From a virus, in IMG/VR virus record IMGVR_UViG_3300044634_001013, positions 5,702 to 69,701 of that record: a DNA stretch of 64,000 nucleotides. One strand, given 5' to 3'. A program made the translations under genes and the position numbers. Positions 1 to 64,000 of the stretch are shown one piece after another; the stretch's first letter is position 1; the number at the start of each line of letters is the position of its first letter. The notes below the pieces were generated by a model, which was not told where the DNA came from, made no database searches, and saw nothing but the letters and a program-made list of their open reading frames with translations.

Positions 1-123
1 ACATTAGATTATGGAAATTATGTAGAATACGGAAATTATATTGTTTCTTTAGATGGTGGAACTGCAACAACAGACTATACCACAACACCTAATGATGATA
101 TAATTGATGGAGGGGTAGGTTAA
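1..123 (+). CDS. 3' end of a virion protein gene (partial), ending ...SLDGG...DIIDGGVG
   Basis: Frame 1 is open from base 1 to TAA at 121-123; C-terminal DGG motifs; GGAGGGG SD-like sequence ahead of the next ATG at 129. Confidence 0.7.
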   Translation, partial: TLDYGNYVEYGNYIVSLDGGTATTDYTTTPNDDIIDGGVG

Positions 124-128
124 ATAAA

Positions 129-3100
129 ATGGCAGTTAGAATTCAGTTACGTAGAGATACAGCATCAAATTGGTCAACAAATAATCCAATTCTTCGCCCA
201 GGCGAGGTTGGAGTAGAAACAGACACACTTAAATTTAAAATAGGACCTACAGTTTCATCACCAGCAATTGGTACAGCATGGAATTCAATTTCAGCCTATG
301 CAAACATAACTTCAACAGGCCTAGCAAGCAGCCTTGCATCATATATTGAGTTGGCCGATCAAGGAGTTCCAGGCGGACCAGCAGAATTAGACTCAAATGG
401 AGACCTACTTGTTCCAGAAAATTCTATAATTTTGTGGGACGACGCTGACTACACATACACAACAACATTGACTGCAACACAACCTACAGCAAATAGAACA
501 ATTACTTTTCCTAACTCATCTGGAACAGTGGCACTAACTACAGATATTCCAACACTAAATACAGATAATGTTTCTGAGGGAACTACAAATAAATACTTTA
601 CAGACGAAAGAGCTCAAGATGCAATTGACTTAGCTTTGACGGCTGGAACAAACATTTCTAAGACTTATAACGATGTATCTAATACTTTAACTATTGCTAC
701 AGTATCTGATCCAGCATTTGGAAATGGATTAAATGTAGGAACACAGTCACTTGGATTAAGAACTTCTGATGCCTACACAAATCCAATGGCGGTATTTTCA
801 ATAGATTCAGACAATGATTATGCTCAGCTAGTAATTAAAAATACTGGAAATGGAATTAACTCTTCTACAGATGTAATTGCATATTCAGATAATGGAAACG
901 ATGCTGCTGGTTGGATTGATATGGGTATCACATCTAGTGCATTTAATGACGCAACATTTACAATTACAAAACCCAATGATGGTTACATATTCATGGAAGC
1001 ACCAGCAACTACAGTAGCCTCTGTAAATAATAAAGCATTAACAACAAATACAGTAACTCTCACCACAGCCGCAGCACACGGGTTTTCCGTTGGTAAAAGG
1101 GTAACAGTTTCTGGAGTAGGTGCCCCATATGATGGACAGTATACTATTAATGGAACTCCTACAACAACTACATTTACTTATGCTAAAGTAAATACAAATC
1201 TTTCTTCCACCGCAGTTTCCCCTGTTGGAACAGCTACACAGCACACAGGAAACGGCGACCTTGTCCTTGCAACTGGAGCAAATGGCGCTCAAAATGCGAT
1301 TGTTTTTGCAGCGGGAGGATTGCAGTCTGATAATACACAGATGACAATTTTTCCAGATCAAAATGTACATATTGAAATTGATACACAATCTGATTCTGCT
1401 ACAACAGGAGCACTAACTGTTGCTGGTGGAGCAGGAATTACTGGAAATCTTTCTATTAATGGAAAAGCAAGACTAACAGATACTGTTTATATTGGCTCAA
1501 CCGCAGAAACATTTGAAACAACTGCTGCATTAACCAATCCAGCGGCAGTATTTGCACTTACTGGAGATCCTTACTCTCAGGTTTCAATTCATAACCCAGA
1601 TTCTGATTCTTCCGCCGATCTTATTATTTATACAGACAATGGTACAGATGCACATGGGTGGATCGATCTTGGAGTAACTGGAAGTCAGTTTAGCCAGCCA
1701 CAATTTGGAATTACTGGACCAAACGACGGGTACCTATTCTTTGAAGCACCAGAAGGAACAACTGGAGACGGAAATTTAGTTATTGCAACTGGTAATCGTG
1801 GAGAAGCAAATAAGATTATATTTGCCGCAGGTGGCTTCGGTACTGGAACCACTCAAATGGAGATCACTCCAAACCAAAACATTCATATTGAAATTCCTAC
1901 AGCATCTACAAGCGCTACAACTGGAGCACTTACAGTAGTAGGTGGAGTTGGTATTCAGGGTGACCTTAATATTCAAGGTGACGTAGCAATTCAAGGAACT
2001 ATTACATTCGGTGGTGGCGGAACAACTGTAGAAACAGAGAACCTTGCTGTTACAGACCCAGCAATTTTCGTTGGTACAAATAATCAGGCAGACCTTGTAG
2101 ATCTTGGTATCTATACAGAATTTGCTGTTACTCAGTCACCAGCAATTACTGCTACAGTAACAAATAAGGCACTCACCGACAATATTGCTACACTTACAAC
2201 ATCAGCAAATCACACATATTTAGATGGAGATGTTGTAACAATTACAGGTGTAGACGCAACATTTAACGGAACATTTAATATTATTGATGTTCCAACCACA
2301 ACAACATTTACATATGCCAAGACAGCAACAAATGTTACAAGTGCTGCGGTTACCCCTAATGGTTCAGCCTCAGTTGGCGCAAGACGCAAATTTGGCGGAG
2401 TTGTAAGAGATGCATCTGATGGAGTAGTTAAGATATTCCATGGAGCAACTACAAAGCCATCTGGCACAACAAACTTTGCAGAAGCTGGATTGTCATACTC
2501 TGGACTTAAAATAGGAGCACTTGATGCATCATCTGCAACAATTGGAGATGTGTCTAATACAGAGCTTCAATACCTAAATGGAGTAACTGGAGACATTCAG
2601 ACTCAAATTAATGGTAAAATTTCTGCTTCAAGTACAGATACTCTAACAAACAAAACTTTGACATCTCCAAAAATTAATGAAGATGTTGCTCTTACAGCAA
2701 CTGCAACAGAGCTTAATGTTTTAGATGGAATAACTTCAACTACTGCAGAATTAAACATTCTAGACGGAGTTACCTCCACAGCAGCTGAGTTGAATATTCT
2801 AGACGGAGTAACTGCATCAACATCAGAGCTAAACATTCTAGACGGAGTCACTTCTACAGCAGCAGAATTAAATATTCTTGATGGAGCCACACTTTCTACA
2901 ACCGAATTAAATTATGTAGACGGTGTAACTTCAGCAATTCAAACTCAACTAGACGGAAAAGTTGACAAGTCTCTATTTGATACAAAGGGAGATATTCTAG
3001 TTGCTTCTGCGGACAATACCCCAGTAAAATTAGCAGCTGGAACAAATGGATATCTACTAACAGCAAATTCATCTGCAACAAATGGAATTGAATGGGCGGC

Positions 3101-3509
3101 TGCACCAGTAAGCCTTCCTACTCAAACAGATAATTCAGGGAAATACCTTACTACAGACGGTTCAACAGCTTCTTGGGCAACATTAGTTGTACCAATCGAA
3201 ACAAAGACAGCAACTGTATCAGCAAATACTGTTACAACTGTAGATACAACAGCATTGTCAGCATTCACAAGTATTGAATATATGGTATCTTTGAAGCAGG
3301 GTACAAAGGTAAGAACTTCTAAGGTAATTGTACAAAATAATGGAACATCTGTAGATATGACAGAGTTTGCAATTACAGAAACAGGCGGAGTTATTTCTGG
3401 TGTGGTAATTTCTGCAGCAGTGTCTGGAACAGACGGAGTTCTGCAGGCAACAATAACAGACGCAACAAGCACGAATGTAGCAGTTAAATTATCTAAAGTT
3501 AAATTATAG
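129..3509 (+). CDS. Large fibre/hub protein with major-tropism-determinant-type N-terminal domain (Mtd_N-like)
   Basis: N-terminus RIQLRRDTASNWSTNNPILRPGEVGVETDTLKFKIG; duplicated internal module; ELNILDGVT repeats; Thr/Gly/Ser-rich. Confidence 0.8.
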   Translation: MAVRIQLRRDTASNWSTNNPILRPGEVGVETDTLKFKIGPTVSSPAIGTAWNSISAYANITSTGLASSLASYIELADQGVPGGPAELDSNGDLLVPENSIILWDDADYTYTTTLTATQPTANRTITFPNSSGTVALTTDIPTLNTDNVSEGTTNKYFTDERAQDAIDLALTAGTNISKTYNDVSNTLTIATVSDPAFGNGLNVGTQSLGLRTSDAYTNPMAVFSIDSDNDYAQLVIKNTGNGINSSTDVIAYSDNGNDAAGWIDMGITSSAFNDATFTITKPNDGYIFMEAPATTVASVNNKALTTNTVTLTTAAAHGFSVGKRVTVSGVGAPYDGQYTINGTPTTTTFTYAKVNTNLSSTAVSPVGTATQHTGNGDLVLATGANGAQNAIVFAAGGLQSDNTQMTIFPDQNVHIEIDTQSDSATTGALTVAGGAGITGNLSINGKARLTDTVYIGSTAETFETTAALTNPAAVFALTGDPYSQVSIHNPDSDSSADLIIYTDNGTDAHGWIDLGVTGSQFSQPQFGITGPNDGYLFFEAPEGTTGDGNLVIATGNRGEANKIIFAAGGFGTGTTQMEITPNQNIHIEIPTASTSATTGALTVVGGVGIQGDLNIQGDVAIQGTITFGGGGTTVETENLAVTDPAIFVGTNNQADLVDLGIYTEFAVTQSPAITATVTNKALTDNIATLTTSANHTYLDGDVVTITGVDATFNGTFNIIDVPTTTTFTYAKTATNVTSAAVTPNGSASVGARRKFGGVVRDASDGVVKIFHGATTKPSGTTNFAEAGLSYSGLKIGALDASSATIGDVSNTELQYLNGVTGDIQTQINGKISASSTDTLTNKTLTSPKINEDVALTATATELNVLDGITSTTAELNILDGVTSTAAELNILDGVTASTSELNILDGVTSTAAELNILDGATLSTTELNYVDGVTSAIQTQLDGKVDKSLFDTKGDILVASADNTPVKLAAGTNGYLLTANSSATNGIEWAAAPVSLPTQTDNSGKYLTTDGSTASWATLVVPIETKTATVSANTVTTVDTTALSAFTSIEYMVSLKQGTKVRTSKVIVQNNGTSVDMTEFAITETGGVISGVVISAAVSGTDGVLQATITDATSTNVAVKLSKVKL
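2700..2933 (+). repeat. Six tandem 39-bp (13-aa) repeats, consensus TAAELNILDGVTS
   Basis: TATELNVLDGITS TTAELNILDGVTS TAAELNILDGVTA STSELNILDGVTS TAAELNILDGATL STTELNYVDGVTS; DNA core attctagacggagt recurs. Confidence 0.9.
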
Positions 3510-3519
3510 GGAGGGTTAA

Positions 3520-5130
3520 GTGGCAGATAAAAACTTTAAAGTAAAATCTGGTTTACAAGTTCCCTCTCTTACAACAGCGGGTCCTGTAACAACAGATTCA
3601 GCTGGTAACGTTACTTCTTCTGCTACCCTTCCAATTTCACAAGGAGGAACAGGCCAGACAACTGCTGGTAACGCATTAAATGCATTCCTTCCTCTTCAGA
3701 CTAGCCAAGACAATAAGTTTTTACAAACTAATGGCGTAACTACACAATGGACAACTCCTCAACAGCATACAGCAACAGACGGTGTGGTTGGGGCTAAAAT
3801 ATATAGTGGAACAGTTACTCCGTCTTCGCCAGTAATTGGAGATCTCTGGATTGATCAAACAACTGGAAATGGAATTCAATTAGTCAGGTGGCGTAAAACT
3901 GTTGCATCTGCAACAACAACCGTAACTGGACTAGATGATAATAACTTAACTTTATCTTATACCGCTGGAAATGAGCAGGTCTATATTAACGGTGTATTAA
4001 TTACAAGAGGCCAAGATTATACTGCTACAAATGGCACATCTGTTGTTTTAACACAGGCGGCGGAAATAGGAGATACATTAGAAATCTTTGGTAATCCCCT
4101 ATTCTCAGTAACAGATGCATATACACAATCACAGTCTAATTCATTATATGTTTCTAAGTCAGGACTGGATGCAGCTGGAAAAAATTATTTAATTAATGGA
4201 GGAATGGACGTATGGCAAAGAGGCACCTCTTTTGCAGTTACAGGATTAGGATATGCAGCTTATACAGTTGATAGGTGGACATGTTATGCAGGTGCCGCTG
4301 GAACAATCACACAAGATACTTCTTTATATGCACCAGGAACAAGATACGGACTTAGATTTACATCTACAGTATCATCAAGTGCACAGAATTGGTATCAAAT
4401 GGTTGAAACTTCAAATGCAATTGCCCTAGCAGGCCAAACTGTTTGTTTATCTCTTTATGCTGCAGGAACCACGGGAACTACAGGACACTATATGAATCTT
4501 CAGTATTCTAATAATGTCGACGCTAGTTTATTTGATGCTGGTTGGACAAATTGCAGCGGCACAACGGTATCCTATCCAGCAATGACTGGAACAATGCAAA
4601 GACATATCGCTACATTTGTAGTTCCAAATACCGCAAAAAGTTTACGTGTACAGTGGACAACTGGTTTATTAACTAATGCACAATTTCAAACTATTGGTGG
4701 ATTTCAATTAGAATTAGGATCAGTTGCAACACCGTTTTCTCGTGCAGGTGGAGATATTCAGGGAGAACTTGCAAAATGCCAAAGATACTTTTATACTTTG
4801 CCCTATAATTACAATGCTGAAAGAGCAAATCCCTATACTGATTTTTTAATTATGAATACTGCAGACCAAACTGGATGGGCTAGAGGCGTGGTTCAGTTTC
4901 CAGTTACAATGAGAACATCTCCTACGTTACAAGCGCCAACAGCGGCAAATTATTGGATATTAGGATCGGCTGGTGTATTATCTGTTACATCAATAGCAAT
5001 TGATAATATGACAAACGCATCAATGGCTGTTGTAAATGCTTATAGGACTGGTATGTCAACTGGAACAACTTATTTTTTAAGGTTTGCAGGAAACGTAACA
5101 GATTATTTAAGATTTTCGGCGGAGTTATAA
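3520..5130 (+). CDS. Fibre cassette 1 slot A: DK.FKVK-type adaptor fibre with CBM-like domain and C-terminal AEL domain
   Basis: GTG start after GGAGG; MADKNFKVK; GDLWID motif; INGVL...DYTA domain; KN..ING..WQRG...QLELGS.AT...ELAKCQRY...FSAEL. Confidence 0.8.
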   Translation: MADKNFKVKSGLQVPSLTTAGPVTTDSAGNVTSSATLPISQGGTGQTTAGNALNAFLPLQTSQDNKFLQTNGVTTQWTTPQQHTATDGVVGAKIYSGTVTPSSPVIGDLWIDQTTGNGIQLVRWRKTVASATTTVTGLDDNNLTLSYTAGNEQVYINGVLITRGQDYTATNGTSVVLTQAAEIGDTLEIFGNPLFSVTDAYTQSQSNSLYVSKSGLDAAGKNYLINGGMDVWQRGTSFAVTGLGYAAYTVDRWTCYAGAAGTITQDTSLYAPGTRYGLRFTSTVSSSAQNWYQMVETSNAIALAGQTVCLSLYAAGTTGTTGHYMNLQYSNNVDASLFDAGWTNCSGTTVSYPAMTGTMQRHIATFVVPNTAKSLRVQWTTGLLTNAQFQTIGGFQLELGSVATPFSRAGGDIQGELAKCQRYFYTLPYNYNAERANPYTDFLIMNTADQTGWARGVVQFPVTMRTSPTLQAPTAANYWILGSAGVLSVTSIAIDNMTNASMAVVNAYRTGMSTGTTYFLRFAGNVTDYLRFSAEL

Positions 5131-5139
5131 GGGAGAACC

Positions 5140-6171
5140 ATGACAAGAGCTAGAGATAATGCATTTAACCCGTTTAATAATCAAGTTGCTGGCAAGAATG
5201 CAGTAATTAATGGTGGAATGGATATTTGGCAACGTGGAACGACTTTTGCAGGCAATGGAGCATTTGCAAGTTCATTTACAGCTGATAGGTGGCAAGTTTA
5301 TAGAGGTGGTGCTTCTGGAGCAAGTACTGCTACTAGAGGTGCTTCAGATCTTCCAGGTTTCAAATATTTTATTCGTGTTCAACGACCTGCTGGAGATACA
5401 ACAACAACCTACCTAGGCTTATGGCAATCATTGGAAAGCGCAAACTCGTATGTCTACGCTGGCAAGACAGTAACTCTTTCCTTTTATGCACGTGCTGGTT
5501 CTGGAATGACTAATTCTTTTGGGCTAGGTGTTGCTTTATACAGTGGAACTGGAATAGACGAGCCGTGGTACTCGCACACTGGCTCAACGACTGTTGGATC
5601 TAGCAACTTTACTTTAACAACAACTGGTGGAATAGTAAATGGCTGGCAACGTTTTAGTGTTACTGGAAATGTTCCTTCTAACTCCAATGAACTTGGCATT
5701 ACTTTTGGGTATAATCCGACTGCTAGTACAGCATCTTCTACAGACTACTATGATATTACTGGTGTTCAATTAGAATTAGGCTCAACACCAACTGTATTTT
5801 CTCGTGCAGGTGGTACAATTGGAGGAGAGCTTGCGCTTTGCCAAAGATATTATTATAGAGTTATAGGAACAAACTACACTGCTATAGGATCTGGATTTTG
5901 TTTTAATGCTACAAATTTTAGAACAGTTATTAACTTTCCAACATTTATGAGGTCTGCTCCAGGAGTAGCATACTCAGGATCCCTAGTTGCAAATATTAAT
6001 GGTGGTAATGTTATACCAACAGGAATTAATGGAGTATTTAATTCTACAGGATACGGATGCTCATGCTTATTTGTAGACTGGGCAGTATCTGGACAGGCTG
6101 CTGGATATAATGGAGCTTTTTATACTCAAAACAGTTCATTAAACTATGTTGAATTTTCAGCGGAGTTATAG
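5140..6171 (+). CDS. Fibre cassette 1 slot B: MTRARD-type receptor-binding protein (CBM-like + AEL domain)
   Basis: N-terminus MTRARD; WQRG/DRW/VTLSF/QLELGS/CQRYY/FSAEL motifs. Confidence 0.8.
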   Translation: MTRARDNAFNPFNNQVAGKNAVINGGMDIWQRGTTFAGNGAFASSFTADRWQVYRGGASGASTATRGASDLPGFKYFIRVQRPAGDTTTTYLGLWQSLESANSYVYAGKTVTLSFYARAGSGMTNSFGLGVALYSGTGIDEPWYSHTGSTTVGSSNFTLTTTGGIVNGWQRFSVTGNVPSNSNELGITFGYNPTASTASSTDYYDITGVQLELGSTPTVFSRAGGTIGGELALCQRYYYRVIGTNYTAIGSGFCFNATNFRTVINFPTFMRSAPGVAYSGSLVANINGGNVIPTGINGVFNSTGYGCSCLFVDWAVSGQAAGYNGAFYTQNSSLNYVEFSAEL

Positions 6172-6181
6172 GAGGAAATAA

Positions 6182-7447
6182 ATGGCAGTAAAAAGATGGA
6201 ATGGAACGGCATGGGAAGTCTATGCTGGTGCTGACCTAGCTCCCGTCAAAGTTACCGACGGCAGAGTAGGTAAAACTACATTCATTGGTGCTACTTCTCC
6301 TACAGGACAAGTTGATGGAGATATTTGGATTGATCAAGATACAACTACAAACGCAGTTGTTCCAACAGCATTAACAACAAAAGGCGATATATTTGCAGCT
6401 ACTGGCAATGCTGCATATACAAGATTTGCGGCGGGTAATAATGGAGAATCATTATATGCAGATTCATCAACTAGTACAGGATTAAGATGGCAAGGTGATT
6501 TTAATACTGGAAAGAATAAGATTCTAAATGGAGATTTTGGAATTTGGCAAAGAGGGACAAGTTTTTCAAATGTGGCAGGTTATACAGCAGATAGATGGTA
6601 TATAACTTATTCTACACCACCTACAACTCACAGTATTACAAGAGAAACATTTACTCCTGGATCAGCACCAGTTGCTGGATACGAAGGTCAATACTTTTTA
6701 AGAAGAACTACAACAACTCTAGGAAGCAATAACGATGCTTATTTTGGAACAGCTATAGAAGATGTAAGAACTTTAGCAGGACAAACAGTAACACTTTCTT
6801 TCTGGGCCAAAGCAAGTTCATCAGTATCACTTTCACCAGCATTTAATCAAATGTTTGGAACTGGAGGTTCTACCAACGTTGCTACCGTTTTGCCAGTATT
6901 TAGCGTAACAACATCCTGGCAAAGATATTCTGGTACTGTTACAATACCTTCAGTTTCTGGCAAAACAATCGGAACGGGTAGTTATTTAAATCCATATCTT
7001 GGGTATACTCCAGTATCTGGATTGTCTTTAGATTTATGGGGATTTCAATTAGAAGCAGGAAGTGTTGCTACCCCATTCACAACAAATACTGCAAACCCTC
7101 AACAGGAACTTGCCGCATGTCAGAGATATTTTCAAATAATGAGTGGTCCAGGATCTGGAGTAATTGGTTCAAAAAATAATGGAACTGTTACATATTTTAT
7201 TGTGCCTCTTAAAGTAAACATGAGAGCCGCTCCAAGTATGACGAGTTCAGCAGTCGGCGAACTAGCTTTGTCAGCATTAAATGGGTCTACTACGTACCCA
7301 GCTACTAGTTTTTCAACTAATAGAAGCTCACCATGGTCGGCTTCTTTTGGATTAACACAGGCAACATCAGATGGTTCAGCTGGAAGCGCTGGAATCTTAC
7401 TAATTGATTCAGGTAGCGGCTGGGTAGCATTTTCGGCAGAGTTATAA
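6182..7447 (+). CDS. Fibre cassette 1 slot C: receptor-binding protein (CBM-like + AEL domain)
   Basis: MAVKRWNGTAW N-terminus, GDIWIDQD motif, TKGD module, NGDF..WQRG/IEDVR/CQRYF/FSAEL. Confidence 0.8.
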   Translation: MAVKRWNGTAWEVYAGADLAPVKVTDGRVGKTTFIGATSPTGQVDGDIWIDQDTTTNAVVPTALTTKGDIFAATGNAAYTRFAAGNNGESLYADSSTSTGLRWQGDFNTGKNKILNGDFGIWQRGTSFSNVAGYTADRWYITYSTPPTTHSITRETFTPGSAPVAGYEGQYFLRRTTTTLGSNNDAYFGTAIEDVRTLAGQTVTLSFWAKASSSVSLSPAFNQMFGTGGSTNVATVLPVFSVTTSWQRYSGTVTIPSVSGKTIGTGSYLNPYLGYTPVSGLSLDLWGFQLEAGSVATPFTTNTANPQQELAACQRYFQIMSGPGSGVIGSKNNGTVTYFIVPLKVNMRAAPSMTSSAVGELALSALNGSTTYPATSFSTNRSSPWSASFGLTQATSDGSAGSAGILLIDSGSGWVAFSAEL

Positions 7448-7458
7448 GGAGAATATAA

Positions 7459-8808
7459 ATGGCAATTAAAAGATGGAACGGAAGTACAAGTCAGTGGGAA
7501 TTAGTAGGTACCCCAGGGACCGCCACTCCTGCCGCAATTGGTGCTGCTACGCTAGCATCTACTGGCAACACTTTCCTTGGTGTACAAACGATTACTTCTG
7601 CATCTGAATGGCCTTTAATTTCTAGATTTACAAACCCAACATCAACACATAGAAATCACATATTATTACAAAGATCTAATAATAATGCTGCAGTCACATC
7701 AGGGTTTGGCTTGGGCGGAATTGCCATGTCAGGACATGACGGAACAAATTATGGATTAGGATGGAACGGTGGAGCAGAAATAACAGCATACGCTTCACAA
7801 ACATGGACTCCCTCTGCAAGAGGAACATCGTTAGCATTTTCAACTACTCCAGATAATAGTACGACTATATTAGAAAGAATGCGTATTCAGCAAGGTGGAG
7901 ATGTAATATTAACAAACCAGCCGTTTGATGGATTAAGATACTTTGACATATATAACACAAGTTCTGGAAACTCAGCTGGAACAATTATTAGATTAATTAC
8001 AAATAACGCAGCCAACAGTGCAGTAACATCAGTAGATATGGTTAAATACAGAACAGGCGGATTTGTTATAAATAATAGTGATGGATTTACATCATTTAAT
8101 ACTGCAGGCGGAGAAAGAATGCGTATTTTAAGCAGTGGTGCAGTTGTTGTTGGGCACACAGCTTTATTAAATAATGAGGCATTTGGAGTTAGAACAAATG
8201 TTAATATTCAAAATATTTGGTCAGATTCTACTGATCCAAACTATTCCACCGTATCATTTGGAAATAGAATTACACGAGCAAATACATCAGCATACACATT
8301 TTTACAAAATTGGAGCGGCGCAGGTTCTGATACTGAGCATTATTTACGTGGAGATGGACAAGCTTATGCAGACGGATCCTGGAATGGTGGAGGCGCTGAC
8401 TACGCTGAATATTTTGAGTGGGTAGACGGAAATCCAAATAATGAAGACAGAAGAGGTTATTCAGTTTCACTAATAAATGATAAAATTAAGATTGCTGAAG
8501 AAGGAGACGCTGTATTTGGAGTTGTGTCTGGAAACCCTTCAGTAGTTGGAGATGATGCTCCAATGAAGTGGGCGGGGAAGTACCTAAAGGATGACTTTGG
8601 CTCATATATCCGTGATGAAGATGGATATAGAGTATTAAATCCTGAATATGATGAAGAAGCAGAATATGTTAGTCGTGAAAGCAGACCAGAGTGGTCTACA
8701 ATTGGCCTAATGGGTAAACTTCGTTTACGTAAGGGACAAATTGTTTCACCAAGTTGGATTAAGATGAAAGACATTTCGGCAGAAGTCGAAGAATGGCTAG
8801 TTAAATAA
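7459..8808 (+). CDS. Fibre cassette 1 slot D: fibre with C-terminal peptidase G2-type intramolecular chaperone domain
   Basis: ERMRI fibre repeats; C-terminal GADYAEYFEWVDGNPNNEDRRG...GVVS...YLKDDFG...LNPEYD...RPEW..IGLMGKL. Confidence 0.8.
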   Translation: MAIKRWNGSTSQWELVGTPGTATPAAIGAATLASTGNTFLGVQTITSASEWPLISRFTNPTSTHRNHILLQRSNNNAAVTSGFGLGGIAMSGHDGTNYGLGWNGGAEITAYASQTWTPSARGTSLAFSTTPDNSTTILERMRIQQGGDVILTNQPFDGLRYFDIYNTSSGNSAGTIIRLITNNAANSAVTSVDMVKYRTGGFVINNSDGFTSFNTAGGERMRILSSGAVVVGHTALLNNEAFGVRTNVNIQNIWSDSTDPNYSTVSFGNRITRANTSAYTFLQNWSGAGSDTEHYLRGDGQAYADGSWNGGGADYAEYFEWVDGNPNNEDRRGYSVSLINDKIKIAEEGDAVFGVVSGNPSVVGDDAPMKWAGKYLKDDFGSYIRDEDGYRVLNPEYDEEAEYVSRESRPEWSTIGLMGKLRLRKGQIVSPSWIKMKDISAEVEEWLVK

Positions 8809-8818
8809 GGAGAATAAA

Positions 8819-9034
8819 ATGACAGAAGAAACAACATTCGTAATGCCAGAGTTTGTAGATAACTCAGATTATAAGATTAATACTACAGATTTTGGATCAA
8901 CAATTGTAAGAACAGATGAAGATGGTAAAGTATGGTGGATTCCTACTGATCCCGCTAATTCTGATTATGCAAGATATCTTCGTTGGGTTGAAGCGGGTAA
9001 TACTGCAGAAGCCTATGTAGCACCAACAGAGTAA
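8819..9034 (+). CDS. Small fibre-assembly chaperone-like protein (cassette 1 slot E)
   Basis: AGGAG SD; WIPTDPANSDYARYLRWVEAG motif typical of small proteins after fibre genes. Confidence 0.7.
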   Translation: MTEETTFVMPEFVDNSDYKINTTDFGSTIVRTDEDGKVWWIPTDPANSDYARYLRWVEAGNTAEAYVAPTE

Positions 9035-9049
9035 TTAGCATACCTTAAA

Positions 9050-9058
9050 TGGTAAAAT
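9050..9058 (+). promoter_or_regulatory. Extended -10 promoter (TGgTAAAAT) at the start of cassette 2
   Basis: TG-n-TAAAAT in the 33-bp intergenic gap, same style as other promoters in the window. Confidence 0.6.
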
Positions 9059-9067
9059 AGGAGTATC

Positions 9068-10966
9068 ATGGCAGATAAGAATTTTAAGGTAAAAAAGAAT
9101 ATCCAGGTTACAGACTTGGCCGTTGCTGGCCCAGTTACTGTAGACTCATCTGGTGTTCTTGCCTCATCTTCTGCTCTGCCAGTAAATTTGGGCGGAACAG
9201 GGCAAACAAGTGCATCAGCTGCATTTGATGCCCTTCTTCCAACTCAAACAAATAATGCTAATAAGCTTCTAGGAACAGATGGTACATCTGCATCTTGGGT
9301 GTCTCCAGGAATTGCATATCAGACTTCCGCCCCAGATAATCCAGTTACTGGACAATTGTGGGTGGACTCTGATGAGACTGGTGATTCACTAGATCCATAT
9401 ATTATCCGTAGAAAAACAATTACAGCAACTGCTGGACAAACCGTATTTACTACAGATGTAGTATTTACAGACGGATATGAGCAAATTTATTATAATGGTG
9501 TATTACTTGTAAGAACAACTGACTATACAACAAGCGGCGGAACCAACACAGTTACCTTGCTTCAAGGGGCATCAGCAGGAGATACAGTTGAAATTATTTC
9601 ATCTACTCCGATTAATTTAGTAAATAATGCTACATTAAATGCAAATACATTTATTGGAGCTCAAACGATTGAAAACAATCTTTCCTTTAGAACTCCAAAT
9701 AATGGAATTATAACTGGAGGAACAAGTGTTCAAAATGGATTAAATGGAGATTTTTTGCTTATTCAAAGATCTTCTGCAGGTGTAGATGCTGGAATACATT
9801 TTAGAGGTGGTAGTGGTGGAGCAATTGATTGGTCTATATATAATAAAGGAACTACCAACAATTTAGTTTTTAGAAAAGATGATCAGGGAGAACCTTTAGT
9901 GATAACAGATGGGGGTTTAGTTGGAATAGGATATTCCGCTCCAAACTCTCCACTAGAAGTAAGATCTACAAGTAGGGCCTTTGATTCTTTTGGAACAATA
10001 TTGGCGGCATCAAATGACTTTGGAATAAATAATGGCGGATCAATATCTTTGGGCGGAGTATTTACATCTGATAATAATCAAACAAATACAACAGCTTATG
10101 CTCAAGTATCTGGAAGAAAGCTAAACAGTACATCTGGAGATTATGCTGGATACATGGCATTTGCAACTAGAATTCATACAGGAGCTTTAACAGAAAGAAT
10201 GCGTATTACGCATGATGGCGGAGTATTAATTGGAAAAACCTCAAACTTATATGCAACATTAGATATAAATGGATCATTCCATGCATCTTCAAACTTTAAT
10301 GGAAATGTTCCAGGATATGGAGATGGCCTAACAATAGCTCAAAATGTTATTAACGGTGCCGCAGAAATTACTTACTCTCATGGAAATCCGTTCTTTGCCG
10401 CAAATGGTGGACATAGATTTATTCAAAAAACTGGCGCATCAACAGCAAGAACTCTTATGTATATGCGTGGAGATGGATTTGTTGGAATTGGAAAAGATAA
10501 TCCAAGCAATAAGCTAGATGTAGATGGAAATGTTACGGCTAATGGTTTTTATGGCCCTTTGCTTGGTGGAGTAAATGTAACAACAGCAGCAGCTAATACA
10601 GTTTTTGCTGCTAATACAGATACAAAAATTGCAAATCTTGCACCACTTGGAGACGGCCTTTTCGCATTAACAGTAACCTGGGGTTATGGAGATAATAATG
10701 CTGGCGGACAATTGTATTGGGCCACATCATTTGGCGGAATAGTAGGACTTATTTCAAATGGTGCTGGAGGATACTTTAATGGATCACCAGCAAATCAACT
10801 TACAATGTCAGCAACACAACACCATAGAAATGCATCAACCCTACCAACATTCTGGCTAAAGAGCGATACAACAAATGGTTCTTACGGAAGTTTGTCTTTA
10901 TATATTAGATTTCCAGAAGTTACAAAAATTGCTGATGTCTCAGTTTTTGGAAAGAGGGTTGCATAA
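9068..10966 (+). CDS. Fibre cassette 2 slot A: DK.FKVK-type adaptor fibre with beta-rich shaft
   Basis: MADKNFKVKK; GQLWVDSD; YNGVLL...DYTT domain; VGIG...P...L.V shaft repeats; distinct C-terminal domain. Confidence 0.8.
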   Translation: MADKNFKVKKNIQVTDLAVAGPVTVDSSGVLASSSALPVNLGGTGQTSASAAFDALLPTQTNNANKLLGTDGTSASWVSPGIAYQTSAPDNPVTGQLWVDSDETGDSLDPYIIRRKTITATAGQTVFTTDVVFTDGYEQIYYNGVLLVRTTDYTTSGGTNTVTLLQGASAGDTVEIISSTPINLVNNATLNANTFIGAQTIENNLSFRTPNNGIITGGTSVQNGLNGDFLLIQRSSAGVDAGIHFRGGSGGAIDWSIYNKGTTNNLVFRKDDQGEPLVITDGGLVGIGYSAPNSPLEVRSTSRAFDSFGTILAASNDFGINNGGSISLGGVFTSDNNQTNTTAYAQVSGRKLNSTSGDYAGYMAFATRIHTGALTERMRITHDGGVLIGKTSNLYATLDINGSFHASSNFNGNVPGYGDGLTIAQNVINGAAEITYSHGNPFFAANGGHRFIQKTGASTARTLMYMRGDGFVGIGKDNPSNKLDVDGNVTANGFYGPLLGGVNVTTAAANTVFAANTDTKIANLAPLGDGLFALTVTWGYGDNNAGGQLYWATSFGGIVGLISNGAGGYFNGSPANQLTMSATQHHRNASTLPTFWLKSDTTNGSYGSLSLYIRFPEVTKIADVSVFGKRVA

Positions 10967-11985
10967 TGAGTAGAGCTAGAGATTTAGGATCATTAATTAA
11001 TTCACCTGTTGCTGGAAAAAATGTAATAATTAACGGCAATTTTGATTTTTTTCAACGAGGATCTCTTTCAACAACAAATGCTGGATACGGCTTAGATAGA
11101 TGGTATCAATCATCAAGTGGATCAGGTACAAATGTCTCTGTAACTCAACAAACTACAGGAGTTCCAAATGGATCTCGTCATTGCATGAGAGTTACAATGA
11201 CAGGTGTTAATGGATATGGAAATCAGTATCAAGTAATTGAAACTTTAAATACAGTACCTTTACAAGGTAAAATGGTAACGCTTTCTGCAAAATTACGCAG
11301 AAGCTCAGGCTACGCTGGTAATATAACTATGACTTTAGAAAAATCTGCAACAGTTGATGCTACCATGGGTGGAACATGGACAACCTTGGCTGCTCAAGGA
11401 GTTTTAAACTCTTCTTTACCAACAGGTACTACATCCTCTGACTGGTACAGTTTGCAATTTTCTGTATTTGTTCCTAACGATGGAACTGCAAATTCTTTAA
11501 AAATTGGTTTTTCTCAATCTCAAACAGAATCAAACTGCTATTGGGAAGTTTCACAAGTTCAAGTAGAGGCAGGATCTTCTGCTACTACATTTTCTCGTGC
11601 AGGCGGAGATATTCAAGGAGAGCTTGCTAAATGTCAAAGATATTACTATAGAGATACTTTAGAAAAACACCTAACTCATGTTAGAGATACTAACTTATGG
11701 TTTATAACAAAAACATTTCCAGTAAGAATGAGATCTGTAGTATCTTTTTCTCATAACTTAACTACAAAAGTTACACCAGGAACATTCCCAGGAACTGCAG
11801 GACAAATAGGAATATATTCAAATGGTTGGGTTGCTCAAAACGCAACATCTTTAAGCTGTTCCTCAGATGGAGGAAGTAATGATCATGGATCATTTTATAT
11901 AGTAGGATTTAACGGAACGCTAGGTCAAGTTGGATCTATTCAAAGCAACGGTATATCTTATTTTGAGTGGAATGCGGAGTTATAG
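10966..11985 (+). CDS. Fibre cassette 2 slot B: MSRARD-type receptor-binding protein (CBM-like + AEL domain)
   Basis: TAATG coupling; MSRARDL; FSRAGGDIQGELAKCQRYY; ends WNAEL. Confidence 0.8.
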   Translation: MSRARDLGSLINSPVAGKNVIINGNFDFFQRGSLSTTNAGYGLDRWYQSSSGSGTNVSVTQQTTGVPNGSRHCMRVTMTGVNGYGNQYQVIETLNTVPLQGKMVTLSAKLRRSSGYAGNITMTLEKSATVDATMGGTWTTLAAQGVLNSSLPTGTTSSDWYSLQFSVFVPNDGTANSLKIGFSQSQTESNCYWEVSQVQVEAGSSATTFSRAGGDIQGELAKCQRYYYRDTLEKHLTHVRDTNLWFITKTFPVRMRSVVSFSHNLTTKVTPGTFPGTAGQIGIYSNGWVAQNATSLSCSSDGGSNDHGSFYIVGFNGTLGQVGSIQSNGISYFEWNAEL

Positions 11986-11993
11986 GAGATAAT

Positions 11994-12812
11994 ATGGCAA
12001 AGAAACTTAAGATATATAATGGCTCTTCATGGGAAGATGTTACGTTTGCTATTACCCCACCGTCCACAAATGTAACTAATTCATTTAGTACTAATCAGGT
12101 AATTGATGTTTCTACTTCAGTAGCCGCCCTTAGAGTAACACAGCGGGGTGCAGGAGAAGCACTAAGAGTAGAAGATGAAACAAACCCAGACTCCACACCA
12201 TTTGTAATCACTTCTGCAGGAAATGTTGGAATTGGTGTTTCAAGTCCTAGTGGAGTATTAGATATTAACGGAAGACAAAATATTCGTGGCAATGCAGTAT
12301 TAAGTTTTCAAAATACTGGAAATACTGCAGGTTTCGATGTAGGATTGCTTGGCGGAACTTCAGACCCAATTGGATATATTTTTAATAGAGCTAACTCAGA
12401 CATTGCGTTTGGAACAAATAATGCTGAAACAATGAGATTAACCGCTTCAGGTAATTTAGGTATAAACGTAGCCAATGCAACTTATAGAATTCAAACATTT
12501 AGCGCATTGTCTGCTTCTGTAGGATCACAATCATTAATCTTTCAAACACAAGTTAATAATGGAAACAATGATTATTTTAGACTTTATCAAGAAAGAACAA
12601 TTGCAGTAACATCCTGGGGAGGCTCAGATTGGATTTTAAGAAGACAAGTTGATGGAACACCAATGGGTGGATTTAGATGGGCAGCTGCAGATTGGAACGT
12701 TAGGGCAATATATGGAGTTCCAACTGACCCATCAGTTAGAACATCTCACATATCAACCTCTGCTCCAACAGGTGGAATAGACGGAGATATTTGGTTAGTT
12801 TATACGGCGTGA
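11994..12812 (+). CDS. Fibre cassette 2 slot C: short fibre ending in a GDIW docking motif
   Basis: Start moved to ATG 11994 after AGGAG; MAKKLKIYNGSSW; GNVGIG shaft repeats; C-terminus SAPTGGIDGDIWLVYTA. Confidence 0.75.
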   Translation: MAKKLKIYNGSSWEDVTFAITPPSTNVTNSFSTNQVIDVSTSVAALRVTQRGAGEALRVEDETNPDSTPFVITSAGNVGIGVSSPSGVLDINGRQNIRGNAVLSFQNTGNTAGFDVGLLGGTSDPIGYIFNRANSDIAFGTNNAETMRLTASGNLGINVANATYRIQTFSALSASVGSQSLIFQTQVNNGNNDYFRLYQERTIAVTSWGGSDWILRRQVDGTPMGGFRWAAADWNVRAIYGVPTDPSVRTSHISTSAPTGGIDGDIWLVYTA

Positions 12813-12816
12813 TATT

Positions 12817-13704
12817 ATGACTAAACACGTTAAAGTAAATGGAGTATGGAAAGACGTAACTCAACAATATGTTAAAGTTGGCGGTTCATGGAAAACTGTA
12901 TCTTCTGGCTGGATTAAAGTAGCAGGAGTTTGGAAACAGTTTTATTCTTCTATACCAACAGTTTCTGTTACATATTTAGTTGTTGCAGGTGCAGGTGCAG
13001 GTGGATCTTCTGCAGGTGGTGGCGGCGGCGCTGGAGGAATGGTTGAGGGAACATATAGTTTGACATCTACTGGAACATATCCAGTAGTTGTAGGTGCTGG
13101 GGGTTCAGCAACCCCAACGAATGGTCCTGGAAACTCTGGATTTAATTCATCAGTGTTTGGAATTAATGGTATCGGTGGCGGAGGAGCATCTGCTTGGGGT
13201 CAAGGAAATGCACAAAGCGGTGGATCTGGTGGTGGCGGCGGCGCTGGAGGAAATTATAATGGCACAGGAGTTCAGTTTGGTGGAGCATCAACACAAACTT
13301 CTCCATCTGGTGGAACTGGTTATGGAAATGCTGGATCAAACGGAAACTCAAGTGGAAGCGGTAGCGCAGGTGGCGGCGGCGGAGCTGGAAGTGCTGGAGG
13401 ACTTCCAGCAGCGGGATCTGGAAGAGCAAATTCTATTTCTGGTTCATCAGTAACATATTCATCTGGAGGAACTGGAGGTTTTACTGGAATTGTTTCTGGA
13501 ACATATCCTAGTGGTGCTGCAAATACGGGAAATGGTGGAACTGGGTCAACAGACAATAAAACAGCAGGAGCTGGTGGTTCTGGTATAGTCATAATTAGAT
13601 ATACAACTGGATCAATGACAGCAACTGGCGGAACAGTAACAACAAGCGGAGGAAATACAATTCATACATTTACGGCTAACGGAAACTTTGTGAGGACAGC
13701 ATAA
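12817..13704 (+). CDS. Fibre cassette 2 slot D: glycine-rich adhesin-like protein
   Basis: Three N-terminal KVxGxWK repeats, then YLVVAGAG...GGGGG...GSGIVIIRY...GG...HTFT glycine-rich domain. Confidence 0.75.
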   Translation: MTKHVKVNGVWKDVTQQYVKVGGSWKTVSSGWIKVAGVWKQFYSSIPTVSVTYLVVAGAGAGGSSAGGGGGAGGMVEGTYSLTSTGTYPVVVGAGGSATPTNGPGNSGFNSSVFGINGIGGGGASAWGQGNAQSGGSGGGGGAGGNYNGTGVQFGGASTQTSPSGGTGYGNAGSNGNSSGSGSAGGGGGAGSAGGLPAAGSGRANSISGSSVTYSSGGTGGFTGIVSGTYPSGAANTGNGGTGSTDNKTAGAGGSGIVIIRYTTGSMTATGGTVTTSGGNTIHTFTANGNFVRTA

Positions 13705-14048
13705 TGGCACACTGGGCAGAAATTGATGAAAATAATATTGTTACTCGTGTAACTGTTGGAGACAATAATGATCCAGATGAAGGGTATCAGTGGCTTGTAG
13801 ATAATTTGGGCGGAACTTGGATTAAGACTTCCTACAATGCAGCAACAAATGGTTTTAGAAAAAACTACGCAGGTATTGGTTATACATGGGATGAGGATAG
13901 AGATGCCTTTATTCCGCCTCAGAGATTTCAGTCATGGAAGTTAGACGAAGAAACATGTATCTGGGTACCCTCAAAACCTTATCCAGAAGACGGAAAAATA
14001 TATGTATGGGATGAAGATGCTCAAAAATGGCTGGCAGATCTAGAATAA
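13704..14048 (+). CDS. Small acidic partner/chaperone of the glycine-rich protein (cassette 2 slot E)
   Basis: MAHWAEIDENNIV...TSYN...RKNYAGIGYTWD..RDAFIPP, a family commonly adjacent to Gly-rich phage proteins; TAATG coupling. Confidence 0.7.
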   Translation: MAHWAEIDENNIVTRVTVGDNNDPDEGYQWLVDNLGGTWIKTSYNAATNGFRKNYAGIGYTWDEDRDAFIPPQRFQSWKLDEETCIWVPSKPYPEDGKIYVWDEDAQKWLADLE

Positions 14049-14053
14049 AGGAA

Positions 14054-14062
14054 TGCTATAAT
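14054..14062 (+). promoter_or_regulatory. Extended -10 promoter (TGcTATAAT) at the start of cassette 3
   Basis: Perfect TGnTATAAT in an intergenic gap; GAATGCTATAATTA is identical at 26131-26144. Confidence 0.7.
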
Positions 14063-14096
14063 TAAGTCATACCAATTAGGGGATATGTGAACCAGA

Positions 14097-16061
14097 TTGT
14101 CAGATAAAGATTTTAAAGTAAAGAATAAGCTTGTAGTCAATGGACTTACTGGCGGTGCTGGCCCGCTTATTGCCAACTCAAATAAAGAAATAGATTCAGT
14201 AGCATTCCTAACTACATTGCAGGGCGGAACAGGAACAACAACATCTCCTTCTGCTGGTCAAGTATTATATTCAGCAGGCGGAACATCATATAACCCAACA
14301 GCCATAAATACATTAGATGTAAAGGGTGCCACATACTCTGCAGATGCCCCATCTAGCCCAGTTATTGGGCAAATCTGGGTGGAGTCAGATACAACCTCAG
14401 ATTCATTTGATCCAAATATTATTCGCAGAAAGTCATTTACTGCAACTGCAGCACAAACTACATTTACAACAGATGTTCCATTTATTCAGGGATATGAGCA
14501 GGTGTTCTTTAATGGAATGCTACTTGTTCGTAATAATGACTATACAACTACAAATGATACTACTGTTGTTTTAACAACAGGGGCGGCAGTAAACGATGTA
14601 GTAGAAGTAGTAACAATAACTAATTTAAATTCTATTAACACCGTCACAACAACTGGTGCAAATACAATAACATCAACTAGTGCATCTACAATACCATTAA
14701 CAATACAAGGCGCAGCATCTCAAACAGCTGACTTGCTTAGACTTACAAACAGCTCTGGACAAATTTTAGCAAACCATAACGGATCAACTTTAAATTTAAA
14801 AACTAATACATTCCCAGCTCTTTCATTAACAAGATATGGAATAGATCAGGCAAGCGCAGGTATAGATTTTATAAAATCAAATAGTGCTACTTTAGATACT
14901 GATGCTGCCGTAGCTTTAGATAGCAAACTGTTTGATATGAGGTCTGTTGGTTATGATGGATCAGCATACGGAACTGTTGCAACATCAATATCTGGTTGGG
15001 TAGACGGTGCAGTAAGTAGTGGATCTATTCCAGGAAGATTAGTTTTTGCTACGTCTGGCGTAGAAAGACTTCGGATTAATTCTAGTGGAAATATAAGCTC
15101 ATTATTCAATCAATCATTTGCTAACAGCTCATATGCTGGAAAGAATGTAATAATTAATGGAGCGATGGATATCTGGCAAAGAGGTACTTCTTTTCCAAGC
15201 GGAGTCGGTCTTGGATCTGCAACAGTTTATTCTGCAGATAGATGGCACTGGTACAGAGGCGGAAATGATTCAGGAGCAACTTTAACTAGACAGTCTGCTG
15301 GACTTGCTGGATTTCAATATTGTATTAGAATGCAAAGAAACTCTGGAAATACTTCTACTCAAGCATTAGGATTAAGATATACTGCAGAAACTGCAGACTC
15401 TGTAAGATTTGCAGGAAAACAAGTTACGTTATCATTCTGGGCGAGAAAAGGTGCAAACTATAGCGGATCAAGCAATACATTTAGAGCAACAGTTGCAACT
15501 GGAACTGGAACAGATCAAGTAGTTCATTCATTTACTGGATTTGCTTATATCGTAGATCAAAATGTAACTCTTACAGATAACTGGCAAAGATTTACTCTTA
15601 CTGGAACTGCCGCATCTAATGTTACTCAAATTGGTTTAGAAATGTTCCATACACCAACAGGTACTGCAGGGGCAAATGATTTTATGGAAATTACTGGAAT
15701 TCAATTAGAAGAAGGTTCAATAGCAACACCTTTTTCTCGTGCAACAGGAACTACTCAAGGTGAACTTGCTGCATGCCAAAGATATTTCCAAATACTTGGA
15801 GACAATATCTATGAATTAATTTATGGCGGCTACATGACTTCAGGAACTGTTGCCTACATATCTTTTCCATTCCCAGTAACTATGAGAACTACTCCAGTCG
15901 GAACATTAGTTGGAGGTTGGGCAGTATTTAATACAGGACAACCAGTAATTCAAGCAACATTTCCACATACAATTTCTTTAAGAGCAACATCAACTGCTAC
16001 AGGACAATTTTATTTTCATAGTAATACAACATATTATTTAACAATGAATGCGGAGCTGTAA
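14097..16061 (+). CDS. Fibre cassette 3 slot A: DK.FKVK-type adaptor fibre with CBM-like + AEL domain
   Basis: TTG start; MSDKDFKVK; GQIWVESD; FNGMLL...DYTT; ELAACQRYF; ends MNAEL. Confidence 0.8.
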   Translation: MSDKDFKVKNKLVVNGLTGGAGPLIANSNKEIDSVAFLTTLQGGTGTTTSPSAGQVLYSAGGTSYNPTAINTLDVKGATYSADAPSSPVIGQIWVESDTTSDSFDPNIIRRKSFTATAAQTTFTTDVPFIQGYEQVFFNGMLLVRNNDYTTTNDTTVVLTTGAAVNDVVEVVTITNLNSINTVTTTGANTITSTSASTIPLTIQGAASQTADLLRLTNSSGQILANHNGSTLNLKTNTFPALSLTRYGIDQASAGIDFIKSNSATLDTDAAVALDSKLFDMRSVGYDGSAYGTVATSISGWVDGAVSSGSIPGRLVFATSGVERLRINSSGNISSLFNQSFANSSYAGKNVIINGAMDIWQRGTSFPSGVGLGSATVYSADRWHWYRGGNDSGATLTRQSAGLAGFQYCIRMQRNSGNTSTQALGLRYTAETADSVRFAGKQVTLSFWARKGANYSGSSNTFRATVATGTGTDQVVHSFTGFAYIVDQNVTLTDNWQRFTLTGTAASNVTQIGLEMFHTPTGTAGANDFMEITGIQLEEGSIATPFSRATGTTQGELAACQRYFQILGDNIYELIYGGYMTSGTVAYISFPFPVTMRTTPVGTLVGGWAVFNTGQPVIQATFPHTISLRATSTATGQFYFHSNTTYYLTMNAEL

Positions 16062-16062
16062 A

Positions 16063-16224
16063 ATGACAATAATATATGAACATATAAATGAAGATCTAGA
16101 AAATATGATTATAGAGCATATTAGCAGAACAAATGAAGACGGTTCGGTATCTTGGATTCCAATAGAGCCAAAGAATTCTGAATATCAAGAGTATTTAAGG
16201 TGGGTGGAGGAAAATAATGTCTAG
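16063..16224 (+). CDS. Unlisted 53-aa chaperone-like ORF, paralogue of 8819-9034
   Basis: Hand translation MTIIYEHINEDLENMIIEHISRTNEDGSVSWIPIEPKNSEYQEYLRWVEENNV; shares RTxEDG...WIP..P.NS.Y..YLRWVE. Confidence 0.85.
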   Translation: MTIIYEHINEDLENMIIEHISRTNEDGSVSWIPIEPKNSEYQEYLRWVEENNV

Positions 16225-17248
16225 AGTTAGAGATCTAGCAAGTATATTAACAGCATCATCTAGTATGGCTACTGATACTGAAGTTTCTGCTGTATCCGCT
16301 CAAATTCCTACAAATGTCGCGGGTAAGAATTTTGTAATTAATGGCGGAATGGATATAGCCCAGAGAGGAACATCTTTAACTGGAGTAAATGGTTACTCGT
16401 TAGATAGATGGCTAGTTAACGGATTTGGAACAAATTCAAATATATCAGTAGGTCAATTTTTAATATCTACATTAATTCCAGGTCTTAGATATTATATGAG
16501 AGTTGCTCCTACTACATCAAATAATCAAAATTTTTGGATTAGCCAATCTTTAGAAACTCATGAAGTTATAAGGCTTGCTGGTAAACAAGTAACATTATCT
16601 TTCTATCACAGAATGCCGTTTGCATTTACTGGAACATGGAGTGCGGCTGTATCGTTTTCTACTGGCACAGATGCTAATCTGCATTATCCAGCTTCATCCA
16701 CAGGAATTTTTGCTGAAAATTTAAGTGGCACAGCGGCATGGCAAAGGTATACAAAAACATTTACAGTTCCTGCAAATGCAACTTCCCTTGCTATACAGTT
16801 TCAAACAACAAACAATGTTTTAAACACATCTATGTTTGATTTAACAGGAGTTCAATTAGAAATTGGATCTGTTGCTACAGATTTTTCTAGAGCAGGTGGA
16901 GATATTCAAGGAGAACTTTCTAAATGCCAAAGATATTACTGGCGATATGGTGGAGAAAATGTCTATCAATTTTTTGGTAACGGACTTGCCCCATCAACTA
17001 GCGGAGTGTATTATTTTATAAATAATCCAGTTCCAATGAGAGTTGGACCAACATCAATTGAGTTTGCTTCATTGGCAGCCTACGACGGACCAAATGCAAT
17101 TGTAGTCAGCAATCTTATTTTAGATAGACCAACAAGAAACGGAGCATTCTTGTTTGCAACTGTATCTGGTACAACTCAATATAGACCTTACATGATAACA
17201 ACAAATAATAATGCTAACGGATACTTGGCATTTAGTGCGGAATTATAG
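16217..17248 (+). CDS. Fibre cassette 3 slot B: MSRVRD-type receptor-binding protein (CBM-like + AEL domain)
   Basis: GGAGG SD; MSRVRDL; FSRAGGDIQGELSKCQRYY; FSAEL. Confidence 0.8.
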   Translation: MSRVRDLASILTASSSMATDTEVSAVSAQIPTNVAGKNFVINGGMDIAQRGTSLTGVNGYSLDRWLVNGFGTNSNISVGQFLISTLIPGLRYYMRVAPTTSNNQNFWISQSLETHEVIRLAGKQVTLSFYHRMPFAFTGTWSAAVSFSTGTDANLHYPASSTGIFAENLSGTAAWQRYTKTFTVPANATSLAIQFQTTNNVLNTSMFDLTGVQLEIGSVATDFSRAGGDIQGELSKCQRYYWRYGGENVYQFFGNGLAPSTSGVYYFINNPVPMRVGPTSIEFASLAAYDGPNAIVVSNLILDRPTRNGAFLFATVSGTTQYRPYMITTNNNANGYLAFSAEL

Positions 17249-17258
17249 GAGATAAATA

Positions 17259-18440
17259 ATGGGTAAAAAAATAAGAGTATGGGATGGAACAGCGTGGCAA
17301 GATGTAGCACCATCATTGCCTTATACCGCCATTCATTCTGCACAAGCATCAATGCCATTGACTGGCGTAGATGGGCAAGTTTGGCTAGACACAGATGGAA
17401 CTTTGGCGGGACAAGATTTTGTTCCATTAGCTGGTGGAACAATGACAGGAAATTTAAACACTCCTTCTATAAATAGTGGACCAATTGTTGGACGTAATAA
17501 TTTATTAAATGGTGATTTTTCAATTTGGCAGCGTGGCACATCATTTACTGGCACAAGTAATTCAAATGTATTTACCGCCGACAGATGGATAGTTCAAAGT
17601 CAAGGAGTAAATAGCTCTGTATCAAAACAAGTCTTGTCTGGTGGAGAAATTGCTGGATATGATTCAGAGTCTTATATTAGAATTTCAAATGCTTCAGCTG
17701 GATCTGCAAATACATTATTTATACAAAGAATAGAAGATGTTAGAAGTATGGCAGGTCAAAATGTCACTGTTTCATTTTGGGCAAAAGCTTCTACTGCAAC
17801 TACAATATATGTAAGATCTGATCAAGATTTTGGTTCTGGCGGAAGTTCTAGAGTTGCTAATGGAGGTTCTGGAGTTTCAGTTTCTACTACATGGCAAAGA
17901 AGGTCTGCGACATTTGCATTATCTTCAATTTCTGGAAAAACGATTGGGCCTTCATCCTATTTAGACTTTTTTATATACTGGGCAAATACATCCGCACAGA
18001 CTGTAGATTTATGGGGAATTCAAATAGAATTAGGCAGTCAAGCAACTCCATTTCATACTGCTACTCCAAATCAACAAACAGAATTAGCAGCATGTCAGAG
18101 ATATTATTATAGAACATCTGGAACAACATACACTCCATTAACTGTAGGAGGATATACTCAAAGCACTACTGATTTAGCTTGGTGGGTCCCGCTTCCAGTT
18201 TCAATGCGTGTAGCGCCAACGTCTCTAGATTTTTCAGGATCTGGAGCTATAGCATTTAGAAGTGCTAACAACGGATCTGGATACACTATGGGGAATTTGA
18301 CCTTTGCATCTTCGCTATCAACACCGACATTAGCTCGTGGTGGAGGATCAATCAGTAGCGGAACATGGGTAGCCTTTCACTCAGGCTACCTTGAAGGAAA
18401 TAACGGACCATGCTTTCTAGGATTTTCAGCGGAATTATAA
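17259..18440 (+). CDS. Fibre cassette 3 slot C: receptor-binding protein (CBM-like + AEL domain)
   Basis: MGKKIRVWDGTAW; GQVWLDTD; IEDVR; ELAACQRYY; FSAEL. Confidence 0.8.
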   Translation: MGKKIRVWDGTAWQDVAPSLPYTAIHSAQASMPLTGVDGQVWLDTDGTLAGQDFVPLAGGTMTGNLNTPSINSGPIVGRNNLLNGDFSIWQRGTSFTGTSNSNVFTADRWIVQSQGVNSSVSKQVLSGGEIAGYDSESYIRISNASAGSANTLFIQRIEDVRSMAGQNVTVSFWAKASTATTIYVRSDQDFGSGGSSRVANGGSGVSVSTTWQRRSATFALSSISGKTIGPSSYLDFFIYWANTSAQTVDLWGIQIELGSQATPFHTATPNQQTELAACQRYYYRTSGTTYTPLTVGGYTQSTTDLAWWVPLPVSMRVAPTSLDFSGSGAIAFRSANNGSGYTMGNLTFASSLSTPTLARGGGSISSGTWVAFHSGYLEGNNGPCFLGFSAEL

Positions 18441-18450
18441 GGAGATATAA

Positions 18451-19665
18451 ATGCCAACATTAGGAAATACACCAAGACCAGCTTATGTATATGATACAGA
18501 GACAGATACTTGGGTTCCCGTCGGAGTAGGAGCACATACTCATAGCGATATACCAAATACATTGGTAGATGCTAAGGGAGATCTTATTACCGCCACCGCC
18601 GATAACGTTCCTGCCCGTTTAGCAAAAGGAGCGGACGGAACAGTATTAGTTGCAGACTCCACAACTTCAACAGGATTAGCTTGGCAGCCATATGCTCCAC
18701 AAGTTGTTGCAGGAAAAAATAAAATAATCAATGGAGATTTTTCAGTTTGGCAACGTGGATCTTCTTTTACAAGCCCATCAGATAATGTATTTACAGCAGA
18801 TCGCTGGAGACAAAATGGTGACGGAACAAAGGGCACAAGAATTTGGAGTAGACAAGCATTTACTCCAGGAGAAATTCCTGGATATGAATCTCAATACTAT
18901 ATGAGATTTCAGCAATCTGTGGCTGGTTCTGGAGCAACATATCAAAATATATTAATTCAGCCAATTGAAGATGTTAGAACGTTGGCTGGAAAAACTGTAA
19001 CTTTCTCATTTTGGGCAAAAGCAGACACAACTGGAAGAACTATTGCCCCTATAGCATATAGATTTTATGGAACAGGAAGCCCTTCTTCCGCAGAAGGAAT
19101 AAATCCAGCACCAATAACATTAACTACATCATGGCAAAGATATTCCTCAACATTTTTTATTCCGTCTTTAGCTGGCAAAACAATATCTTCATCTGATCAT
19201 ACTTTGCAAATGATTTTAGCTCCGACATTTAATATTGCTCAAACAATTGATATTTGGGGGATTCAATTAGAAGAAGGATCAGTAGCAACCCCATTTAGCA
19301 CAGCAACAGGAACTATTCAGGGAGAGCTCGCTGCATGCCAAAGATATTATTATAAAATAGGTCCATCCGATGGATCTTCTTCATCATTTTTATATTCACC
19401 ATTGGGAATGGCTAATGCTACTACTCAAGTAATTGTTACATTTCCTTTCCCTCAAATAATGCGTGTTAAGCCAACATCTATTGAGTATACAAATCCAAGA
19501 GTTTCTGATGGGGCAAACGTATCAACTGCAACATCTTTAATTTTGGGAGATGCTTCATCAAGCCTGGGCTCTGTTAATGTTAATGGATCTGGATTTACAG
19601 TATTTAGAAATTATTGGATGATGAATAACAGTAACTCATCCCTTGCGTTTAACGCAGAACTATAA
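18451..19665 (+). CDS. Fibre cassette 3 slot D: receptor-binding protein (CBM-like + AEL domain)
   Basis: PAYVYDTETDTW N-terminal motif; AKGD module; IEDVR; ELAACQRYY; FNAEL. Confidence 0.8.
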   Translation: MPTLGNTPRPAYVYDTETDTWVPVGVGAHTHSDIPNTLVDAKGDLITATADNVPARLAKGADGTVLVADSTTSTGLAWQPYAPQVVAGKNKIINGDFSVWQRGSSFTSPSDNVFTADRWRQNGDGTKGTRIWSRQAFTPGEIPGYESQYYMRFQQSVAGSGATYQNILIQPIEDVRTLAGKTVTFSFWAKADTTGRTIAPIAYRFYGTGSPSSAEGINPAPITLTTSWQRYSSTFFIPSLAGKTISSSDHTLQMILAPTFNIAQTIDIWGIQLEEGSVATPFSTATGTIQGELAACQRYYYKIGPSDGSSSSFLYSPLGMANATTQVIVTFPFPQIMRVKPTSIEYTNPRVSDGANVSTATSLILGDASSSLGSVNVNGSGFTVFRNYWMMNNSNSSLAFNAEL

Positions 19666-19676
19666 GGAGAAATAAA

Positions 19677-19841
19677 ATGCTAAACTATGAAAGAATAACA
19701 ACTACAAACATGGATGAAACTACAACAGATCATATTATTATAGATCGTGGAAATGATGAGTTTACTTCGTTTCCCGCCGTTGATGGAAACCCTGCATATG
19801 AAGCTTTTAAGTTACAACTAGAAGCAGAAGCAGCGGAATAA
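19677..19841 (+). CDS. Unlisted 54-aa chaperone-like ORF (cassette 3 slot E)
   Basis: AAGGAG SD; hand translation MLNYERITTTNMDETTTDHIIIDRGNDEFTSFPAVDGNPAYEAFKLQLEAEAAE; fills the gap exactly. Confidence 0.8.
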   Translation: MLNYERITTTNMDETTTDHIIIDRGNDEFTSFPAVDGNPAYEAFKLQLEAEAAE

Positions 19842-19845
19842 AAAT

Positions 19846-21624
19846 ATGTCATATCAGCTTAAGGTAATCAAGGATTACCCAATTGGTTTTTGGCCATTGG
19901 ATGAGTCTTCTGGAACTACCGCTGCTGATATTTCAGGATGCGGAAACAATGGAACATATACTGGAGGATTATCTACTGGCTTAATCCCATTAGTTTCTGG
20001 AGGCCTAAACGGGTCTTTAATTAATAATACAAAATATATAACCTTACCAGTAACTAAAGATTATTATGGATCTACCGCCGACGGCGGCTTTGCAGATGAA
20101 AATTCATCTGACAATGATTTTTCATTAGAGGTTTGGATATACCCTAAATTTACAACCTCCTCATTAACTCCGATATTTGCAGACAGCTCAGCAGATGTTG
20201 GAATATATTATGAAAAAGGAAACATTGTTTTTAAACTTGAAGCGGAAAGAATAGACTATACACTTCCAATAATTAGCTCATCCATACACATCGTTGCTGT
20301 ATATTCTAAATCAAGTATGTCTTTGTATGTAAATGGAAAGTTTGGATCAAGCAAGGCTCTGGATAATTTTAAATTTACAAACCCATCTATCACATTAAAA
20401 GTCGGTCCAACAACTAGTGCATCAGATTCATTTATTGTAGATGCTCCTGCCGTATATAGATACGGATTAGATTTAAATTTGGCGGCAGAACATTATTCTA
20501 TTTCAAGTGGCATATCTCCTTTGCAGGTAGCCTATCCAGAAAACGGAACTTTATTTGATATATATGACGATGGTGTTTCAAGACAATATGCATTTATGTA
20601 CCCCGCAAATAGACCATGGGAATATTTCTTAACTGAAGACTTAATATATAATGGCGAAGAACAATATATAGAAATTAAAAAAACGGCCACAGCAGCCTCT
20701 AAGAGCGTCGTAATCACAGATGCTATAGCAATACCTTCGGGATTCAATCTAGACTCGTCTAAGATAGAGTGGAACGGCGATAACGGGGTATCTGTAAGAG
20801 CCTCTACAGATGGTACAACATGGCAACCATGTATTAATGGAAGATCTATTCCTCAATTTAAATTAGATGATTCTTCATTTAGCACAGAAAGAACCCTTTA
20901 TCTTGAGATAACTTTAGCCTCATCAGATGCATCTAAATATCTACCAAGGCTTTATAGCTTAATTCTATGTTTTTATAATGACCAGATATTGTATTCTCAA
21001 ACTAATGGCGACTATTTAAATACTTTAGATGGACTATCTGGGGCTACAATAAAAGAAATTACGACGGGTAGAATTAGTCATCCTATTCTTTCCCGCCATA
21101 AAAATAATGGCCTAAGAACTGGATCGGCATCTGGCTTTAAAGTAAATACATCAGAATCAATTAGAACCGTAGAGTTCTTTTTGACGCTATCAGCCCTCAC
21201 CGCAAATTGTATATTATTTAGTAGCGCAGATGGAACCTATGTTGCCTCTAAGTTTGCCTGGGGAAATACTGGAACTATTGATAAAACAAACATATCTTCA
21301 ATACATGTCAATGGTATCGACAAGACGTCTGCAACAAATATTAGTACGGTGTTTACAGCAGACGAGCTGTATCATATAGTGATAGTGACATCTGGTCCAA
21401 TTACTGGACCAATTAGGTTCAACTATTTAAGCTCAGGCGGCCCATCTTCCCTATATCAGTATTTGTCATACTACCCAGAAGCATTTACTTCTCAAAATGC
21501 TGTAGACCATTACAACATGCATATAGGCAGAACCTCGTCTGTAGCAGACGATTCGTCTGTGGCTTTGACAGAAAATGCAGTTAACTTCTATAATAATGAC
21601 TGGATCGTAATCCAAAACAGATAA
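19846..21624 (+). CDS. LamG/concanavalin-A-like domain virion protein
   Basis: IGFWPLDESSGTTAADISG.GNNGTY...FSLEVWI...HIVAVY...LYVNG. Confidence 0.75.
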   Translation: MSYQLKVIKDYPIGFWPLDESSGTTAADISGCGNNGTYTGGLSTGLIPLVSGGLNGSLINNTKYITLPVTKDYYGSTADGGFADENSSDNDFSLEVWIYPKFTTSSLTPIFADSSADVGIYYEKGNIVFKLEAERIDYTLPIISSSIHIVAVYSKSSMSLYVNGKFGSSKALDNFKFTNPSITLKVGPTTSASDSFIVDAPAVYRYGLDLNLAAEHYSISSGISPLQVAYPENGTLFDIYDDGVSRQYAFMYPANRPWEYFLTEDLIYNGEEQYIEIKKTATAASKSVVITDAIAIPSGFNLDSSKIEWNGDNGVSVRASTDGTTWQPCINGRSIPQFKLDDSSFSTERTLYLEITLASSDASKYLPRLYSLILCFYNDQILYSQTNGDYLNTLDGLSGATIKEITTGRISHPILSRHKNNGLRTGSASGFKVNTSESIRTVEFFLTLSALTANCILFSSADGTYVASKFAWGNTGTIDKTNISSIHVNGIDKTSATNISTVFTADELYHIVIVTSGPITGPIRFNYLSSGGPSSLYQYLSYYPEAFTSQNAVDHYNMHIGRTSSVADDSSVALTENAVNFYNNDWIVIQNR

Positions 21625-21645
21625 TTTGTCAGACTGCCTGACAAA
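21625..21645. promoter_or_regulatory. Inverted repeat TTTGTCAG-N5-CTGACAAA just upstream of the head-operon promoter
   Basis: Perfect 8-bp arms; function (operator, activator site or hairpin) unknown. Confidence 0.5.
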
Positions 21646-21649
21646 AAGC

Positions 21650-21678
21650 TGGACTTAAACAGCAAAGAATGGTAAAAT
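21650..21678 (+). promoter_or_regulatory. Sigma70-type promoter TGGACT-17-TAAAAT with TG extension, probably leaderless
   Basis: 17-bp spacer; ATG 8 nt after the -10; no SD. Confidence 0.65.
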
Positions 21679-21686
21679 AAAAGCCT

Positions 21687-22031
21687 ATGGATATTAACAA
21701 GGTTAATTCAAAAGTTTTGGAAGAAGAAACAAGACTAGGTATTTATGTCTGGGAAATGCCAGATGGTAGATGGATTGGAGACGATGATGGTAACTTTCTT
21801 TCTATCACGTCGACAAAAGGAAATAGATCCAAAGTCGATGCTCTGGCTAGAGAAGTTCGCTCATATGGTATATATGAGGGCGGGCCTAAATTTCTTTCAG
21901 GAAGAAGAAAAATTGACGACGAAGAGTTCTCATACCAACAGTCAAGATTGAACCTAGGCCTTGTGCCAGATCCATTAGATATTGGAAGCTATAAAGACGA
22001 GATGAAGAACTTAAAGAATTTAAGGGGATAA
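21687..22031 (+). CDS. Hypothetical protein preceding the portal gene
   Basis: Clean ORF under its own promoter; GIYVWEMPDG...DDDGNFLSI. Confidence 0.7.
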   Translation: MDINKVNSKVLEEETRLGIYVWEMPDGRWIGDDDGNFLSITSTKGNRSKVDALAREVRSYGIYEGGPKFLSGRRKIDDEEFSYQQSRLNLGLVPDPLDIGSYKDEMKNLKNLRG

Positions 22032-22032
22032 A

Positions 22033-23613
22033 ATGGAATTTATTGAAGAAGAGACAGAACAAGTAAACGAAATCAGAATTAACAATTCTTCTGATTGGTT
22101 TTCATTTAAAAAAGAATCTTCAAGCAATGACCCATTTGATATTGGAAAAGACGACCTTGCAAAAGTAAGAGGCCTCAGTCCAGCATTCCGTCGTAAGATG
22201 TCAAGAGAATTAAGTAAATCATTTACTGGAGTTGACGGTGCGGCAACACAACAAAATCTTTTGGCACAAGCAATCAGCGGATACTCAATGTTCGATCTTG
22301 TACAGCCACCATATAACCTAGAATACCTATCACAAATTTATGAAATATCAACATACAACTACGCAGCAATTAATGCTAAGGTTTCAAACATCATCGGTCT
22401 CGGATATGACTTCGTTGAAACAAAGAAAACAAATGATGCCTTCGATTCAATTACAGACGATAAGCAATTAGAAAGAGCACGTAGAAAATTAAATAAGCTT
22501 CGTCAAGATTTGAATGCTTGGCTTGATTCAACAAATGATGAAGATACCTTTACAGAAACTCTTAAAAAGGTTTATACAGATTTAGAGGCAACAGGAAATG
22601 GATTCCTTGAAATCAGCAGAACCACAGCAGGAAACATCGGATATATTGGACATATCCCAGCTAAGACAATGCGTGTGCGTCGTCTGCGTGATGGATTCAT
22701 TCAGCTACTCTATGGCAAGGCCGTTTACTTCAGAAACTTTGGAGATATGGACACACCAAGTCCGATTACATCTCAGGAAGATCGGCCAAACGAAGTAATT
22801 CATTTGAAGAAGTATACTCCAATGAATAACTATTATGGCATCCCAGATATTATTGCTGCACAGAATGCATTGGCTGGAAATGAATTTGCTGGTCGTTATA
22901 ACCTAGACTACTTTGAAAATAAAGCGGTACCTCGCTATATTATTACGGTCAAGGGCGCAAAGCTTTCACCAGACTCAGAAAGAAAACTGCTTGAATTTTT
23001 CCAGGTTGGACTAAAGGGCAAAAACCATAGATCCCTTTATGTTCCACTTCCAGCAGATACACCAGACTCAAAGGTTGAATTTAAGATGGAGCCTATTGAG
23101 GCGGGAACCCAAGAGTCATCATTTAATAAATATCGTCAGGCCAATAGAGACGAAATCCTATTAGCTCACAGAGTTCCTATTAATAAGATCGGTGTTCCTG
23201 AAGGAGTATCCCTTGCAAATGCTCGTGATGCAGACAAGACATTTAAAGAGCAGGTTTGTAGACCAGCTCAGATGATATTAGAGAAAAGATTAAATCAAAT
23301 ATTTGCAGAAAAGACAGATGCTCTTTCTCTTAAATTTAATGAATTAACGCTTACAGACGAAGATACTCAGTCTAAAATTGATGAGAGATATTTGCGTATG
23401 CAGGTAATTACCCCTAATGAAGTTCGTATTAGGAAGGGCATGATTCCTCTAGACGGAGGAGATGATGTTATTGAATTAAAACCCCAAGCAGCGGCGGAGG
23501 CTAGATCTCAGGCTGGAAATACTAGAGCCAGATCACAAGAAAGACAAAGTAATTCTCCCGATAATTCTGGAGAGGGCCGTAATGCTAAGGGGGATGGCAG
23601 AACAGTAGAGTAG
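22033..23613 (+). CDS. Portal protein
   Basis: DLEATGNGFLEI, HIPAKTMR, NEVIHLKKY...YYGIPD, YFENKAVP, ILLAHRVP, ITPNEVR...PLDGGD portal motifs. Confidence 0.92.
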   Translation: MEFIEEETEQVNEIRINNSSDWFSFKKESSSNDPFDIGKDDLAKVRGLSPAFRRKMSRELSKSFTGVDGAATQQNLLAQAISGYSMFDLVQPPYNLEYLSQIYEISTYNYAAINAKVSNIIGLGYDFVETKKTNDAFDSITDDKQLERARRKLNKLRQDLNAWLDSTNDEDTFTETLKKVYTDLEATGNGFLEISRTTAGNIGYIGHIPAKTMRVRRLRDGFIQLLYGKAVYFRNFGDMDTPSPITSQEDRPNEVIHLKKYTPMNNYYGIPDIIAAQNALAGNEFAGRYNLDYFENKAVPRYIITVKGAKLSPDSERKLLEFFQVGLKGKNHRSLYVPLPADTPDSKVEFKMEPIEAGTQESSFNKYRQANRDEILLAHRVPINKIGVPEGVSLANARDADKTFKEQVCRPAQMILEKRLNQIFAEKTDALSLKFNELTLTDEDTQSKIDERYLRMQVITPNEVRIRKGMIPLDGGDDVIELKPQAAAEARSQAGNTRARSQERQSNSPDNSGEGRNAKGDGRTVE

Positions 23614-23631
23614 TACTGCTCAACTAGTTAT

Positions 23632-23660
23632 TTGCCTTTTTATCTACAAATAGATAAAAT
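23632..23660 (+). promoter_or_regulatory. Promoter TTGCCT-17-TAAAAT, leaderless for the protease gene
   Basis: Same hexamers and spacing as 29278-29306; ATG at 23668, 7 nt after the -10. Confidence 0.7.
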
Positions 23661-23667
23661 TAACCAT

Positions 23668-24987
23668 ATGAACATTGAAAAGTCACATTGGTCATCCAAT
23701 GGAGAAAACATAAGCCTTACAGTTCCTTTCACAAAAGTAAATCGTGAGAAGAGAACAGTTTCTGGTTTTGCAACACTTGATAACATTGACCAGACAAATG
23801 ATGTAGTTACATCAGAAGCAAGCTTAAAAGCATTTGAAAGTTTCCGTGGAAACATTCGTGAAATGCACACACCACTTGCAGTAGGCAAGATGCTTTCATT
23901 TAGACCAGAAACATTCTATGATCCAAAGTCTGGTGCATTCTACAATGGAATCTATGTCGACGTTTATGTATCAAAAGGCGCAAATGATACATGGGAAAAA
24001 TGTCTAGACGGAACACTAACAGGATTTTCAATCGGCGGAAAAATTACAGAGTCAGATAATGAAGTAAATAAGTCAACAGGACAAACAGTTAGATTCATTA
24101 AGTCTTATGATTTAGTTGAACTTTCAATTGTTGATTCTCCTGCAAACGAACTATGTAACGTTCTATCTATTTCTAAAATGAATGGGCAGCTAATTTTTAA
24201 AGGAATGGCAGCGGATGTAGTTGCAGAAAATATTTTTTATTGTGAACAAAGCGATTCAGTTTTTATGTCAACAGAGAAGACATTTGATTCACCAGTTTCT
24301 GGATTACCAGCAACCTTAATTGGCTGGGTGGAATCAACAGATGTTAACAAGTCAAAAGAAATAGATAAGATTCTTGCTTCATTCAAGAAGTCAAGATTAC
24401 CGTTGCCTGATACACAAACAATTGCAAAACAGGCAAACGCAGAAGGAGGTAATGAAGTGTCAGAAAATACAGAAAACACAGTAGTCGAAGAGACTACAGT
24501 TGTTGAAGAGACTCCAGTTGTTGCTGAAGAAGCACCAGCAGTTGTCGAAGAAGCTCCTGCAGCAGATGCAGTAGCAGACGCTCCTGCCGAAACTCTGGAA
24601 AAAGCAGCCGATGTATCAGAAGTTGAGGTTGATGAACCTGATTTTGCAAAGATGCTAGGCGATCTAAAAGGCTTTTTCTCAGATACTCTAAACAAGGCAT
24701 CAGAAGCAAATGCTGTACAAGTTTCAGCTATTAAAGAAACAGTTGAAGTATTCAGCAAGAGCGTTGATACAAGAATTTCAGAGTTGGCAGAACAACATAC
24801 TGCGCTTAGCGCAGCAGTTAATCAAATCAAGAACACGATTGATGGCGTAGAAAAGCGTGTCGATGCAGTAGAATCCGAGACTGCAATTAAGAAGTCCTCT
24901 GACCTTGGCGGGTCACAGGAAGTAAAAATCCAAAAATCAACATGGGGCGGTTCTTTCCTCGGCTCCGTAAAAGATTTAATCAACTAA
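23668..24987 (+). CDS. Prohead (capsid maturation) protease fused to a scaffold domain
   Basis: RTVSGFAT.DNID...D, IREMH...AVGK, GTLTGFSIGG, LVELSIVDSPAN (HK97-type protease); acidic, coiled-coil C-terminus; start moved to ATG 23668. Confidence 0.88.
   Translation: MNIEKSHWSSNGENISLTVPFTKVNREKRTVSGFATLDNIDQTNDVVTSEASLKAFESFRGNIREMHTPLAVGKMLSFRPETFYDPKSGAFYNGIYVDVYVSKGANDTWEKCLDGTLTGFSIGGKITESDNEVNKSTGQTVRFIKSYDLVELSIVDSPANELCNVLSISKMNGQLIFKGMAADVVAENIFYCEQSDSVFMSTEKTFDSPVSGLPATLIGWVESTDVNKSKEIDKILASFKKSRLPLPDTQTIAKQANAEGGNEVSENTENTVVEETTVVEETPVVAEEAPAVVEEAPAADAVADAPAETLEKAADVSEVEVDEPDFAKMLGDLKGFFSDTLNKASEANAVQVSAIKETVEVFSKSVDTRISELAEQHTALSAAVNQIKNTIDGVEKRVDAVESETAIKKSSDLGGSQEVKIQKSTWGGSFLGSVKDLIN
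24457..24987 (+). CDS. Nested in-frame scaffolding protein (176 aa) inside the protease gene
   Basis: Perfect AAGGAGGT SD at 24443-24450, 6 nt before an in-frame GTG at 24457; product starts (M)SENTENTVVEE. Confidence 0.75.
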   Translation: MSENTENTVVEETTVVEETPVVAEEAPAVVEEAPAADAVADAPAETLEKAADVSEVEVDEPDFAKMLGDLKGFFSDTLNKASEANAVQVSAIKETVEVFSKSVDTRISELAEQHTALSAAVNQIKNTIDGVEKRVDAVESETAIKKSSDLGGSQEVKIQKSTWGGSFLGSVKDLIN

Positions 24988-25009
24988 CTAAGGTAGGTGA
25001 AATAATATA

Positions 25010-26062
25010 ATGAGCAATGAATTGTTAGAAAAAACAATCGCATCTGGTACAACAGCAACAGCTGGCATGAACGGTGGTTCCCTTTCAGGAACTGGTGTAC
25101 ACGTCGGTGCTACCGAAACTGGTGGTCTGCTAAACCCAGAACAGTCTGCTCGCTTCCTGGACTACATGTTCGACGCTACCGTTATCGGTAAGGTCGCCCG
25201 CACTGTCCGTATGAAGTCAGACACAACAGAAATTGATCGCATGTCAGTAGGCGAAAAGCTTATGAAACTTGCAACAGAAGGTGACGACACTGGGTCTAAC
25301 TCAGCAGTAACTTTCTCAAAGATCTCTCTCACAACAAAGAAGCTTCGCTTGGACTGGGAGCTTTCAACAGAGTCTCTAGAAGATAATATTGAAGGTCCAG
25401 ATCTAGAAGATCACATCGCCCGCATGATGGCAACACAGGCAGGTAATGACATTGAAGATGTAGTCCTTAATGGAAATACATCACTATCATCAGATAACCT
25501 TTACAAGGCATTTGATGGTGTAGTAAAGAAGGCTAAGACTACAGGTCGCGTTGTCGATGCTGGTGGAGCTGCAGTAAGCCGTGCTGTATTTAACAGCGCA
25601 CTTAAGGCTCTTCCACGTAAGTACAAGCAACGTCGTGCAGATCTTCGCTTCTTGGCAGGTTCAAACCTAATCCAAGATTTCCTATATGCTAACAGCATTG
25701 GAACAAACAACACAATCCCACAAGATATCGCTTCAAGCGTAATCCGTGGTCAAGGTGTTCAGCCTCTAGGTGGTCCAGCAGGTTATGTGGCTCCATTCGC
25801 ATTCGGTATTCCGATTGTTGAAGTTCCACTACTTCCTGAAGCACAGGATGGCGATTACTCAGGAGAGACAGGCAACCACGGTGACATCCACTTGACATTC
25901 CCAAATAACGTAGTTATTGGTATCAAGCGTGACGTAACTGTTTACCGTTTCTTCTGGCCACGTAAGGACTCAATTGAGTACACAATGTATACTCGTGTTG
26001 GCGTCCAGATCGAACAGGCTGATGCTTGGGTCGTTGTAAAGAACGTTAAGGTAGCTTCTTAA
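25010..26062 (+). CDS. Major capsid protein (HK97 fold)
   Basis: Position after protease/scaffold; GGLLNPEQSARF, ELSTESLEDNIEG, NDIEDVVLNG, ALKALPRKY; high-expression codon bias; strong terminator downstream. Confidence 0.92.
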   Translation: MSNELLEKTIASGTTATAGMNGGSLSGTGVHVGATETGGLLNPEQSARFLDYMFDATVIGKVARTVRMKSDTTEIDRMSVGEKLMKLATEGDDTGSNSAVTFSKISLTTKKLRLDWELSTESLEDNIEGPDLEDHIARMMATQAGNDIEDVVLNGNTSLSSDNLYKAFDGVVKKAKTTGRVVDAGGAAVSRAVFNSALKALPRKYKQRRADLRFLAGSNLIQDFLYANSIGTNNTIPQDIASSVIRGQGVQPLGGPAGYVAPFAFGIPIVEVPLLPEAQDGDYSGETGNHGDIHLTFPNNVVIGIKRDVTVYRFFWPRKDSIEYTMYTRVGVQIEQADAWVVVKNVKVAS

Positions 26063-26085
26063 TTTAATTTAAGGATACCCTGCAA

Positions 26086-26123
26086 GAAAGGCCCCCAAAT
26101 TAATTTTGGGGGCTTTTCATTTT
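26086..26123 (+). terminator. Rho-independent terminator after the capsid gene
   Basis: GAAAGGCCCCCAAA-TTAAT-TTTGGGGGCTTTTC followed by ATTTT. Confidence 0.85.
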
Positions 26124-26133
26124 AATTTAAGAA

Positions 26134-26142
26134 TGCTATAAT
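26134..26142 (+). promoter_or_regulatory. Extended -10 promoter TGcTATAAT
   Basis: Directly downstream of the terminator, upstream of AAAGGAG SD. Confidence 0.7.
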
Positions 26143-26168
26143 TAGTTTACCTAGAAAAAGGAGAATAT

Positions 26169-26567
26169 ATGTCATTTGAGACATTGAAGGTTGCTGAACT
26201 TAAAAAGATAGCAGAAGATTTTGCGGTAGACGTAAGTACTATTAAAAGCAAAAGTGATATCATTGCAGCACTGGCAGACGAAGGAGTTACCTGGTCTGTT
26301 TATAGCAAGACACTTAAAGATGTAGCAGAGGCGGAAGATATTTCTGATGAGCCATTGACCAAGTTTGATCCTAAGAAGGATTTAACTGCAGACACGGTTC
26401 TTGTCAGAATGACTAGAGATAATTTCCGATATGATATTTTGGGGCAGACCTTTACAAAGGAGCACCCATTCGTAGCAATGAAGGAAGAACAAGCTCAAGA
26501 AATTTTTGACAAGGAGGATGGTTTCCGTTTAGCAACACCTAAAGAAGTACAGGAATTTTACGGATAA
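26169..26567 (+). CDS. Protein with N-terminal helix-extension-helix (Rho-N/LEM-like) motif
   Basis: LKVAELKKIAEDFAV...KSDIIAAL. Confidence 0.6.
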   Translation: MSFETLKVAELKKIAEDFAVDVSTIKSKSDIIAALADEGVTWSVYSKTLKDVAEAEDISDEPLTKFDPKKDLTADTVLVRMTRDNFRYDILGQTFTKEHPFVAMKEEQAQEIFDKEDGFRLATPKEVQEFYG

Positions 26568-26581
26568 TCTTTATAATATAA

Positions 26582-27565
26582 ATGGCTGAGATCTTAGTAA
26601 ACACAAACAATCCAATAAAGCATAAAGTTTTTTGGAAGGGTGAGCCAACAGACTCAGACTCTTTGCCAACAGTAAAAGTTTATGACACCACAGAAGACCC
26701 TACTCTAAACGTTTTAATATCACCAAACTCAGTACTCTATGTATTGACAGCTGAGAAGCTTGAAACAGATATAGGCGTATATCAGGTGACCCTGCCGCTT
26801 ATTGTTACAAAAGAAAGTAAGAATTTAAAGTTACGATGGGAATATACCGTAGGCGGACAAGAAGCTTATAAAGAGCACAAGCTTTATGTTGTGACGCCAT
26901 ATGTTGATATTGAGCAGGCTGTTGACGCATTAAACTTAGGATCAGATTCTTCTGACCCAAACTATAGAACGTATAATGAAATTTTAGATGCTGAACGCTG
27001 GGCCAGAAGAGCAATTGAAAATTATACTGGCCAGCAATTTTATCTATACGATGATACTCAGGTTGTATATGGTTCTGGAGCAGACCTTCTTCCATTGCCA
27101 TATAAAATTCATGAAGTGCACGATCTAACTCAAAACGACGTTATGCTTGTTGACTACTTAAACAACATAAATAATTGGAACCAAGACTTAAAAATATCAG
27201 AGACTGGTTTTGGAATTAGAGTAAATCGTGCAACTATGCTTGACAACACAGTATACGTTGCAAATGGAATGGTTCCGCCATCAATTAATGATACGACAAA
27301 TGGCGTGTTCATAAAAGGATACACTTATCGTGTTCATGGAAGATATGGCTGGGAGTATGTTCCAGCCGAGGTAGAACTTGCGTGTATTGAACTAATGAGA
27401 GACTACTTCTCTAAGGATAAAAACTGGAGAAACAAATACATTACTAGCCTACAGGCGTTTGACTGGAACTTTGAGTATAGCAGCGATACATATAAGGGCA
27501 CTGGAAATGTTTATGTTGATCAAATACTCTCTGCTTATGTTTTAAACCAGATGGTAGTGATCTAA
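26582..27565 (+). CDS. Head-to-tail adaptor
   Basis: AERWARRAIENYTGQQF, GRYGWEYVPAEVELACIEL, TGNVYVDQILSAY; synteny. Confidence 0.75.
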   Translation: MAEILVNTNNPIKHKVFWKGEPTDSDSLPTVKVYDTTEDPTLNVLISPNSVLYVLTAEKLETDIGVYQVTLPLIVTKESKNLKLRWEYTVGGQEAYKEHKLYVVTPYVDIEQAVDALNLGSDSSDPNYRTYNEILDAERWARRAIENYTGQQFYLYDDTQVVYGSGADLLPLPYKIHEVHDLTQNDVMLVDYLNNINNWNQDLKISETGFGIRVNRATMLDNTVYVANGMVPPSINDTTNGVFIKGYTYRVHGRYGWEYVPAEVELACIELMRDYFSKDKNWRNKYITSLQAFDWNFEYSSDTYKGTGNVYVDQILSAYVLNQMVVI

Positions 27566-27994
27566 ATGAATAATCTCATAGATGCCTTTCTGTCTATGAA
27601 GATGGACGTTTACAGACAGTTTGATACTCAGAATGAAGACACAGGCGCTATTATAAAAGAGTGGCACTATTATAAAACAGTAGACTGCCACGCAAAGGGT
27701 GTTGTTAGTAACTCTGCAACAACAAGATCTAGCGACAAGCAAATTTTTGATAATAGATATATTAACGACCAGATAATTCAAGTTAGAACTGCTGAAAGAA
27801 TAACCACACGAGAAAAGGTTACTAACATAAGAGATTCTGATGGAAATGTAGTTTGGATTGAAATTAATTTTCCGTCAGAAACCCCAACCGTATTTGAGGT
27901 AATGGGAACTACTCCGATAACTGATCCTTTTGGAAAAGCCATTGCTTATAATTCAGCAATGAAGAGATCGGAGAACCAGAGAATTGGACAATAG
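27566..27994 (+). CDS. Head-tail stopper/closure protein
   Basis: Size, beta-rich pattern and position after the adaptor. Confidence 0.6.
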   Translation: MNNLIDAFLSMKMDVYRQFDTQNEDTGAIIKEWHYYKTVDCHAKGVVSNSATTRSSDKQIFDNRYINDQIIQVRTAERITTREKVTNIRDSDGNVVWIEINFPSETPTVFEVMGTTPITDPFGKAIAYNSAMKRSENQRIGQ

Positions 27995-28766
27995 CAAAGT
28001 ATTGGTTCAGGCTGCAAGCGGACTAGAAAGACTCATGGTTGGTCAAGCGGCGGGTCCATTAAAGGATAGTAATGTTGCACAGATATCTGCCTATGTTTAT
28101 TACACAGCTCAAGTTATATCTAAGCTAACAACAAATAAACAATTTCAAAATAAATTTGCAAAAACTATGTTTGACCAGATACAGTCTGATTTTGGTGCAT
28201 ACATTGACGCACAGGCTAGAGTAAAACCAAAATCTTTACATCATGTTTATGAGTGGAAAAGAACTGGAGATATGAATGCTAGACTGTTTAAGCTAAATAA
28301 GATATCTCAAGATGGACTTTCTTTTAGATTAGATTATGAATTATTGCCTTCAAAATCTTTAGTTCCAACTGGTAAAGGAAAGCACAGGCACGTGTTTGCT
28401 AACAAAGCCTCTATCATGGAAGCTGGAATGCCCGTAGTAATTGCTCCAAGGGCTGCAGAGCGCTTAGTATTTGAAACTAATGGTATAACAGTCTTTATGC
28501 CTAAAGGAGCCTCAGTGACCGTTAAAAGGCCAGGAGGAGCAGGTGCAAGAAATCAATTTGGATTGGCATACAGTATTTTCTTTTCTGGACAGTTGGTAAA
28601 TAGCTCAATTAAAAAGTCTGGATTTCAAAAAATATTTAATTCTGGAATAACTAAGGCATTAAAGTTGCCACCTAATATTAAAACAGTTCAATATAAATTT
28701 TCAGCAAATTCAATTAAAATACAGGCAGACGCAAGCCTTGCCGCAGCATTCGGAGGTGCTCTATGA
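27984..28766 (+). CDS. Neck/tail-completion protein
   Basis: Basic protein with LHHVYEW and KASIMEAG..V.I.P...RLVF motifs; synteny. Confidence 0.55.
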   Translation: MDNSKVLVQAASGLERLMVGQAAGPLKDSNVAQISAYVYYTAQVISKLTTNKQFQNKFAKTMFDQIQSDFGAYIDAQARVKPKSLHHVYEWKRTGDMNARLFKLNKISQDGLSFRLDYELLPSKSLVPTGKGKHRHVFANKASIMEAGMPVVIAPRAAERLVFETNGITVFMPKGASVTVKRPGGAGARNQFGLAYSIFFSGQLVNSSIKKSGFQKIFNSGITKALKLPPNIKTVQYKFSANSIKIQADASLAAAFGGAL

Positions 28767-29275
28767 CGATTATATATAAAATGGATGCGATGCTTGAAAT
28801 AAGAAAGTATCTTTGGGATCAGCTAAAGTATATGGGGCTATTTGTAGATACAGATTATTATAGCGATAACGTGGGCTTAGAGATAGTACCAATAATTCCT
28901 GTTCAGCAGGCGGCAGAGCTAAATCAATTTCTTAGCGGTAAGACCCACATAGTATATGATAAGATCGGAATGTCATTTGAAGAAATGTGGGCGATATCAT
29001 GCGATCAGGTTTTATTTACAATATATTCAACCGATGTGTCAGAGATAAACTCACTTAGAAACTTCATGGTGGACTTGTTTAGAAGAATGGACGAGTCTGC
29101 AGCAGATGTAAATAAATGGGCTGGGTTGTCTAATAAGTTTAAGTTTCATAGCATATTCATTGCAGATATATCCCCTACATCTCCATCAGAGGAGTTGCAG
29201 GGTTTCTTTTCAGCAGATGTAGTCCTAGAGCTAAAGTACTCTAGGATAGCAGACGTAAACGGCAGAATTGTTTAA
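28763..29275 (+). CDS. Tail terminator protein
   Basis: ATGA overlap; located immediately before the major tail gene. Confidence 0.6.
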   Translation: MTIIYKMDAMLEIRKYLWDQLKYMGLFVDTDYYSDNVGLEIVPIIPVQQAAELNQFLSGKTHIVYDKIGMSFEEMWAISCDQVLFTIYSTDVSEINSLRNFMVDLFRRMDESAADVNKWAGLSNKFKFHSIFIADISPTSPSEELQGFFSADVVLELKYSRIADVNGRIV

Positions 29276-29277
29276 AT

Positions 29278-29306
29278 TTGCCTTATGACCTAAGATGGCC
29301 TAAAAT
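29278..29306 (+). promoter_or_regulatory. Promoter TTGCCT-17-TAAAAT for the major tail gene
   Basis: Hexamers and spacing match 23632-23660. Confidence 0.7.
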
Positions 29307-29390
29307 TGGACATAGAGGAAAGGGTCTAGCCAACCAAACAAAAGTTTTAAAAAAATTGAATATTTATTTTTAGAAAAATAGGAGGTTAAA

Positions 29391-30131
29391 GTGGCAACAT
29401 ATAATAATGCCAAGAATATTCTCGTAGGAGCATCACCATTGTTCCTTTCAGAGAAAGATTCGACACAATCAGGTTATGTAGAAAATATGGAACCAGGCGC
29501 TTCTTCAGGTGTTGCATTCTCAACAGGTGTATCATACACCACAACTTTGAATGCAGATACATCTGATAAGTACCGTAACGTTGGTTATACCAACAATGGT
29601 CTTCAGATTACATATAACCCAACATTTGATTCAGTAACAGTAGATCAGCTTCTTGATACAGCTAAGCTTTTCAAGTCTGCTATGGAAGTTATGATCATGA
29701 CAGAAATGTCAGAAGGTACTCTTGAAAACGTTCTTGTTGTATTCGGACAGGGCGGAACAGATACATCATCTGATCCAATCTCAGCAACAAATACACTAAC
29801 AACAAATTCAGCTTACTCACAAGCATCACCAACAACATCAGGAACAAAGACTCTAGGTCTTGCAGCTGGTGCTCTTGGAGTTGCTCCAACAGAGCGTCAA
29901 CTTATTGCAGTTGGACAGGCACCAACAGGCTCAAACGACAAGATCGTTTCAGCAGAGCGTGTATATTATGCACGTCGTGTTCTTTCAGTACAGCAATCAC
30001 AGTTCTCTCTAGCTCGTAACGCAGCAACCACATTCCCAGTAACATTCCGTCTGCTTCCAGATGGTAATACAGCATACGCTGGCCAGGAATATGGAAAGAT
30101 CATTGACCGTATCCTTACAGTCACTGCATAA
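29391..30131 (+). CDS. Major tail (tube) protein
   Basis: AGGAGGT + GTG; NILVGA, VGYTNNGLQITY.P...VDQ, FPVTFRLLP; followed by terminator, chaperone and tape measure genes. Confidence 0.88.
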   Translation: MATYNNAKNILVGASPLFLSEKDSTQSGYVENMEPGASSGVAFSTGVSYTTTLNADTSDKYRNVGYTNNGLQITYNPTFDSVTVDQLLDTAKLFKSAMEVMIMTEMSEGTLENVLVVFGQGGTDTSSDPISATNTLTTNSAYSQASPTTSGTKTLGLAAGALGVAPTERQLIAVGQAPTGSNDKIVSAERVYYARRVLSVQQSQFSLARNAATTFPVTFRLLPDGNTAYAGQEYGKIIDRILTVTA

Positions 30132-30152
30132 TAATTTAATATTATTATAAAC

Positions 30153-30181
30153 AGAAACCCCCATTAATTTGGGGGTTTTCT
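30153..30181 (+). terminator. Rho-independent terminator after the major tail gene
   Basis: AGAAACCCCCA-TTAATT-TGGGGGTTTTCT. Confidence 0.85.
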
Positions 30182-30183
30182 GC

Positions 30184-30212
30184 TTGTATTAGTAATGGTA
30201 TTTTAGTATAAT
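30184..30212 (+). promoter_or_regulatory. Promoter TTGTAT-17-TATAAT
   Basis: Near-consensus hexamers, 17-bp spacer, upstream of AGGAGG SD. Confidence 0.75.
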
Positions 30213-30238
30213 GATTTAGACGATCCTAGGAGGATAAA

Positions 30239-30571
30239 TTGGCAACTACAGTATACGACGTAGAAGAAATTGAACTACAAAACGGGGATAAGGCAAAGCT
30301 AAAGCCCCTTACAATTAAAGAGCTAAGAAAATTTATGGCGGCGATTCAAAAGACCGCAGACTCAAAAACAGAAGATGAAACACTTACAGTGTTAATTGAT
30401 GCATGTGCAGTAGCACTTGAAAGACAGTTACCTGAACTAGTAAAAGATAGAGATGCATTAGAAGATGCTCTGGACGTACCCACAATCAATCGCATCCTTG
30501 AGGTATGCGGTGGGATTAAGATGGACGACCCAAACCTTCTAGCGGCGGCGGTTCTGGCTGGTCAGAACTAG
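30239..30571 (+). CDS. Tail assembly chaperone (gpG-like)
   Basis: TTG start after AGGAGG; LKPLTIKELRKF; lies between the tube and tape measure genes. Confidence 0.85.
   Translation: MATTVYDVEEIELQNGDKAKLKPLTIKELRKFMAAIQKTADSKTEDETLTVLIDACAVALERQLPELVKDRDALEDALDVPTINRILEVCGGIKMDDPNLLAAAVLAGQN
30529..30535 (+). other. Programmed -1 ribosomal frameshift slippery site C CCA AAC
   Basis: X XXY YYZ heptamer in the correct phase; the -1 frame is open from 30520 to 30903. Confidence 0.8.
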
Positions 30572-30903
30572 ACCTTGCCGCATTAGAGGGAGAACTGTTT
30601 CTTCTAGGTCATTGGAAAAATTACGAAGATCTAGAAGAGCAGTTATCAATGCCAGAGTTAATAAATACTTTTAAGGCAATACAAAAGAGAGAGCAAGAGA
30701 AACGAAAGTTTTTAGCATCACTTCAAGGTATTGACTTAGATGGAGAAGAAAAAGAAAAAAGCGAGGGCACCACCTTCGATGATATCAGAGCAAGAGCACT
30801 AGGAATTAGTGCATCTTCAAGCGATGTTGTTTCTTTGCAAGGATCATTTGCAGCAGAAGCAGGGTTTGGTATCGGAGCAGGATTGGGATACTCTAGGGAG
30901 TAA
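30535..30903 (+). CDS. Frameshift extension of the tail chaperone (gpGT-like C-terminal part; includes listed ORF 30649-30903)
   Basis: -1 frame reads PSSGGGSGWSELDLAALEGELFLLGHWKNYEDLEEQLSMPEL...; no SD before ATG 30649. Confidence 0.78.
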   Translation, partial: PSSGGGSGWSELDLAALEGELFLLGHWKNYEDLEEQLSMPELINTFKAIQKREQEKRKFLASLQGIDLDGEEKEKSEGTTFDDIRARALGISASSSDVVSLQGSFAAEAGFGIGAGLGYSRE

Positions 30904-30910
30904 CTAGTAA

Positions 30911-33900
30911 ATGGCTGACGAAAATATAGTCACGAATATAGTCGCTAATGCCGACTTTTCAAATCTTATTGCCGATGTGCATAAGGTTACAGCATCACTC
31001 TCTAAACTCCAGGAGCAAATAGCCAACTCTAATAAGATGTTGGCAAATCAAATTTCTGTAATGAATAAGTCCTTTTCGGACACATTAAGAAGCACTGGTC
31101 AATTCTCCACACACTTTGTAAGCTTACAGTCAGATGTTGAAAGGTTTGGAAAAAACTTAGATGGCGGAAAGTTAAAGCTAAATCAGTATTTCCAAACACT
31201 TCAAACCCATACTAGGACTTCAGGCGGATTAATAAGAGACCTTGCCAAGCAGCAGGTTGCTTTACAAAATGCTGTATTACAACCACTAGGTAAAAACTCA
31301 CAGGGCTTAATGCAGTTTAATGTGCATGTTCCAAGAGGACTAGATGAAGTAAAGAACAAAACTGCAATAGCTAGACAAGAACTTCAGATTATGAATAAGG
31401 TAATCCAGCAGGGTGCAGGACAACTTATTAACTGGGGTAAAAATACACAGTGGGCTGGTCGTCAGTTAACTGTAGGATTAACAGTTCCACTTGCAGCTTT
31501 TGGAAAAGCAGCAGCAGATGCATTTAGACAAGCAGACCAAGAGCTAGTAAGATTAACTAAGGTATATGGAGATGTTGCTGGTACATCAGCACAAGAATTA
31601 GGCAAAGTCAGAGATGATGTAATTGCAACTTCAAGAGAGCTTTCAAAAGCATACGGAGTTTCATTTAAAGACACCATCGCACTTGCTGCAGACATTGCCG
31701 CAACTGGAAAAACTGGAAATGAGCTTTTAGCATCAATAAAAGAAACAAGTCGTCTAGCCGTGCTCGGAGAAGTAGACAGACAAGATGCCATGAAAGCAAC
31801 TCTTGCAATTCAGACAGCATTTAAACAAAATACAGATGAGCTGTCTGAATCAATTAACTTTCTTAACGCAGTTGAAAACCAGACATCTACAACTCTTAAT
31901 GACTTAGTAGAAGCAATTCCAAAAGCAGGCCCCGTCATTCAAGGACTTGGGGGAAGCGTTCAAGACTTAGCTCTTTACCTAACAGCAATGAGAGAAGGCG
32001 GAATTAATGCATCAGAAGGTGCCAACGCTTTAAAGTCAGCGCTTGCTTCTTTAATTAACCCAACAAATGTTGCAGTAGAAAAGTTCCAAGGATTTGGAAT
32101 TGATCTTTTAGGTATTGTAGGTAAGAATGCTGGCAATGTAACAGGAACACTTTTAGAACTACAAGGAGCCTTAGATAATTTAGACCCTCTTCAAAAGCAG
32201 CAGGCTATTGAGCAGCTATTCGGTAAATTCCAGTTTGCAAGACTAAACGCTCTATTTGAGAATCTTGGAAGACAGGGTAGCCAGACTCTTCAAGTTATGG
32301 ACCTAATGAAAGCAAGCTCACAAGATTTAGCAAATGTGGCTGGCCGAGAATTAGGTGCAGTAACAGAGTCAGCTTCTGGTAAATATCGCCGAGCAATTGA
32401 AGGATTAAAGGCAGACTTAGCTGGAGTGGGAGAACAATTTCTTTCAATTAACACAGCACTTATTAATGTTGTTGATAAAGTTCTGCAGTTTGTAAATAAT
32501 TTGCCTAAGCCTCTAAAACAAGCACTTACCTTTCTAGGTGGATTAACAGCAGTTGCTGGTCCACTTATCATGCTCACTGGTGTGCTTGCAAACTTCTTTG
32601 GCTACATACTTAAGGGTGTAGGTCACATGAAAGCTTTCTTCCGTGGCGGAGAAGGATGGAAGTACTTAACGCCAGAAATTCTTGCTTCAGAAAAAGCAGG
32701 AAAGCTTATGGAGCAAACCTTTTATTCAGATGCAAAAGCAGCGGGAGTTCTACAACTAGCTCTAAGAAACCTAATTGATGAGTTTACCATACTTGAAGCT
32801 AAGGCTAAATCAGGAGCCATATCTGTATCACCAGCAATTAATACAATGGCTGGAAACCTTGTTCAATCTGCTGGACCTGGAGGAAGAGTTGTAAATCCTC
32901 AACACCCATTAATTAGTGCAGTTGATACACGCTCTATGTCACACATGAATCCAGTTGCTGGAATGACTGAGCAGCAGAAATTAGCACAGACATTATTTGG
33001 CGTAGTTCCTGGAGCACCTAGAGTAAATAATAAAATTAAAGATAATCCACAAATGTATATGTCTGGAGACCTGCCAAAGATTGAAGGTTTGACATCCGTA
33101 AGAGGAGTTTCAACTGGTGTTGTTTCAGAAGAAGCTGCTAAGTGGCATGCTATGACTGGTGCAATGGCAATGCAATCTCAATCAGAAATTGAATTATTAA
33201 AGAGTGAAGTTGCAGCAACAGGAACAATAACAGCAAGTCTTTCTGATTCTTATCAAGCACTGCTTCCTCAAATGACTGCTCTTACATCTAAAGCTGCTGC
33301 AGCATCGGCACAGATTGTTGCAGAACTTCAAGCAGGAAAACTTACTGTTGATCAAGCTCGTGCAAAAATCGTTCAGTTAAACTATGAAATTGAAGCTGCA
33401 ATGGGTCAAGCAGCTGCGGGAGTCGCACAGGCAACTGGAAGAAATATTAGTCTAACCCAACTCCCACTTGTAAATCAGCCAGTAGTTGATCCAAGCGGTA
33501 AGTCTAATATGAAAGAAATTAGCCGCCCAGGTCGAACAAGAGATTTATTGAATAAGGTTGCTCGTGGGCTTGGTGTAAGAACATATGGTGCTGGATATAG
33601 CACAGAAACAACAATACCAAAAAGATTTAACTCAGGTAATCTTGTACCAGGAACTGGAAATACTGATACTGTTCCAGCAATGCTTACCCCAGGAGAGTTT
33701 GTTGTAAATGCAAAAGCAACGAGACAAAATCTTCCATTACTGCAAGCAATAAATGGATCTGGCTCAAGAGGTCCTGGCTACCAGTTTGGTTCCTCAAAAG
33801 AAATTCGTGCAGATTATACTGGTAGAGAGCTAGCACATCTTACAGATATGATTTATACAAAAGATTTAAAGGCGGATCAACGGGCTGCATTAATGAGACA

Positions 33901-36900
33901 GTTTGGAGTAACTAATGCTGACATTGCCTCAGAAACTGGAAGATACGGATCTTCTTTGACGGCGGCATATCATGGATTCTTTAATCAAGGTACAAACAAT
34001 GGAAATCTAGATATACAAAAGGCCATCGACTACCTTGAAGGAAAGCCAGTATTAGATCCTAAAAATGGAATGGTAACACATAGTCCATCTATGGCATATA
34101 GAGCAATGATGATGGACCTAGGAGTTCCTGATTCCGAAATGGATGCATTCTCTAAAGACATGGATAGAAAAATTGTTGCTAATTTAAAGTCAGCCCAAGA
34201 GTCTGGATCGATATACCTTGCAGATACACCAAAAAATTCAAGTCAGGCTGGAACATCTACAATTGGAAAATCAATAGAAGATTATGTAAAGTCTACTGGT
34301 AATCCTGGAATGGTAAAAAGTCTTAGAGGGCTAAAGCAACCTGGAGAATTTAGAGTTCAAAGACAAGGTAGAAGTAGCTCTAATAGATACTTCCCCAAAG
34401 CTACATCTAAAGTTAGCACTATGTTGGCTTCTATTATTGCTAAAAAAAGAATGCCACAAAAACTTCCAAACCTTTTAGACATATTCCCAAAAACTGGTAA
34501 AGTTTTTCAGCTTCCAAAAGATGATATTATATCTAGAGGGTTAGCGTCAAGAACTCCATACAACAGAAGACTATATAGAAATCAAGGTGGCATAATTGGA
34601 ATGAACTCTGGAGGAATGGTTCCAGGAGTTCAGTATTTTAATGAAGGCTCAGATGGCCCAGTTCAACCAGCAAGAATAAGATTTGGTTCTGCTTTTGCAG
34701 CAGAAAGAGAAAAAGGATTTGTAGGAAGAAGCATGGCTGGTGGACCAATGGCTGGCATCGGCGTCGGTATGGGAATGCAAATGGCTGGCGGAATGATGGG
34801 TGGCAGTGCTGGCACAATGCTTCAGATGGCTTCTATATTGCCAATGATGGCTCCAAATATGTTAAGCGGAATACCAACAATGTTAGGTAAAATTTCTGGA
34901 GGATTAAAGAATGTAGGCGGATTTGCAAGCTTTGCTGGCAAAGCAATAGGAATGGCATTTAGAGTAGGACCACTTCTAGCAATTACTGCAGCAATTGCAG
35001 GAACCTATGCAATGTTTAAAAAGTTTAAGGAAGAGCAGGAGCAAAATAGAATTGAAGAAACAAATTCTATTGGAATTACAAAGAAGTCTGCGGCAGAAGC
35101 TGGAATTAAGTATAACAATTTATCTGATTCTATTAAAGCAGTAAATGACCAGCTTGATTTAACTAGAGCAAAGGGAAAGAACGCCTATGAGTCATTAAAC
35201 TCATCTGGAGTTCAAGGCTTAACACTAAGCATTAAAGAGCTTAAGGCTGGTATTCAGGATGCTAAAAAGAATCAAAAAGAATTGGTTTCAACATTTACAA
35301 ACATCGATGAAGGAACTGATATTCAGAGACAGCAAAAAGTAATTGAAATTGCAACCAACATGAAGGCGCAATTTGTCGCTGCTGGAATGTCTGCACAAGA
35401 TGCAACTAATAAAATATATGCAATCATATCGGCATCAGATAAAGCTGACATGGCATTTAATGCAATATCAAGCGCTGGATTTAGAAATATTATAGACTCA
35501 ACAACTGCAGCGGATTCAATGATAACTAAGCTTGGTAAAAACATGAATAGTTTAAGCGCAGATGATTTAGGAAATTCTATTTCAAATGCTACAAGTGCTT
35601 TGGACGTGAACCTTAAAAAGTTGATGCAAACAAAAGACGAAAATGGCAAATTGCTAACGCAACAGGAAGCCATGAAAAAAATACTAGATGACATTAACTC
35701 CAAAGAAGGAGCTAGAACAACAATTACATCTGGACAAATTGATACTCTTAAAAAGACTCATCCTGAGCTAGCGGCAATATTAAATGATTCTGACAATATA
35801 GCTGGAATGTATTCTAAGTGGAGACTCCTCCTGTCTGGAGTCAGAACTGACTTAAAGAATATTAGTTCTGAGCAGGCACAGGCACTTGCATCTTTTGAGG
35901 CAGCATTAGATACTGCAATTACAGCATCAGAAGCTGCTTCTACTGGAAGTGGTATTGCTTATAAATCACAAAAATCAATTGCAGCTCTTCAAAAACAAAT
36001 AGCGGCTGGTGGACAAAATGCTGCTAGATCTGCACAAAAAACACAAGATCAGATTAAAGAAGAAATTAAATTAATTGATAAGCGTATAGATAAGATTAAT
36101 GAAGAGGCAAATGCACGTAAGAAGGCTCTAGAGGCAAATCAAAGCAAAGAAAACCTAGCCCTTGAAATTCAAAAGGCTCAGCTAGAATATGCAGATAAGC
36201 TTGCTGCTGGAGACATGTCTGGTGCAGCACAAGCACAATTAAGAATTAAGCAGCTTCTAGGAGAAAAAGAAACTCAAAAGGCTCTAGACGCTATTGAAGA
36301 AAATAGATCAAAGCGTGAGAAGGTACTGCTTGAGCAAAGAGAAAAGCTTGAAGAGCAATCTAATAGGGCTGCTAAAAATCTTACAAATGCACAAAATAAT
36401 GCTGCTGCAGCTACAGAAAGAATGAGCAAGATAGATCAGTATCAAAACGAATACGAAAGGCTTATAAAAGAACAGTCAAGACTTGACTTAATTCTTAGTA
36501 AAGACCCTACAAATAAACAAGCATTGAAGGATCAAAAAGATTTGGTTCAAGGCCCACTAGGAGATTTAGCAAAACAAATTGCAGCTGATGCAACTGGTAA
36601 AGATAAAAATCTTGCAACTGAGCTAAAGAAAATATTTACTGGAACATTGATTGACGCAAGCGGTAAATCTTTGGCAGGTGGAATAACTCGTGAATATAGT
36701 GGAGCTCAAATGAGTGATCCTTTCTATAGACCTGGAGTAGCAGATAAGGCATTAAAGCAAGATGCATCAGCAGCACTTGCAGGCGCCAAAGCAATTACTG
36801 GCGGTAAAACAATTGCAGATCTATATAATGCATATCTTGGAATAGGTCAGGCTGGATCTACAACTGCAAAAACTGCATATGAAGTTGATACCAATTATGC

Positions 36901-37423
36901 TAAGTATGGAGGCAATGTTAATAAGGGCGGGCTTTCTCAGGTAGCTAAAGAGTCTATTGTAAGAGATAACAATTTAAAGGTTGGACAATTCTTTAAATAT
37001 AACGGACAGACTTATAAAATTAAGGCGCCTAACTATATTGTTAGATTGGCAGGTGGAGGGCCAGTATCTGGTCCAGGAACTGGAACATCAGATTCTATTC
37101 CAGCATATCTTTCAAACGGAGAGTTTGTTGTAAATGCTAAATCAGCTTCAGCATTTGGATATTCTAATTTAGAAAAAATTAATAAAATGGCAGCAGGCGG
37201 AATAGCAACAAAGTTTAATGTACCAGCATATTCAACTGGTGGTAGAATGAAATATAGCGAAGGCGGACCAGTTGGCGGGCAGGTAATTAATATGACAATC
37301 AATGCCGCAGAAGGAATGGACGAGAGAGCACTTGCAGATATGGTTATGAATAGACTTAAGGTTGCTAATAGAAACGGTAATTCAAAAGTTGGAGAAACGA
37401 TTGTAATAGGAGGTAGATACTAA
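30911..37423 (+). CDS. Tape measure protein (TP901-type core)
   Basis: 2170 aa, Ala/Leu/Gln-rich helical; GRQLTVGLTVPL, NAVENQTSTTLNDLVEAIPKAG; two G.GT.D..PA.L..GEFVVNA motifs. Confidence 0.93.
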   Translation: MADENIVTNIVANADFSNLIADVHKVTASLSKLQEQIANSNKMLANQISVMNKSFSDTLRSTGQFSTHFVSLQSDVERFGKNLDGGKLKLNQYFQTLQTHTRTSGGLIRDLAKQQVALQNAVLQPLGKNSQGLMQFNVHVPRGLDEVKNKTAIARQELQIMNKVIQQGAGQLINWGKNTQWAGRQLTVGLTVPLAAFGKAAADAFRQADQELVRLTKVYGDVAGTSAQELGKVRDDVIATSRELSKAYGVSFKDTIALAADIAATGKTGNELLASIKETSRLAVLGEVDRQDAMKATLAIQTAFKQNTDELSESINFLNAVENQTSTTLNDLVEAIPKAGPVIQGLGGSVQDLALYLTAMREGGINASEGANALKSALASLINPTNVAVEKFQGFGIDLLGIVGKNAGNVTGTLLELQGALDNLDPLQKQQAIEQLFGKFQFARLNALFENLGRQGSQTLQVMDLMKASSQDLANVAGRELGAVTESASGKYRRAIEGLKADLAGVGEQFLSINTALINVVDKVLQFVNNLPKPLKQALTFLGGLTAVAGPLIMLTGVLANFFGYILKGVGHMKAFFRGGEGWKYLTPEILASEKAGKLMEQTFYSDAKAAGVLQLALRNLIDEFTILEAKAKSGAISVSPAINTMAGNLVQSAGPGGRVVNPQHPLISAVDTRSMSHMNPVAGMTEQQKLAQTLFGVVPGAPRVNNKIKDNPQMYMSGDLPKIEGLTSVRGVSTGVVSEEAAKWHAMTGAMAMQSQSEIELLKSEVAATGTITASLSDSYQALLPQMTALTSKAAAASAQIVAELQAGKLTVDQARAKIVQLNYEIEAAMGQAAAGVAQATGRNISLTQLPLVNQPVVDPSGKSNMKEISRPGRTRDLLNKVARGLGVRTYGAGYSTETTIPKRFNSGNLVPGTGNTDTVPAMLTPGEFVVNAKATRQNLPLLQAINGSGSRGPGYQFGSSKEIRADYTGRELAHLTDMIYTKDLKADQRAALMRQFGVTNADIASETGRYGSSLTAAYHGFFNQGTNNGNLDIQKAIDYLEGKPVLDPKNGMVTHSPSMAYRAMMMDLGVPDSEMDAFSKDMDRKIVANLKSAQESGSIYLADTPKNSSQAGTSTIGKSIEDYVKSTGNPGMVKSLRGLKQPGEFRVQRQGRSSSNRYFPKATSKVSTMLASIIAKKRMPQKLPNLLDIFPKTGKVFQLPKDDIISRGLASRTPYNRRLYRNQGGIIGMNSGGMVPGVQYFNEGSDGPVQPARIRFGSAFAAEREKGFVGRSMAGGPMAGIGVGMGMQMAGGMMGGSAGTMLQMASILPMMAPNMLSGIPTMLGKISGGLKNVGGFASFAGKAIGMAFRVGPLLAITAAIAGTYAMFKKFKEEQEQNRIEETNSIGITKKSAAEAGIKYNNLSDSIKAVNDQLDLTRAKGKNAYESLNSSGVQGLTLSIKELKAGIQDAKKNQKELVSTFTNIDEGTDIQRQQKVIEIATNMKAQFVAAGMSAQDATNKIYAIISASDKADMAFNAISSAGFRNIIDSTTAADSMITKLGKNMNSLSADDLGNSISNATSALDVNLKKLMQTKDENGKLLTQQEAMKKILDDINSKEGARTTITSGQIDTLKKTHPELAAILNDSDNIAGMYSKWRLLLSGVRTDLKNISSEQAQALASFEAALDTAITASEAASTGSGIAYKSQKSIAALQKQIAAGGQNAARSAQKTQDQIKEEIKLIDKRIDKINEEANARKKALEANQSKENLALEIQKAQLEYADKLAAGDMSGAAQAQLRIKQLLGEKETQKALDAIEENRSKREKVLLEQREKLEEQSNRAAKNLTNAQNNAAAATERMSKIDQYQNEYERLIKEQSRLDLILSKDPTNKQALKDQKDLVQGPLGDLAKQIAADATGKDKNLATELKKIFTGTLIDASGKSLAGGITREYSGAQMSDPFYRPGVADKALKQDASAALAGAKAITGGKTIADLYNAYLGIGQAGSTTAKTAYEVDTNYAKYGGNVNKGGLSQVAKESIVRDNNLKVGQFFKYNGQTYKIKAPNYIVRLAGGGPVSGPGTGTSDSIPAYLSNGEFVVNAKSASAFGYSNLEKINKMAAGGIATKFNVPAYSTGGRMKYSEGGPVGGQVINMTINAAEGMDERALADMVMNRLKVANRNGNSKVGETIVIGGRY

Positions 37424-37905
37424 TGGCACATACAGTATATTTACCAGTAGGCTCATTACTATATATTGACACATCTGCAACAAGTACACCAACATGGGTT
37501 AAGCTTTCTGAGCACAATAGACAGCCAGTATCAATTGGTCAAAATCGTATTCAAAAAGCAACACGGATGAGCAATGGAACTCTTAGAAAGTTTTTCATTG
37601 CAGATAAAAAAGAATTTAGTACATCATGGAGCATGCTGCCGTCATTTTCAAATATGACTGTAGATTCTGGATATGGTGCGGTAGACCTAAAGTCATACTT
37701 TGAAGGAAGTAAAGGACAAGGAGTTTTTAAGCTTAAGGTAGTATATGGCAAGAATCAAACATCACCGTTTGCAGACAGAGAAGAGATATTCACAGTGTCC
37801 TTCACATCATGCAGTTTTGAAATAGTAAAGCGAAATGTTAAAGATGCCGTAGGTAACCCAGCTCAAGAATTCTGGAATGTATCTATCGCAATGGAAGAGG
37901 TATAA
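37423..37905 (+). CDS. Distal tail protein (Dit-like)
   Basis: First gene after the tape measure; RMSNGTLRKFFIADK..FSTSW..LP; TAATG coupling. Confidence 0.7.
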   Translation: MAHTVYLPVGSLLYIDTSATSTPTWVKLSEHNRQPVSIGQNRIQKATRMSNGTLRKFFIADKKEFSTSWSMLPSFSNMTVDSGYGAVDLKSYFEGSKGQGVFKLKVVYGKNQTSPFADREEIFTVSFTSCSFEIVKRNVKDAVGNPAQEFWNVSIAMEEV

Positions 37906-40157
37906 TGATTACCTCAGTTCCATCATCAAATAATACCGTAGTTCAAAATTTATTCAAGCAACAGTCTTCAGTCAGAATTGGTACTGGATGTACTATTGAA
38001 TATAATATGAATTCAATGCTTGATAACATAGTTGTGAGTTACCCTTTAAGCATGGATCAGTATTATGCAAAATCAGAAAATGGGAAAGTAAACACATATA
38101 AAAAGCTATTTCCAATTGATTCGATAGTTAAAGCATTTAGACCATTATATTCTGGAGTAAAATATTTAATCTGGACAAATCCAATTACAGAGACACCAAT
38201 AAATAGCTTTTATTCACCAAGAACATTTACATACCCTAGATCTTCATCAACACAGACAGATGGCTATGAGTCAGCCGTAACAACTATATACCCAAGACTT
38301 TATTATCCTGGGGTAACTACTTCTTATAAATATTGGGTTTCTCCAATTAATCAAAATGCGGATCTAACAGTAACCTACTCTGTTTTAACAGCAACAGTTA
38401 AGGAGGCTTCCAGTTCAGGTTCCCTAGTTACATATACATGTTTAAATAATCATGGATTTAGTTCAGGACAAACTGTTTCTATTACTGGGCTGTCTACTTC
38501 AGCATTTAATTTATCTTCTGTTGTAATTGCATCTACTCCAACACCAACTTCATTCACAGTTGCAAACTCAGCAACTGGCACTTGGGCCAGAGAGCAATCT
38601 GGAACTGCAACTCTTTCTGCTGCAACAAAGCCTGCAGCATCAAACAAAATTGTTGCAAGATTTGAAAAAACTCATATCCTTCCAAGCAATTATACTATTA
38701 CAATAACGTATTCTGATAACACAACTGCAACAGTAACTCAGTCTTCTGTCGACGCTTCTGGTCAAATAGTTTTGTTTTACAACGGAACATCTTGGACAAC
38801 AACAGAGCCATTAGAATATTCCACTCCTAAATTAATTAAGTCTATAAGACTACAGGCGACCAATCCAGGCGGCGGTAAAGTAATAGGCGTAATCGAAGTA
38901 TCTGCTAGATGGATAAAGGATATAAGCTCAGACATAGCTTCATTTGAAATACAAAAGGAATCTTCTTCAAGCTCAGAAGATATTCTCCCAGTAGGAAAGA
39001 TTACAGCAAATAATATTAATCTTGAGCTAATCAAGTATAACGAAGATGCCCTAGAGTATATATCTTACAATAGAGCAGAGTCTTTTGATATAACAAAAAA
39101 TTATTTAGTTAAGAATGCTGAATTAAAACCATACTTTTCAGTGTATCATTCTACAGGAACATACGGCTCTTCTGGCTCATTGTTCGATAAGATTCCTCAA
39201 GGATCCTATTACATAGACTCATGGTCAATACAGGAAACTGGAGAGGTATCATTAAATGCTTTAGACGGCGCAAAGTATTTAATGGAGACAATTGCTCCAG
39301 ATATGCTGTGTGAGCAGTATCCAGTTACAGCAATTATAAGAAGGCTTCTAGACTCAATTGGATTTACAAACTATGAAATAAGAACAACTACTGCAGATAA
39401 ATCTGTACCATTAATTAATTTCTGGTGGACAAATGGATCAAAGACTGTCTGGCAAGCTCTTCAAGAGCTATGTAGGGATATTCAGATGAACGCACTCTTT
39501 GACGAGAACAACGTGCTTCAATTTGCAAGCAGAGAATATATTTATACTAAGTCTAATGTAGACTGGTCTTTCACATATGATGAAGACGGAACCACTTTAC
39601 CTAATATTGTTTCTTTTTCTAAACAAGAACTTCCTTCTGCAAATCAAGTTAAGATTTTATGGCAAAGCCAGATGACATCTAATTATGCTGGAAACTCTGG
39701 AGATCTTTGGACCGATGAAGTATCTTATCTAAGCGCAGGCGGACTCAGATCAGACATACTTGCCAATACCTCACCAGAGAATACGGTTCTAGCAATAGAT
39801 ATTGAAACATTAGACAGGTATAGCCCATCAGTAACACTTTATAATTATTCTGGATACGTTATGATTGATTCAGAAATAATTGAATACGATGCAATTCAAT
39901 ATCAATATACACCAATAGGATCAAATACTTCTCAGTTGGTCTGGATATCATCTTCTAGCGATGTAAATAAGTATAGATACCTTTCAAGACCTGGGTATGC
40001 TGATATTAAAAAGCCACAGGAAACTGCTTACTTTAGACCTACTGGAAGATATCGTGTAAAAACCAGAGGTGCTTTTGGCACAACACCTGCTGCTCATCCA
40101 GCATCAGCTTTAACATCTTTAGCAAACTGGAATCAAAGAAAGGCGTTTTGGGAATAA
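37905..40157 (+). CDS. Baseplate hub/minor tail protein, N-terminal part
   Basis: LPVGKITAN, G.YYIDSW, L.ALDGAKYL, TVWQALQELC......LFDENNVLQF, AN.VKI hub motifs. Confidence 0.7.
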   Translation: MITSVPSSNNTVVQNLFKQQSSVRIGTGCTIEYNMNSMLDNIVVSYPLSMDQYYAKSENGKVNTYKKLFPIDSIVKAFRPLYSGVKYLIWTNPITETPINSFYSPRTFTYPRSSSTQTDGYESAVTTIYPRLYYPGVTTSYKYWVSPINQNADLTVTYSVLTATVKEASSSGSLVTYTCLNNHGFSSGQTVSITGLSTSAFNLSSVVIASTPTPTSFTVANSATGTWAREQSGTATLSAATKPAASNKIVARFEKTHILPSNYTITITYSDNTTATVTQSSVDASGQIVLFYNGTSWTTTEPLEYSTPKLIKSIRLQATNPGGGKVIGVIEVSARWIKDISSDIASFEIQKESSSSSEDILPVGKITANNINLELIKYNEDALEYISYNRAESFDITKNYLVKNAELKPYFSVYHSTGTYGSSGSLFDKIPQGSYYIDSWSIQETGEVSLNALDGAKYLMETIAPDMLCEQYPVTAIIRRLLDSIGFTNYEIRTTTADKSVPLINFWWTNGSKTVWQALQELCRDIQMNALFDENNVLQFASREYIYTKSNVDWSFTYDEDGTTLPNIVSFSKQELPSANQVKILWQSQMTSNYAGNSGDLWTDEVSYLSAGGLRSDILANTSPENTVLAIDIETLDRYSPSVTLYNYSGYVMIDSEIIEYDAIQYQYTPIGSNTSQLVWISSSSDVNKYRYLSRPGYADIKKPQETAYFRPTGRYRVKTRGAFGTTPAAHPASALTSLANWNQRKAFWE

Positions 40158-41863
40158 TGGCAGCTTACTATAGTCGTAATACAGATGGTTCACCTACTCT
40201 TTTAATTATTGATACTCCAGAAATTATTAACGTATCAACAACAGAAGTTTCTGTTTCCATATCTACCTTGAATATGACAGTTACGCCAACAAAATATTTT
40301 GTTCAATGGTACAAAATAAATTCAAGCGGGGTACCAGTTGGAACTGTTAATAATCAAGAGTTTACATCCAACCCATTTACATTAGCTGGCCTTTCTGCTG
40401 GTACAGAGTATCAAATTTCCGTAACTGCTTATAACGGATCAACTTTTGGAAATACTGTTATCAGAAGGTTTGGCACATCTATTGAGTACGGTGTTGCTGG
40501 ATCTACTGGTGTAGCATTAGACCCAACAAAAGCGGCAGCAGCTAAATCGTTTTTAAGAATGACAAATAGTTCAACTAACCCGAAAGAACACTCAGTCGCA
40601 TATAGATCATTTAATGCTATTACACTTCCAACGATAACAACCACAACAGTAAAACTAGGGGTTAAAAATACACAGACTATCAACAGATACTCAACCTCTT
40701 ACTATGCGTTCGGCACCAAGCTGTTTGTAGACTCTATTATTGATAAGTCAAGTCAGTCTGCTGGCTTTGGATTCTTTATTGATAATAATGGTAACGATGG
40801 GTACTACGTTATGATTGAGACTACAGAAACAGCAGCAGCTGCAAATAAAAAAGAGGTTAGAATATGTAAAGTTCGTGGCGGGGATATATCTGTTTTAAAC
40901 GATACTCAAAGAAATACCGTTAGTACGCTAAATGGGGTATATGGTGGAAGAGCATATAATATTGACATTAAGGTTTACGTGAATCTTTCTTCAGTTAAAA
41001 TTGATGCTTACATAAATGGATTTAGAATTACTGCTACAGACAGCACTAGAATTGTTGAAGGAGAAGATGGGCAGAGCATACTAAATAAAATGATAGCTCC
41101 AAGCAAATCAATTGCCGCCATCTGTAAAAAAGGAGAAGCGATTTTTGACTATGTTTACGGTACAGACATAACAGATAAGATGTATAATTCATCAAGCTTT
41201 GTAAAAAATATGTATCAGGGCACATTCTCTAATGATTATTTAAATATGGGGTTCGGAGATATTATTTATAACTCTTCAGTAGAAGAAGACAATCAGGCAA
41301 AGCCAGCAGCATTAGATGAGTTTGGCACATCAGTAAGAGAAATAAAAAAGGTTTCTTTAAGGTACAATAGCGCACCAGCTTACCCAATTAAATTTTCAAC
41401 TGGATTAAATAAATCAGCCAAGGTGCTTGGATCAAGGCTAAGCAATTTTGGAGGAGAGGCTTATGTTTTAAATAACAGCGCAGCCCTTACACCATTAAAT
41501 GATCAGGAGTCTGCTACATTCTATCTTTACGGAGACACAATTGCCCCATCTGGTACATTAGAATATCAAACCGACGTCTTGTCTGACTATATAAATCAAG
41601 AGCCAGTCGTCTTTGAATCTTCTTGGTTACAAAATTTATCAGACGTTGAGTCTTTGGGCAAATGGATTAAGAGTAATATAGTAAATAAAGGAAAGCTAAT
41701 TAATATGTCTATATTTGGAAATCCATTTATTTCAGTTGGAGATATCGTTTCTATAAAGTATTCTTATCAGGGATTAGACGGAACCCAAAAATTTATTGTT
41801 ACAAATGTAAGACATAGCTTTAATCAAGGATTAGATACGGAGATTGTTTGTCGAACCCTTTAG
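40157..41863 (+). CDS. Baseplate hub/minor tail protein, C-terminal part with an FN3-like domain
   Basis: ATG in TAATG overlap; GLSAGTEYQISVTAYN (FN3); DEFGTSVRE; FGNPFISVGDIVSI.Y...F.VTNV.H hub terminus. Confidence 0.7.
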   Translation: MAAYYSRNTDGSPTLLIIDTPEIINVSTTEVSVSISTLNMTVTPTKYFVQWYKINSSGVPVGTVNNQEFTSNPFTLAGLSAGTEYQISVTAYNGSTFGNTVIRRFGTSIEYGVAGSTGVALDPTKAAAAKSFLRMTNSSTNPKEHSVAYRSFNAITLPTITTTTVKLGVKNTQTINRYSTSYYAFGTKLFVDSIIDKSSQSAGFGFFIDNNGNDGYYVMIETTETAAAANKKEVRICKVRGGDISVLNDTQRNTVSTLNGVYGGRAYNIDIKVYVNLSSVKIDAYINGFRITATDSTRIVEGEDGQSILNKMIAPSKSIAAICKKGEAIFDYVYGTDITDKMYNSSSFVKNMYQGTFSNDYLNMGFGDIIYNSSVEEDNQAKPAALDEFGTSVREIKKVSLRYNSAPAYPIKFSTGLNKSAKVLGSRLSNFGGEAYVLNNSAALTPLNDQESATFYLYGDTIAPSGTLEYQTDVLSDYINQEPVVFESSWLQNLSDVESLGKWIKSNIVNKGKLINMSIFGNPFISVGDIVSIKYSYQGLDGTQKFIVTNVRHSFNQGLDTEIVCRTL

Positions 41864-41881
41864 TCGACTAAATGATATAAT
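41859..41881 (+). promoter_or_regulatory. Extended -10 promoter TGaTATAAT preceded by the perfect palindrome TTTAGTCGACTAAA; leaderless
   Basis: -10 at 41876-41881, ATG 6 nt later at 41888, no SD; 14-bp palindrome at 41859-41872. Confidence 0.65.
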
Positions 41882-41887
41882 AATAAA

Positions 41888-42262
41888 ATGGTTGCAGACT
41901 CAGGTAGAATAGATAAGAAGTCCATTGTAGATGGCCCAGCAATTATTGCTGCCCCAGAGGATTTTGTTTTTGTTGGACCATTTAAGGCAGTTAATGTTAA
42001 AGGCGGATCAACGTCTCAGGGATTGTCTCCATTCGGCCTGGGAAGCGGTTTTGGGGACGGCGGAGGCGATGGGGATACTCCAGATGACCCTGGCACAGAA
42101 GATGTGCCTCAATTGACCGATATTGAGAAGGTAGAGTATGAGCAATATTTTGACTCATTTAATTCTATTAGATTTAATGCTATAGTTACTATTAGAAATT
42201 CAAGTAAAAGAAAAGCAGATGTTATAGCAGTTGATGCTAGAAATAAGCCAAAGGGGACGTAA
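41888..42262 (+). CDS. Hypothetical baseplate-region protein
   Basis: Clean ORF coupled (TAATG) to the next gene. Confidence 0.65.
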   Translation: MVADSGRIDKKSIVDGPAIIAAPEDFVFVGPFKAVNVKGGSTSQGLSPFGLGSGFGDGGGDGDTPDDPGTEDVPQLTDIEKVEYEQYFDSFNSIRFNAIVTIRNSSKRKADVIAVDARNKPKGT

Positions 42263-43185
42263 TGCTAAAAGGAACATATATATTCTACGAAGACGGTAAA
42301 GAGATTTATCGCTCTGCAAATGTTATAACTAAGTTTGGCAAAAGATTCCTTGCAAACTATATTGCTGGTAATGAGACCTTTGCTTCAAAATCAATGGCAT
42401 TTGGAATTGATTCAACAACAGCAACCGACCTTGATACAAGATTAGGATTTGAATTTTATAGGACCCCAGTGCTATTTGGATCAACAGATATTCAAACGGT
42501 CTCAGGAAACACCTCATATTCTGTAGTTTATAAATCAACAATTCCACAGGATGTATCTGGAGTTATTAAAGAGGTTGGAATTTATCCAGAGTTTAGACAG
42601 ACACTAGGCACATTTGACAGCAAGTTTCTTTTAGATTTTGAGGATAACTTAGACTGGACAAATACGCCGTCTCTCGTCACATCAAATGCTACAGTTGGTT
42701 CAAGCCTTCTGGTAATGTCATCTACAGGTGCGGCAGCCAGAGAATATAAAACCAACATAGATAGCTTAGACATATCTGGGTATAGCGTAAACGATACAAT
42801 TAGATTAGCTTACTATAAGTATGACTCAAATCTTTCAAATATAATTATTAAATTTTATAGTTCTGATACAGCATATTATCAAGTAACTGTTTCTCCAGCC
42901 AGCGGAACAGGTAATAAAATTACATCAGACATATTAATAGGAACACTATTATCTGGAGCAACAAACCCATCTCCCGATCCAACAAGCATAACTAAAATTG
43001 GAATTGTTATTACTCCAACATCTGGAAACAACACCTCAGTTGGAATGGATGCTCTTAGAGTAAATGACGAGGACACGTTTGACGCAACGTTTGGATTAAT
43101 AAGTAGATCTGTTTTATCTACAACATTAAATAAATTGGCTGGAAGACAGGTTGACGTAGAATATAGATTGGATTTAACATTCTAA
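42262..43185 (+). CDS. Baseplate/collar protein (fibre attachment)
   Basis: NVITKFGKRFLA...MAFG......DTRLGFEFYR...IKEVGIY...K......VEYRL pattern. Confidence 0.65.
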   Translation: MLKGTYIFYEDGKEIYRSANVITKFGKRFLANYIAGNETFASKSMAFGIDSTTATDLDTRLGFEFYRTPVLFGSTDIQTVSGNTSYSVVYKSTIPQDVSGVIKEVGIYPEFRQTLGTFDSKFLLDFEDNLDWTNTPSLVTSNATVGSSLLVMSSTGAAAREYKTNIDSLDISGYSVNDTIRLAYYKYDSNLSNIIIKFYSSDTAYYQVTVSPASGTGNKITSDILIGTLLSGATNPSPDPTSITKIGIVITPTSGNNTSVGMDALRVNDEDTFDATFGLISRSVLSTTLNKLAGRQVDVEYRLDLTF

Positions 43186-43186
43186 T

Positions 43187-46100
43187 ATGGCATACGACGA
43201 CTATGAAGATAAAAGCTTTAAAATAGATGATAACTATTTTAAAGTAATAATTCCAGATTTAGATCCAGGAAAAGACATACCAGTACAGTTTAGATGGCAA
43301 TATTCAGATAATAAGTATGGTGACTGGTCTGTTGCAAAGATATTATCAGTTCCACAAATAAGCAGACCAGAAGTGGAAAATGTTGTTGCGGTATGGGATG
43401 GAACAACATTAAAGATAACTTGGGATAAAACTTCTCAATTAGCAAACTCTTATCAAATATATTTAACTAATGGTGGAACCACCATGTCTTGGACTAAGGG
43501 CATAGATAAGAATCAAACCTCACAATCATGGACCTTGAGCGAAGCAGACAATATAGCAAACTTTAATAATGTTTTTAGAACATCATTTACTGGATTCTTA
43601 AAGACTACATATATTGATAATACTACTACTGGAGTAGCATTTACTACCCCGACATTTTTAGATGGTTTAACTGGAGCGTCAATATCTGATGCAAGTTGGT
43701 CTATAACTTCAGTTGATGATGGGTCCATCGTTGCATGGGATAAAATTGAAAATGCTTTTTATTTAGAGACAGAGGTTTGGAAATCTGATACACAAAATGG
43801 AACATATGTTGGTGCAGGCGGTGCAACAAATGCTCCAGTAAAAGTAAAACATATTAGCGATGTATGGATTAAGATACGTCACAGAACTAAAGGTAATACA
43901 TATACTGCATACTCAAATTCAAAACAAGCCTCTAGGTATGATCCTTTATTTGAAGATGTAACGCCTCCAAATGCAGCAACAGTAAATAGTGTTGTTTGGT
44001 CAGGCAGTGATATTATTATTAATTACACAATGCCAGCATCTGATCCCCCAGTTAGATTTAAAACTACATTAACTAACGGATTATACTCTGGAACATTCTA
44101 CGACTTTGCGTCGGCTCCGACTGGTACATTTAATTTAACTATTACAGATGCAAGAATCTATCAGCAAATAGGTCAAAGATTTTCTTCATATAGCGGATTA
44201 CTTGAATCAATTGACGGTGCAGGAAACTCAGCAACAGGTGTATCATTTACCGTCCCAGTTCGTTCTAATCCAGGGGCTGGAATAACTCCTACATTTACAT
44301 TAACTGGAATCACAAATGGATATGCAGCAACATGGTCAGCTCCAAGTTGGGTAGAGTACACAAGAGTATACGAAGGTACATCTTCTGGATTTACTCCTAA
44401 TGATTCTACAAATTTAGTTTATAGTGGACCTAGTCCAGCAATTGTAAAAACTGTAGGAAGAACAGACCCTTTTGGTAGAAAGTATATTAAGATAAGATAC
44501 TTCGGATCATTTGGAGGAGACCAATCTGAATTCTTCTCCGCAGAACAATTTGTAGATCCAATTGACGCTCTTACCGCAGATGTTAACGCACCAGACGCAC
44601 CATCTTCTGGCCTAACCGCAAGTACTGGAATTGATACTACTGGAACCATGGGATTTAACGGCTTTATAAACCTTGCATGGAATGCTGTTTCAGATACAAC
44701 TTTGCGTGGATATAGAATTAGATTCCGTCCTTATAAGTCTTCAGCGCCATTCGAAAACTATTCTTATGTAGATTCTCCTGGAACTGGAACTTCATACAGG
44801 CTTGCTGGACTAGCTGTTGGTGCAACTTATGAAGTAGCCATCGCATCATACGATGAATATAATAACACTTCATCTGCATATAGTTCTTATAGCAATCAAA
44901 CAATTTCTGGAACTCCAGCAATGTCAAACTTTATTACTGCTGGAGCCGCAGGATTTCAGTTTGGATCTGGAATCAAAGATAAGACTGGAACAGAAAACGC
45001 ATCAGCACAAGGATTGTATTTAAGCAACAGTAATTATTGGTATTTAACTGCAGCTAATACTGCTCAATTTAAAATTGGTGGCGACTCAAATAATTATGTT
45101 GAATGGACGGGTGCGCTTCTTAAAATAGACGGAGATCTAGGAGTTGCTGGCGGAACCACAATTGGTGGAAACATTTCCATGAAAAATTCTGGTGCATCTA
45201 TTTACGCAGGAACATTGTCTGGAGCTGGCGCATTAAATTCAGATGGATTTATATTGAATTACGGCGGTCTAGCAGCAAGAAAAACATTTACAGTTGATGG
45301 ACAGTCAGTAACAAAAGAAGTTAGACTACAAACTGGTGACGGTATTTATGCTGATTATGGTCAAATTGCTGGATGGACAATCGATACAGACAGAATAGAA
45401 AGAGGCACTGGTGGAGTTGGTAATCTTTACGCTGGATTATCTTCTACAGGAACTTACTCGTTTTGGGCAGGTTCTACTGGATCTAAAGGTAACTCAAGCG
45501 CTAAGTTTTTAGTAACTCCTGGTGGACAAGTAACTTCTAGAGCAATGACTATTATTGCAGATGGAGGAAATCCTACAGGTAAAATTATAGATGCTGGCCC
45601 ATTCTTTGTGCAAAACGATGGATACATGGAAGCATCTGGCGCAAAAATTACTGGTGAGATTAATGCAAGTACTGGAAAAATTAGCGGTAAGGTAACTATA
45701 GGATCTGTTGGAGAGCCAAATGGATACCTACAGGTATTGGCTGGAAATGGATTTTTAGAAGTTGGATATGGGCTTACTAAATCTGGAAACGCTTATTATG
45801 GTATTCAGGCTGGATCTATATCTGGGTCTACAAGAACAAACAAATTTGAAGTAAATGCATTAACTGGTGAGATGACTGCTGTTGGAGGCGGAAACATTGG
45901 TGGATGGACAATTGGCACAACAGAACTTTCTGCTGGAACTGGGGCTTCATATGTTGCTGTTTCTGCAGGAGGAACAGATGCATTCTGGGCGGGAAATGCA
46001 ACAGCTGCTAGCGCTCCATTTAGAGTCACATCAGCAGGTGTATTGACAGCAACAGGTGCAACAATTCGTGGAACTTTAAGGGCATCTGGCGGAGGATTTG

Positions 46101-46663
46101 GAACATATAGCGGAGACACTTTATCCAAGGGTTGGTTAATAAATGCAGCAACAATAGAGTCTACTGGAGCTGAAACAACCACTGGTAAAGTCATATTAGA
46201 TGGTGAAAATGGTTCAATTTCTGGAGGTAAAATTAGTGGAACAAAAGTTTTAGGTTCTGCTTTTTATATTGGCTCATCAGAATCAGCTACTGATTATATT
46301 AAATCAGACCAGTCGTTTAGTTTGGGAGGCGGTAAATTAACTGGAAACGCTTCTTCTGTAACAATTGCTGGAGCAAATTTAATTTTATCTGGAGCATCTG
46401 GAGGAGATGATGGAACTGCTGGAGATCCAACAGTAGTAAGAATATTAAACTCCTTGCCAGATGGAACTCCAGCTGGTAAAATAGTTACTGGACGTGCAAT
46501 TTGGTATGGCGGTAATAATACCCCAACAAGCTCAATAACATCTAGATATGCCTTCAACGTTACATTCGGTGGCTCACAAGGATATGTTAATGGTCAGCCA
46601 ATATACACATCTTCAAACCCTGGAAACTTTTCTAGTGGTGACTTATACATGACGATAGTGTGA
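43187..46663 (+). CDS. Central tail fibre/host-specificity protein with FN3 domains and beta-helical repeats
   Basis: D.TPP/DVNAPDAP, LAWNAVSD..LRGYRIR, GLAVGATYEVAIASYD; G.IGGWTI repeats; C-terminal PGNFSSGDLY motif. Confidence 0.78.
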   Translation: MAYDDYEDKSFKIDDNYFKVIIPDLDPGKDIPVQFRWQYSDNKYGDWSVAKILSVPQISRPEVENVVAVWDGTTLKITWDKTSQLANSYQIYLTNGGTTMSWTKGIDKNQTSQSWTLSEADNIANFNNVFRTSFTGFLKTTYIDNTTTGVAFTTPTFLDGLTGASISDASWSITSVDDGSIVAWDKIENAFYLETEVWKSDTQNGTYVGAGGATNAPVKVKHISDVWIKIRHRTKGNTYTAYSNSKQASRYDPLFEDVTPPNAATVNSVVWSGSDIIINYTMPASDPPVRFKTTLTNGLYSGTFYDFASAPTGTFNLTITDARIYQQIGQRFSSYSGLLESIDGAGNSATGVSFTVPVRSNPGAGITPTFTLTGITNGYAATWSAPSWVEYTRVYEGTSSGFTPNDSTNLVYSGPSPAIVKTVGRTDPFGRKYIKIRYFGSFGGDQSEFFSAEQFVDPIDALTADVNAPDAPSSGLTASTGIDTTGTMGFNGFINLAWNAVSDTTLRGYRIRFRPYKSSAPFENYSYVDSPGTGTSYRLAGLAVGATYEVAIASYDEYNNTSSAYSSYSNQTISGTPAMSNFITAGAAGFQFGSGIKDKTGTENASAQGLYLSNSNYWYLTAANTAQFKIGGDSNNYVEWTGALLKIDGDLGVAGGTTIGGNISMKNSGASIYAGTLSGAGALNSDGFILNYGGLAARKTFTVDGQSVTKEVRLQTGDGIYADYGQIAGWTIDTDRIERGTGGVGNLYAGLSSTGTYSFWAGSTGSKGNSSAKFLVTPGGQVTSRAMTIIADGGNPTGKIIDAGPFFVQNDGYMEASGAKITGEINASTGKISGKVTIGSVGEPNGYLQVLAGNGFLEVGYGLTKSGNAYYGIQAGSISGSTRTNKFEVNALTGEMTAVGGGNIGGWTIGTTELSAGTGASYVAVSAGGTDAFWAGNATAASAPFRVTSAGVLTATGATIRGTLRASGGGFGTYSGDTLSKGWLINAATIESTGAETTTGKVILDGENGSISGGKISGTKVLGSAFYIGSSESATDYIKSDQSFSLGGGKLTGNASSVTIAGANLILSGASGGDDGTAGDPTVVRILNSLPDGTPAGKIVTGRAIWYGGNNTPTSSITSRYAFNVTFGGSQGYVNGQPIYTSSNPGNFSSGDLYMTIV

Positions 46664-46667
46664 CATA

Positions 46668-49600
46668 ATGCCATTCTTTAGGTTTGATAGCGACGGCTAT
46701 GATAATAGCGGAACTCCTGAATGGAAAGAAATAAGTAATTTCTACAGATGGACTGGATCCACATGGCAAAAAATAAAAAAAATATATAGATACAATGCAA
46801 ATCTAGCTGCTAAATGGGCCTTAGTATATGAAGGCACAGATACCCCACAGCCCAAAATTCCATTTTCAAAACTTTATGTAGACGATGCCTTTGAGTCACA
46901 GACAGAATATTTTAGTGGAGACATAGTAAAGTTAACAAGAGGTGACTGGACTCAAAAGCCAACATCATATAGATTAAGAATTCAATATAGTCAAACTGGT
47001 AACAGCGGATACGTAACGGTTGATGGCGGAGACAAAATATTAAATACAACATCTTCACCAACAGCAGCTAATAGTAATAGCAACTCATTCATTTCTTACA
47101 GACTATCTGCAGCCGATGCAGTGTATCCTTCTTATTATTTTAAAGGATTAGTTCAAGCTACAAATGCCGACGGGACTACGCCACTTGAAACAGCAGCCAT
47201 ACTGTCAAAGTTGAGACTTGTATTAAATACCCCAACGATAAGCAATCCACTATCAACTGGAAATAGAATTAATTGGACTGGTTATATTCAAGGCAATACA
47301 ACTGAGGGTCAGATAAATATATCTGATGATTCGTTTATTTGGTCGCAAAAGGTTGAGATACGAGATAAGACAGTTGGATCTGCAACTAATGGTCAAATTG
47401 TTGCTGGGCCATATACAGTTGCCGCTGGAACTAGATTTTATGACCTTGTTTTTGCAACTGCTGGGTTAACTCCTGGTAACAAATATGATGCAAGAGTAAC
47501 TGTAGTGGCATATGATAGTTGGTATACAACTGCAACTCCTACTCAAAAAATTGTTTTCAGTCCAGAATTTGAGGTTAGCGCAAGGCCATCTGGAACACCA
47601 GGATCTGCTTCGTTCGCTAGAGATAGCTCCACTAGTTATGTTTATTCTGTAACTTCGAATGGAACTTGGACTAACTCTCCTACATCATATAGATATCAAT
47701 GGTACACATATGAAGATGGTACTTATTTCCCAATTAGCGGAGCAACATCTTCATCTTTTAATGCAGTAAATTATAAACTATTTAATATTGTTCCAGTTAT
47801 ATGGGCATCTAACTCCTTTGGAGAAAGTAATTTAGGATACTCTCTATTTAGAGATGCAGGAACAGAAGTGGCATCTTCACTTGGATCAATTGCAGGCGGA
47901 GCAGCAAAGCTTGTTCAGTATAAAGCTCCCGTCATATCTTCATTTACAATTACTCCTGGAAATAATCAAATAACCTATTCTTATGCTTATACAAATGATG
48001 ACCCTACAGTAACAGCATCTATTTCTGTCAGCCCAACAGCAACTGGATTCCCGTTTGTACCAGCTGCCAGCGGAAGTACAAAGACCATATCGTCTGGAAC
48101 ATACACATTTACTTTAACTGTAACAAATAGCTCCATAAATGGAGGATCGTTTGCCTCAACTGCAACAGATACAAAAACTGTTGGACAGGCACCAATTAAT
48201 ACAGTGGCGCCCACAATTAGTGGTTCAACAAGAACATTTAGCGTGTCAAGTAATGGAACATGGAATCCAGATGACTCTGATGGAGTTTATGAATATCAGT
48301 GGCGTGTAAATGAGGGTGGATCTATTGGATACATTAATTTGGGTGCAAGTAATACAACTGGCGGAAGTACAAGCTCATCTGTAACATTATCAACATCTGC
48401 TTATGATGGTGTTGGCATATTGTGTAGAGTAACAGCAACAAACACATTCGGCTCAACTTCAGCAGATAGCCAAAGCTTAACAATAAGTGCTCCCACATTT
48501 ACATACTATAAGGGAAGATCTGTTTGTGATGTTAATAATACTGGATGTTATGCAACAAACCTATCACCTTATTATACTGGCGACAGTGCAGAATATACAG
48601 AGGCAAATGTGCCCGCAGATAGCACAACTGGTCCAGTAGGTGCTAGAGAAAAAATTGTATGGAGAAAAACAACAGCTGAAGCAATTACAGCAGCTGCCCA
48701 ATCTTCTTGTGTTACATGTACTACCACAACAACGACAACCACAACATCACCGCCAAGCGCTACTTACTATCAAGGTAGTTCCACCTGTAATGCAAATGAT
48801 GGATGCTATCAAGTTGCACCTTATTACACTGGAACAACGGCAACATATACATCTTTAACAGTTCCTGCAGATAGTATAACTGGTCCAACAAATGGAAGAG
48901 TTAAAACAGTCTGGAGGCTAAGTAGCGCAGATGCAATTACTGCAGCAGCGCAAGCTTCCTGCGTAGTTTGTACTACTACTACTACGACTACAACAACTGC
49001 CGCTCCAAGCGCTACTTATTATCAGGGTAGTTCAACTTGTGATCCACAAAACACTGGATGCTATCTGACCGCACCATACTATACTGGAACAACTGCAACA
49101 TATACAGCACTAACTGTTCCAGCTGATAGTACAACTGGAGCTACAAATAATAGAGTGAAGGTAGTATGGAGGTTGTCACAAGCAGACGCCGTGGCAGCCG
49201 CAGCCCAAGCTTCTTGCGTAGTATGTACTACAACTACCACTACTACGACTACAACAACTGCCGCTCCAAGCGCTACTTATTATCAGGGATCTTCAACATG
49301 TAATGTTAGTAGTGGATGCTATTCTGTACTACCATACTATACTGGAACAACTGCAACATATACAGCAGCAACAGTTCCAGCAGACAGTGTAAGTGGTCCT
49401 ACAAATGCAAGAGTTAGAGTTGTTTGGAGGCTCACATCTTCAGAAGCAGCATCAGCCGCCGCAAATGCTTCTTGTGTTTCTTGCACAACTGCCGCAACAA
49501 CTGCCGCTACAACTGCTGCTACAACTGCCGCTACAACTGCCGCAACAACTGCCGCTACAACTGCTGCTACAACTGCTGGAACTACAACAACTACAACTGC

Positions 49601-49790
49601 AGCAACTACAACAACTACAACTGCTGCAACCACAACAACCACAACTGCAGCAACTACAACAACAGCTGCTCCATGCCCAACATTAAGTGCAACTAGATTA
49701 TGTACTTCTGCCAACATACTAGCCAACTGTTGTCGTTTCCCAGGAAACCCAAATTGCGGTGGAAGCGGAAGCACATCAACAAATTGTTAG
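46668..49790 (+). CDS. Tail-tip adhesin-like protein: Ig-like domains, four Cys repeats, mucin-like Thr tract, Cys-rich tail
   Basis: Three N-terminal aromatic hairpin motifs; NGTW..SPTSYRYQW / APINTVAPTISG...CRVTATN Ig-like domains; repeats; (TTAA)n; terminal six-Cys segment. Confidence 0.75.
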   Translation: MPFFRFDSDGYDNSGTPEWKEISNFYRWTGSTWQKIKKIYRYNANLAAKWALVYEGTDTPQPKIPFSKLYVDDAFESQTEYFSGDIVKLTRGDWTQKPTSYRLRIQYSQTGNSGYVTVDGGDKILNTTSSPTAANSNSNSFISYRLSAADAVYPSYYFKGLVQATNADGTTPLETAAILSKLRLVLNTPTISNPLSTGNRINWTGYIQGNTTEGQINISDDSFIWSQKVEIRDKTVGSATNGQIVAGPYTVAAGTRFYDLVFATAGLTPGNKYDARVTVVAYDSWYTTATPTQKIVFSPEFEVSARPSGTPGSASFARDSSTSYVYSVTSNGTWTNSPTSYRYQWYTYEDGTYFPISGATSSSFNAVNYKLFNIVPVIWASNSFGESNLGYSLFRDAGTEVASSLGSIAGGAAKLVQYKAPVISSFTITPGNNQITYSYAYTNDDPTVTASISVSPTATGFPFVPAASGSTKTISSGTYTFTLTVTNSSINGGSFASTATDTKTVGQAPINTVAPTISGSTRTFSVSSNGTWNPDDSDGVYEYQWRVNEGGSIGYINLGASNTTGGSTSSSVTLSTSAYDGVGILCRVTATNTFGSTSADSQSLTISAPTFTYYKGRSVCDVNNTGCYATNLSPYYTGDSAEYTEANVPADSTTGPVGAREKIVWRKTTAEAITAAAQSSCVTCTTTTTTTTTSPPSATYYQGSSTCNANDGCYQVAPYYTGTTATYTSLTVPADSITGPTNGRVKTVWRLSSADAITAAAQASCVVCTTTTTTTTTAAPSATYYQGSSTCDPQNTGCYLTAPYYTGTTATYTALTVPADSTTGATNNRVKVVWRLSQADAVAAAAQASCVVCTTTTTTTTTTTAAPSATYYQGSSTCNVSSGCYSVLPYYTGTTATYTAATVPADSVSGPTNARVRVVWRLTSSEAASAAANASCVSCTTAATTAATTAATTAATTAATTAATTAATTAGTTTTTTAATTTTTTAATTTTTTAATTTTAAPCPTLSATRLCTSANILANCCRFPGNPNCGGSGSTSTNC
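48492..49484 (+). repeat. Four ~84-87-aa tandem repeats (PSATYYQGSSTC...GCY...PYYTG...VPADS..G...R...VWR...CVxC) joined by poly-Thr linkers
   Basis: Units start at 48492, 48753, 49005 and 49266; 50-bp perfect direct repeat at 48978-49027 and 49239-49288. Confidence 0.9.
49485..49670 (+). repeat. 12-bp ACAACTGCYGCW repeat x8 (TTAA) followed by T6AA units
   Basis: acaactgccgca acaactgccgct acaactgctgct ... to 49580, then Thr-run/Ala-Ala units. Confidence 0.9.
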
Positions 49791-49792
49791 TA

Positions 49793-49821
49793 TTGACACC
49801 CACTAGTAGAAATGGTATCAT
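49793..49821 (+). promoter_or_regulatory. Strong promoter TTGACA-17-TATCAT with TG extension; leaderless; drives the modification operon
   Basis: Consensus -35, 17-bp spacer, ATG 6 nt after the -10, no SD. Confidence 0.8.
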
Positions 49822-49827
49822 TTAAAT

Positions 49828-50277
49828 ATGATAACGGATGAAGACTTTTATTATTTTCCTAATAAGGATCCAGACAGGCCAGCTATAGCTATAGCCTTTG
49901 GAATAAATGGTAAGGTTATATTAGATCTTCCAACTTATGTTGATTTCTATGATCTATTAATGGATGCTGATGAGGTTATAGGTAATAATGACGACTATAG
50001 TAATATTAGTTTAGTTAAAAATGGTAACCTATTGGCAAATATTCAGACATCGTCTTTTCTCGGCAGCCTTATTGCAAGTAGCCCAGACATATTAGAGATA
50101 TATAGGCCACCAAATTTTGATCAATTACAGAAGAATCAGTCTGTTTCTTCTGGATGGCTATACGATGAAAACGGTGAATTTAGGTTACCTTATGAAGGAT
50201 GGGACACTGAAATGATTGATGGAATATATAATGTTGACCGTGAGCCACGCTATTTAGATTACTACACAGGAGAATAA
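49828..50277 (+). CDS. Hypothetical acidic protein (possible fibre chaperone)
   Basis: First gene of the operon; V.SGWLYDENGEF motif resembles small fibre-associated proteins. Confidence 0.6.
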   Translation: MITDEDFYYFPNKDPDRPAIAIAFGINGKVILDLPTYVDFYDLLMDADEVIGNNDDYSNISLVKNGNLLANIQTSSFLGSLIASSPDILEIYRPPNFDQLQKNQSVSSGWLYDENGEFRLPYEGWDTEMIDGIYNVDREPRYLDYYTGE

Positions 50278-50553
50278 ATGGGCAAAACACCTTTCGATAC
50301 CTGGAAAGAAAATAATCCAGACAAGACAATTATTCTTCAAAGAGAGCAAGAAAAAAATAAAAAGGTTAGGCCGTGGGACCTATTAGATCCGAGCAAACCA
50401 AGAGCTGAAAATGAATTGGCAGAGTTAAGATATTCAATATGTCTTGAGTGCCCGTCCTTGATAAAATTATCTAAGCAATGTAGAAAGTGTGGTTGTTTTA
50501 TGGATGCAAAAACTAAACTTCTAGGAGCTAGTTGTCCGATTGGTAAGTGGTAA
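50278..50553 (+). CDS. Small Cys-rich metal-binding protein (DUF6171-like)
   Basis: RYSICLECP......QCRKCGCFMDAKTKL..ASCPIGKW. Confidence 0.75.
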   Translation: MGKTPFDTWKENNPDKTIILQREQEKNKKVRPWDLLDPSKPRAENELAELRYSICLECPSLIKLSKQCRKCGCFMDAKTKLLGASCPIGKW

Positions 50554-51557
50554 TGTCATACTTTTATAAAATAGCTATGGCTCAAATTGATCCAAATGGA
50601 TTATGTAATTCTGGATGCTGGTTTTGCCCAGTGGCATATAGCCCAAACCCAGAATTTGCAAAAAAAAATATGCCTGTCGAACAACTTGAAAGTATAGTTA
50701 AGCAGCTACACGAAGGTAAAGGCACGTTTGTCTCAGACAATTTTAGTTTTATTTATACAGCGCATTATAATGAAGTCCTTCTCTATAAACATTTTAAAGA
50801 GATGCTTGACATATTTAGAAAATATAATTTTCAAACTATGGTTTTGACAAATGGTGTTCCTCTAACAAAAGAGCGAACAGATATAATTAAAGAATATCAA
50901 GATGTTGTATATGGAATTTGTTTTAATATTCCTTCGTCTGATGCAGAACTATGGGGTAAATATACAAACATGAACCCAAAGATTTTTGAAAAAGTAAAAG
51001 CTAATATTGCATATGCTATAGAACAATTGCCAGAAATGCATAAAAATAAAACAATGTCTATTCAGGTAAACGGAGTTAATCAGGCTTCTTTAATTGAAAA
51101 CGGTGGCTGGATTAAAATGATGGAAAATGCTCCAGAAATTGATTTAGATGTAGTTGAAGGGGATCTAGCTAAACAGGTTAAGGGCTTTAAAGAACTTTTT
51201 CCTGGATTACAGGTTTACGAAATGGCTAGCTTAATTGATAGAGCTGGGCATCTAGACAAGCATAATGTAATAACAAATATTCACGCTATAGAAAAATATT
51301 CTAAAATTGATGATAATAAAAGAGTAGTAAAGTGTGGAAATGGTAGAGAGACTGGCGGAAGACCAAACGGTTGGATTCATGTTAATGCTAACGGTGATCT
51401 TTTTATATGCTGTAATGACTATGACTTTGAAACCATATTCGGTAACATAAATGAAAAGCCTATAAAGGATATATGGATGAGCCTTGACCATAAGCTAGCT
51501 ATTGCAAAAGCATATAAAACTTTATGTACGACATGCTCGGCAGCGATCTGGGCCTAA
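50553..51557 (+). CDS. Radical SAM enzyme with SPASM/twitch domain
   Basis: CNSGCWFC (Cx3Cx2C), LTNG, DRAG, and C-terminal C...IHVNANGDLFICCNDY...FGNI...IW...CTTC; ATG in TAATG overlap. Confidence 0.9.
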   Translation: MSYFYKIAMAQIDPNGLCNSGCWFCPVAYSPNPEFAKKNMPVEQLESIVKQLHEGKGTFVSDNFSFIYTAHYNEVLLYKHFKEMLDIFRKYNFQTMVLTNGVPLTKERTDIIKEYQDVVYGICFNIPSSDAELWGKYTNMNPKIFEKVKANIAYAIEQLPEMHKNKTMSIQVNGVNQASLIENGGWIKMMENAPEIDLDVVEGDLAKQVKGFKELFPGLQVYEMASLIDRAGHLDKHNVITNIHAIEKYSKIDDNKRVVKCGNGRETGGRPNGWIHVNANGDLFICCNDYDFETIFGNINEKPIKDIWMSLDHKLAIAKAYKTLCTTCSAAIWA

Positions 51558-52457
51558 ATGACTAGTATATTTATACAGATAGCATCCTATCACGATTTTG
51601 AGCTACCAAGAACTATTCAAGATGCTATAAATAAAAGCTCAGGTGAAAATCAAATAAATTTTGGGATACATCATTGTTATATAAATAAAGATGAGATAAA
51701 CCTGCCAAATTTAAGTAATGTTAAGTATTTTAAATCTAAGTCCCCAGAAAATATTGGCTTAGGAATTAGCAGGTTGCTGGCTCATAATTTTTATGACGGA
51801 GAAGACTATTACTATCAAGTAGATGCCCACTCAAGATTCGTAAAAGACTGGGATAAAAAATTAATTAGAGATGTAAGAAACTACCAGGCATTTGGAATAG
51901 AAAAGCCAGTTATCACAGCCTATCCAATGGTGTATAGTTATTCTAATAAAGAACTTAAGCTTTATCCTGGCGGTGGAGTTACAGAAATATCTTTTCATGA
52001 GAATGTTCAGCAGTTTAAGGCTTCAAGGATACCGTCACAAACTGCGATTGCAAACAGAGAAAATAATATATTTACTAAATCTGTTTCTGGTGGAAATATA
52101 TTTACAGTTGGAGGATTTATAGAGCCAAACCCAGATATTGCTTTTTATGGAGAAGAAATATTTATTGCTGCCAGAGCATTTACAAATGGATTTGATTTAA
52201 TGGTTCCATCAGAAGAAACACTTTACCACCTATATTATTCCGACGACCTTGACCCATCAAATCATAGAAGATTAATATGGAAAGACTATCCAGATCAATT
52301 TAATATAATGGATGAAAAATCTAAAAATATAATTTATAATACTCTTTCTCAGGGTTTGGTCGGAGACCTGCTTTTGGGAAGCGAAAGAACAATACAGGAG
52401 TATTCAGATTTTACTGGGTTAAATTTTGAAACAGGAGAAGTTACAGTAGATGATTAA
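51558..52457 (+). CDS. GT60-like glycosyltransferase (Skp1/mucin alpha-GlcNAc transferase type)
   Basis: IFIQIASYHD.E...T, YDGEDYYYQVDAHSRF...WD..LI (DxH), VITAYP, F.GEE....RAFTNGFD...P.....HLY. Confidence 0.82.
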   Translation: MTSIFIQIASYHDFELPRTIQDAINKSSGENQINFGIHHCYINKDEINLPNLSNVKYFKSKSPENIGLGISRLLAHNFYDGEDYYYQVDAHSRFVKDWDKKLIRDVRNYQAFGIEKPVITAYPMVYSYSNKELKLYPGGGVTEISFHENVQQFKASRIPSQTAIANRENNIFTKSVSGGNIFTVGGFIEPNPDIAFYGEEIFIAARAFTNGFDLMVPSEETLYHLYYSDDLDPSNHRRLIWKDYPDQFNIMDEKSKNIIYNTLSQGLVGDLLLGSERTIQEYSDFTGLNFETGEVTVDD

Positions 52458-53277
52458 CCTTTTGGTCACTGGATCATCTGGATATATCGGGTCTGCTACA
52501 GTAGAGTATCTAAGTCATTCAGAATTTAATGTTTTTGAAATAGATATTGATGGTGAGTTTAATCTGTTAGACTTTAATCAGCTTAAATCTTTTTTTTATA
52601 AAAACAATATAGAAATAGTTTTACATCTGGCTGCCTTTAAAAGTATTCCAGATTCAAAAAACAACCCAATAAAATACCTGCACAACAATGTATCTTCCTC
52701 ATTAAATTTAATTGCAGTGTGTGAAGATCTAGACATACCAATTTTAAATGCTTCAAGTGCTTCTGTTTACAATGACACAAACCCTTATTCACAGAGTAAG
52801 ATTCTGGTAGAAAAGTTTTTAGATCAGAGCAGATTGAGATATATAAATCTAAGATATTTTAATATTGGTGGCCTGATGGAAAAGCCAAATAGTAGGCAGG
52901 TGTCCAATATTTTTGACATCATAAGAGCTAAGTATTTAAATAATGAAGAGTTTATTGTTAATGCTGCAGACTCTATAAGAAACTATACTCATGTAAAGGA
53001 TATTGCTAGATTTAATGTTAAGTGTCTAAGAGATTTACTTAAAAACAACTGTAGGAAAACTATGGATGTTTATACCAATAACTCCGCCTCAGTTGAGGAT
53101 CTTTTGGCCATATATGAGTCTAAAGGGGTTTCTTTAAGGTACGCCTTGGACCACACACAAAAGCCACAGGAGCCTGTTCTGCCAAAAGGGGAGGGCCTTA
53201 TAGTAGATTCACTTAGCCTAGATGATATAATAGAATCAGAAATTAAGTACGGAATAAGACTAGATAATAGAATATAA
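52450..53277 (+). CDS. NAD-dependent nucleotide-sugar epimerase (GalE-like extended SDR)
   Basis: LVTGSSGYIG, HLAA.KS...S..NP.KY..NNV, SSASVY, YSQSK (YxxxK), LRYFN..G. Confidence 0.85.
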   Translation: MINLLVTGSSGYIGSATVEYLSHSEFNVFEIDIDGEFNLLDFNQLKSFFYKNNIEIVLHLAAFKSIPDSKNNPIKYLHNNVSSSLNLIAVCEDLDIPILNASSASVYNDTNPYSQSKILVEKFLDQSRLRYINLRYFNIGGLMEKPNSRQVSNIFDIIRAKYLNNEEFIVNAADSIRNYTHVKDIARFNVKCLRDLLKNNCRKTMDVYTNNSASVEDLLAIYESKGVSLRYALDHTQKPQEPVLPKGEGLIVDSLSLDDIIESEIKYGIRLDNRI

Positions 53278-53289
53278 AAATGCTATAAT
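53261..53289 (+). promoter_or_regulatory. Promoter TAGATA-17-TATAAT with TG extension
   Basis: TGcTATAAT at 53281-53289, upstream of AAAGGAGG SD. Confidence 0.7.
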
Positions 53290-53306
53290 AGTGAAAGGAG
53301 GATGAC

Positions 53307-53528
53307 ATGCCAACACAGATATTGACAGATGACGAAAAAATTATTATTATTAATCAGCACGTAAGAACTCTAGAGTATTCTCTATATAATATAGAACTAG
53401 ATATTCTAGAAGCAGAGGCTGATGATACACCAGATGCAGCGCTTATTGCTGGTAAGACAGCAGCACTTGCTGAGGTTCAGAGAAAGATCGATGCCCTAAA
53501 TGCAGAAAAGACTGCTTTAGAGGTTTAA
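53307..53528 (+). CDS. Small coiled-coil hypothetical protein
   Basis: Strong SD; helical heptad pattern. Confidence 0.7.
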   Translation: MPTQILTDDEKIIIINQHVRTLEYSLYNIELDILEAEADDTPDAALIAGKTAALAEVQRKIDALNAEKTALEV

Positions 53529-53544
53529 TAGAAAAGGATATAAC

Positions 53545-53727
53545 ATGGCAGAAAAAGCAGAGCTAATTATTACAGCCCTACAACAGCGTATTGGAGAGAT
53601 TGTTTCAAACTATGAGACTCAAGTTGCAATTTTGCGGGCAGAAATTACAAAGCTTATGGAAGAGAAAGAAGCCAAAGTTGAAGCTGTTCAAGAGTACTCA
53701 GAACATCTTAATAACATCACCAACTAA
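53545..53727 (+). CDS. Small coiled-coil hypothetical protein
   Basis: AAAGGA SD; ALQQRIGEIVSNYETQVAILRAEIT. Confidence 0.7.
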   Translation: MAEKAELIITALQQRIGEIVSNYETQVAILRAEITKLMEEKEAKVEAVQEYSEHLNNITN

Positions 53728-54076
53728 TTTTCCTTCTGGCATTGCGGTAAAAACAGACAAGTCTGTTTATTGGATTAAAGATGGAAAAAGATTTAAACTG
53801 ATTTCAGATAAAGCCTCAAGGTCTTGGGGCTTTACAACAGTTTATGCAACAGAAGATGCTTTATCAGGTATGAAGATAGCTGGTAAGCTGGGTTTCAGAG
53901 ACGGAACCTTGATTAAAAACATAGCAGATGGTAAGATGTATTTAATCTCACAAAATAAGCGTAGGCATATCGTTGATCCAGAAGTATTTAATAAGTATGG
54001 TCTAGATAGATCTATTACTTTAGAAGTCAGTGAGTCTGAAACAAATATGCACGACCTAGGAGAAAGCCTACAATGA
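53678..54076 (+). CDS. Hypothetical protein with two Y.I..GKR/NKRR.I repeats (start uncertain)
   Basis: Listed ORF 53591-54076 overlaps the upstream gene heavily; in-frame TTG at 53678 is more plausible. Confidence 0.6.
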   Translation: MKLFKSTQNILITSPTNFPSGIAVKTDKSVYWIKDGKRFKLISDKASRSWGFTTVYATEDALSGMKIAGKLGFRDGTLIKNIADGKMYLISQNKRRHIVDPEVFNKYGLDRSITLEVSESETNMHDLGESLQ

Positions 54077-54513
54077 CAACAAACGAGTTTATTCCAGTAG
54101 TATTTAATGATGGCGAACCTTTGGATCCCACAAAATTAAATAATCTGGTAAAGAATGTAAACAACGTATACCAGTCAGCCTCCCTGGCGAACCAAACAAA
54201 TTCAGATGGCACGAAGCTAAGCACTCCAGTAATTTTTACTGGGCGTGTTAAGTTTTCTGGAGTAAAGAGCGGAACAATCGTTTCAGATACAATTAACTTT
54301 GGTCAACTTTTTAATGATGATGAGTTAAAGGCTGGTAAGGTTTATGTTTCACTTGGAGTAAGAGCTGCAATAAGTGCAAAGGATGCAATTAGTGCATCTA
54401 TTTCTGGAGCAACAACAACAACTCCTAAGATTTATTGTGCATATGATGGTGATGGAACAAGCCCTAATATTAATATAGATGTGATTGCAGTTTGCATGAG
54501 AGAAGTAGTATAG
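54073..54513 (+). CDS. Minor virion/fibre-like protein
   Basis: VVFNDGEPLDPTKLNNL N-terminal motif typical of small tail proteins; beta-rich C-terminal domain. Confidence 0.55.
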   Translation: MTTNEFIPVVFNDGEPLDPTKLNNLVKNVNNVYQSASLANQTNSDGTKLSTPVIFTGRVKFSGVKSGTIVSDTINFGQLFNDDELKAGKVYVSLGVRAAISAKDAISASISGATTTTPKIYCAYDGDGTSPNINIDVIAVCMREVV

Positions 54514-54517
54514 TCTA

Positions 54518-54558
54518 TTGACAACCCAATAAAATATGTTACAATTAAGTTGTAACAT
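54518..54558 (+). promoter_or_regulatory. Promoter TTGACA-16-TACAAT overlapped by inverted repeat ATGTTACAA-N5-TTGTAACAT
   Basis: -35 at 54518-54523, TG + -10 at 54537-54545, perfect 9-bp arms at 54536-54544 and 54550-54558. Confidence 0.75.
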
Positions 54559-54559
54559 C

Positions 54560-54584
54560 AAAGTCACGCCTTCGTGACTTTTTT
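54560..54584 (+). terminator. Hairpin AAAGTCACG-CCTT-CGTGACTTT plus T-run (terminator or attenuator)
   Basis: Perfect 9-bp stem ending in TTTTTT. Confidence 0.7.
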
Positions 54585-54600
54585 CGTATTAAGGTAAATA

Positions 54601-55401
54601 ATGAGTAACGATTTAAAGTGGATGCTATCATCCGATCAGCAGTTTCCGTACCAAGATGATAAGATGATTGCTTTATGGTTTAAGGTTATGAAATGGTTTA
54701 AGCCAGATGTTGTTGACTATTTAGGAGACACGGACGATCAGGCATGCTATAGTAAATATACTGAAGGTCGTTCTGCGGAGTTTCTAAATTATCATAAGAC
54801 AGAAAGTGGCGACCTCATTGTTCCAATGATGCGACACGAAGCAAAAGGCGCAAGAGATTTTTATACAAAGACCAGAGAGATGCTACCAGATGCCCAGTTG
54901 TTTTCAGCTTTAGGAAACCATGACATCAGAGTATTTAATTACGTAGATGCAAAGCTTCCAGAATATATTAAAGAGGTTACACCAGAATCACTTTGGAGCC
55001 TTGACTCATTGGGATACGAGTACATTTATTATAATGAGCTTCCTAAGCGTCGCTTCGGAGACATTCACGTACACCATGGGCTGTCAGTTTCTGCAACGGG
55101 TGCCGTAAGAAAAGATATGGAAGATCTTCAAGTATCTTTAATTCGTGGACACTCACATAGAATTGCTTCACATATGGTAACATATGAACTAAGAAACAAC
55201 GGAGACGGAGAGACTTTGCGTGGTTATGAAATTGGACACATGTGTGATGAAAAAAGTGATGGCATGAAGTATAGCCAACATCACGACTGGCAAAAGGGAT
55301 TTGCAATTGCACATATTGTAAATGATTATCCACATATTCAAATGATACATGTATCTCCAGACTACTCCTGCGTAGTAGACGGAAAGGTATTTACTTTATA
55401 A
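54601..55401 (+). CDS. Calcineurin-like metallophosphoesterase
   Basis: SDQQFP, LGD..D, LGNHD, HHG, GHSHR motifs. Confidence 0.85.
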   Translation: MSNDLKWMLSSDQQFPYQDDKMIALWFKVMKWFKPDVVDYLGDTDDQACYSKYTEGRSAEFLNYHKTESGDLIVPMMRHEAKGARDFYTKTREMLPDAQLFSALGNHDIRVFNYVDAKLPEYIKEVTPESLWSLDSLGYEYIYYNELPKRRFGDIHVHHGLSVSATGAVRKDMEDLQVSLIRGHSHRIASHMVTYELRNNGDGETLRGYEIGHMCDEKSDGMKYSQHHDWQKGFAIAHIVNDYPHIQMIHVSPDYSCVVDGKVFTL

Positions 55402-55586
55402 TGTGGTGTGCAAAGTGCGGTGGAAGAGTTTTTGTAGATAGAGTATTTTCACAAAAACTTCATGTAGAAGTGTTTTGTATTTTATGCGGAAAAAGAAGTA
55501 TGATCAACAAAGAAACGAGTGCTTTCGGTAAATGGCTAGAAAACAAAGAAACGATAAACTCAAAAAACTACGGTATTTCTTCTTAA
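55401..55586 (+). CDS. Zinc-ribbon protein
   Basis: CAKCGG...FCILCG; TAATG coupling. Confidence 0.75.
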   Translation: MWCAKCGGRVFVDRVFSQKLHVEVFCILCGKRSMINKETSAFGKWLENKETINSKNYGISS

Positions 55587-56017
55587 ACGATAAGATACAT
55601 AAAGTAATTAGATCTTCTAGGTCTAAGGACGAGCTGGTTGCTTGGTGTTATCCAGATAGGAAAAGAGTTTTATATTCCTATTCCCAGGTAAGTAAGTATA
55701 TGGAAAACGCATTTACTTTGGTAGAAGTTGCATCTATGTTAAATAAGCATAGAGTAACTATACAAGAATATATCATTCAGGGTAAAATTAAAACTCCTCA
55801 AAGAGTCTATCCTATTAGTAATCCTGATCATGAAAATTGGCATAAGTATATGTTTAAAGAATCTGATATATTAGATCTACATCAATATATATTGGATGCT
55901 GGGCACTCAAGCGAAATTCCATCAAGAAGCGAGCTTCAGGCCCTTCTCAAACACAACTTAATATTGTATACTAAGACAGAAGAAGGAAAGTTTGTACCTG
56001 TATGGAAGGCGGAGTAG
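55532..56017 (+). CDS. Helix-turn-helix DNA-binding protein (MerR/excisionase-like)
   Basis: FTLVEVASMLNKHRVTIQEYIIQGKIKTP...YMFKESDI. Confidence 0.7.
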   Translation: MARKQRNDKLKKLRYFFLNDKIHKVIRSSRSKDELVAWCYPDRKRVLYSYSQVSKYMENAFTLVEVASMLNKHRVTIQEYIIQGKIKTPQRVYPISNPDHENWHKYMFKESDILDLHQYILDAGHSSEIPSRSELQALLKHNLILYTKTEEGKFVPVWKAE

Positions 56018-56130
56018 TGGAAAAGGGAAGAGTAGTAGTTTGTGATATATGCAAAAAGGATGTTGTTGTACGTTGGGGTATTTTCGCTAACGATACATTG
56101 TCAAGGCACAAGAAGGCGGAGCATAAGTAA
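56017..56130 (+). CDS. Unlisted 37-aa C2H2-type zinc-finger miniprotein
   Basis: GTG overlapping the upstream TAG; (M)EKGRVVVCDICKKDVVVRWGIFANDTLSRHKKAEHK; its TAA overlaps the next ATG. Confidence 0.7.
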   Translation: MEKGRVVVCDICKKDVVVRWGIFANDTLSRHKKAEHK

Positions 56131-56336
56131 TGTCAGAAACTAGAGTTAAAGTTGACCTATCATTTACACGTAACTTAGGAAACTATGAAAGCATTAAGAT
56201 TGGCATCGGCGTTGAAGACGATGTCCGTCAAGGCGAAAACGTAGATACTGCAACAGAGAGAGTCTATGCTTTTGTAGAAAACAAATTAATTGAAAAGACA
56301 CGTGAAGTAGAAGAAGAGCTAAAGCGTGGCAAGTGA
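56130..56336 (+). CDS. Hypothetical protein of the replication module
   Basis: V.LSFTRNLGNYESIKI.IG..D. Confidence 0.75.
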   Translation: MSETRVKVDLSFTRNLGNYESIKIGIGVEDDVRQGENVDTATERVYAFVENKLIEKTREVEEELKRGK

Positions 56337-56649
56337 CAAGCAGCCTTATGTACTTATAAGCCTTTATCAATCTTTGTATAAAGAAAAGTATGGCAGGGTT
56401 CCAACCATGAATAAGTTCCGTGAAAAATGGGCAATGCAAGACGTGATTGACAGCGTAGGTTTTGACCGAGCTAAAGATCTTTTGGTATACTACTTTAGCC
56501 TTAATAAAAATGGACATCCGTTACAGTTCTTCTTCTATAACTTTGATAAGATGGATGCACTAAAGATTGAGATAGAGCGAGATAAAGAAAAGCGTCGTTT
56601 GTTACTAGAAGAAACGAAGAAGATGGTTGAAGAAGGCGGAATAGCATGA
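56326..56649 (+). CDS. Hypothetical protein upstream of the helicase (possible loader)
   Basis: Overlaps both neighbours; helical. Confidence 0.65.
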   Translation: MASDKQPYVLISLYQSLYKEKYGRVPTMNKFREKWAMQDVIDSVGFDRAKDLLVYYFSLNKNGHPLQFFFYNFDKMDALKIEIERDKEKRRLLLEETKKMVEEGGIA

Positions 56650-57893
56650 ATACAGAGGCAACATTAATCTCTGCTGTATGTAAGAATAAGGATATTAGTA
56701 CCCTTCTTGCCGATAACGTAGATGAGCTATTTACTTCCCACAGGGATATTTGGGAGGGGTTAAAGTCATATTATTATAAGTTTAAAGCAGTTCCAGAGGT
56801 TGGAATCTTACAAGAGAAGTTTAAAGATTTTGAGCCAGATGCAGCTCCAAAAGCTGAGACTGGATATTACCTAGATAAACTTAAGAATGAATATCTTACC
56901 AACCGCCTAAAGAATATTATTCTTAAGGGTGGATCTATGCTTAAAGAAGATGCTGCAGCAAGAGTGCTTGCAGAGATGCAGTCTCAACTAGCAAATCTAA
57001 GTCGATATACAAATAATGTTCGTGACTTAGATGTCATTGATGCAGAAGCAGCAGTCAGGCACTTTGAGGCAGTCCAAGCACGTTCTGCAGTAATGGGTGG
57101 AGCACCAGGAATTACAACTGGGTTTGATGCAATTGATAAAGCATATCCTACTGGAATGGCTCCAGGACATTTAATTGTTGCTATTGGTTGGCCAGGACGT
57201 GGTAAGACTTGGTTCACATCATATCTTGCATGTAAGGCATGGGAGCAAGGCTTCAAGCCAATGATTGTTTCGCTGGAAATGTCTCCTGAAAATATGCGTG
57301 ATCGTATTTATACAATGATGGGCTCTGGTATGTTTAAGGCAAGCGATTTCTCAAAGGGCGCAGTCAATGTAGATGATTTTAGATCATGGTCTTCAAAGAA
57401 GTTTGAGAACAAGAATAGCTTTATCCTTATTTCTAATGAAGGAAATACAGAAGTTACTCCAGCAACTATTCAGGGAAAGATTGATCAGCACAAGCCAGAC
57501 ATGGTAATCCTTGACTATCATCAGCTGTTTAATGATAATAAAAGAAGTAATTCTGAAGTAGAAAGAAATAGAAATATCTCTCGTGAGTTTAAGTTGCTTG
57601 CAGTTTCAAATAATATTCCAATTATTGATATTACTGCTGCAACTGCAGATGATGTTTCAGATCAAGACAACCCGCCTATGATGAGTCAAGTTGCTTGGTC
57701 TAAGGCAATTGAATACGATGCTGACATGGCTATGGCTATTCACAGATATCCAAACAGTAATATGATTGAAGTTGTTTCTAGAAAGAATCGTCATGGAACG
57801 GAGTTTAACTTCTTCCTTGACTGGGATATCAATCGTGGTATCGTAAAAGAGATTTATGAAAATCCTTTCCAGAATGACGCACAAAAGAATTAA
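56646..57893 (+). CDS. dnaB: Replicative DNA helicase
   Basis: GITTGF..ID, GWPGRGKT (Walker A), SLEMS, ILDY.QL, ISREFKLLA, IEYDAD, KNRHG. Confidence 0.93.
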   Translation: MNTEATLISAVCKNKDISTLLADNVDELFTSHRDIWEGLKSYYYKFKAVPEVGILQEKFKDFEPDAAPKAETGYYLDKLKNEYLTNRLKNIILKGGSMLKEDAAARVLAEMQSQLANLSRYTNNVRDLDVIDAEAAVRHFEAVQARSAVMGGAPGITTGFDAIDKAYPTGMAPGHLIVAIGWPGRGKTWFTSYLACKAWEQGFKPMIVSLEMSPENMRDRIYTMMGSGMFKASDFSKGAVNVDDFRSWSSKKFENKNSFILISNEGNTEVTPATIQGKIDQHKPDMVILDYHQLFNDNKRSNSEVERNRNISREFKLLAVSNNIPIIDITAATADDVSDQDNPPMMSQVAWSKAIEYDADMAMAIHRYPNSNMIEVVSRKNRHGTEFNFFLDWDINRGIVKEIYENPFQNDAQKN

Positions 57894-58176
57894 AAGATTT
57901 CAAATTAATGTAGAGTTTCATGATAACAGTCAGCTGATAAGCTTGCGACCACAATATGAAACTTTATTAACTCACGACATGAGGTCTAAAGGATACGTTA
58001 GGGTACTTGACATAGACCCAGCGTTTTCGGTAGAATTTACGGGCGAGACGTGGAAGTTCTTAATGACCCTTCACGGTGTATATGTTGGAAAGAAGAAGGC
58101 ATGGCAATCAGAGGGTATAATACAAAGCAAGTTGATACCACGCAGTATGCCCCAGCGCATATCAAGTCCGTCTTAA
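57874..58176 (+). CDS. Hypothetical protein between helicase and primase
   Basis: MRSKGYVRVLDIDPAFS...LHGVYVGKKKA; start at 57856 or 57874. Confidence 0.65.
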   Translation: MTHKRIKRFQINVEFHDNSQLISLRPQYETLLTHDMRSKGYVRVLDIDPAFSVEFTGETWKFLMTLHGVYVGKKKAWQSEGIIQSKLIPRSMPQRISSPS

Positions 58177-59096
58177 AGTCCGTAGGTCTTGAGATTGTTG
58201 GTGAAACTTCTAATGACTTTCTATGCTACTGCCCATTTCATTCTAATAGACACACCTCAAGCTTTAGCGTAAGTCGTGAGAAGGGTGCATTTATTTGTTT
58301 CAATCCGTCATGTGGAGAGTCTGGCACATTACTTGAATTGGTTAAGCGTGTCATGCACAAGAATGACTTTGAAGCGATGCGTTTTATATCAACAAAAGAA
58401 ACAGAAGCCCTTGAAAATTTTGATGAACTTCTAGCAGAAACAATGGAAGACAAACCTGTCTTTCAAGAGTTTTCAAGTGAGACTCTTTTAAAGCTTCATT
58501 CTGAGTTGGTATCTACTGAAGCTGCAGTAGAGTATTTTAAATCTAGAGGAATCAATCAGCAGTCAATTAAAGATTTTGATCTAGGTTATTCTAAGAATAT
58601 GGGAATGGTAACTGTTCCAGTTCATAGCCCAGACGGTATGCCAATTGGAATTGTTGGTAGATCTATTGAGGGCAAGTCTTTTAAGAATAGTACTAATTTG
58701 CCTAAGAGCAAAACGTTGTTCAACATTCATCGTGCTAAAAAAATTGGTGACCATGTAATTGTTGTTGAGTCAAGCTTTGATGCCATACGTGTACATCAAT
58801 CTGGATTTCCTAATGTTGTTGCCACCCTCGGCGGGTTCTTATCTAAAGAGCAACAATCTTTATTGAATAGACACTTTAATAGAATAACAATAATGACAGA
58901 CGCAGATTTGGCTGGCAGAGAATTAGGTTTTAGCATAGCCAATAAATTAAGAATGAAGGACCTCTTGTGGTCTTCCTACCAATATGGTAAGATATATCCA
59001 CATGATGCAAAAGATGCAGGCGATATGACTGACGAAGAGATTAAAGCCTGTATTAAAAATTCTGTATCCGATATAGAATACAGATCTTGGAACTAA
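58101..59096 (+). CDS. dnaG: DNA primase (CHC2 zinc finger + TOPRIM)
   Basis: CPFH...SF......FICF..SCG; GR; VVESSFDAI; ATLG; MTDADLAG. Confidence 0.9.
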   Translation: MAIRGYNTKQVDTTQYAPAHIKSVLKSVGLEIVGETSNDFLCYCPFHSNRHTSSFSVSREKGAFICFNPSCGESGTLLELVKRVMHKNDFEAMRFISTKETEALENFDELLAETMEDKPVFQEFSSETLLKLHSELVSTEAAVEYFKSRGINQQSIKDFDLGYSKNMGMVTVPVHSPDGMPIGIVGRSIEGKSFKNSTNLPKSKTLFNIHRAKKIGDHVIVVESSFDAIRVHQSGFPNVVATLGGFLSKEQQSLLNRHFNRITIMTDADLAGRELGFSIANKLRMKDLLWSSYQYGKIYPHDAKDAGDMTDEEIKACIKNSVSDIEYRSWN

Positions 59097-59105
59097 TGAT
59101 ATAAT
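59097..59105 (+). promoter_or_regulatory. Extended -10 promoter TGaTATAAT upstream of the SSB gene
   Basis: AATGATATAATAATAA is identical to 41871-41886. Confidence 0.65.
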
Positions 59106-59150
59106 AATAATACAGATGGATATATACCATCAACTATAATAAGGAGAAGC

Positions 59151-59822
59151 ATGAGCATAGTAAAGGGTCTAAAAGATCTAAACAAGGCACTAGACAAGCC
59201 AACATATAGCGGTGGCGACGAGAATAAAGGTCGCTGGCTAAAGATTGAAGATGGGGAAAGCGTAAAGATTAGATTCTTGCAAGAGCTTGATCCAGATTCA
59301 CCAACATATAATGACAAGCTCGGATGTGGTTTTATTGCACTAGAGCATACTAATCCAAAAGATTACCGCCGTAAGGCATTAGACACAATGGAAACAGAAG
59401 GTCGTGATTGGGCTAACGAGCAACATCGTAAAGATCCAAAGGCTGGCTGGAAGGCTAGAACACGCCTCTACATCAATGTGCTAGTAGACGACGGCAAAGA
59501 AGAGCCATACGTAGCAATCCTATCTCAGGGAACAAGTGGCAAAACAATTACACCTACACTAATTGAGTATGCTGGCGAAATGGGAAGCATAACAAATCTA
59601 ATGTGGCGTATCAAGCGCAATGGAACAAAGACTGATACAAGCTATACAATCATTCCATTGGCAAAGGATGAGAAGCCTTTTGATTTTGAATCTCTTGAGC
59701 TTTTTGATCTTGAAAAAACAGCAGTTCGTCACGTACCATATGCAGAGCAGGAAGCTTTCTATATGGGAGAAAATGGCGGACATGAAGAGTCTACTGCATC
59801 ATCTAGCAGTGTAGACTGGTAA
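59151..59822 (+). CDS. Single-stranded DNA-binding protein (gp32-like)
   Basis: WLKIEDGESVKIRFL, YINVLV, IKRNG...DTSY; acidic tail ending in W; lies between primase and polymerase. Confidence 0.75.
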   Translation: MSIVKGLKDLNKALDKPTYSGGDENKGRWLKIEDGESVKIRFLQELDPDSPTYNDKLGCGFIALEHTNPKDYRRKALDTMETEGRDWANEQHRKDPKAGWKARTRLYINVLVDDGKEEPYVAILSQGTSGKTITPTLIEYAGEMGSITNLMWRIKRNGTKTDTSYTIIPLAKDEKPFDFESLELFDLEKTAVRHVPYAEQEAFYMGENGGHEESTASSSSVDW

Positions 59823-59847
59823 CAGGTTATAAAGGCGGAGAATTAAG

Positions 59848-62800
59848 TTGAACTTCACACATCTACATGTGCACTCTTACTATTCATTAATGGATGGGCT
59901 TAATTCTCCTGCCGAACTTGTTAAGGCTGCAAAGGATGCTGGACAAACAGCATTAGCAATAACAGATCATGGCACCCTATCTTCACATCGTGAAATGCAG
60001 GTAGCCTGTAAGGATCAGGGCATAAAGCCGATACTTGGAGTAGAAGCATACATATCTCCGACAGATAGATTTGACCGCTCCTCTAAAACAGATAAGTCTA
60101 TTCAGGCTTACAACCACATTATCCTCTTGGCTAAGAATAAAAAGGGCCTAGAGAACATAAATATTTTGCAAGAACTTGCGTGGAACGAAGGCTTTTATCA
60201 TAAGCCACGTATTGATAGAGAGGTGCTTAGAGAATATGCTGAAGGTATTATTGTACTCTCTGGATGCCTTAATGGGCTTATCTCTAAGGCTATCGAAAAG
60301 GGCGAGTTCTCTGAAGCTAAAATGGTTCTCAAGGATTTTAAGAAAACTTTCGGTGATGATTTTTATATTGAGGTTCAATCTCACAACCCAGAAGAAATAA
60401 ATTCAAAGCTGCTTGAGTTTGCTGATGAGCTTAAAATTAAGGCGGTGGCAACAGGAGACGCACACTTTGCTAAAGAAGAAGATCGTGTACTAGAAGAAGC
60501 CATGCTTATTCTATCAACATCTCCTAAAATGGATAAGGATGCTGATTTTGATATGTCTAGACAGATTAAAGATATTAATGATAGATTAAATTACTTATAT
60601 CCAGACCGCAGAATATCTTTTCAGGATTATAATCTATTTATTCAGACTCGTGCTGAAATTGAGGCAGACTTTAATAAATCTAATATAACTCGCACAGACA
60701 TTTATGATAATACAATGGAGATTGCCAATAAAGTAGAGGAATATGATTTTTATCAGGGCCTAGACCTTCTGCCAGTACCTAAGACTGATGCCGATGAAAG
60801 ACTAAGGGAGCTATCTGAAAAGGGCTTACAGAGCCTTCAGAAGGCTTCAGACCCTATTTATAAGGAGAGGCTAGAGGAAGAGCTTTCTGTAATTGCCTCT
60901 AAAAACTTTGCCTCATACTTCCTTGTAGTTGCAGATATGATTAACTGGGCTAAGGATAATAATATTAAGGTTGGTCCAGGTCGTGGTTCCGCAGCAGGCT
61001 CATTGGTCTGCTACGCCCTTGGAATTACAGACGTAGACCCAATTAAATATGACTTACTATTTTTCCGATTTATTAATCCTGAGCGTAATGACTTTCCAGA
61101 TATCGATACAGACTTTGAAGACCGTCGTCGTAAAGAAGTTAAAGATTATTTAAAGAAGAAGTTTAAGCACGTCGCATCTATTTCTACATACACTTATTTT
61201 AAAGATAAGGGTGTTATCCGTGATGCTGCTCGTGTATTCATGGTTCCTCTTCAAGAGGTTAACCGTGCAATGAAGTCAATCGATACTTTTGAAGATTTTA
61301 TTGAATCCCCTAACACAAAAGAATTTAGACAGCGATACCCAGAGGTTGTTTGGCTAGCAGAAAGATTGCGTGGTCGAATTAGATCTGTTGGAGTTCATGC
61401 TGCTGGAGTTGTAGTAGCAAAAGACGATCTTCGCAAATTTGCACCTGTTGAATCACGTGCAGATGCTAGCGACTCTGTATCTGGCAGAATACCAGTTGTA
61501 GCTTATGATATGGATACAGTTGCAGATATTGGATTGATTAAGCTTGATGCTTTGGGTTTAAAAACTTTATCGGTTATATCTGATACATTAGACTCAGTCA
61601 AGAAGCGACATAAGAAAGATATTAATCTTTCTGAATTGAATCTAGATGATCCAAAAGTTTATCAGATGCTTAGCGAAGGATATACAAAAGGCGTGTTTCA
61701 AGCAGAAGCAACACCTTACACAAACCTTCTTATGAAGATGGGCGTTGACAAGTTTGAAGATCTGGCTGCATCAAACGCTTTAGTGCGTCCAGGAGCTATG
61801 AATACTGTAGGTGCCTCATACATTAATCGTAAGCATGGTCGTGAAGCAGTTCAGTTTACTCACCCAATTACAAGACCTTTTACGGAGAATACATACGGTG
61901 TTATTATATATCAGGAACAGGTTATGCAAGCATGCGTACACCTAGGAGGAATGTCTTGGTCTGAGGCTGATAAGGTCCGCAAGATTATTGGAAAGAAGAA
62001 AGATGCAAAAGAGTTCGACCAGTTCAAGGATCGCTTTATTGATGGCGCTTCAAAGCACATTTCTAAGAAACAAGCCGAAGACCTCTGGCATACTTTTGAG
62101 GCTCACGCTGGGTATTCTTTTAATCGTTCCCATGCTGTTGCTTACTCTATGCTGTCTTATTATACTGCTTGGCTTAAAACTTATTACCCTTTGGAATTCA
62201 TGTTTTCGATTCTTAAAAACGAAAATGACAAAGACGCCAGAACAGAGTATCTGATTGAAGCAAAGCGCTTAGGTCTTAAGATAAAGCTACCGCATATTAA
62301 TGAATCAGACATCTACTTCTCTTTGCAGGGAGATTCAATTAGATTCGGTCTAGCCGAAGTTAAATTTATTTCTGACAGCATTGCAAATAAAATACTTGAG
62401 AAGAGACCATTCAAAGACTATGCAGAGTTTATTGATAAGTCTTCTGCTAAAGGAAGCGGTATTAATAGTAGAGCAATCACAGCTTTAAACTCAATCGGTG
62501 GCGCAGCTTTTGAAGATAATCCTAGATCGGGAAACGAAAAGGATAGCTACTACGAATACCTAGGCATACCTACATTTAATCTAGAGGGAATTCCTCCAAG
62601 AATTAAGGCACAGGCACGTCCGATTGAAGAGTTTGAAGACCTTGGATCATTCGTTATGTTTGGAATGGTTAAAGCAATTAAAAGAGGAAATGGCTGGGCA
62701 AGAGTAGAGCTAGTCGATGAGACTGGAACTATCGGTCTATTTCATAACGAGCAAACTCAAATTGAAACAAATCAAATGTATTTCATTATGGTCGGAGACA

Positions 62801-63117
62801 ATAGAATTGCACGGTATGTAAAGATATCAGACATTGATCCAAACGGCTCAGATATATTTGTAGACTATCTGTATAGGAAAGAATATGACCTAGAGGAAGA
62901 TGAATACATGGTTGTTAATTTTACTCCATACACAACTAAGGCTGGTAAAACAATGAGCCACATAGTTTTGAGTAATAGGGATAAAGAGCTTACTAGAGTT
63001 ATTGTTTTCCCAACAATGTATAAGAACTCCCTTGCTAGAATGAGAGAAGGAATGAAGTGTAAGGTTACTTTGTCTAAGCTAGACGATGGAACATTAATGG
63101 TTAAGGAAATAAAATGA
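59848..63117 (+). CDS. dnaE: DNA polymerase III alpha subunit (family C)
   Basis: FTHLHVHSYYSLMDG, AITDHG, GPGRGSAAGSLV.YALGIT, FPDIDTDF, HAAGVV, K.D.LGL, YQEQVM, YSFNRSHA. Confidence 0.96.
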   Translation: MNFTHLHVHSYYSLMDGLNSPAELVKAAKDAGQTALAITDHGTLSSHREMQVACKDQGIKPILGVEAYISPTDRFDRSSKTDKSIQAYNHIILLAKNKKGLENINILQELAWNEGFYHKPRIDREVLREYAEGIIVLSGCLNGLISKAIEKGEFSEAKMVLKDFKKTFGDDFYIEVQSHNPEEINSKLLEFADELKIKAVATGDAHFAKEEDRVLEEAMLILSTSPKMDKDADFDMSRQIKDINDRLNYLYPDRRISFQDYNLFIQTRAEIEADFNKSNITRTDIYDNTMEIANKVEEYDFYQGLDLLPVPKTDADERLRELSEKGLQSLQKASDPIYKERLEEELSVIASKNFASYFLVVADMINWAKDNNIKVGPGRGSAAGSLVCYALGITDVDPIKYDLLFFRFINPERNDFPDIDTDFEDRRRKEVKDYLKKKFKHVASISTYTYFKDKGVIRDAARVFMVPLQEVNRAMKSIDTFEDFIESPNTKEFRQRYPEVVWLAERLRGRIRSVGVHAAGVVVAKDDLRKFAPVESRADASDSVSGRIPVVAYDMDTVADIGLIKLDALGLKTLSVISDTLDSVKKRHKKDINLSELNLDDPKVYQMLSEGYTKGVFQAEATPYTNLLMKMGVDKFEDLAASNALVRPGAMNTVGASYINRKHGREAVQFTHPITRPFTENTYGVIIYQEQVMQACVHLGGMSWSEADKVRKIIGKKKDAKEFDQFKDRFIDGASKHISKKQAEDLWHTFEAHAGYSFNRSHAVAYSMLSYYTAWLKTYYPLEFMFSILKNENDKDARTEYLIEAKRLGLKIKLPHINESDIYFSLQGDSIRFGLAEVKFISDSIANKILEKRPFKDYAEFIDKSSAKGSGINSRAITALNSIGGAAFEDNPRSGNEKDSYYEYLGIPTFNLEGIPPRIKAQARPIEEFEDLGSFVMFGMVKAIKRGNGWARVELVDETGTIGLFHNEQTQIETNQMYFIMVGDNRIARYVKISDIDPNGSDIFVDYLYRKEYDLEEDEYMVVNFTPYTTKAGKTMSHIVLSNRDKELTRVIVFPTMYKNSLARMREGMKCKVTLSKLDDGTLMVKEIK

Positions 63118-63329
63118 CACAAGACATAGAGGGCCTAGTAACTTCTATTAGCATGAATCAAATTTTAGTTGCTATATTAGAAGAGCATAAAAAGATTACA
63201 GTTCCAACTTTAAAATTTTTAGAGGCAGAAACGGGTAATAAGGAATTAGTTATAGATTATGATGAGACAGTCCCATCATTTACTTTTAGTTTGAGAGAAA
63301 AAAATGGAAACGAATCAAGTTCTGACTGA
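63114..63329 (+). CDS. Hypothetical protein
   Basis: ATGA overlap with dnaE; AAGGA SD. Confidence 0.65.
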   Translation: MTQDIEGLVTSISMNQILVAILEEHKKITVPTLKFLEAETGNKELVIDYDETVPSFTFSLREKNGNESSSD

Positions 63330-63651
63330 GTATGGATTAGATGCACTTTCAGCAATGCTTCATGAGATTGCCAAAGAAAAAGGGTTTTGGGATGGAGAAT
63401 ATTCCTACGACAAGGTCGGAAATAAATTAGCTCTAGTTCATTCTGAAGTTACTGAAGTATTAGAAGCAATTAGAAAAAATAAAGGTTCAGAAGCGGTAGT
63501 TGAAGAAATGGCTGATGTAATTATTAGACTATTGGATATTTATGCAGCAATGAGAAATGAAGAAAAGGTTCTTCATAGTTTAGATGAAACTCTAGAAAAG
63601 AAAATTAATATAAATAAAGATAGACCAAAGCTTCACGGAAACGCATTTTAA
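63304..63651 (+). CDS. MazG-like NTP pyrophosphohydrolase
   Basis: KLALVHSEVTEVLEAIRK...EEMADVIIRLLD...K...N..RP..HG. Confidence 0.85.
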   Translation: METNQVLTEYGLDALSAMLHEIAKEKGFWDGEYSYDKVGNKLALVHSEVTEVLEAIRKNKGSEAVVEEMADVIIRLLDIYAAMRNEEKVLHSLDETLEKKININKDRPKLHGNAF

Positions 63652-63660
63652 TGATATACT
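63632..63660 (+). promoter_or_regulatory. Promoter TTCACG-17-TATACT with TG extension upstream of recA
   Basis: TGaTATACT at 63652-63660. Confidence 0.55.
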
Positions 63661-63685
63661 TGGCAGAGAGAAGAAAGATTACTAT

Positions 63686-64000
63686 ATGAAAATTGCATTA
63701 GATGATATATTGGCTAAATTAGATCCAAAAACAAGAGCAAGAGTTCAGTCCGCACAAGACATTAAGGTTGAAAAACAAATTACTCCAAGCATTGGTTTGA
63801 ATATGGCCTTGCGTGGTGGACTTGGATACGGAAGACAGGTCCTTGTTTGGGGAAATAAGTCTGCTGGAAAATCTTCGTTCTGCCTACAAATGATTGCTTT
63901 AGCACAAAAAGAAGGCAAGACCTGTGCATGGATTGATGCGGAAGCATCATACGATCAGTCATGGGCAGAGTTATTGGGCGTAGATTCTTCTAAACTTATT
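63686..64000 (+). CDS. recA: RecA-like recombinase (5' part, runs off the window)
   Basis: Hand translation: TPSIGLNMALRGGLGYGRQVLVWGNKSAGKSSFC...CAWIDAEASYD..WAELLGVD. Confidence 0.9.
   Translation, partial: MKIALDDILAKLDPKTRARVQSAQDIKVEKQITPSIGLNMALRGGLGYGRQVLVWGNKSAGKSSFCLQMIALAQKEGKTCAWIDAEASYDQSWAELLGVDSSKLI

Follow-up and report, generated by a model that had tools for sequence, protein, structure and literature searches.

In the CBA120/Vi01-like phages (tailspikes TSP1-4) and in G7C (gp63.1-gp66), conserved N-terminal modules join several receptor-binding proteins into one branched complex, and the C-terminal modules that confer specificity are swapped through horizontal transfer; these tailspikes are enzymatic, and each genome encodes a single set, which is not repeated in tandem. 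The Klebsiella jumbo phage phiKp24 (PhiK64-1 and Menlow group) carries 14 receptor-binding proteins with depolymerase β-helix payloads, in which attachment and branching rely on N-terminal structural parts that are graded in length and docking involves T4 gp10-like domains, according to the portion of the report used here (PMC9700779). In the T5-like phage DT57C, the conserved N-terminus of a primary fibre provides its anchor, and a second one is joined via this primary fibre (LtfA/LtfB), again as given in parts of the respective reports (PMC10713586, PMC4728585).

The locus described here belongs to an uncultured tailed phage from lake water with a genome of ~110 kb, represented by a record of 69.7 kb (63% complete), of which a 64-kb stretch, hereafter the window, was analysed. 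As in the branched systems of G7C, CBA120, PhiK64-1 and phiKp24, the receptor-binding protein genes are clustered, with 13 fibre-like genes within 129-19665, and combine a conserved N-terminal anchor with a variable C-terminal module. The array comprises a long fibre, T0, and twelve fibre proteins in three paralogous cassettes (3520-19841), that is, consecutive gene sets in which an A-type gene comes first and is followed by B-type and C-type genes (Table 1). CBA120 and G7C, by comparison, have one tailspike set, as opposed to tandem cassettes with lectin-like heads. The principle is already known from phiKp24, CBA120 and DT57C, and the assertion of a previous sequence-only reading that this is not a described architecture does not stand, anchored variable heads and branched multi-fibre sets being on record in the portions considered of the phiKp24 (PMC9700779) and DT57C (PMC10713586) reports; what is new is the iterated A-B-C layout. 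No such gene cassette is described for phiKp24 in the sections of PMC9700779 used, and DT57C has two proteins and no repeated cassette, compared with twelve proteins here (PMC10713586). A phiKp24 fibre with only a short N-terminal peptide resembles the B-type genes (PMC9700779), and the DT57C accessory fibres, which address surface polysaccharide on a long-tailed siphovirus, can be likened to the array, although their attachment is genetically supported (PMC10713586), that of the array proteins being predicted. As far as the cited sections go, phiKp24 differs in its payloads, which are depolymerase β-helices rather than two-β-sandwich, CBM-like heads (PMC9700779); of T4 gp10-like docking domains such as it uses, no Pfam family was found at E <= 0.1 in the 19 proteins scanned here. 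The backbones differ as well: ours is that of an uncultured, Stanwilliamsviridae-like record resembling Streptomyces phage Mildred21, including its tape measure and minor tail genes, whereas the phiKp24 group consists of Klebsiella jumbo phages.

Table 1. Features of the fibre array and its right-hand border, with positions in the 64-kb window.
Feature	Position	Strand	Description	Match
-10-like box	96..104	+	Extended, TGNTAWAAT, 25 nt 5' of T0	
T0	129..3509	+	1126-aa long fibre	Mtd_N N-terminus, E 2.2e-11 (Pfam)
A1	3520..5130	+	A-type adaptor (aa 1-~215), AEL head (aa 217-536)	phrog_4492 tail fibre, E 7e-35
B1	5140..6171	+	16-aa B-type N-terminal peptide, AEL head	phrog_4492, E 4e-44
C1	6182..7447	+	C-type hairpin N-terminus, linker, AEL head	CBM_4_9, E 2.3e-5
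D1	7459..8808	+	C-like N-terminus, fibre shaft, Peptidase_G2 intramolecular-chaperone C-terminus	E 2.5e-34
E1	8819..9034	+	71-aa protein	phrog_5784
-10-like box	9050..9058	+	Extended, TGNTAWAAT, 10 nt 5' of A2 start	
A2	9068..10966	+	A-type adaptor, non-AEL fibre payload	
B2	10966..11985	+	B-type peptide, AEL head	
C2	11994..12812	+	C-type hairpin N-terminus, non-AEL fibre payload	
D2	12817..13704	+	Triple hairpin N-terminus, Gly_rich_2 domain	E 4.9e-13
E2	13704..14048	+	114-aa protein	phrog_7759
-10-like box	14054..14062	+	Extended, TGNTAWAAT, 35 nt 5' of A3 start	
A3	14097..16061	+	A-type adaptor (TTG start), shaft, AEL head	
Ex	16063..16224	+	Small E1-like ORF between A3 and B3; possible start 16048	64% to E1 over 33 aa
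B3	16217..17248	+	Long B-type N-terminal peptide, AEL head	
C3	17259..18440	+	C-type hairpin N-terminus, AEL head	
D3	18451..19665	+	Own N-terminus, linker common to T0 and C1, C/D-type AEL head	CBM_4_9-like, E 4.9e-5
E3	19677..19841	+	54-aa ORF without family	
F	19846..21624	+	592-aa Laminin_G_3 protein, conserved right-hand border of variable island	Matches in 81 loci
G	21687..22031	+	114-aa conserved protein adjoining portal	
Portal	22033-23613			

The three-block organization proposed from the sequence alone is borne out by ORFs, motifs and homology, the ORFs lying on the + strand where that reading had placed them. Its start peptides and C motif proved specific to the genes for which they were named: in a six-frame translation of the window, the A peptide ([MVL][AS]DK[ND]FKVK) and the B peptide (M[TS]R[AV]RD) match three times each, only at 3520, 9068 and 14097 and at 5140, 10966 and 16217, respectively, and the C hairpin motif, in its original and broadened forms, matches only C1, C2 and C3. 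The claim that the slots are defined by N-terminal peptides only, however, was too narrow, because the homology is far longer, extending over ~200-290 aa among A1, A2 and A3 (BLASTP E 2.5e-42, 1.4e-43 and 3.9e-23) and along the full length of C1 and C3 (BLASTP E 3.5e-72). Similarly, the proposed five-slot order holds for the homologous A-B-C triad, whereas D and E are positional only and Ex, between A3 and B3, breaks it.

D1, D2 and D3 share no homology by BLASTP, the sole likeness of a D gene being that of the D1 N-terminus to C1 (E 1.4e-4), and their differing payloads are those suggested earlier. Residues 296-430 of D1 form a Peptidase_G2 intramolecular-chaperone domain (119.1 bits versus a cut-off of 25), as in fibres of the Peptidase_G2/S74 type, with predicted autoproteolytic cleavage, and the CBM_4_9-like match of D3, an AEL protein, is just below the Pfam cut-off. 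The small E genes, called chaperone-like in the sequence-only reading, are at most candidates for dedicated assembly chaperones of the Tfa, gp38 or U type. E1 and Ex are the only two that are related to each other; none of E1, E2, Ex and E3 has a Pfam family, and the Atlas names none. Of 24 distinct E1-like genes, 20 come after an AEL gene, and all 37 E2-like genes come after a non-AEL gene; only 20 of 74 distinct AEL genes have an E1-like gene on their 3' side.

While the N-terminal peptides do recur, the dominant repeat, under-recognized before, is the eightfold AEL head: eight genes (A1, B1, C1, B2, A3, B3, C3 and D3) end in one paralogous domain of ~320 aa, with 27-41% identity and 34 invariant columns. 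A profile of this head recovers all eight copies in the phage's own genome and 11 in the relative L013. In an AF2 model of B1 (pLDDT 81.9), the head is composed of a CBM-like jelly roll, a helix and a second β-sandwich, rather than of a depolymerase β-helix, and Foldseek returned 174 matches at E <= 0.001, led by 9b45, 4xup (CBM22), 3k4z and 1gui (CBM4), the best matches including the Pa193 baseplate/tail-fibre complex, CBM22 and CBM4. The modelled head thus has a jelly-roll carbohydrate-binding fold, with predicted sugar binding; Pfam CBM_4_9 scores 24.1-25.2 bits on the heads against a cut-off of 25.9, and no Pfam cut-off is reached. The family is widespread, with 56,859 protein clusters at E <= 0.001 and tblastn matches in 325 cultured-phage records. 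The phrog_4492 tail-fibre family has the same ~320-aa head, which occurs at 1-2 places per record among the best cultured matches listed, compared with eight copies in 16 kb here. At identical residues in the conserved mid-head box, codon identity is not raised (0.52-0.62 versus 0.53 overall), and hence nothing points to recent exchange within this genome.

Relatives were sampled by similarity to A, near-duplicates included; by portal, IMG/VR contains at least 598. Conservation of gene order, set beforehand as the refuting test, is evident in five independent metagenomic relatives, L009-L012 (T0-A-B-C-D-E-A-B-C(-D-E)) and L013, which retains A-B-C-D, has extra units upstream and passes from an A1-type directly to an A3-type cassette, without cassette 2. 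Together with five large relatives with ~80% identical portals, of which two have A-type adaptors and none has the head, this shows that cassette presence or absence varies among the relatives compared, as had been surmised. Among adaptors, A>B outnumbers B>A (20 versus 8 distinct neighbour pairs) and B>C outnumbers C>B (21 versus 7), but A-C-B is seen too (9 A>C and 7 C>B pairs), and the adaptor order is lineage-specific rather than universal. Near-identical pieces of the locus are present in lake-water runs from several studies, attesting to its independent occurrence.

Across L009-L013, blocks of nucleotide identity span the gene junctions and 5' adaptors, whereas the heads have 31-64% protein identity. 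In L009, the blocks are 1-4201 (to A1 codon 228), A1:533-B1:36, B1:336-C1:317, C1:417-D1:223, D1:310-A2:201 and B2:337-C2:81, and the heads lie outside them. In the head tree, grouping is independent of slot; for example, the A1-slot head of L009 falls within the C/D-type clade (SH-aLRT 97), and the C1-slot head of L012 clusters with the B1 and A3 heads of our phage (94). B-type adaptors precede an AEL head in 15 of 43 distinct proteins and other payloads in 28. The suggested swapping of payloads behind fixed adaptors is thereby upheld: gene comparison shows that adaptors are conserved and that heads have been exchanged between slots and between relatives.

On these grounds, we consider it fairly probable that the locus encodes an accessory multivalent receptor-binding array, in which docking adaptors are predicted to be combined with lectin-like heads that can be exchanged. 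The N-terminal adaptors would attach every protein to a set position on the virion, with A as the primary anchor and B, C and D as secondary plug-ins, and the heads would reversibly bind differing surface glycans, their multiplicity making adsorption broad or robust when the host population is microdiverse. Recombination at conserved boxes may create new combinations; these boxes are the head start (GKNxIINGxxDxWQRG), the mid-head helix and the AEL-stop-RBS-ATG junction. Unequal exchange between cassettes could alter cassette number. The overall interpretation offered previously thus survives in its fixed adaptors, swapped heads and cassette variation, although its novelty was overstated and its five slots were too strict. 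It is very improbable that the locus is instead a historical pile-up of duplicated fibre genes devoid of assembly logic, with independent or no docking, some members decaying and the order reflecting tandem duplication. The non-homology of the D and E slots between cassettes would fit such a history, as would the mosaic nature of the A adaptor itself, which emerged when A, B and C adaptors were examined for a congruent (1,(2,3)) history; yet all 17 ORFs are intact and tightly packed on the + strand with conserved stop-RBS-start junctions, the adaptors of different relatives are still 75-94% identical in nucleotide sequence where the heads have diverged, and the same adaptor types carry other payloads in distant relatives.

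The extended -10 promoters attributed to blocks 2 and 3 correspond to extended -10-like boxes in front of A2 and A3. On the + strand of the window, 8 of 13 copies of TGNTAWAAT are intergenic, intergenic DNA making up 2.8% of the window (binomial P ~4e-10), and since a third box, one of these eight, precedes T0, cassette 1 probably shares the T0 promoter. T0 contains five 39-nt tandem repeats (2692-2925), and its C-terminal ~190 aa are conserved jointly with the A1 adaptor. It has only Mtd_N in common with a BPP-1-type diversity-generating retroelement with an Mtd-type fibre, no RVT_1 match being found in the 69.7-kb record. Nor was an invertible fibre switch, such as the Mu G or P1 C segments, found: all genes are on the + strand, and there are only five pairs of inverted repeats (24-30 nt, 70-83% complementarity). 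These data bear on how the heads would be displayed. Because M1, K4, F6, K7, V8 and K9 are invariant in 11 A adaptors of all paralogue types, the A proteins might compete for one docking site, so that individual virions would differ in which of the twelve heads they bear (bet-hedging or mosaic particles) and none would need to bear them all, and the boxes before T0, A2 and A3 would agree with the cassettes being separate transcription units. This seems unlikely, considering that no invertible segment or switch was found and that the A1-type and A3-type clades (18 and 16 rows; support of 100 each in a quick tree) identify the A paralogues, as judged from sequence, as ancient and co-resident in many loci, which suggests non-redundant roles.

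The array occupies the space that separates ribonucleotide reductase from the portal gene, with F and G before the latter. The tail module begins beyond the tape measure gene at 30911, and the array, placed outside this module, adjoins head genes, so that a tail location of its products is assumed. We regard it as distinctly unlikely that these products belong to the head or neck as decoration or whisker fibres, or for another reason do not form the receptor-binding set of the tail, with recognition falling to minor tail proteins downstream of the tape measure. The distance from the tail genes, the tail module's own large proteins (37905-49790, with phrog_10359 and phrog_9983 minor tail/tail matches) and the best PHROG match of D1, a 'pre-neck appendage protein', are compatible with that placement. 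Against it, homologues of the head bear tail-fibre annotations in Puniceispirillum phage HMO-2011, cyanophages and Vibrio, Rhizobium and Stenotrophomonas phages, two small AEL-type genes directly follow the L-shaped tail fibre gene of the T5-like Vibrio phage D254, and T0 has the N-terminus of a tail-fibre tropism protein. Since head or neck fibres could still act as adhesins, this alternative would alter location more than function.

Returning to the receptor-binding array, the A, B and C adaptors could, as a tentative extension, constitute a portable plug standard shared across a very large, uncultured lineage of freshwater phages. In 50,697 cultured-phage records, nothing matches the A adaptor at >=80% coverage, and the part that matches pelagiphage and roseophage tail fibres is its Ig-like half alone; its monomer model (pLDDT 57.5) is too poor for fold comparison. 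In L015, L018, L112 and L156, A, B and C adaptors occur with other payloads or as short separate ORFs, and in distant relatives A is often a stand-alone protein of ~240-330 aa. Under this extension, every cassette would yield one branched fibre, its stem being A and its plug-ins B, C and D, and the number of different branched fibres per particle would be set by how many cassettes are present (0 to at least 3). Heads could even come as polypeptides of their own, a possibility suggested by distant relatives in which payload ORFs come after short adaptor ORFs with YGWRVG at their end. If so, host range would be tuned at two levels, by head swapping and by cassette number.

The locus represents a large-scale version of a known mode by which phages vary host recognition, in which docking front ends are retained, lectin-like heads are reshuffled and entire gene sets are gained or lost. 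The adaptor families A, B and C and the unnamed ~320-aa head could serve as profiles for annotating receptor-binding genes in metagenomes, and the fixed-adaptor layout offers a natural template for head swaps once a host has been cultured. Such an arrangement may help a phage from an abundant lake lineage to deal with the variable surfaces of its hosts.

The sequence-only reading had described a cassette of five fibre-gene slots, A to E, repeated three times, with swappable payloads behind fixed N-terminal adaptors. Every open reading frame (ORF) that it named is present, and when the 64 kb is translated in all six frames the start motifs of A and B occur three times each, solely at the named starts, while matches to the C motif, in its original and broadened forms, are confined to the three C genes. 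The identity of the slots goes beyond the N-terminal peptides: homology among A1, A2 and A3 spans 200–290 residues (E = 1e-23 to 1e-43), and between C1 and C3 it covers the whole protein (E = 3.5e-72). The D genes carry the payloads assigned to them, namely a Peptidase_G2 intramolecular-chaperone domain (D1), a Gly_rich_2 domain (D2) and a CBM_4_9-like region (D3), with no homology among the three; the only related pair of small genes is E1 and Ex, the latter located between A3 and B3. Given that the D slots are non-homologous and the small genes mostly unrelated, the well-founded repeat is the A-B-C triad plus one fibre gene and one small gene, rather than five equivalent slots. The observation itself is confirmed, and its interpretation is supported in part.

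The strongest feature shared across the array is the AEL head, a C-terminal module of ~320 amino acids (aa) ending in the residues AEL, which is found in eight genes (A1, B1, C1, B2, A3, B3, C3 and D3) at 27%–41% identity, with 34 invariant columns. The B genes consist of this head preceded by just 15–34 N-terminal residues. The AlphaFold model of B1 (pLDDT 81.9, from 31 sequences) comprises a jelly roll (approximately residues 20–215), a single helix where the conserved ELAxCQRYY box lies, and another beta-sandwich; its nearest Foldseek matches are the baseplate/tail-fibre complex of Pseudomonas phage Pa193 and the CBM22 and CBM4 modules. The head matches phrog_4492, ‘tail fiber protein’ (E = 4e-44), as well as 56,859 clusters (50% identity) at E ≤ 0.001; homologues in 325 cultured-phage records include annotated tail fibres of HMO-2011, cyanophages and others, and in the T5-like Vibrio phage D254 a long fibre gene is directly followed by two small AEL-type genes. 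In many database proteins of ~550–650 aa, two separate stretches match the head profile, suggesting two heads in tandem on one polypeptide. As for the small genes, whose products may be chaperones, an AEL gene precedes 20 of the 24 distinct E1-like cases and a non-AEL gene all 37 E2-like ones, with an E1-like follower present for only 20 of 74 AEL genes; ESM Atlas matches of E1 and E2 were viral hypothetical clusters only.

Support for the proposed fixed adaptors and swapped payloads comes from five independent metagenomic contigs that have the A adaptor in common (L009–L013). The slot order, T0-A-B-C-D-E-A-B-C(-D-E), T0 being the long fibre gene upstream, is retained in L009–L012, and nucleotide identity is limited to gene junctions and 5′ adaptors, with the heads at 31%–64% protein identity, as that proposal would have it. 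In L009, the identity blocks are 1–4201 (up to A1 codon 228, 90%), A1:533–B1:36, B1:336–C1:317, C1:417–D1:223, D1:310–A2:201 (94%) and B2:337–C2:81. Heads do not track slots: a quick tree built from 32 heads sets a C/D-type clade (support 97) apart from an A/B group, with a C/D-type head occupying the A1 slot of L009 and the C1-slot head of L012 clustering with the B1 and A3 heads of the window. Variation in whole cassettes, also anticipated, is seen in L013, which has 11 head-bearing ORFs with extra units upstream and passes from an A1-type cassette straight to an A3-type cassette, without an A2-type one. At the level of sequence, these comparisons show adaptors that are conserved while heads are exchanged, and a variable cassette content. 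Identical synonymous codons are not over-represented in the conserved mid-head box, which was tested for recent gene conversion, so this genome shows no evident sign of recent internal exchange. In the read data, which consist of short, low-depth Logan contigs, joints at head-start boxes such as 4152>18706 and 18694>11008 were discounted, their sides being at most 36 letters long and their depth 2–3; in run X6, 14675–18009 is uncovered. T0 contains five 39-nt tandem repeats of a 13-aa unit (ELNILDGVTS-type); its middle varies in length among relatives (715–1168 aa), and both of its ends are conserved.

A profile of the A adaptor recovered 429 IMG/VR relatives; the best 79 of these 429 loci were combined with earlier ones into 169 loci with 2760 examined ORFs, a sample picked by similarity to A and containing near-duplicates, so that its counts are descriptive only. 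It holds 64 A-type adaptors (55 distinct), which in a quick tree form old paralogue clades, A1-type (18 rows) and A3-type (16 rows) both having a support of 100 and the A2-type group being small; several A types coexist within one locus. A congruent history of the A, B and C adaptors would be hard to read from sequences that are short and, in A, mosaic, and the monomer model of the A adaptor has a pLDDT of 57.5. In distant relatives, B-type starts (MTRARD...ATDTE) and C-type hairpins recur joined to quite different payloads, and the AEL head is absent from 28 of 43 distinct B-type proteins. As sequence families, the predicted products comprise three kinds of adaptor and a single kind of head, alongside two further payload types. 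A and C adaptors are also found as short separate ORFs ending in YGWRVG and followed by a payload ORF; at four loci (table) the two overlap by 1–16 nt, which could mean that adaptor and payload are split or that a frameshift occurs there. Neighbour counts in this sample, chosen by A similarity, favour A>B (20) over B>A (8) and B>C (21) over C>B (7), with one sub-lineage having the order A-C-B (A>C, 9).

A sigma-70 −35/−10 scan yielded no enrichment (61 sites versus 64.2 expected, with none in the two intergenic gaps), and the extended −10 pattern TGNTAWAAT was used in place of the −35/−10 pair. The window contains 14 copies, against 13.5 expected by chance, 13 of them on the plus strand; eight of these 13 fall in the intergenic 2.8% of the window, 7–46 nt before a start codon (P ~4e-10). 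They stand ahead of T0, A2, A3, G (the gene beside the portal gene) and four later genes, which bears out the claim that cassettes 2 and 3 each have an extended −10 box of their own and fits three putative transcription units, T0 with cassette 1, cassette 2, and cassette 3 through F. At A2, G and the gene at 41888, the box is just 7–10 nt from the start codon, and the predicted transcripts would be nearly leaderless. Leaderless-type transcripts are common in Actinobacteria. Inside the units, seven junctions carry a repeated element of ~35–44 nt, which joins the final head codons (AEL) and the stop codon to the following ATG through an AGGAG ribosome-binding site that overlaps the stop context. 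The sole 12-of-12 TTGACA-18-TATAAT site in 3000–22100 falls within the 3′ end of F, with G and the portal gene downstream of it.

Coordinates of features in the window, the genome and related loci
Feature	Position	Strand
TGNTAWAAT box	window 96	+
TGNTAWAAT box	window 9050	+
TGNTAWAAT box	window 14054	+
TGNTAWAAT box	window 21670	+
TGNTAWAAT box	window 26134	+
TGNTAWAAT box	window 41873	+
TGNTAWAAT box	window 53281	+
TGNTAWAAT box	window 59097	+
Junction element	window 5103–5146	
Junction element	window 6144–6187	
Junction element	window 7420–7463	
Junction element	window 11958–12001	
Junction element	window 17221–17264	
Junction element	window 18413–18456	
Junction element	window 19645–19679	
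TTGACA-18-TATAAT	window 21565–21594	
T0 tandem repeats	window 2692–2925	
Radical SAM/SPASM, glycosyltransferase and epimerase/dehydratase genes	window 50547–53277	
Glycosyltransferase-like ORF	genome 96–767	
Upstream fibre-like ORFs	genome 3172–5824	
Overlapping adaptor and payload ORFs	L018 3270–5749	
Overlapping adaptor and payload ORFs	L112 16231–18452	
Overlapping adaptor and payload ORFs	L156 14364–15607	
Overlapping adaptor and payload ORFs	L015 12617–15603	
D2-like gene	L027 6529–7485	
D2-like gene	L029 5744–7336	

The record containing the window (69.7 kb) is rated 63% complete, which puts the genome near 110 kb. Its capsid protein shares 57% identity with the capsid proteins of Streptomyces phages of ~130 kb, Mildred21 (Stanwilliamsviridae) among them, and the Mildred21 gene order is matched: glycosyltransferase, ribonucleotide reductase, endolysin, ~580-aa protein, ~112-aa protein, portal, protease, capsid, tape measure and minor tail proteins, with the endolysin slot filled here by ~22 kb of co-oriented fibre genes. 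This run begins upstream of the window with four small or medium fibre-like ORFs and terminates at F, a 592-aa Laminin_G_3 protein. Downstream are the portal (Phage_portal, E = 6e-37), a protease/scaffold gene and the major capsid protein, then a head-tail adaptor, an Ig-domain protein, a 2170-aa ORF placed as the Mildred21 tape measure and minor tail proteins, and further on DnaB helicase, primase and the DNA polymerase III alpha subunit. Megablast of window 3000–20000 against cultured phages gave zero matches, and neither RVT_1 nor WhiB was found in the 63%-complete record. Genes for a radical SAM/SPASM protein, a GlcNAc-type glycosyltransferase and an NAD-dependent epimerase/dehydratase lie 3′ of the tail genes, and another glycosyltransferase-like ORF lies near the start of the record.

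The portal has relatives on at least 598 contigs, and in nearly all of the 80 best (78%–84% identical) F and G stand beside it (F matches in 81 loci, G in 80). An HMM scan of up to 10 kb upstream of the portal found the AEL head in none of these 80 loci, the same scan recovering eight of eight heads in the phage's own genome. Five large portal relatives include two that are rated complete; A adaptors occur in two of the five and the AEL head, in a profile search whose empty answer alone shows little, in none. With F and G kept and array contents differing among portal relatives, the space from ribonucleotide reductase to F is a variable island, of which, judging by gene content, the fibre array is one of the possible contents. 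Three portal relatives without the array (L093, L100 and L090) have five to eight ORFs of ~200–310 aa in the same island, ~2–7 kb upstream of F, several with similar N-termini. In two further relatives (L027 and L029), a D2-like gene with three N-terminal hairpin repeats (KIYNGSxW type) lies directly upstream of F, though these relatives lack A-B-C.

The sequence-only reading did not recognize the arrangement as a described architecture, which holds for the layout rather than for its principles. Established principles include N-terminal anchors that are conserved, specificity modules that can be exchanged and multi-fibre complexes that branch: in phiKp24, 14 fibres are grouped by the length of their N-termini, one of them having no more than a short peptide (PMC9700779), and in DT57C LtfB is attached via LtfA (PMC10713586). 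No description of an iterated A-B-C cassette layout was found in the literature searched, supplements aside. Unlike in the known branched multi-fibre systems, the A-B-C adaptor set is iterated in tandem, the array lies outside the tail module, a gp10-like docking domain is not detectable by Pfam at this locus, and the payloads are lectin-like rather than enzymatic.

In the mechanism that we propose, the adaptors would fix the place of each protein, A being the main anchor and the other three plug-ins, and shuffling would take place at the head-start box, the mid-head helix box and the stop-RBS-start junction. The heads may act as reversible glycan binders, which would jointly widen or secure adsorption.

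Follow-up and report, generated by a model that had tools for sequence, protein, structure and literature searches.

Socket and plug halves of a beta-motif on separate fibre proteins of a large metagenomic phage, and a likely strand complementation between them

The window, i.e. the whole 64,000-nucleotide stretch of DNA analysed here, belongs to a large metagenomic phage with a tape-measure protein of 2170 aa, and the region had no megablast match among phage records. The stretch described below, in which all genes lie on the plus strand, is a fibre module of three cassettes, and it is best explained as coding for the virion fibre (receptor-binding) proteins of a large tailed phage in three paralogous sets; throughout the module the N-termini of the fibre proteins are conserved and their distal domains variable. 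ORF129 (129..3509) encodes a long fibre protein of 1126 aa with an Mtd_N-type N-terminus and duplicated internal domains, and a tandem repeat with a unit of 39 nt lies within it (2707-2886). In cassette 1 the primary fibre A1 (3520..5130) consists of a K-type leader (MADKNFKVK), the socket PSSPVIGDLWID (3820..3855, residues 101-112), an NG domain (3874..4104, approximately residues 119-195), which is modelled as a T7 gp17-N/T4 gp10-like beta-sandwich, and a CBM-like distal domain ending in SAEL. It is followed by the secondary fibre B1 (5140..6171), where the short conserved N-terminal peptide MTRARDNAFNPFNN precedes a CBM-like domain, by the secondary fibre C1 (6182..7447) with a plug (6188-6214), a socket (6299-6334), a KGD motif and a CBM-like domain, and by D1 (7459..8808), whose N-terminus is of the plug type (7465-7497) and whose C-terminal part is a Peptidase_G2 autoproteolytic chaperone domain. 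Cassette 2 comprises the primary fibre A2 (9068..10966; socket 9332-9367, NG domain and a distal domain of another type), B2 (10966..11985; MSRARDLGS... and a CBM-like domain), the shaft protein C2 (11994..12812; N-terminal plug 12006-12032, socket 12765-12800, stop codon 12810-12812) and the tip protein D2 (12817..13704), in which three plug repeats (12829-12945) are followed by a glycine-rich domain. Cassette 3 comprises the primary fibre A3 (14097..16061; socket 14349-14384, NG domain, CBM-like domain), B3 (16217..17248; MSRVRDLAS... and a CBM-like domain), C3 (17259..18440; plug 17271-17297, socket 17355-17390, CBM-like domain) and D3 (18451..19665; divergent plug RPAYVYDTETDTWVPVG at 18481-18513, KGD motif, CBM-like domain). 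The module is closed by gene E (19846..21624), whose product is LamG-like (PF13385, E 1.7e-8). The A-B-C-D order and the socket and plug motifs are kept in the relatives L009-L016 and L088, and the position of E after the cassettes is conserved in L009, L087 and L088.

An earlier note on this DNA had placed socket halves in the A and C proteins and plug halves at the N-termini of the C and D proteins, with no socket in any B or D protein. A regex scan of 18 fibre-module proteins bears out these placements. Sockets were found only in A1 (residue 101), C1 (40), A2 (89), C2 (258), A3 (85) and C3 (33), the C2 socket lying 3 residues ahead of the stop, and none was detected in B1-3, D1-3, ORF129 or E. 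Plugs were found only at residues 3-21 of C1, D1, C2, C3 and D3, and D2 opens with three looser plug repeats (VKVNGVW, VKVGGSW and IKVAGVW). When the same patterns were run in six frames over all 64 kb, the socket pattern returned the six sockets and one out-of-frame chance match, and the plug pattern the five N-termini alone. Residues P101, G107 and W110 of the A1 socket are invariant across 59 aligned homologues. The N-terminal element of the B proteins is M[ST]R[AV]RD, and that of the C and D proteins is the plug hairpin.

The contiguous motif that the earlier note attributed to phage fibres is real, as three ORFs directly upstream of the window on the same contig carry it in full and it is present in two solved structures. 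A 37-position profile was made from 50 unique contiguous motifs of fetched relatives. All six sockets align to its positions 3-23 (5.5-12.2 bits) and the plugs of C1, C2 and C3 to positions 22-37 (6.8-14.5 bits), i.e. to complementary parts of the profile, as befits halves of one motif, and at the level of sequence both halves share an origin with the contiguous form. The window proteins match one half-range per stretch, and none matched all 37 positions in one chain. Matches of the D proteins to this profile are weak (D1 2.5, D2 -1.7 and D3 -2.2 bits); D2 and D3 are members of N-terminal families of their own, and in many loci the D3 type (RPGYVWD..W.PIG) is encoded downstream of a fibre that bears a socket. 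Sequence searches of the PDB with C1, A1 and two of the upstream contiguous-motif proteins, and with profiles of the D2 N-terminus and the terminal socket, returned nothing useful.

We lean towards the reading that, in the three fibre sets, halves borne by separate proteins pair in trans and thus link these proteins without a covalent bond. The A proteins would then comprise a leader, an orphan socket hairpin, a T7 gp17-N/T4 gp10-like anchor/branching domain and a distal domain, and B, C and D would be secondary proteins in which only short N-terminal elements are strongly conserved. The socket would supply strands b0-b1 (..P...G[DQ]xWxD) and the plug strands b2-b3 (lKxWNGxxW) of a beta-meander of ~37 residues, which many other fibres contain unsplit, and pairing between different proteins would rebuild the sheet. 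In cassette 2 this would give an end-to-end joint, where C2 ends in a socket and D2 opens with three plugs, and in cassettes 1 and 3 the simplest wiring would be A<-C<-D, D being encoded directly after the socket-bearing C. Strand complementation is likely from what the genes show; the physical pairing, a trimeric stoichiometry and this wiring are inferred. The earlier note had proposed that complementation builds A->C->D chains; that the halves belong to one motif and co-occur favours the complementation, but the wiring is not forced, since C1 and C3 contain both halves and could self-complement, and a cassette-specific code is a conjecture as well. In a MAFFT alignment, where the placement was ambiguous, the A sockets fell on strand b3 of the cis-complete motif instead of b1; this makes the strand assignment provisional and was counted against the pairing reading.

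The joint between C2 and D2 is the step with the best support. Only 4 nt lie between the C2 stop and the D2 ATG, and it is precisely at the turn of the contiguous motif that the two proteins part, which is also what one would see if C2-D2 and similar pairs were one polypeptide produced by frameshifting or read-through, or if the split were an assembly error. However, the split is kept in a C2 homologue of 42% identity (L012), which retains the GDIWAVYTA-stop ending, and it recurs widely. In viral loci picked by a C2-type socket, the motif lies at most 3 residues from the stop in 80/80 cases, a count in which terminal copies may be favoured because the search pattern was built from terminal examples (including the ..Y tail). 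The next ORF begins at -6 to +30 nt in 77 of the 80 loci, and in 69 of these 77 it starts with at least two plug units, the background of this loose plug-start pattern being 67/600 and 99/692 ORFs; the other 8 next genes start with M..[IL]Y[VI]D[FY]E.G or MATYKFYYS. The 69 junctions have spacings of -3 to +21 nt, and each of the three relative frames is represented (28, 35 and 6 cases), so that no single recoding event can explain them. Where a gene starts with D2-type plug repeats, the upstream ORF ends in ..PSGGxDGDIWxxY.. in 15 of 23 loci, and in loci chosen on other grounds a socket closes 3 of the 1292 ORFs, each of these three being followed by a plug-repeat gene. The plug-repeat module (the D2 N-terminus) is present in 5046 protein clusters at E<=1e-3, and among the best 150 of these it begins at residues 1-6 in 149, the single internal match being at residues 30-69. 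Longer proteins with the D2 N-terminus in fused form were looked for and not found, which is weak evidence, and overall a single polypeptide or an assembly error is very improbable. The proteins ahead of the terminal-socket joints are diverse, ranging from a collagen-like protein of 717 aa to shafts of ~220 aa; loci retrieved with the whole of D2 matched mostly its C-terminus and are uninformative for the junction. A complex prediction with three copies each of C2 (last 60 aa) and D2 (first 55 aa), run without controls and counted neither way, scored 0.13 and 0.10, where the mark was 0.32.

A similar association is seen beside NG domains. NG-domain proteins with an orphan socket have a plug-starting gene within 5 kb downstream in 18/19 cases, and those lacking a socket have a plug gene in 2/33, with neither in the other 31 (Fisher p 8e-11 for the 18, 1, 2, 31 table, kinship being ignored; by eye, each side comprises ~6 architectural classes). 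Cis-complete proteins, which have GALYWNSVSATMFAWTGSAW ahead of the NG strand, are without a nearby plug gene in 6/6 cases. One simple relative (L232) has a single orphan socket and a single orphan plug; in another (L087) the A protein bears two sockets and there are two plug-only proteins, and two more (L088 and L245) repeat the arrangement A(S)-C(P+S)-D(P). These gene neighbourhoods support the conclusion that sockets and plug-starting genes are coupled far above what chance would give. If, however, the halves never touch and simply serve, each by itself, in trimerisation or as part of a shaft, then docking would be by other means, e.g. by short peptides that bind the NG domain in the manner of Klebsiella phages, and the genes would be co-inherited neighbours. 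Such an arrangement agrees with the known branched systems, as described for podophages of Klebsiella, namely KP32, K11 and KP34 (PMC13352976, PMC6872550), in which a branching domain of RBP1 is combined with a conserved docking peptide of RBP2. The A proteins bear a putative branching-type domain by fold, and the co-occurrence statistics are uncorrected for phylogeny. However, co-inheritance leaves unexplained why this socket subtype invariably stands at the extreme C-terminus, next to a plug-starting gene, behind diverse upstream proteins, why the plug module is N-terminal in nearly all of the best 150 clusters, and why separate plug genes are absent where the motif is cis-complete, and we regard this explanation as quite unlikely.

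A further possibility is that the halves do pair, but that C1 and C3 close upon themselves within their own homotrimers, in which case the linkage in cassettes 1 and 3 would be A<-D, and only A2<-C2<-D2 would form a chain. C1 and C3, in which the halves are 19-28 residues apart, would then be circularly permuted versions of the contiguous motif, and C would be attached by some other surface. This arrangement, to which we give a minor but real chance, balances the numbers of sockets and plugs equally well, and a compact plug-linker-socket block is indeed present in C1, C3 and proteins of 360 aa (L245) and 436 aa (L088). In BLAST, residues 5-50 of C1 align to residues 228-268 of C2. Moreover, four proteins with both halves in the order plug-linker-socket-NG (MTKPLYFYNGSS..GDIWID; L251, L254, L255 and L256) have no other plug-starting gene nearby among the next ORFs, and because of these proteins self-pairing is possible and the order A->C->D is not forced. 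However, wherever gene order reveals the partner, the plug gene directly follows the socket gene, as D1 and D3 follow C1 and C3, and the C sockets (..G.DG[DQ][IV]W) share their subtype with the terminal sockets encoded just ahead of plug genes. Self-closure would also mean that C lacks any conserved element for docking, even though no part of it is better conserved than residues 1-66.

For the trans pairing that we prefer, the structure of the A proteins is also of interest. In an AF2 monomer model of residues 1-215 of A1, the NG domain has pLDDT 92-96, whereas the socket has only 62-68, and in view of this difference from the adjacent domain the socket is not confidently folded in cis. A cis-complete protein of 245 aa (L293), modelled with a 10-row alignment, reached a mean pLDDT of 42.6, which is too poor for comparison with A1, and single-linkage clustering of the NG proteins at 60% gave 10 clusters that mix socket and non-socket forms and are uninformative. 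By Foldseek the modelled NG domain matches CBA120 TSP4, LME-1, HRP29, PhiM1 and T7 gp17 (7boz_a) with E 1.5e-3 to 2.5e-2 and prob 0.98-1.00, none of them at E<=0.001, and the T4 baseplate (5iv5_AC) with E 0.14 and prob 0.96. The matches thus include the N-termini of CBA120 TSP4 and T7 gp17 and podophage fibre anchors, and the domain as modelled looks like known fibre anchor/branching domains; it has no sequence-family match in Pfam, including the T7-tail and gp10 families. CBA120 TSP2 and TSP4 branch via XD domains. The best match is the N-terminal region of TSP4 (7rfo_B, E 1.5e-3, prob 1.00), a likeness to the CBA120/G7C-type tailspikes at the level of fold only (TM 0.26 when normalised to the 215 residues of the query), and the contiguous motif recurs weakly at residues 585-624 of CBA120 TSP3 (5w6f, E 0.52). 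The NG domain also resembles, by Foldseek, a 69-residue chain in 9d84, a structure of the two-protein tailspike gp48/gp49 of Shigella phage B2 (PDB 9d83/9d84; PMC11654681), where gp49 carries whole, at residues 370-407, the motif that is split here.

Residues 5-39 of ORF129 are a member of the Mtd_N family (PF18454; E 2.2e-11, 43.9 bits against a gathering cut-off of 26.3 bits), and homologues of ORF129 adjoin A1-type genes on their upstream side in relatives. In Bordetella phage BPP-1 the N-terminal beta-prism of Mtd is believed to link this protein with the tail fibre (PMC10743442). The Mtd_N pattern P..GE.G.E.DT...K.G...W resembles the contiguous motif, a tie to the split motif by resemblance only; PF18454 has no match in any A, B, C or D protein, and by this HMM test the split halves are thus not Mtd_N members. 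The docking of the DK.FKVK leader onto the C-terminal domain of ORF129, which the earlier note had suggested, is a proposal backed by gene order, and the same applies to its docking of the B proteins on the NG domain of A.

Branched and serial receptor-binding assemblies determine the host range of phages, and to our knowledge how the parts of such assemblies find each other is known for a few model phages only. In the T4 long tail fibre, separate proteins (gp34-gp35-gp36-gp37) are joined end to end by non-covalent contacts; the serial joints proposed for A2-C2-D2 are likened to it by architecture. As in the Klebsiella podophages, where the primary fibre has an anchor/branching domain (a candidate one here), several specificities would share one attachment point, and the secondary fibres combine a short conserved N-terminal element with variable distal domains. 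Unlike those phages, there are here three sets of three or four proteins with different sequence families, and the proposed connector, predicted here from gene sequences, is a split beta-motif that is contiguous elsewhere. Full-text searches of the literature (without supplements) found no paper on strand complementation in phage tail fibers and no related paper for the socket and plug motif strings. It is possible, and we suggest it tentatively, that the split-sheet connector is general and portable in thousands of phage lineages, in serial or branched form, with C1 and C3 as extension adaptors. A connector recognisable from sequence, with the socket C-terminal or ahead of an anchor domain and the plug at an N-terminus that is free, would make fibre architecture predictable in uncultured phages. 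If this is true, then gene sequence by itself could tell the number and order of virion fibre proteins, and one tip could be replaced with another by way of an N-terminus of ~12-45 residues, which would offer a natural splice point in laboratory phages.

The secondary proteins B1 and C1 have the conserved N-terminal element and variable distal domain that characterise branched receptor-binding proteins. The N-terminal 20 aa of B1 are 85-100% identical in relatives and its distal part 29-41%; for C1 the corresponding values are 92-100% (residues 1-66) and 33-70%, and residues 1-66 are conserved at >=86% identity in 60 of 120 homologues among the matches listed. Conserved N-termini with divergent distal domains are the pattern expected of docking parts. 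The common domain of ~320 aa ending in SAEL is called only CBM-like because its scores for CBM_4_9 (PF02018) fall below the cut-off of 25.9 bits (C1 25.2, C3 25.1, D3 24.1 and B3 13.9); some homologues bear a precomputed PF02018 label. Among the other distal domains, residues 296-430 of D1 are a Peptidase_G2 domain (PF11962; 119.1 bits, E 2.5e-34, cut-off 25 bits) and residues 46-262 of D2 a Gly_rich_2 domain (PF21722; 50 bits, E 4.9e-13, cut-off 24.3 bits).

The fibre module occupies positions 129-21624 on the + strand, which carries all large genes of the window (positions 5702-69701 of its source contig; GC content ~38%), and it encodes four small ORFs and 14 large proteins, viz. ORF129, three sets of A, B, C and D proteins (cassettes 1-3) and a LamG-like protein E. 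The majority of the large proteins are tail fibre proteins according to PHROGs, and eight of them (A1, B1, C1, B2, A3, B3, C3 and D3) share a ~320-aa C-terminal domain ending in SAEL, which scores just below the CBM_4_9 cut-off. D2 has a glycine-rich domain, whereas the C-terminus of D1 (7459-8808, + strand) is a Peptidase_G2 autoproteolytic intramolecular chaperone domain (E 2.5e-34), which suggests that D1 cleaves itself following trimer folding. Downstream of the module, the source contig (an IMG/VR viral contig of 69.7 kb; estimated completeness 63%) encodes a DNA polymerase, a portal with 57-58% identity to Streptomyces phages (e.g. LukeCage), a capsid-like protein, an adaptor, a 2170-aa tape-measure protein and minor tail proteins. 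From these genes, it belongs to a large tailed phage whose tape-measure protein is long; no near relatives were found among deposited phage records. Past the minor tail genes, large ORFs of 1158 and 1040 aa (43187-49790) showed no PHROG match at E<=1e-5.

An earlier note had proposed that a fibre motif is split here between genes into a socket half (GDxWxD-type) and a plug half (lKxWNGxxW-type), and that these halves form a code for branched A->C->D fibre assembly. All of its motifs were found where it had placed them, and in pattern scans sockets were limited to A1, C1, A2, C2, A3 and C3, and plug-like strings to the first 21 residues of C1, D1, C2, C3 and D3; the plug proposed for D2 is represented by three repeats, which are looser than the other plugs. 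When all six frames of the window (64 kb) were scanned, one further match, due to chance, was found for the socket pattern and no further one for the plug pattern. The contiguous motif likewise exists, as three fibre-like ORFs just upstream in the same contig (contig positions 3519-3959, 3972-5360 and 5363-5824) have it, e.g. PSGTYAGEIYYNTVSGALKIFNGTTW; the 153-aa protein among them has it twice, and a 644-aa ORF at 860-2794 of the contig looked like a nucleotide-metabolism enzyme. On a 37-position profile built from 50 unique contiguous motifs of fetched relatives, the six sockets map to positions 3-23 and the C1, C2 and C3 plugs to positions 22-37, the break corresponding to the turn between the halves. 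The profile matches of D1, D2 and D3 are weak, and the N-termini of D2 and D3 form separate, well-populated N-terminal families.

One example of a split of this kind is seen between C2, which ends in GDIWLVYTA followed by the stop codon, and D2, which begins 4 nt on with MTKHVKVNGVW; the gene boundary coincides with the turn of the contiguous motif, and the arrangement is retained with a 42%-identical C2 homologue. Among 30 loci found by the D2 N-terminus, plug repeats begin a gene in 23, and in 15 of these 23 the upstream ORF ends in ..PSGGxDGDIWxxY... In the reciprocal test, loci were picked by the socket pattern alone, with the caveat that this pattern was built from terminal examples inclusive of their ..Y tail. 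In all of the 80 loci so picked (the best 80 of 321 confirmed), the motif lies within 3 residues of the stop, and in 77 of them the next ORF begins at -6 to +30 nt. At least two plug units start 69 of these 77 ORFs, the background of the loose plug pattern being 11-14% of ORF starts, and the other 8 start with M..[IL]Y[VI]D[FY]E.G or MATYKFYYS. Loci chosen on other grounds contain 1292 ORFs, of which 3 have a terminal socket, and a plug-repeat gene comes next in all three. The upstream proteins range from ~220-aa shafts to a 717-aa collagen-like protein, and the downstream proteins from glycine-rich tips to a 510-aa protein. Because the junction spacings occupy all three relative frames, recoding of the socket and plug genes into a single chain is unlikely. 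The plug-repeat profile matched 5046 clusters (E<=1e-3) among 1.84 billion representatives, and in 149 of the best 150 of these the match starts at residues 1-6.

The sockets of the A proteins lie next to the NG domain (the NG.L...DYT domain of the earlier note). When 59 homologues of A1 (residues 1-215) are aligned, P101, G107 and W110 of the socket are invariant, as are core residues of the NG domain behind it; in the AF2 model of A1, the NG domain is predicted confidently (pLDDT 92-96), whereas the socket is not (62-68). In Foldseek, this domain best matches, with modest E-values of 1.5e-3 and weaker, the N-terminal regions by which phage fibres and spikes are anchored or branch (CBA120 TSP4, LME-1, HRP29, PhiM1 and T7 gp17, with the T4 baseplate lower in the list). 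Of 57 unique NG proteins from 80 further loci, five starting with a plug were left out. Where an orphan socket is present just upstream of the NG domain, a plug-starting gene follows within 5 kb in 18 of 19 cases, but this is true for only 2 of the 33 NG proteins without a socket (Fisher p 8e-11 for the 52 proteins, not corrected for shared ancestry; by eye, each side comprises some six architectural classes). For the single socket-only exception, a plug gene does appear in a separate listing of the locus; of the other two exceptions, one plug gene belongs to a neighbour, and in the second the protein's socket sat beyond the distance window used. Further, of the proteins that have the whole motif in cis in this same place (GALYWNSVSATMFAWTGSAW followed by the first NG strand), six of six are without a nearby plug gene. 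In a set of 50 non-redundant loci, profile matches of the socket-only kind are correlated with those of the N-terminal plug-only kind (Spearman 0.78, shared ancestry not corrected). A simple relative (L232) has one orphan socket and one orphan plug, another (L087) has an A protein with two sockets plus two plug-only proteins, and in L088 and L245 the pattern of A with a socket, C with both halves and D with a plug is seen again.

The most economical reading is that a socket and a plug on two chains would rebuild the contiguous beta-meander. The socket and plug genes are tightly linked, frequently with a 1- or 4-nt overlap, in keeping with production of the two partners in matched amounts. Of the predicted pairings, C2->D2 has the best support. 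A<-C<-D is the wiring to which the gene order of cassettes 1 and 3 points, as the plug gene immediately follows the socket gene and the C sockets belong to the terminal-socket subtype. However, since C1 and C3 each have both a socket and a plug, and four other proteins with both halves (L251, L254, L255 and L256) have no further plug gene nearby, it is a serious alternative that proteins of this type close on themselves, forming a homotrimeric domain by circular permutation. No evidence was found for a cassette-specific code.

The earlier note also had B docking by its N-terminal peptide on the NG domain, and the DK.FKVK start of A1 docking on the ORF129 C-terminus. It is gene order that speaks for both of these putative dockings. 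An analogy is offered by Klebsiella phages, in which a conserved peptide of the second fibre is reported to dock on a branching domain of the first (PMC13352976). B-type starts (M[ST]R.R[DN]-like), present in 56 of 852 ORFs overall, occupy 18 of 62 positions immediately downstream of an NG protein and none of 60 immediately upstream, which is consistent with the former docking. The latter is consistent with the location of A1-type proteins (MADKNFKVK in A1; M[AS]DK.FKVK.GL) 10-13 nt past an ORF129-like gene in 15 of 35 unique cases, these genes ending in ..TNV.VK[FL]SKV[KAS]L. This end and start, located at 3474-3560 in the window and also seen in L010, L012, L014, L229-L231, L252, L267, L268, L280, L294, L296, L300 and L302, may be a second conserved end-to-start junction. 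ORF129 also contains a 39-nt tandem repeat (4.6 copies, 2707-2886), whose units encode ..ELNILDGVTS...

Branched and serial fibre assemblies are already known. With the contiguous-motif profile, a match was obtained at the C-terminus of Shigella phage B2 gp49 (E 5.4e-5) and a weak one in CBA120 TSP3. In the solved two-protein tailspike of phage B2, the whole motif forms the end of the first protein (PMC11654681), whereas in the present phage the motif is split between proteins. Full-text literature searches turned up no account of a split motif that would act as a connector, and the PDB gave no match to terminal sockets or plug repeats.

In close relatives (L009-L016), the gene order ORF129-A-B-C-D-A-B-C-D is kept, with 92-100% identity in the N-terminal parts versus 29-70% in the distal domains, and the more distant L088 has one A-B-C-D-E set. 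Residues 1-66 of C1 are at least 86% identical (median 98%) in 60 of the 120 homologues listed, and in the remainder the N-terminal modules are swapped, e.g. for Mtd_N or the contiguous motif. A conserved N-terminus with a variable distal part is what is usually seen where an end for docking is combined with a receptor-binding end that can be exchanged. Of the small ORFs, s1 (8819-9034) and s3 (16048-16224), both located between cassettes, are 64% identical over 33 residues and have no family match. s2 (114 aa, 13704-14048; start MAHWAEIDENNIV) lies directly after the glycine-rich D2; many loci have similar small ORFs behind genes for fibres or glycine-rich proteins, and s2 may be an assembly helper. 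Another recurring gene pair consists of fibres ending in ..IMGAY or ..LMGVY, followed within ~20 nt by a ~100-aa protein of the form MA.T.K.LFRGAA.TS..TLYT.P...SGVEI[AS] (L230-L232, L234, L237, L240, L262, L272, L280, L281, L290, L293 and L303).
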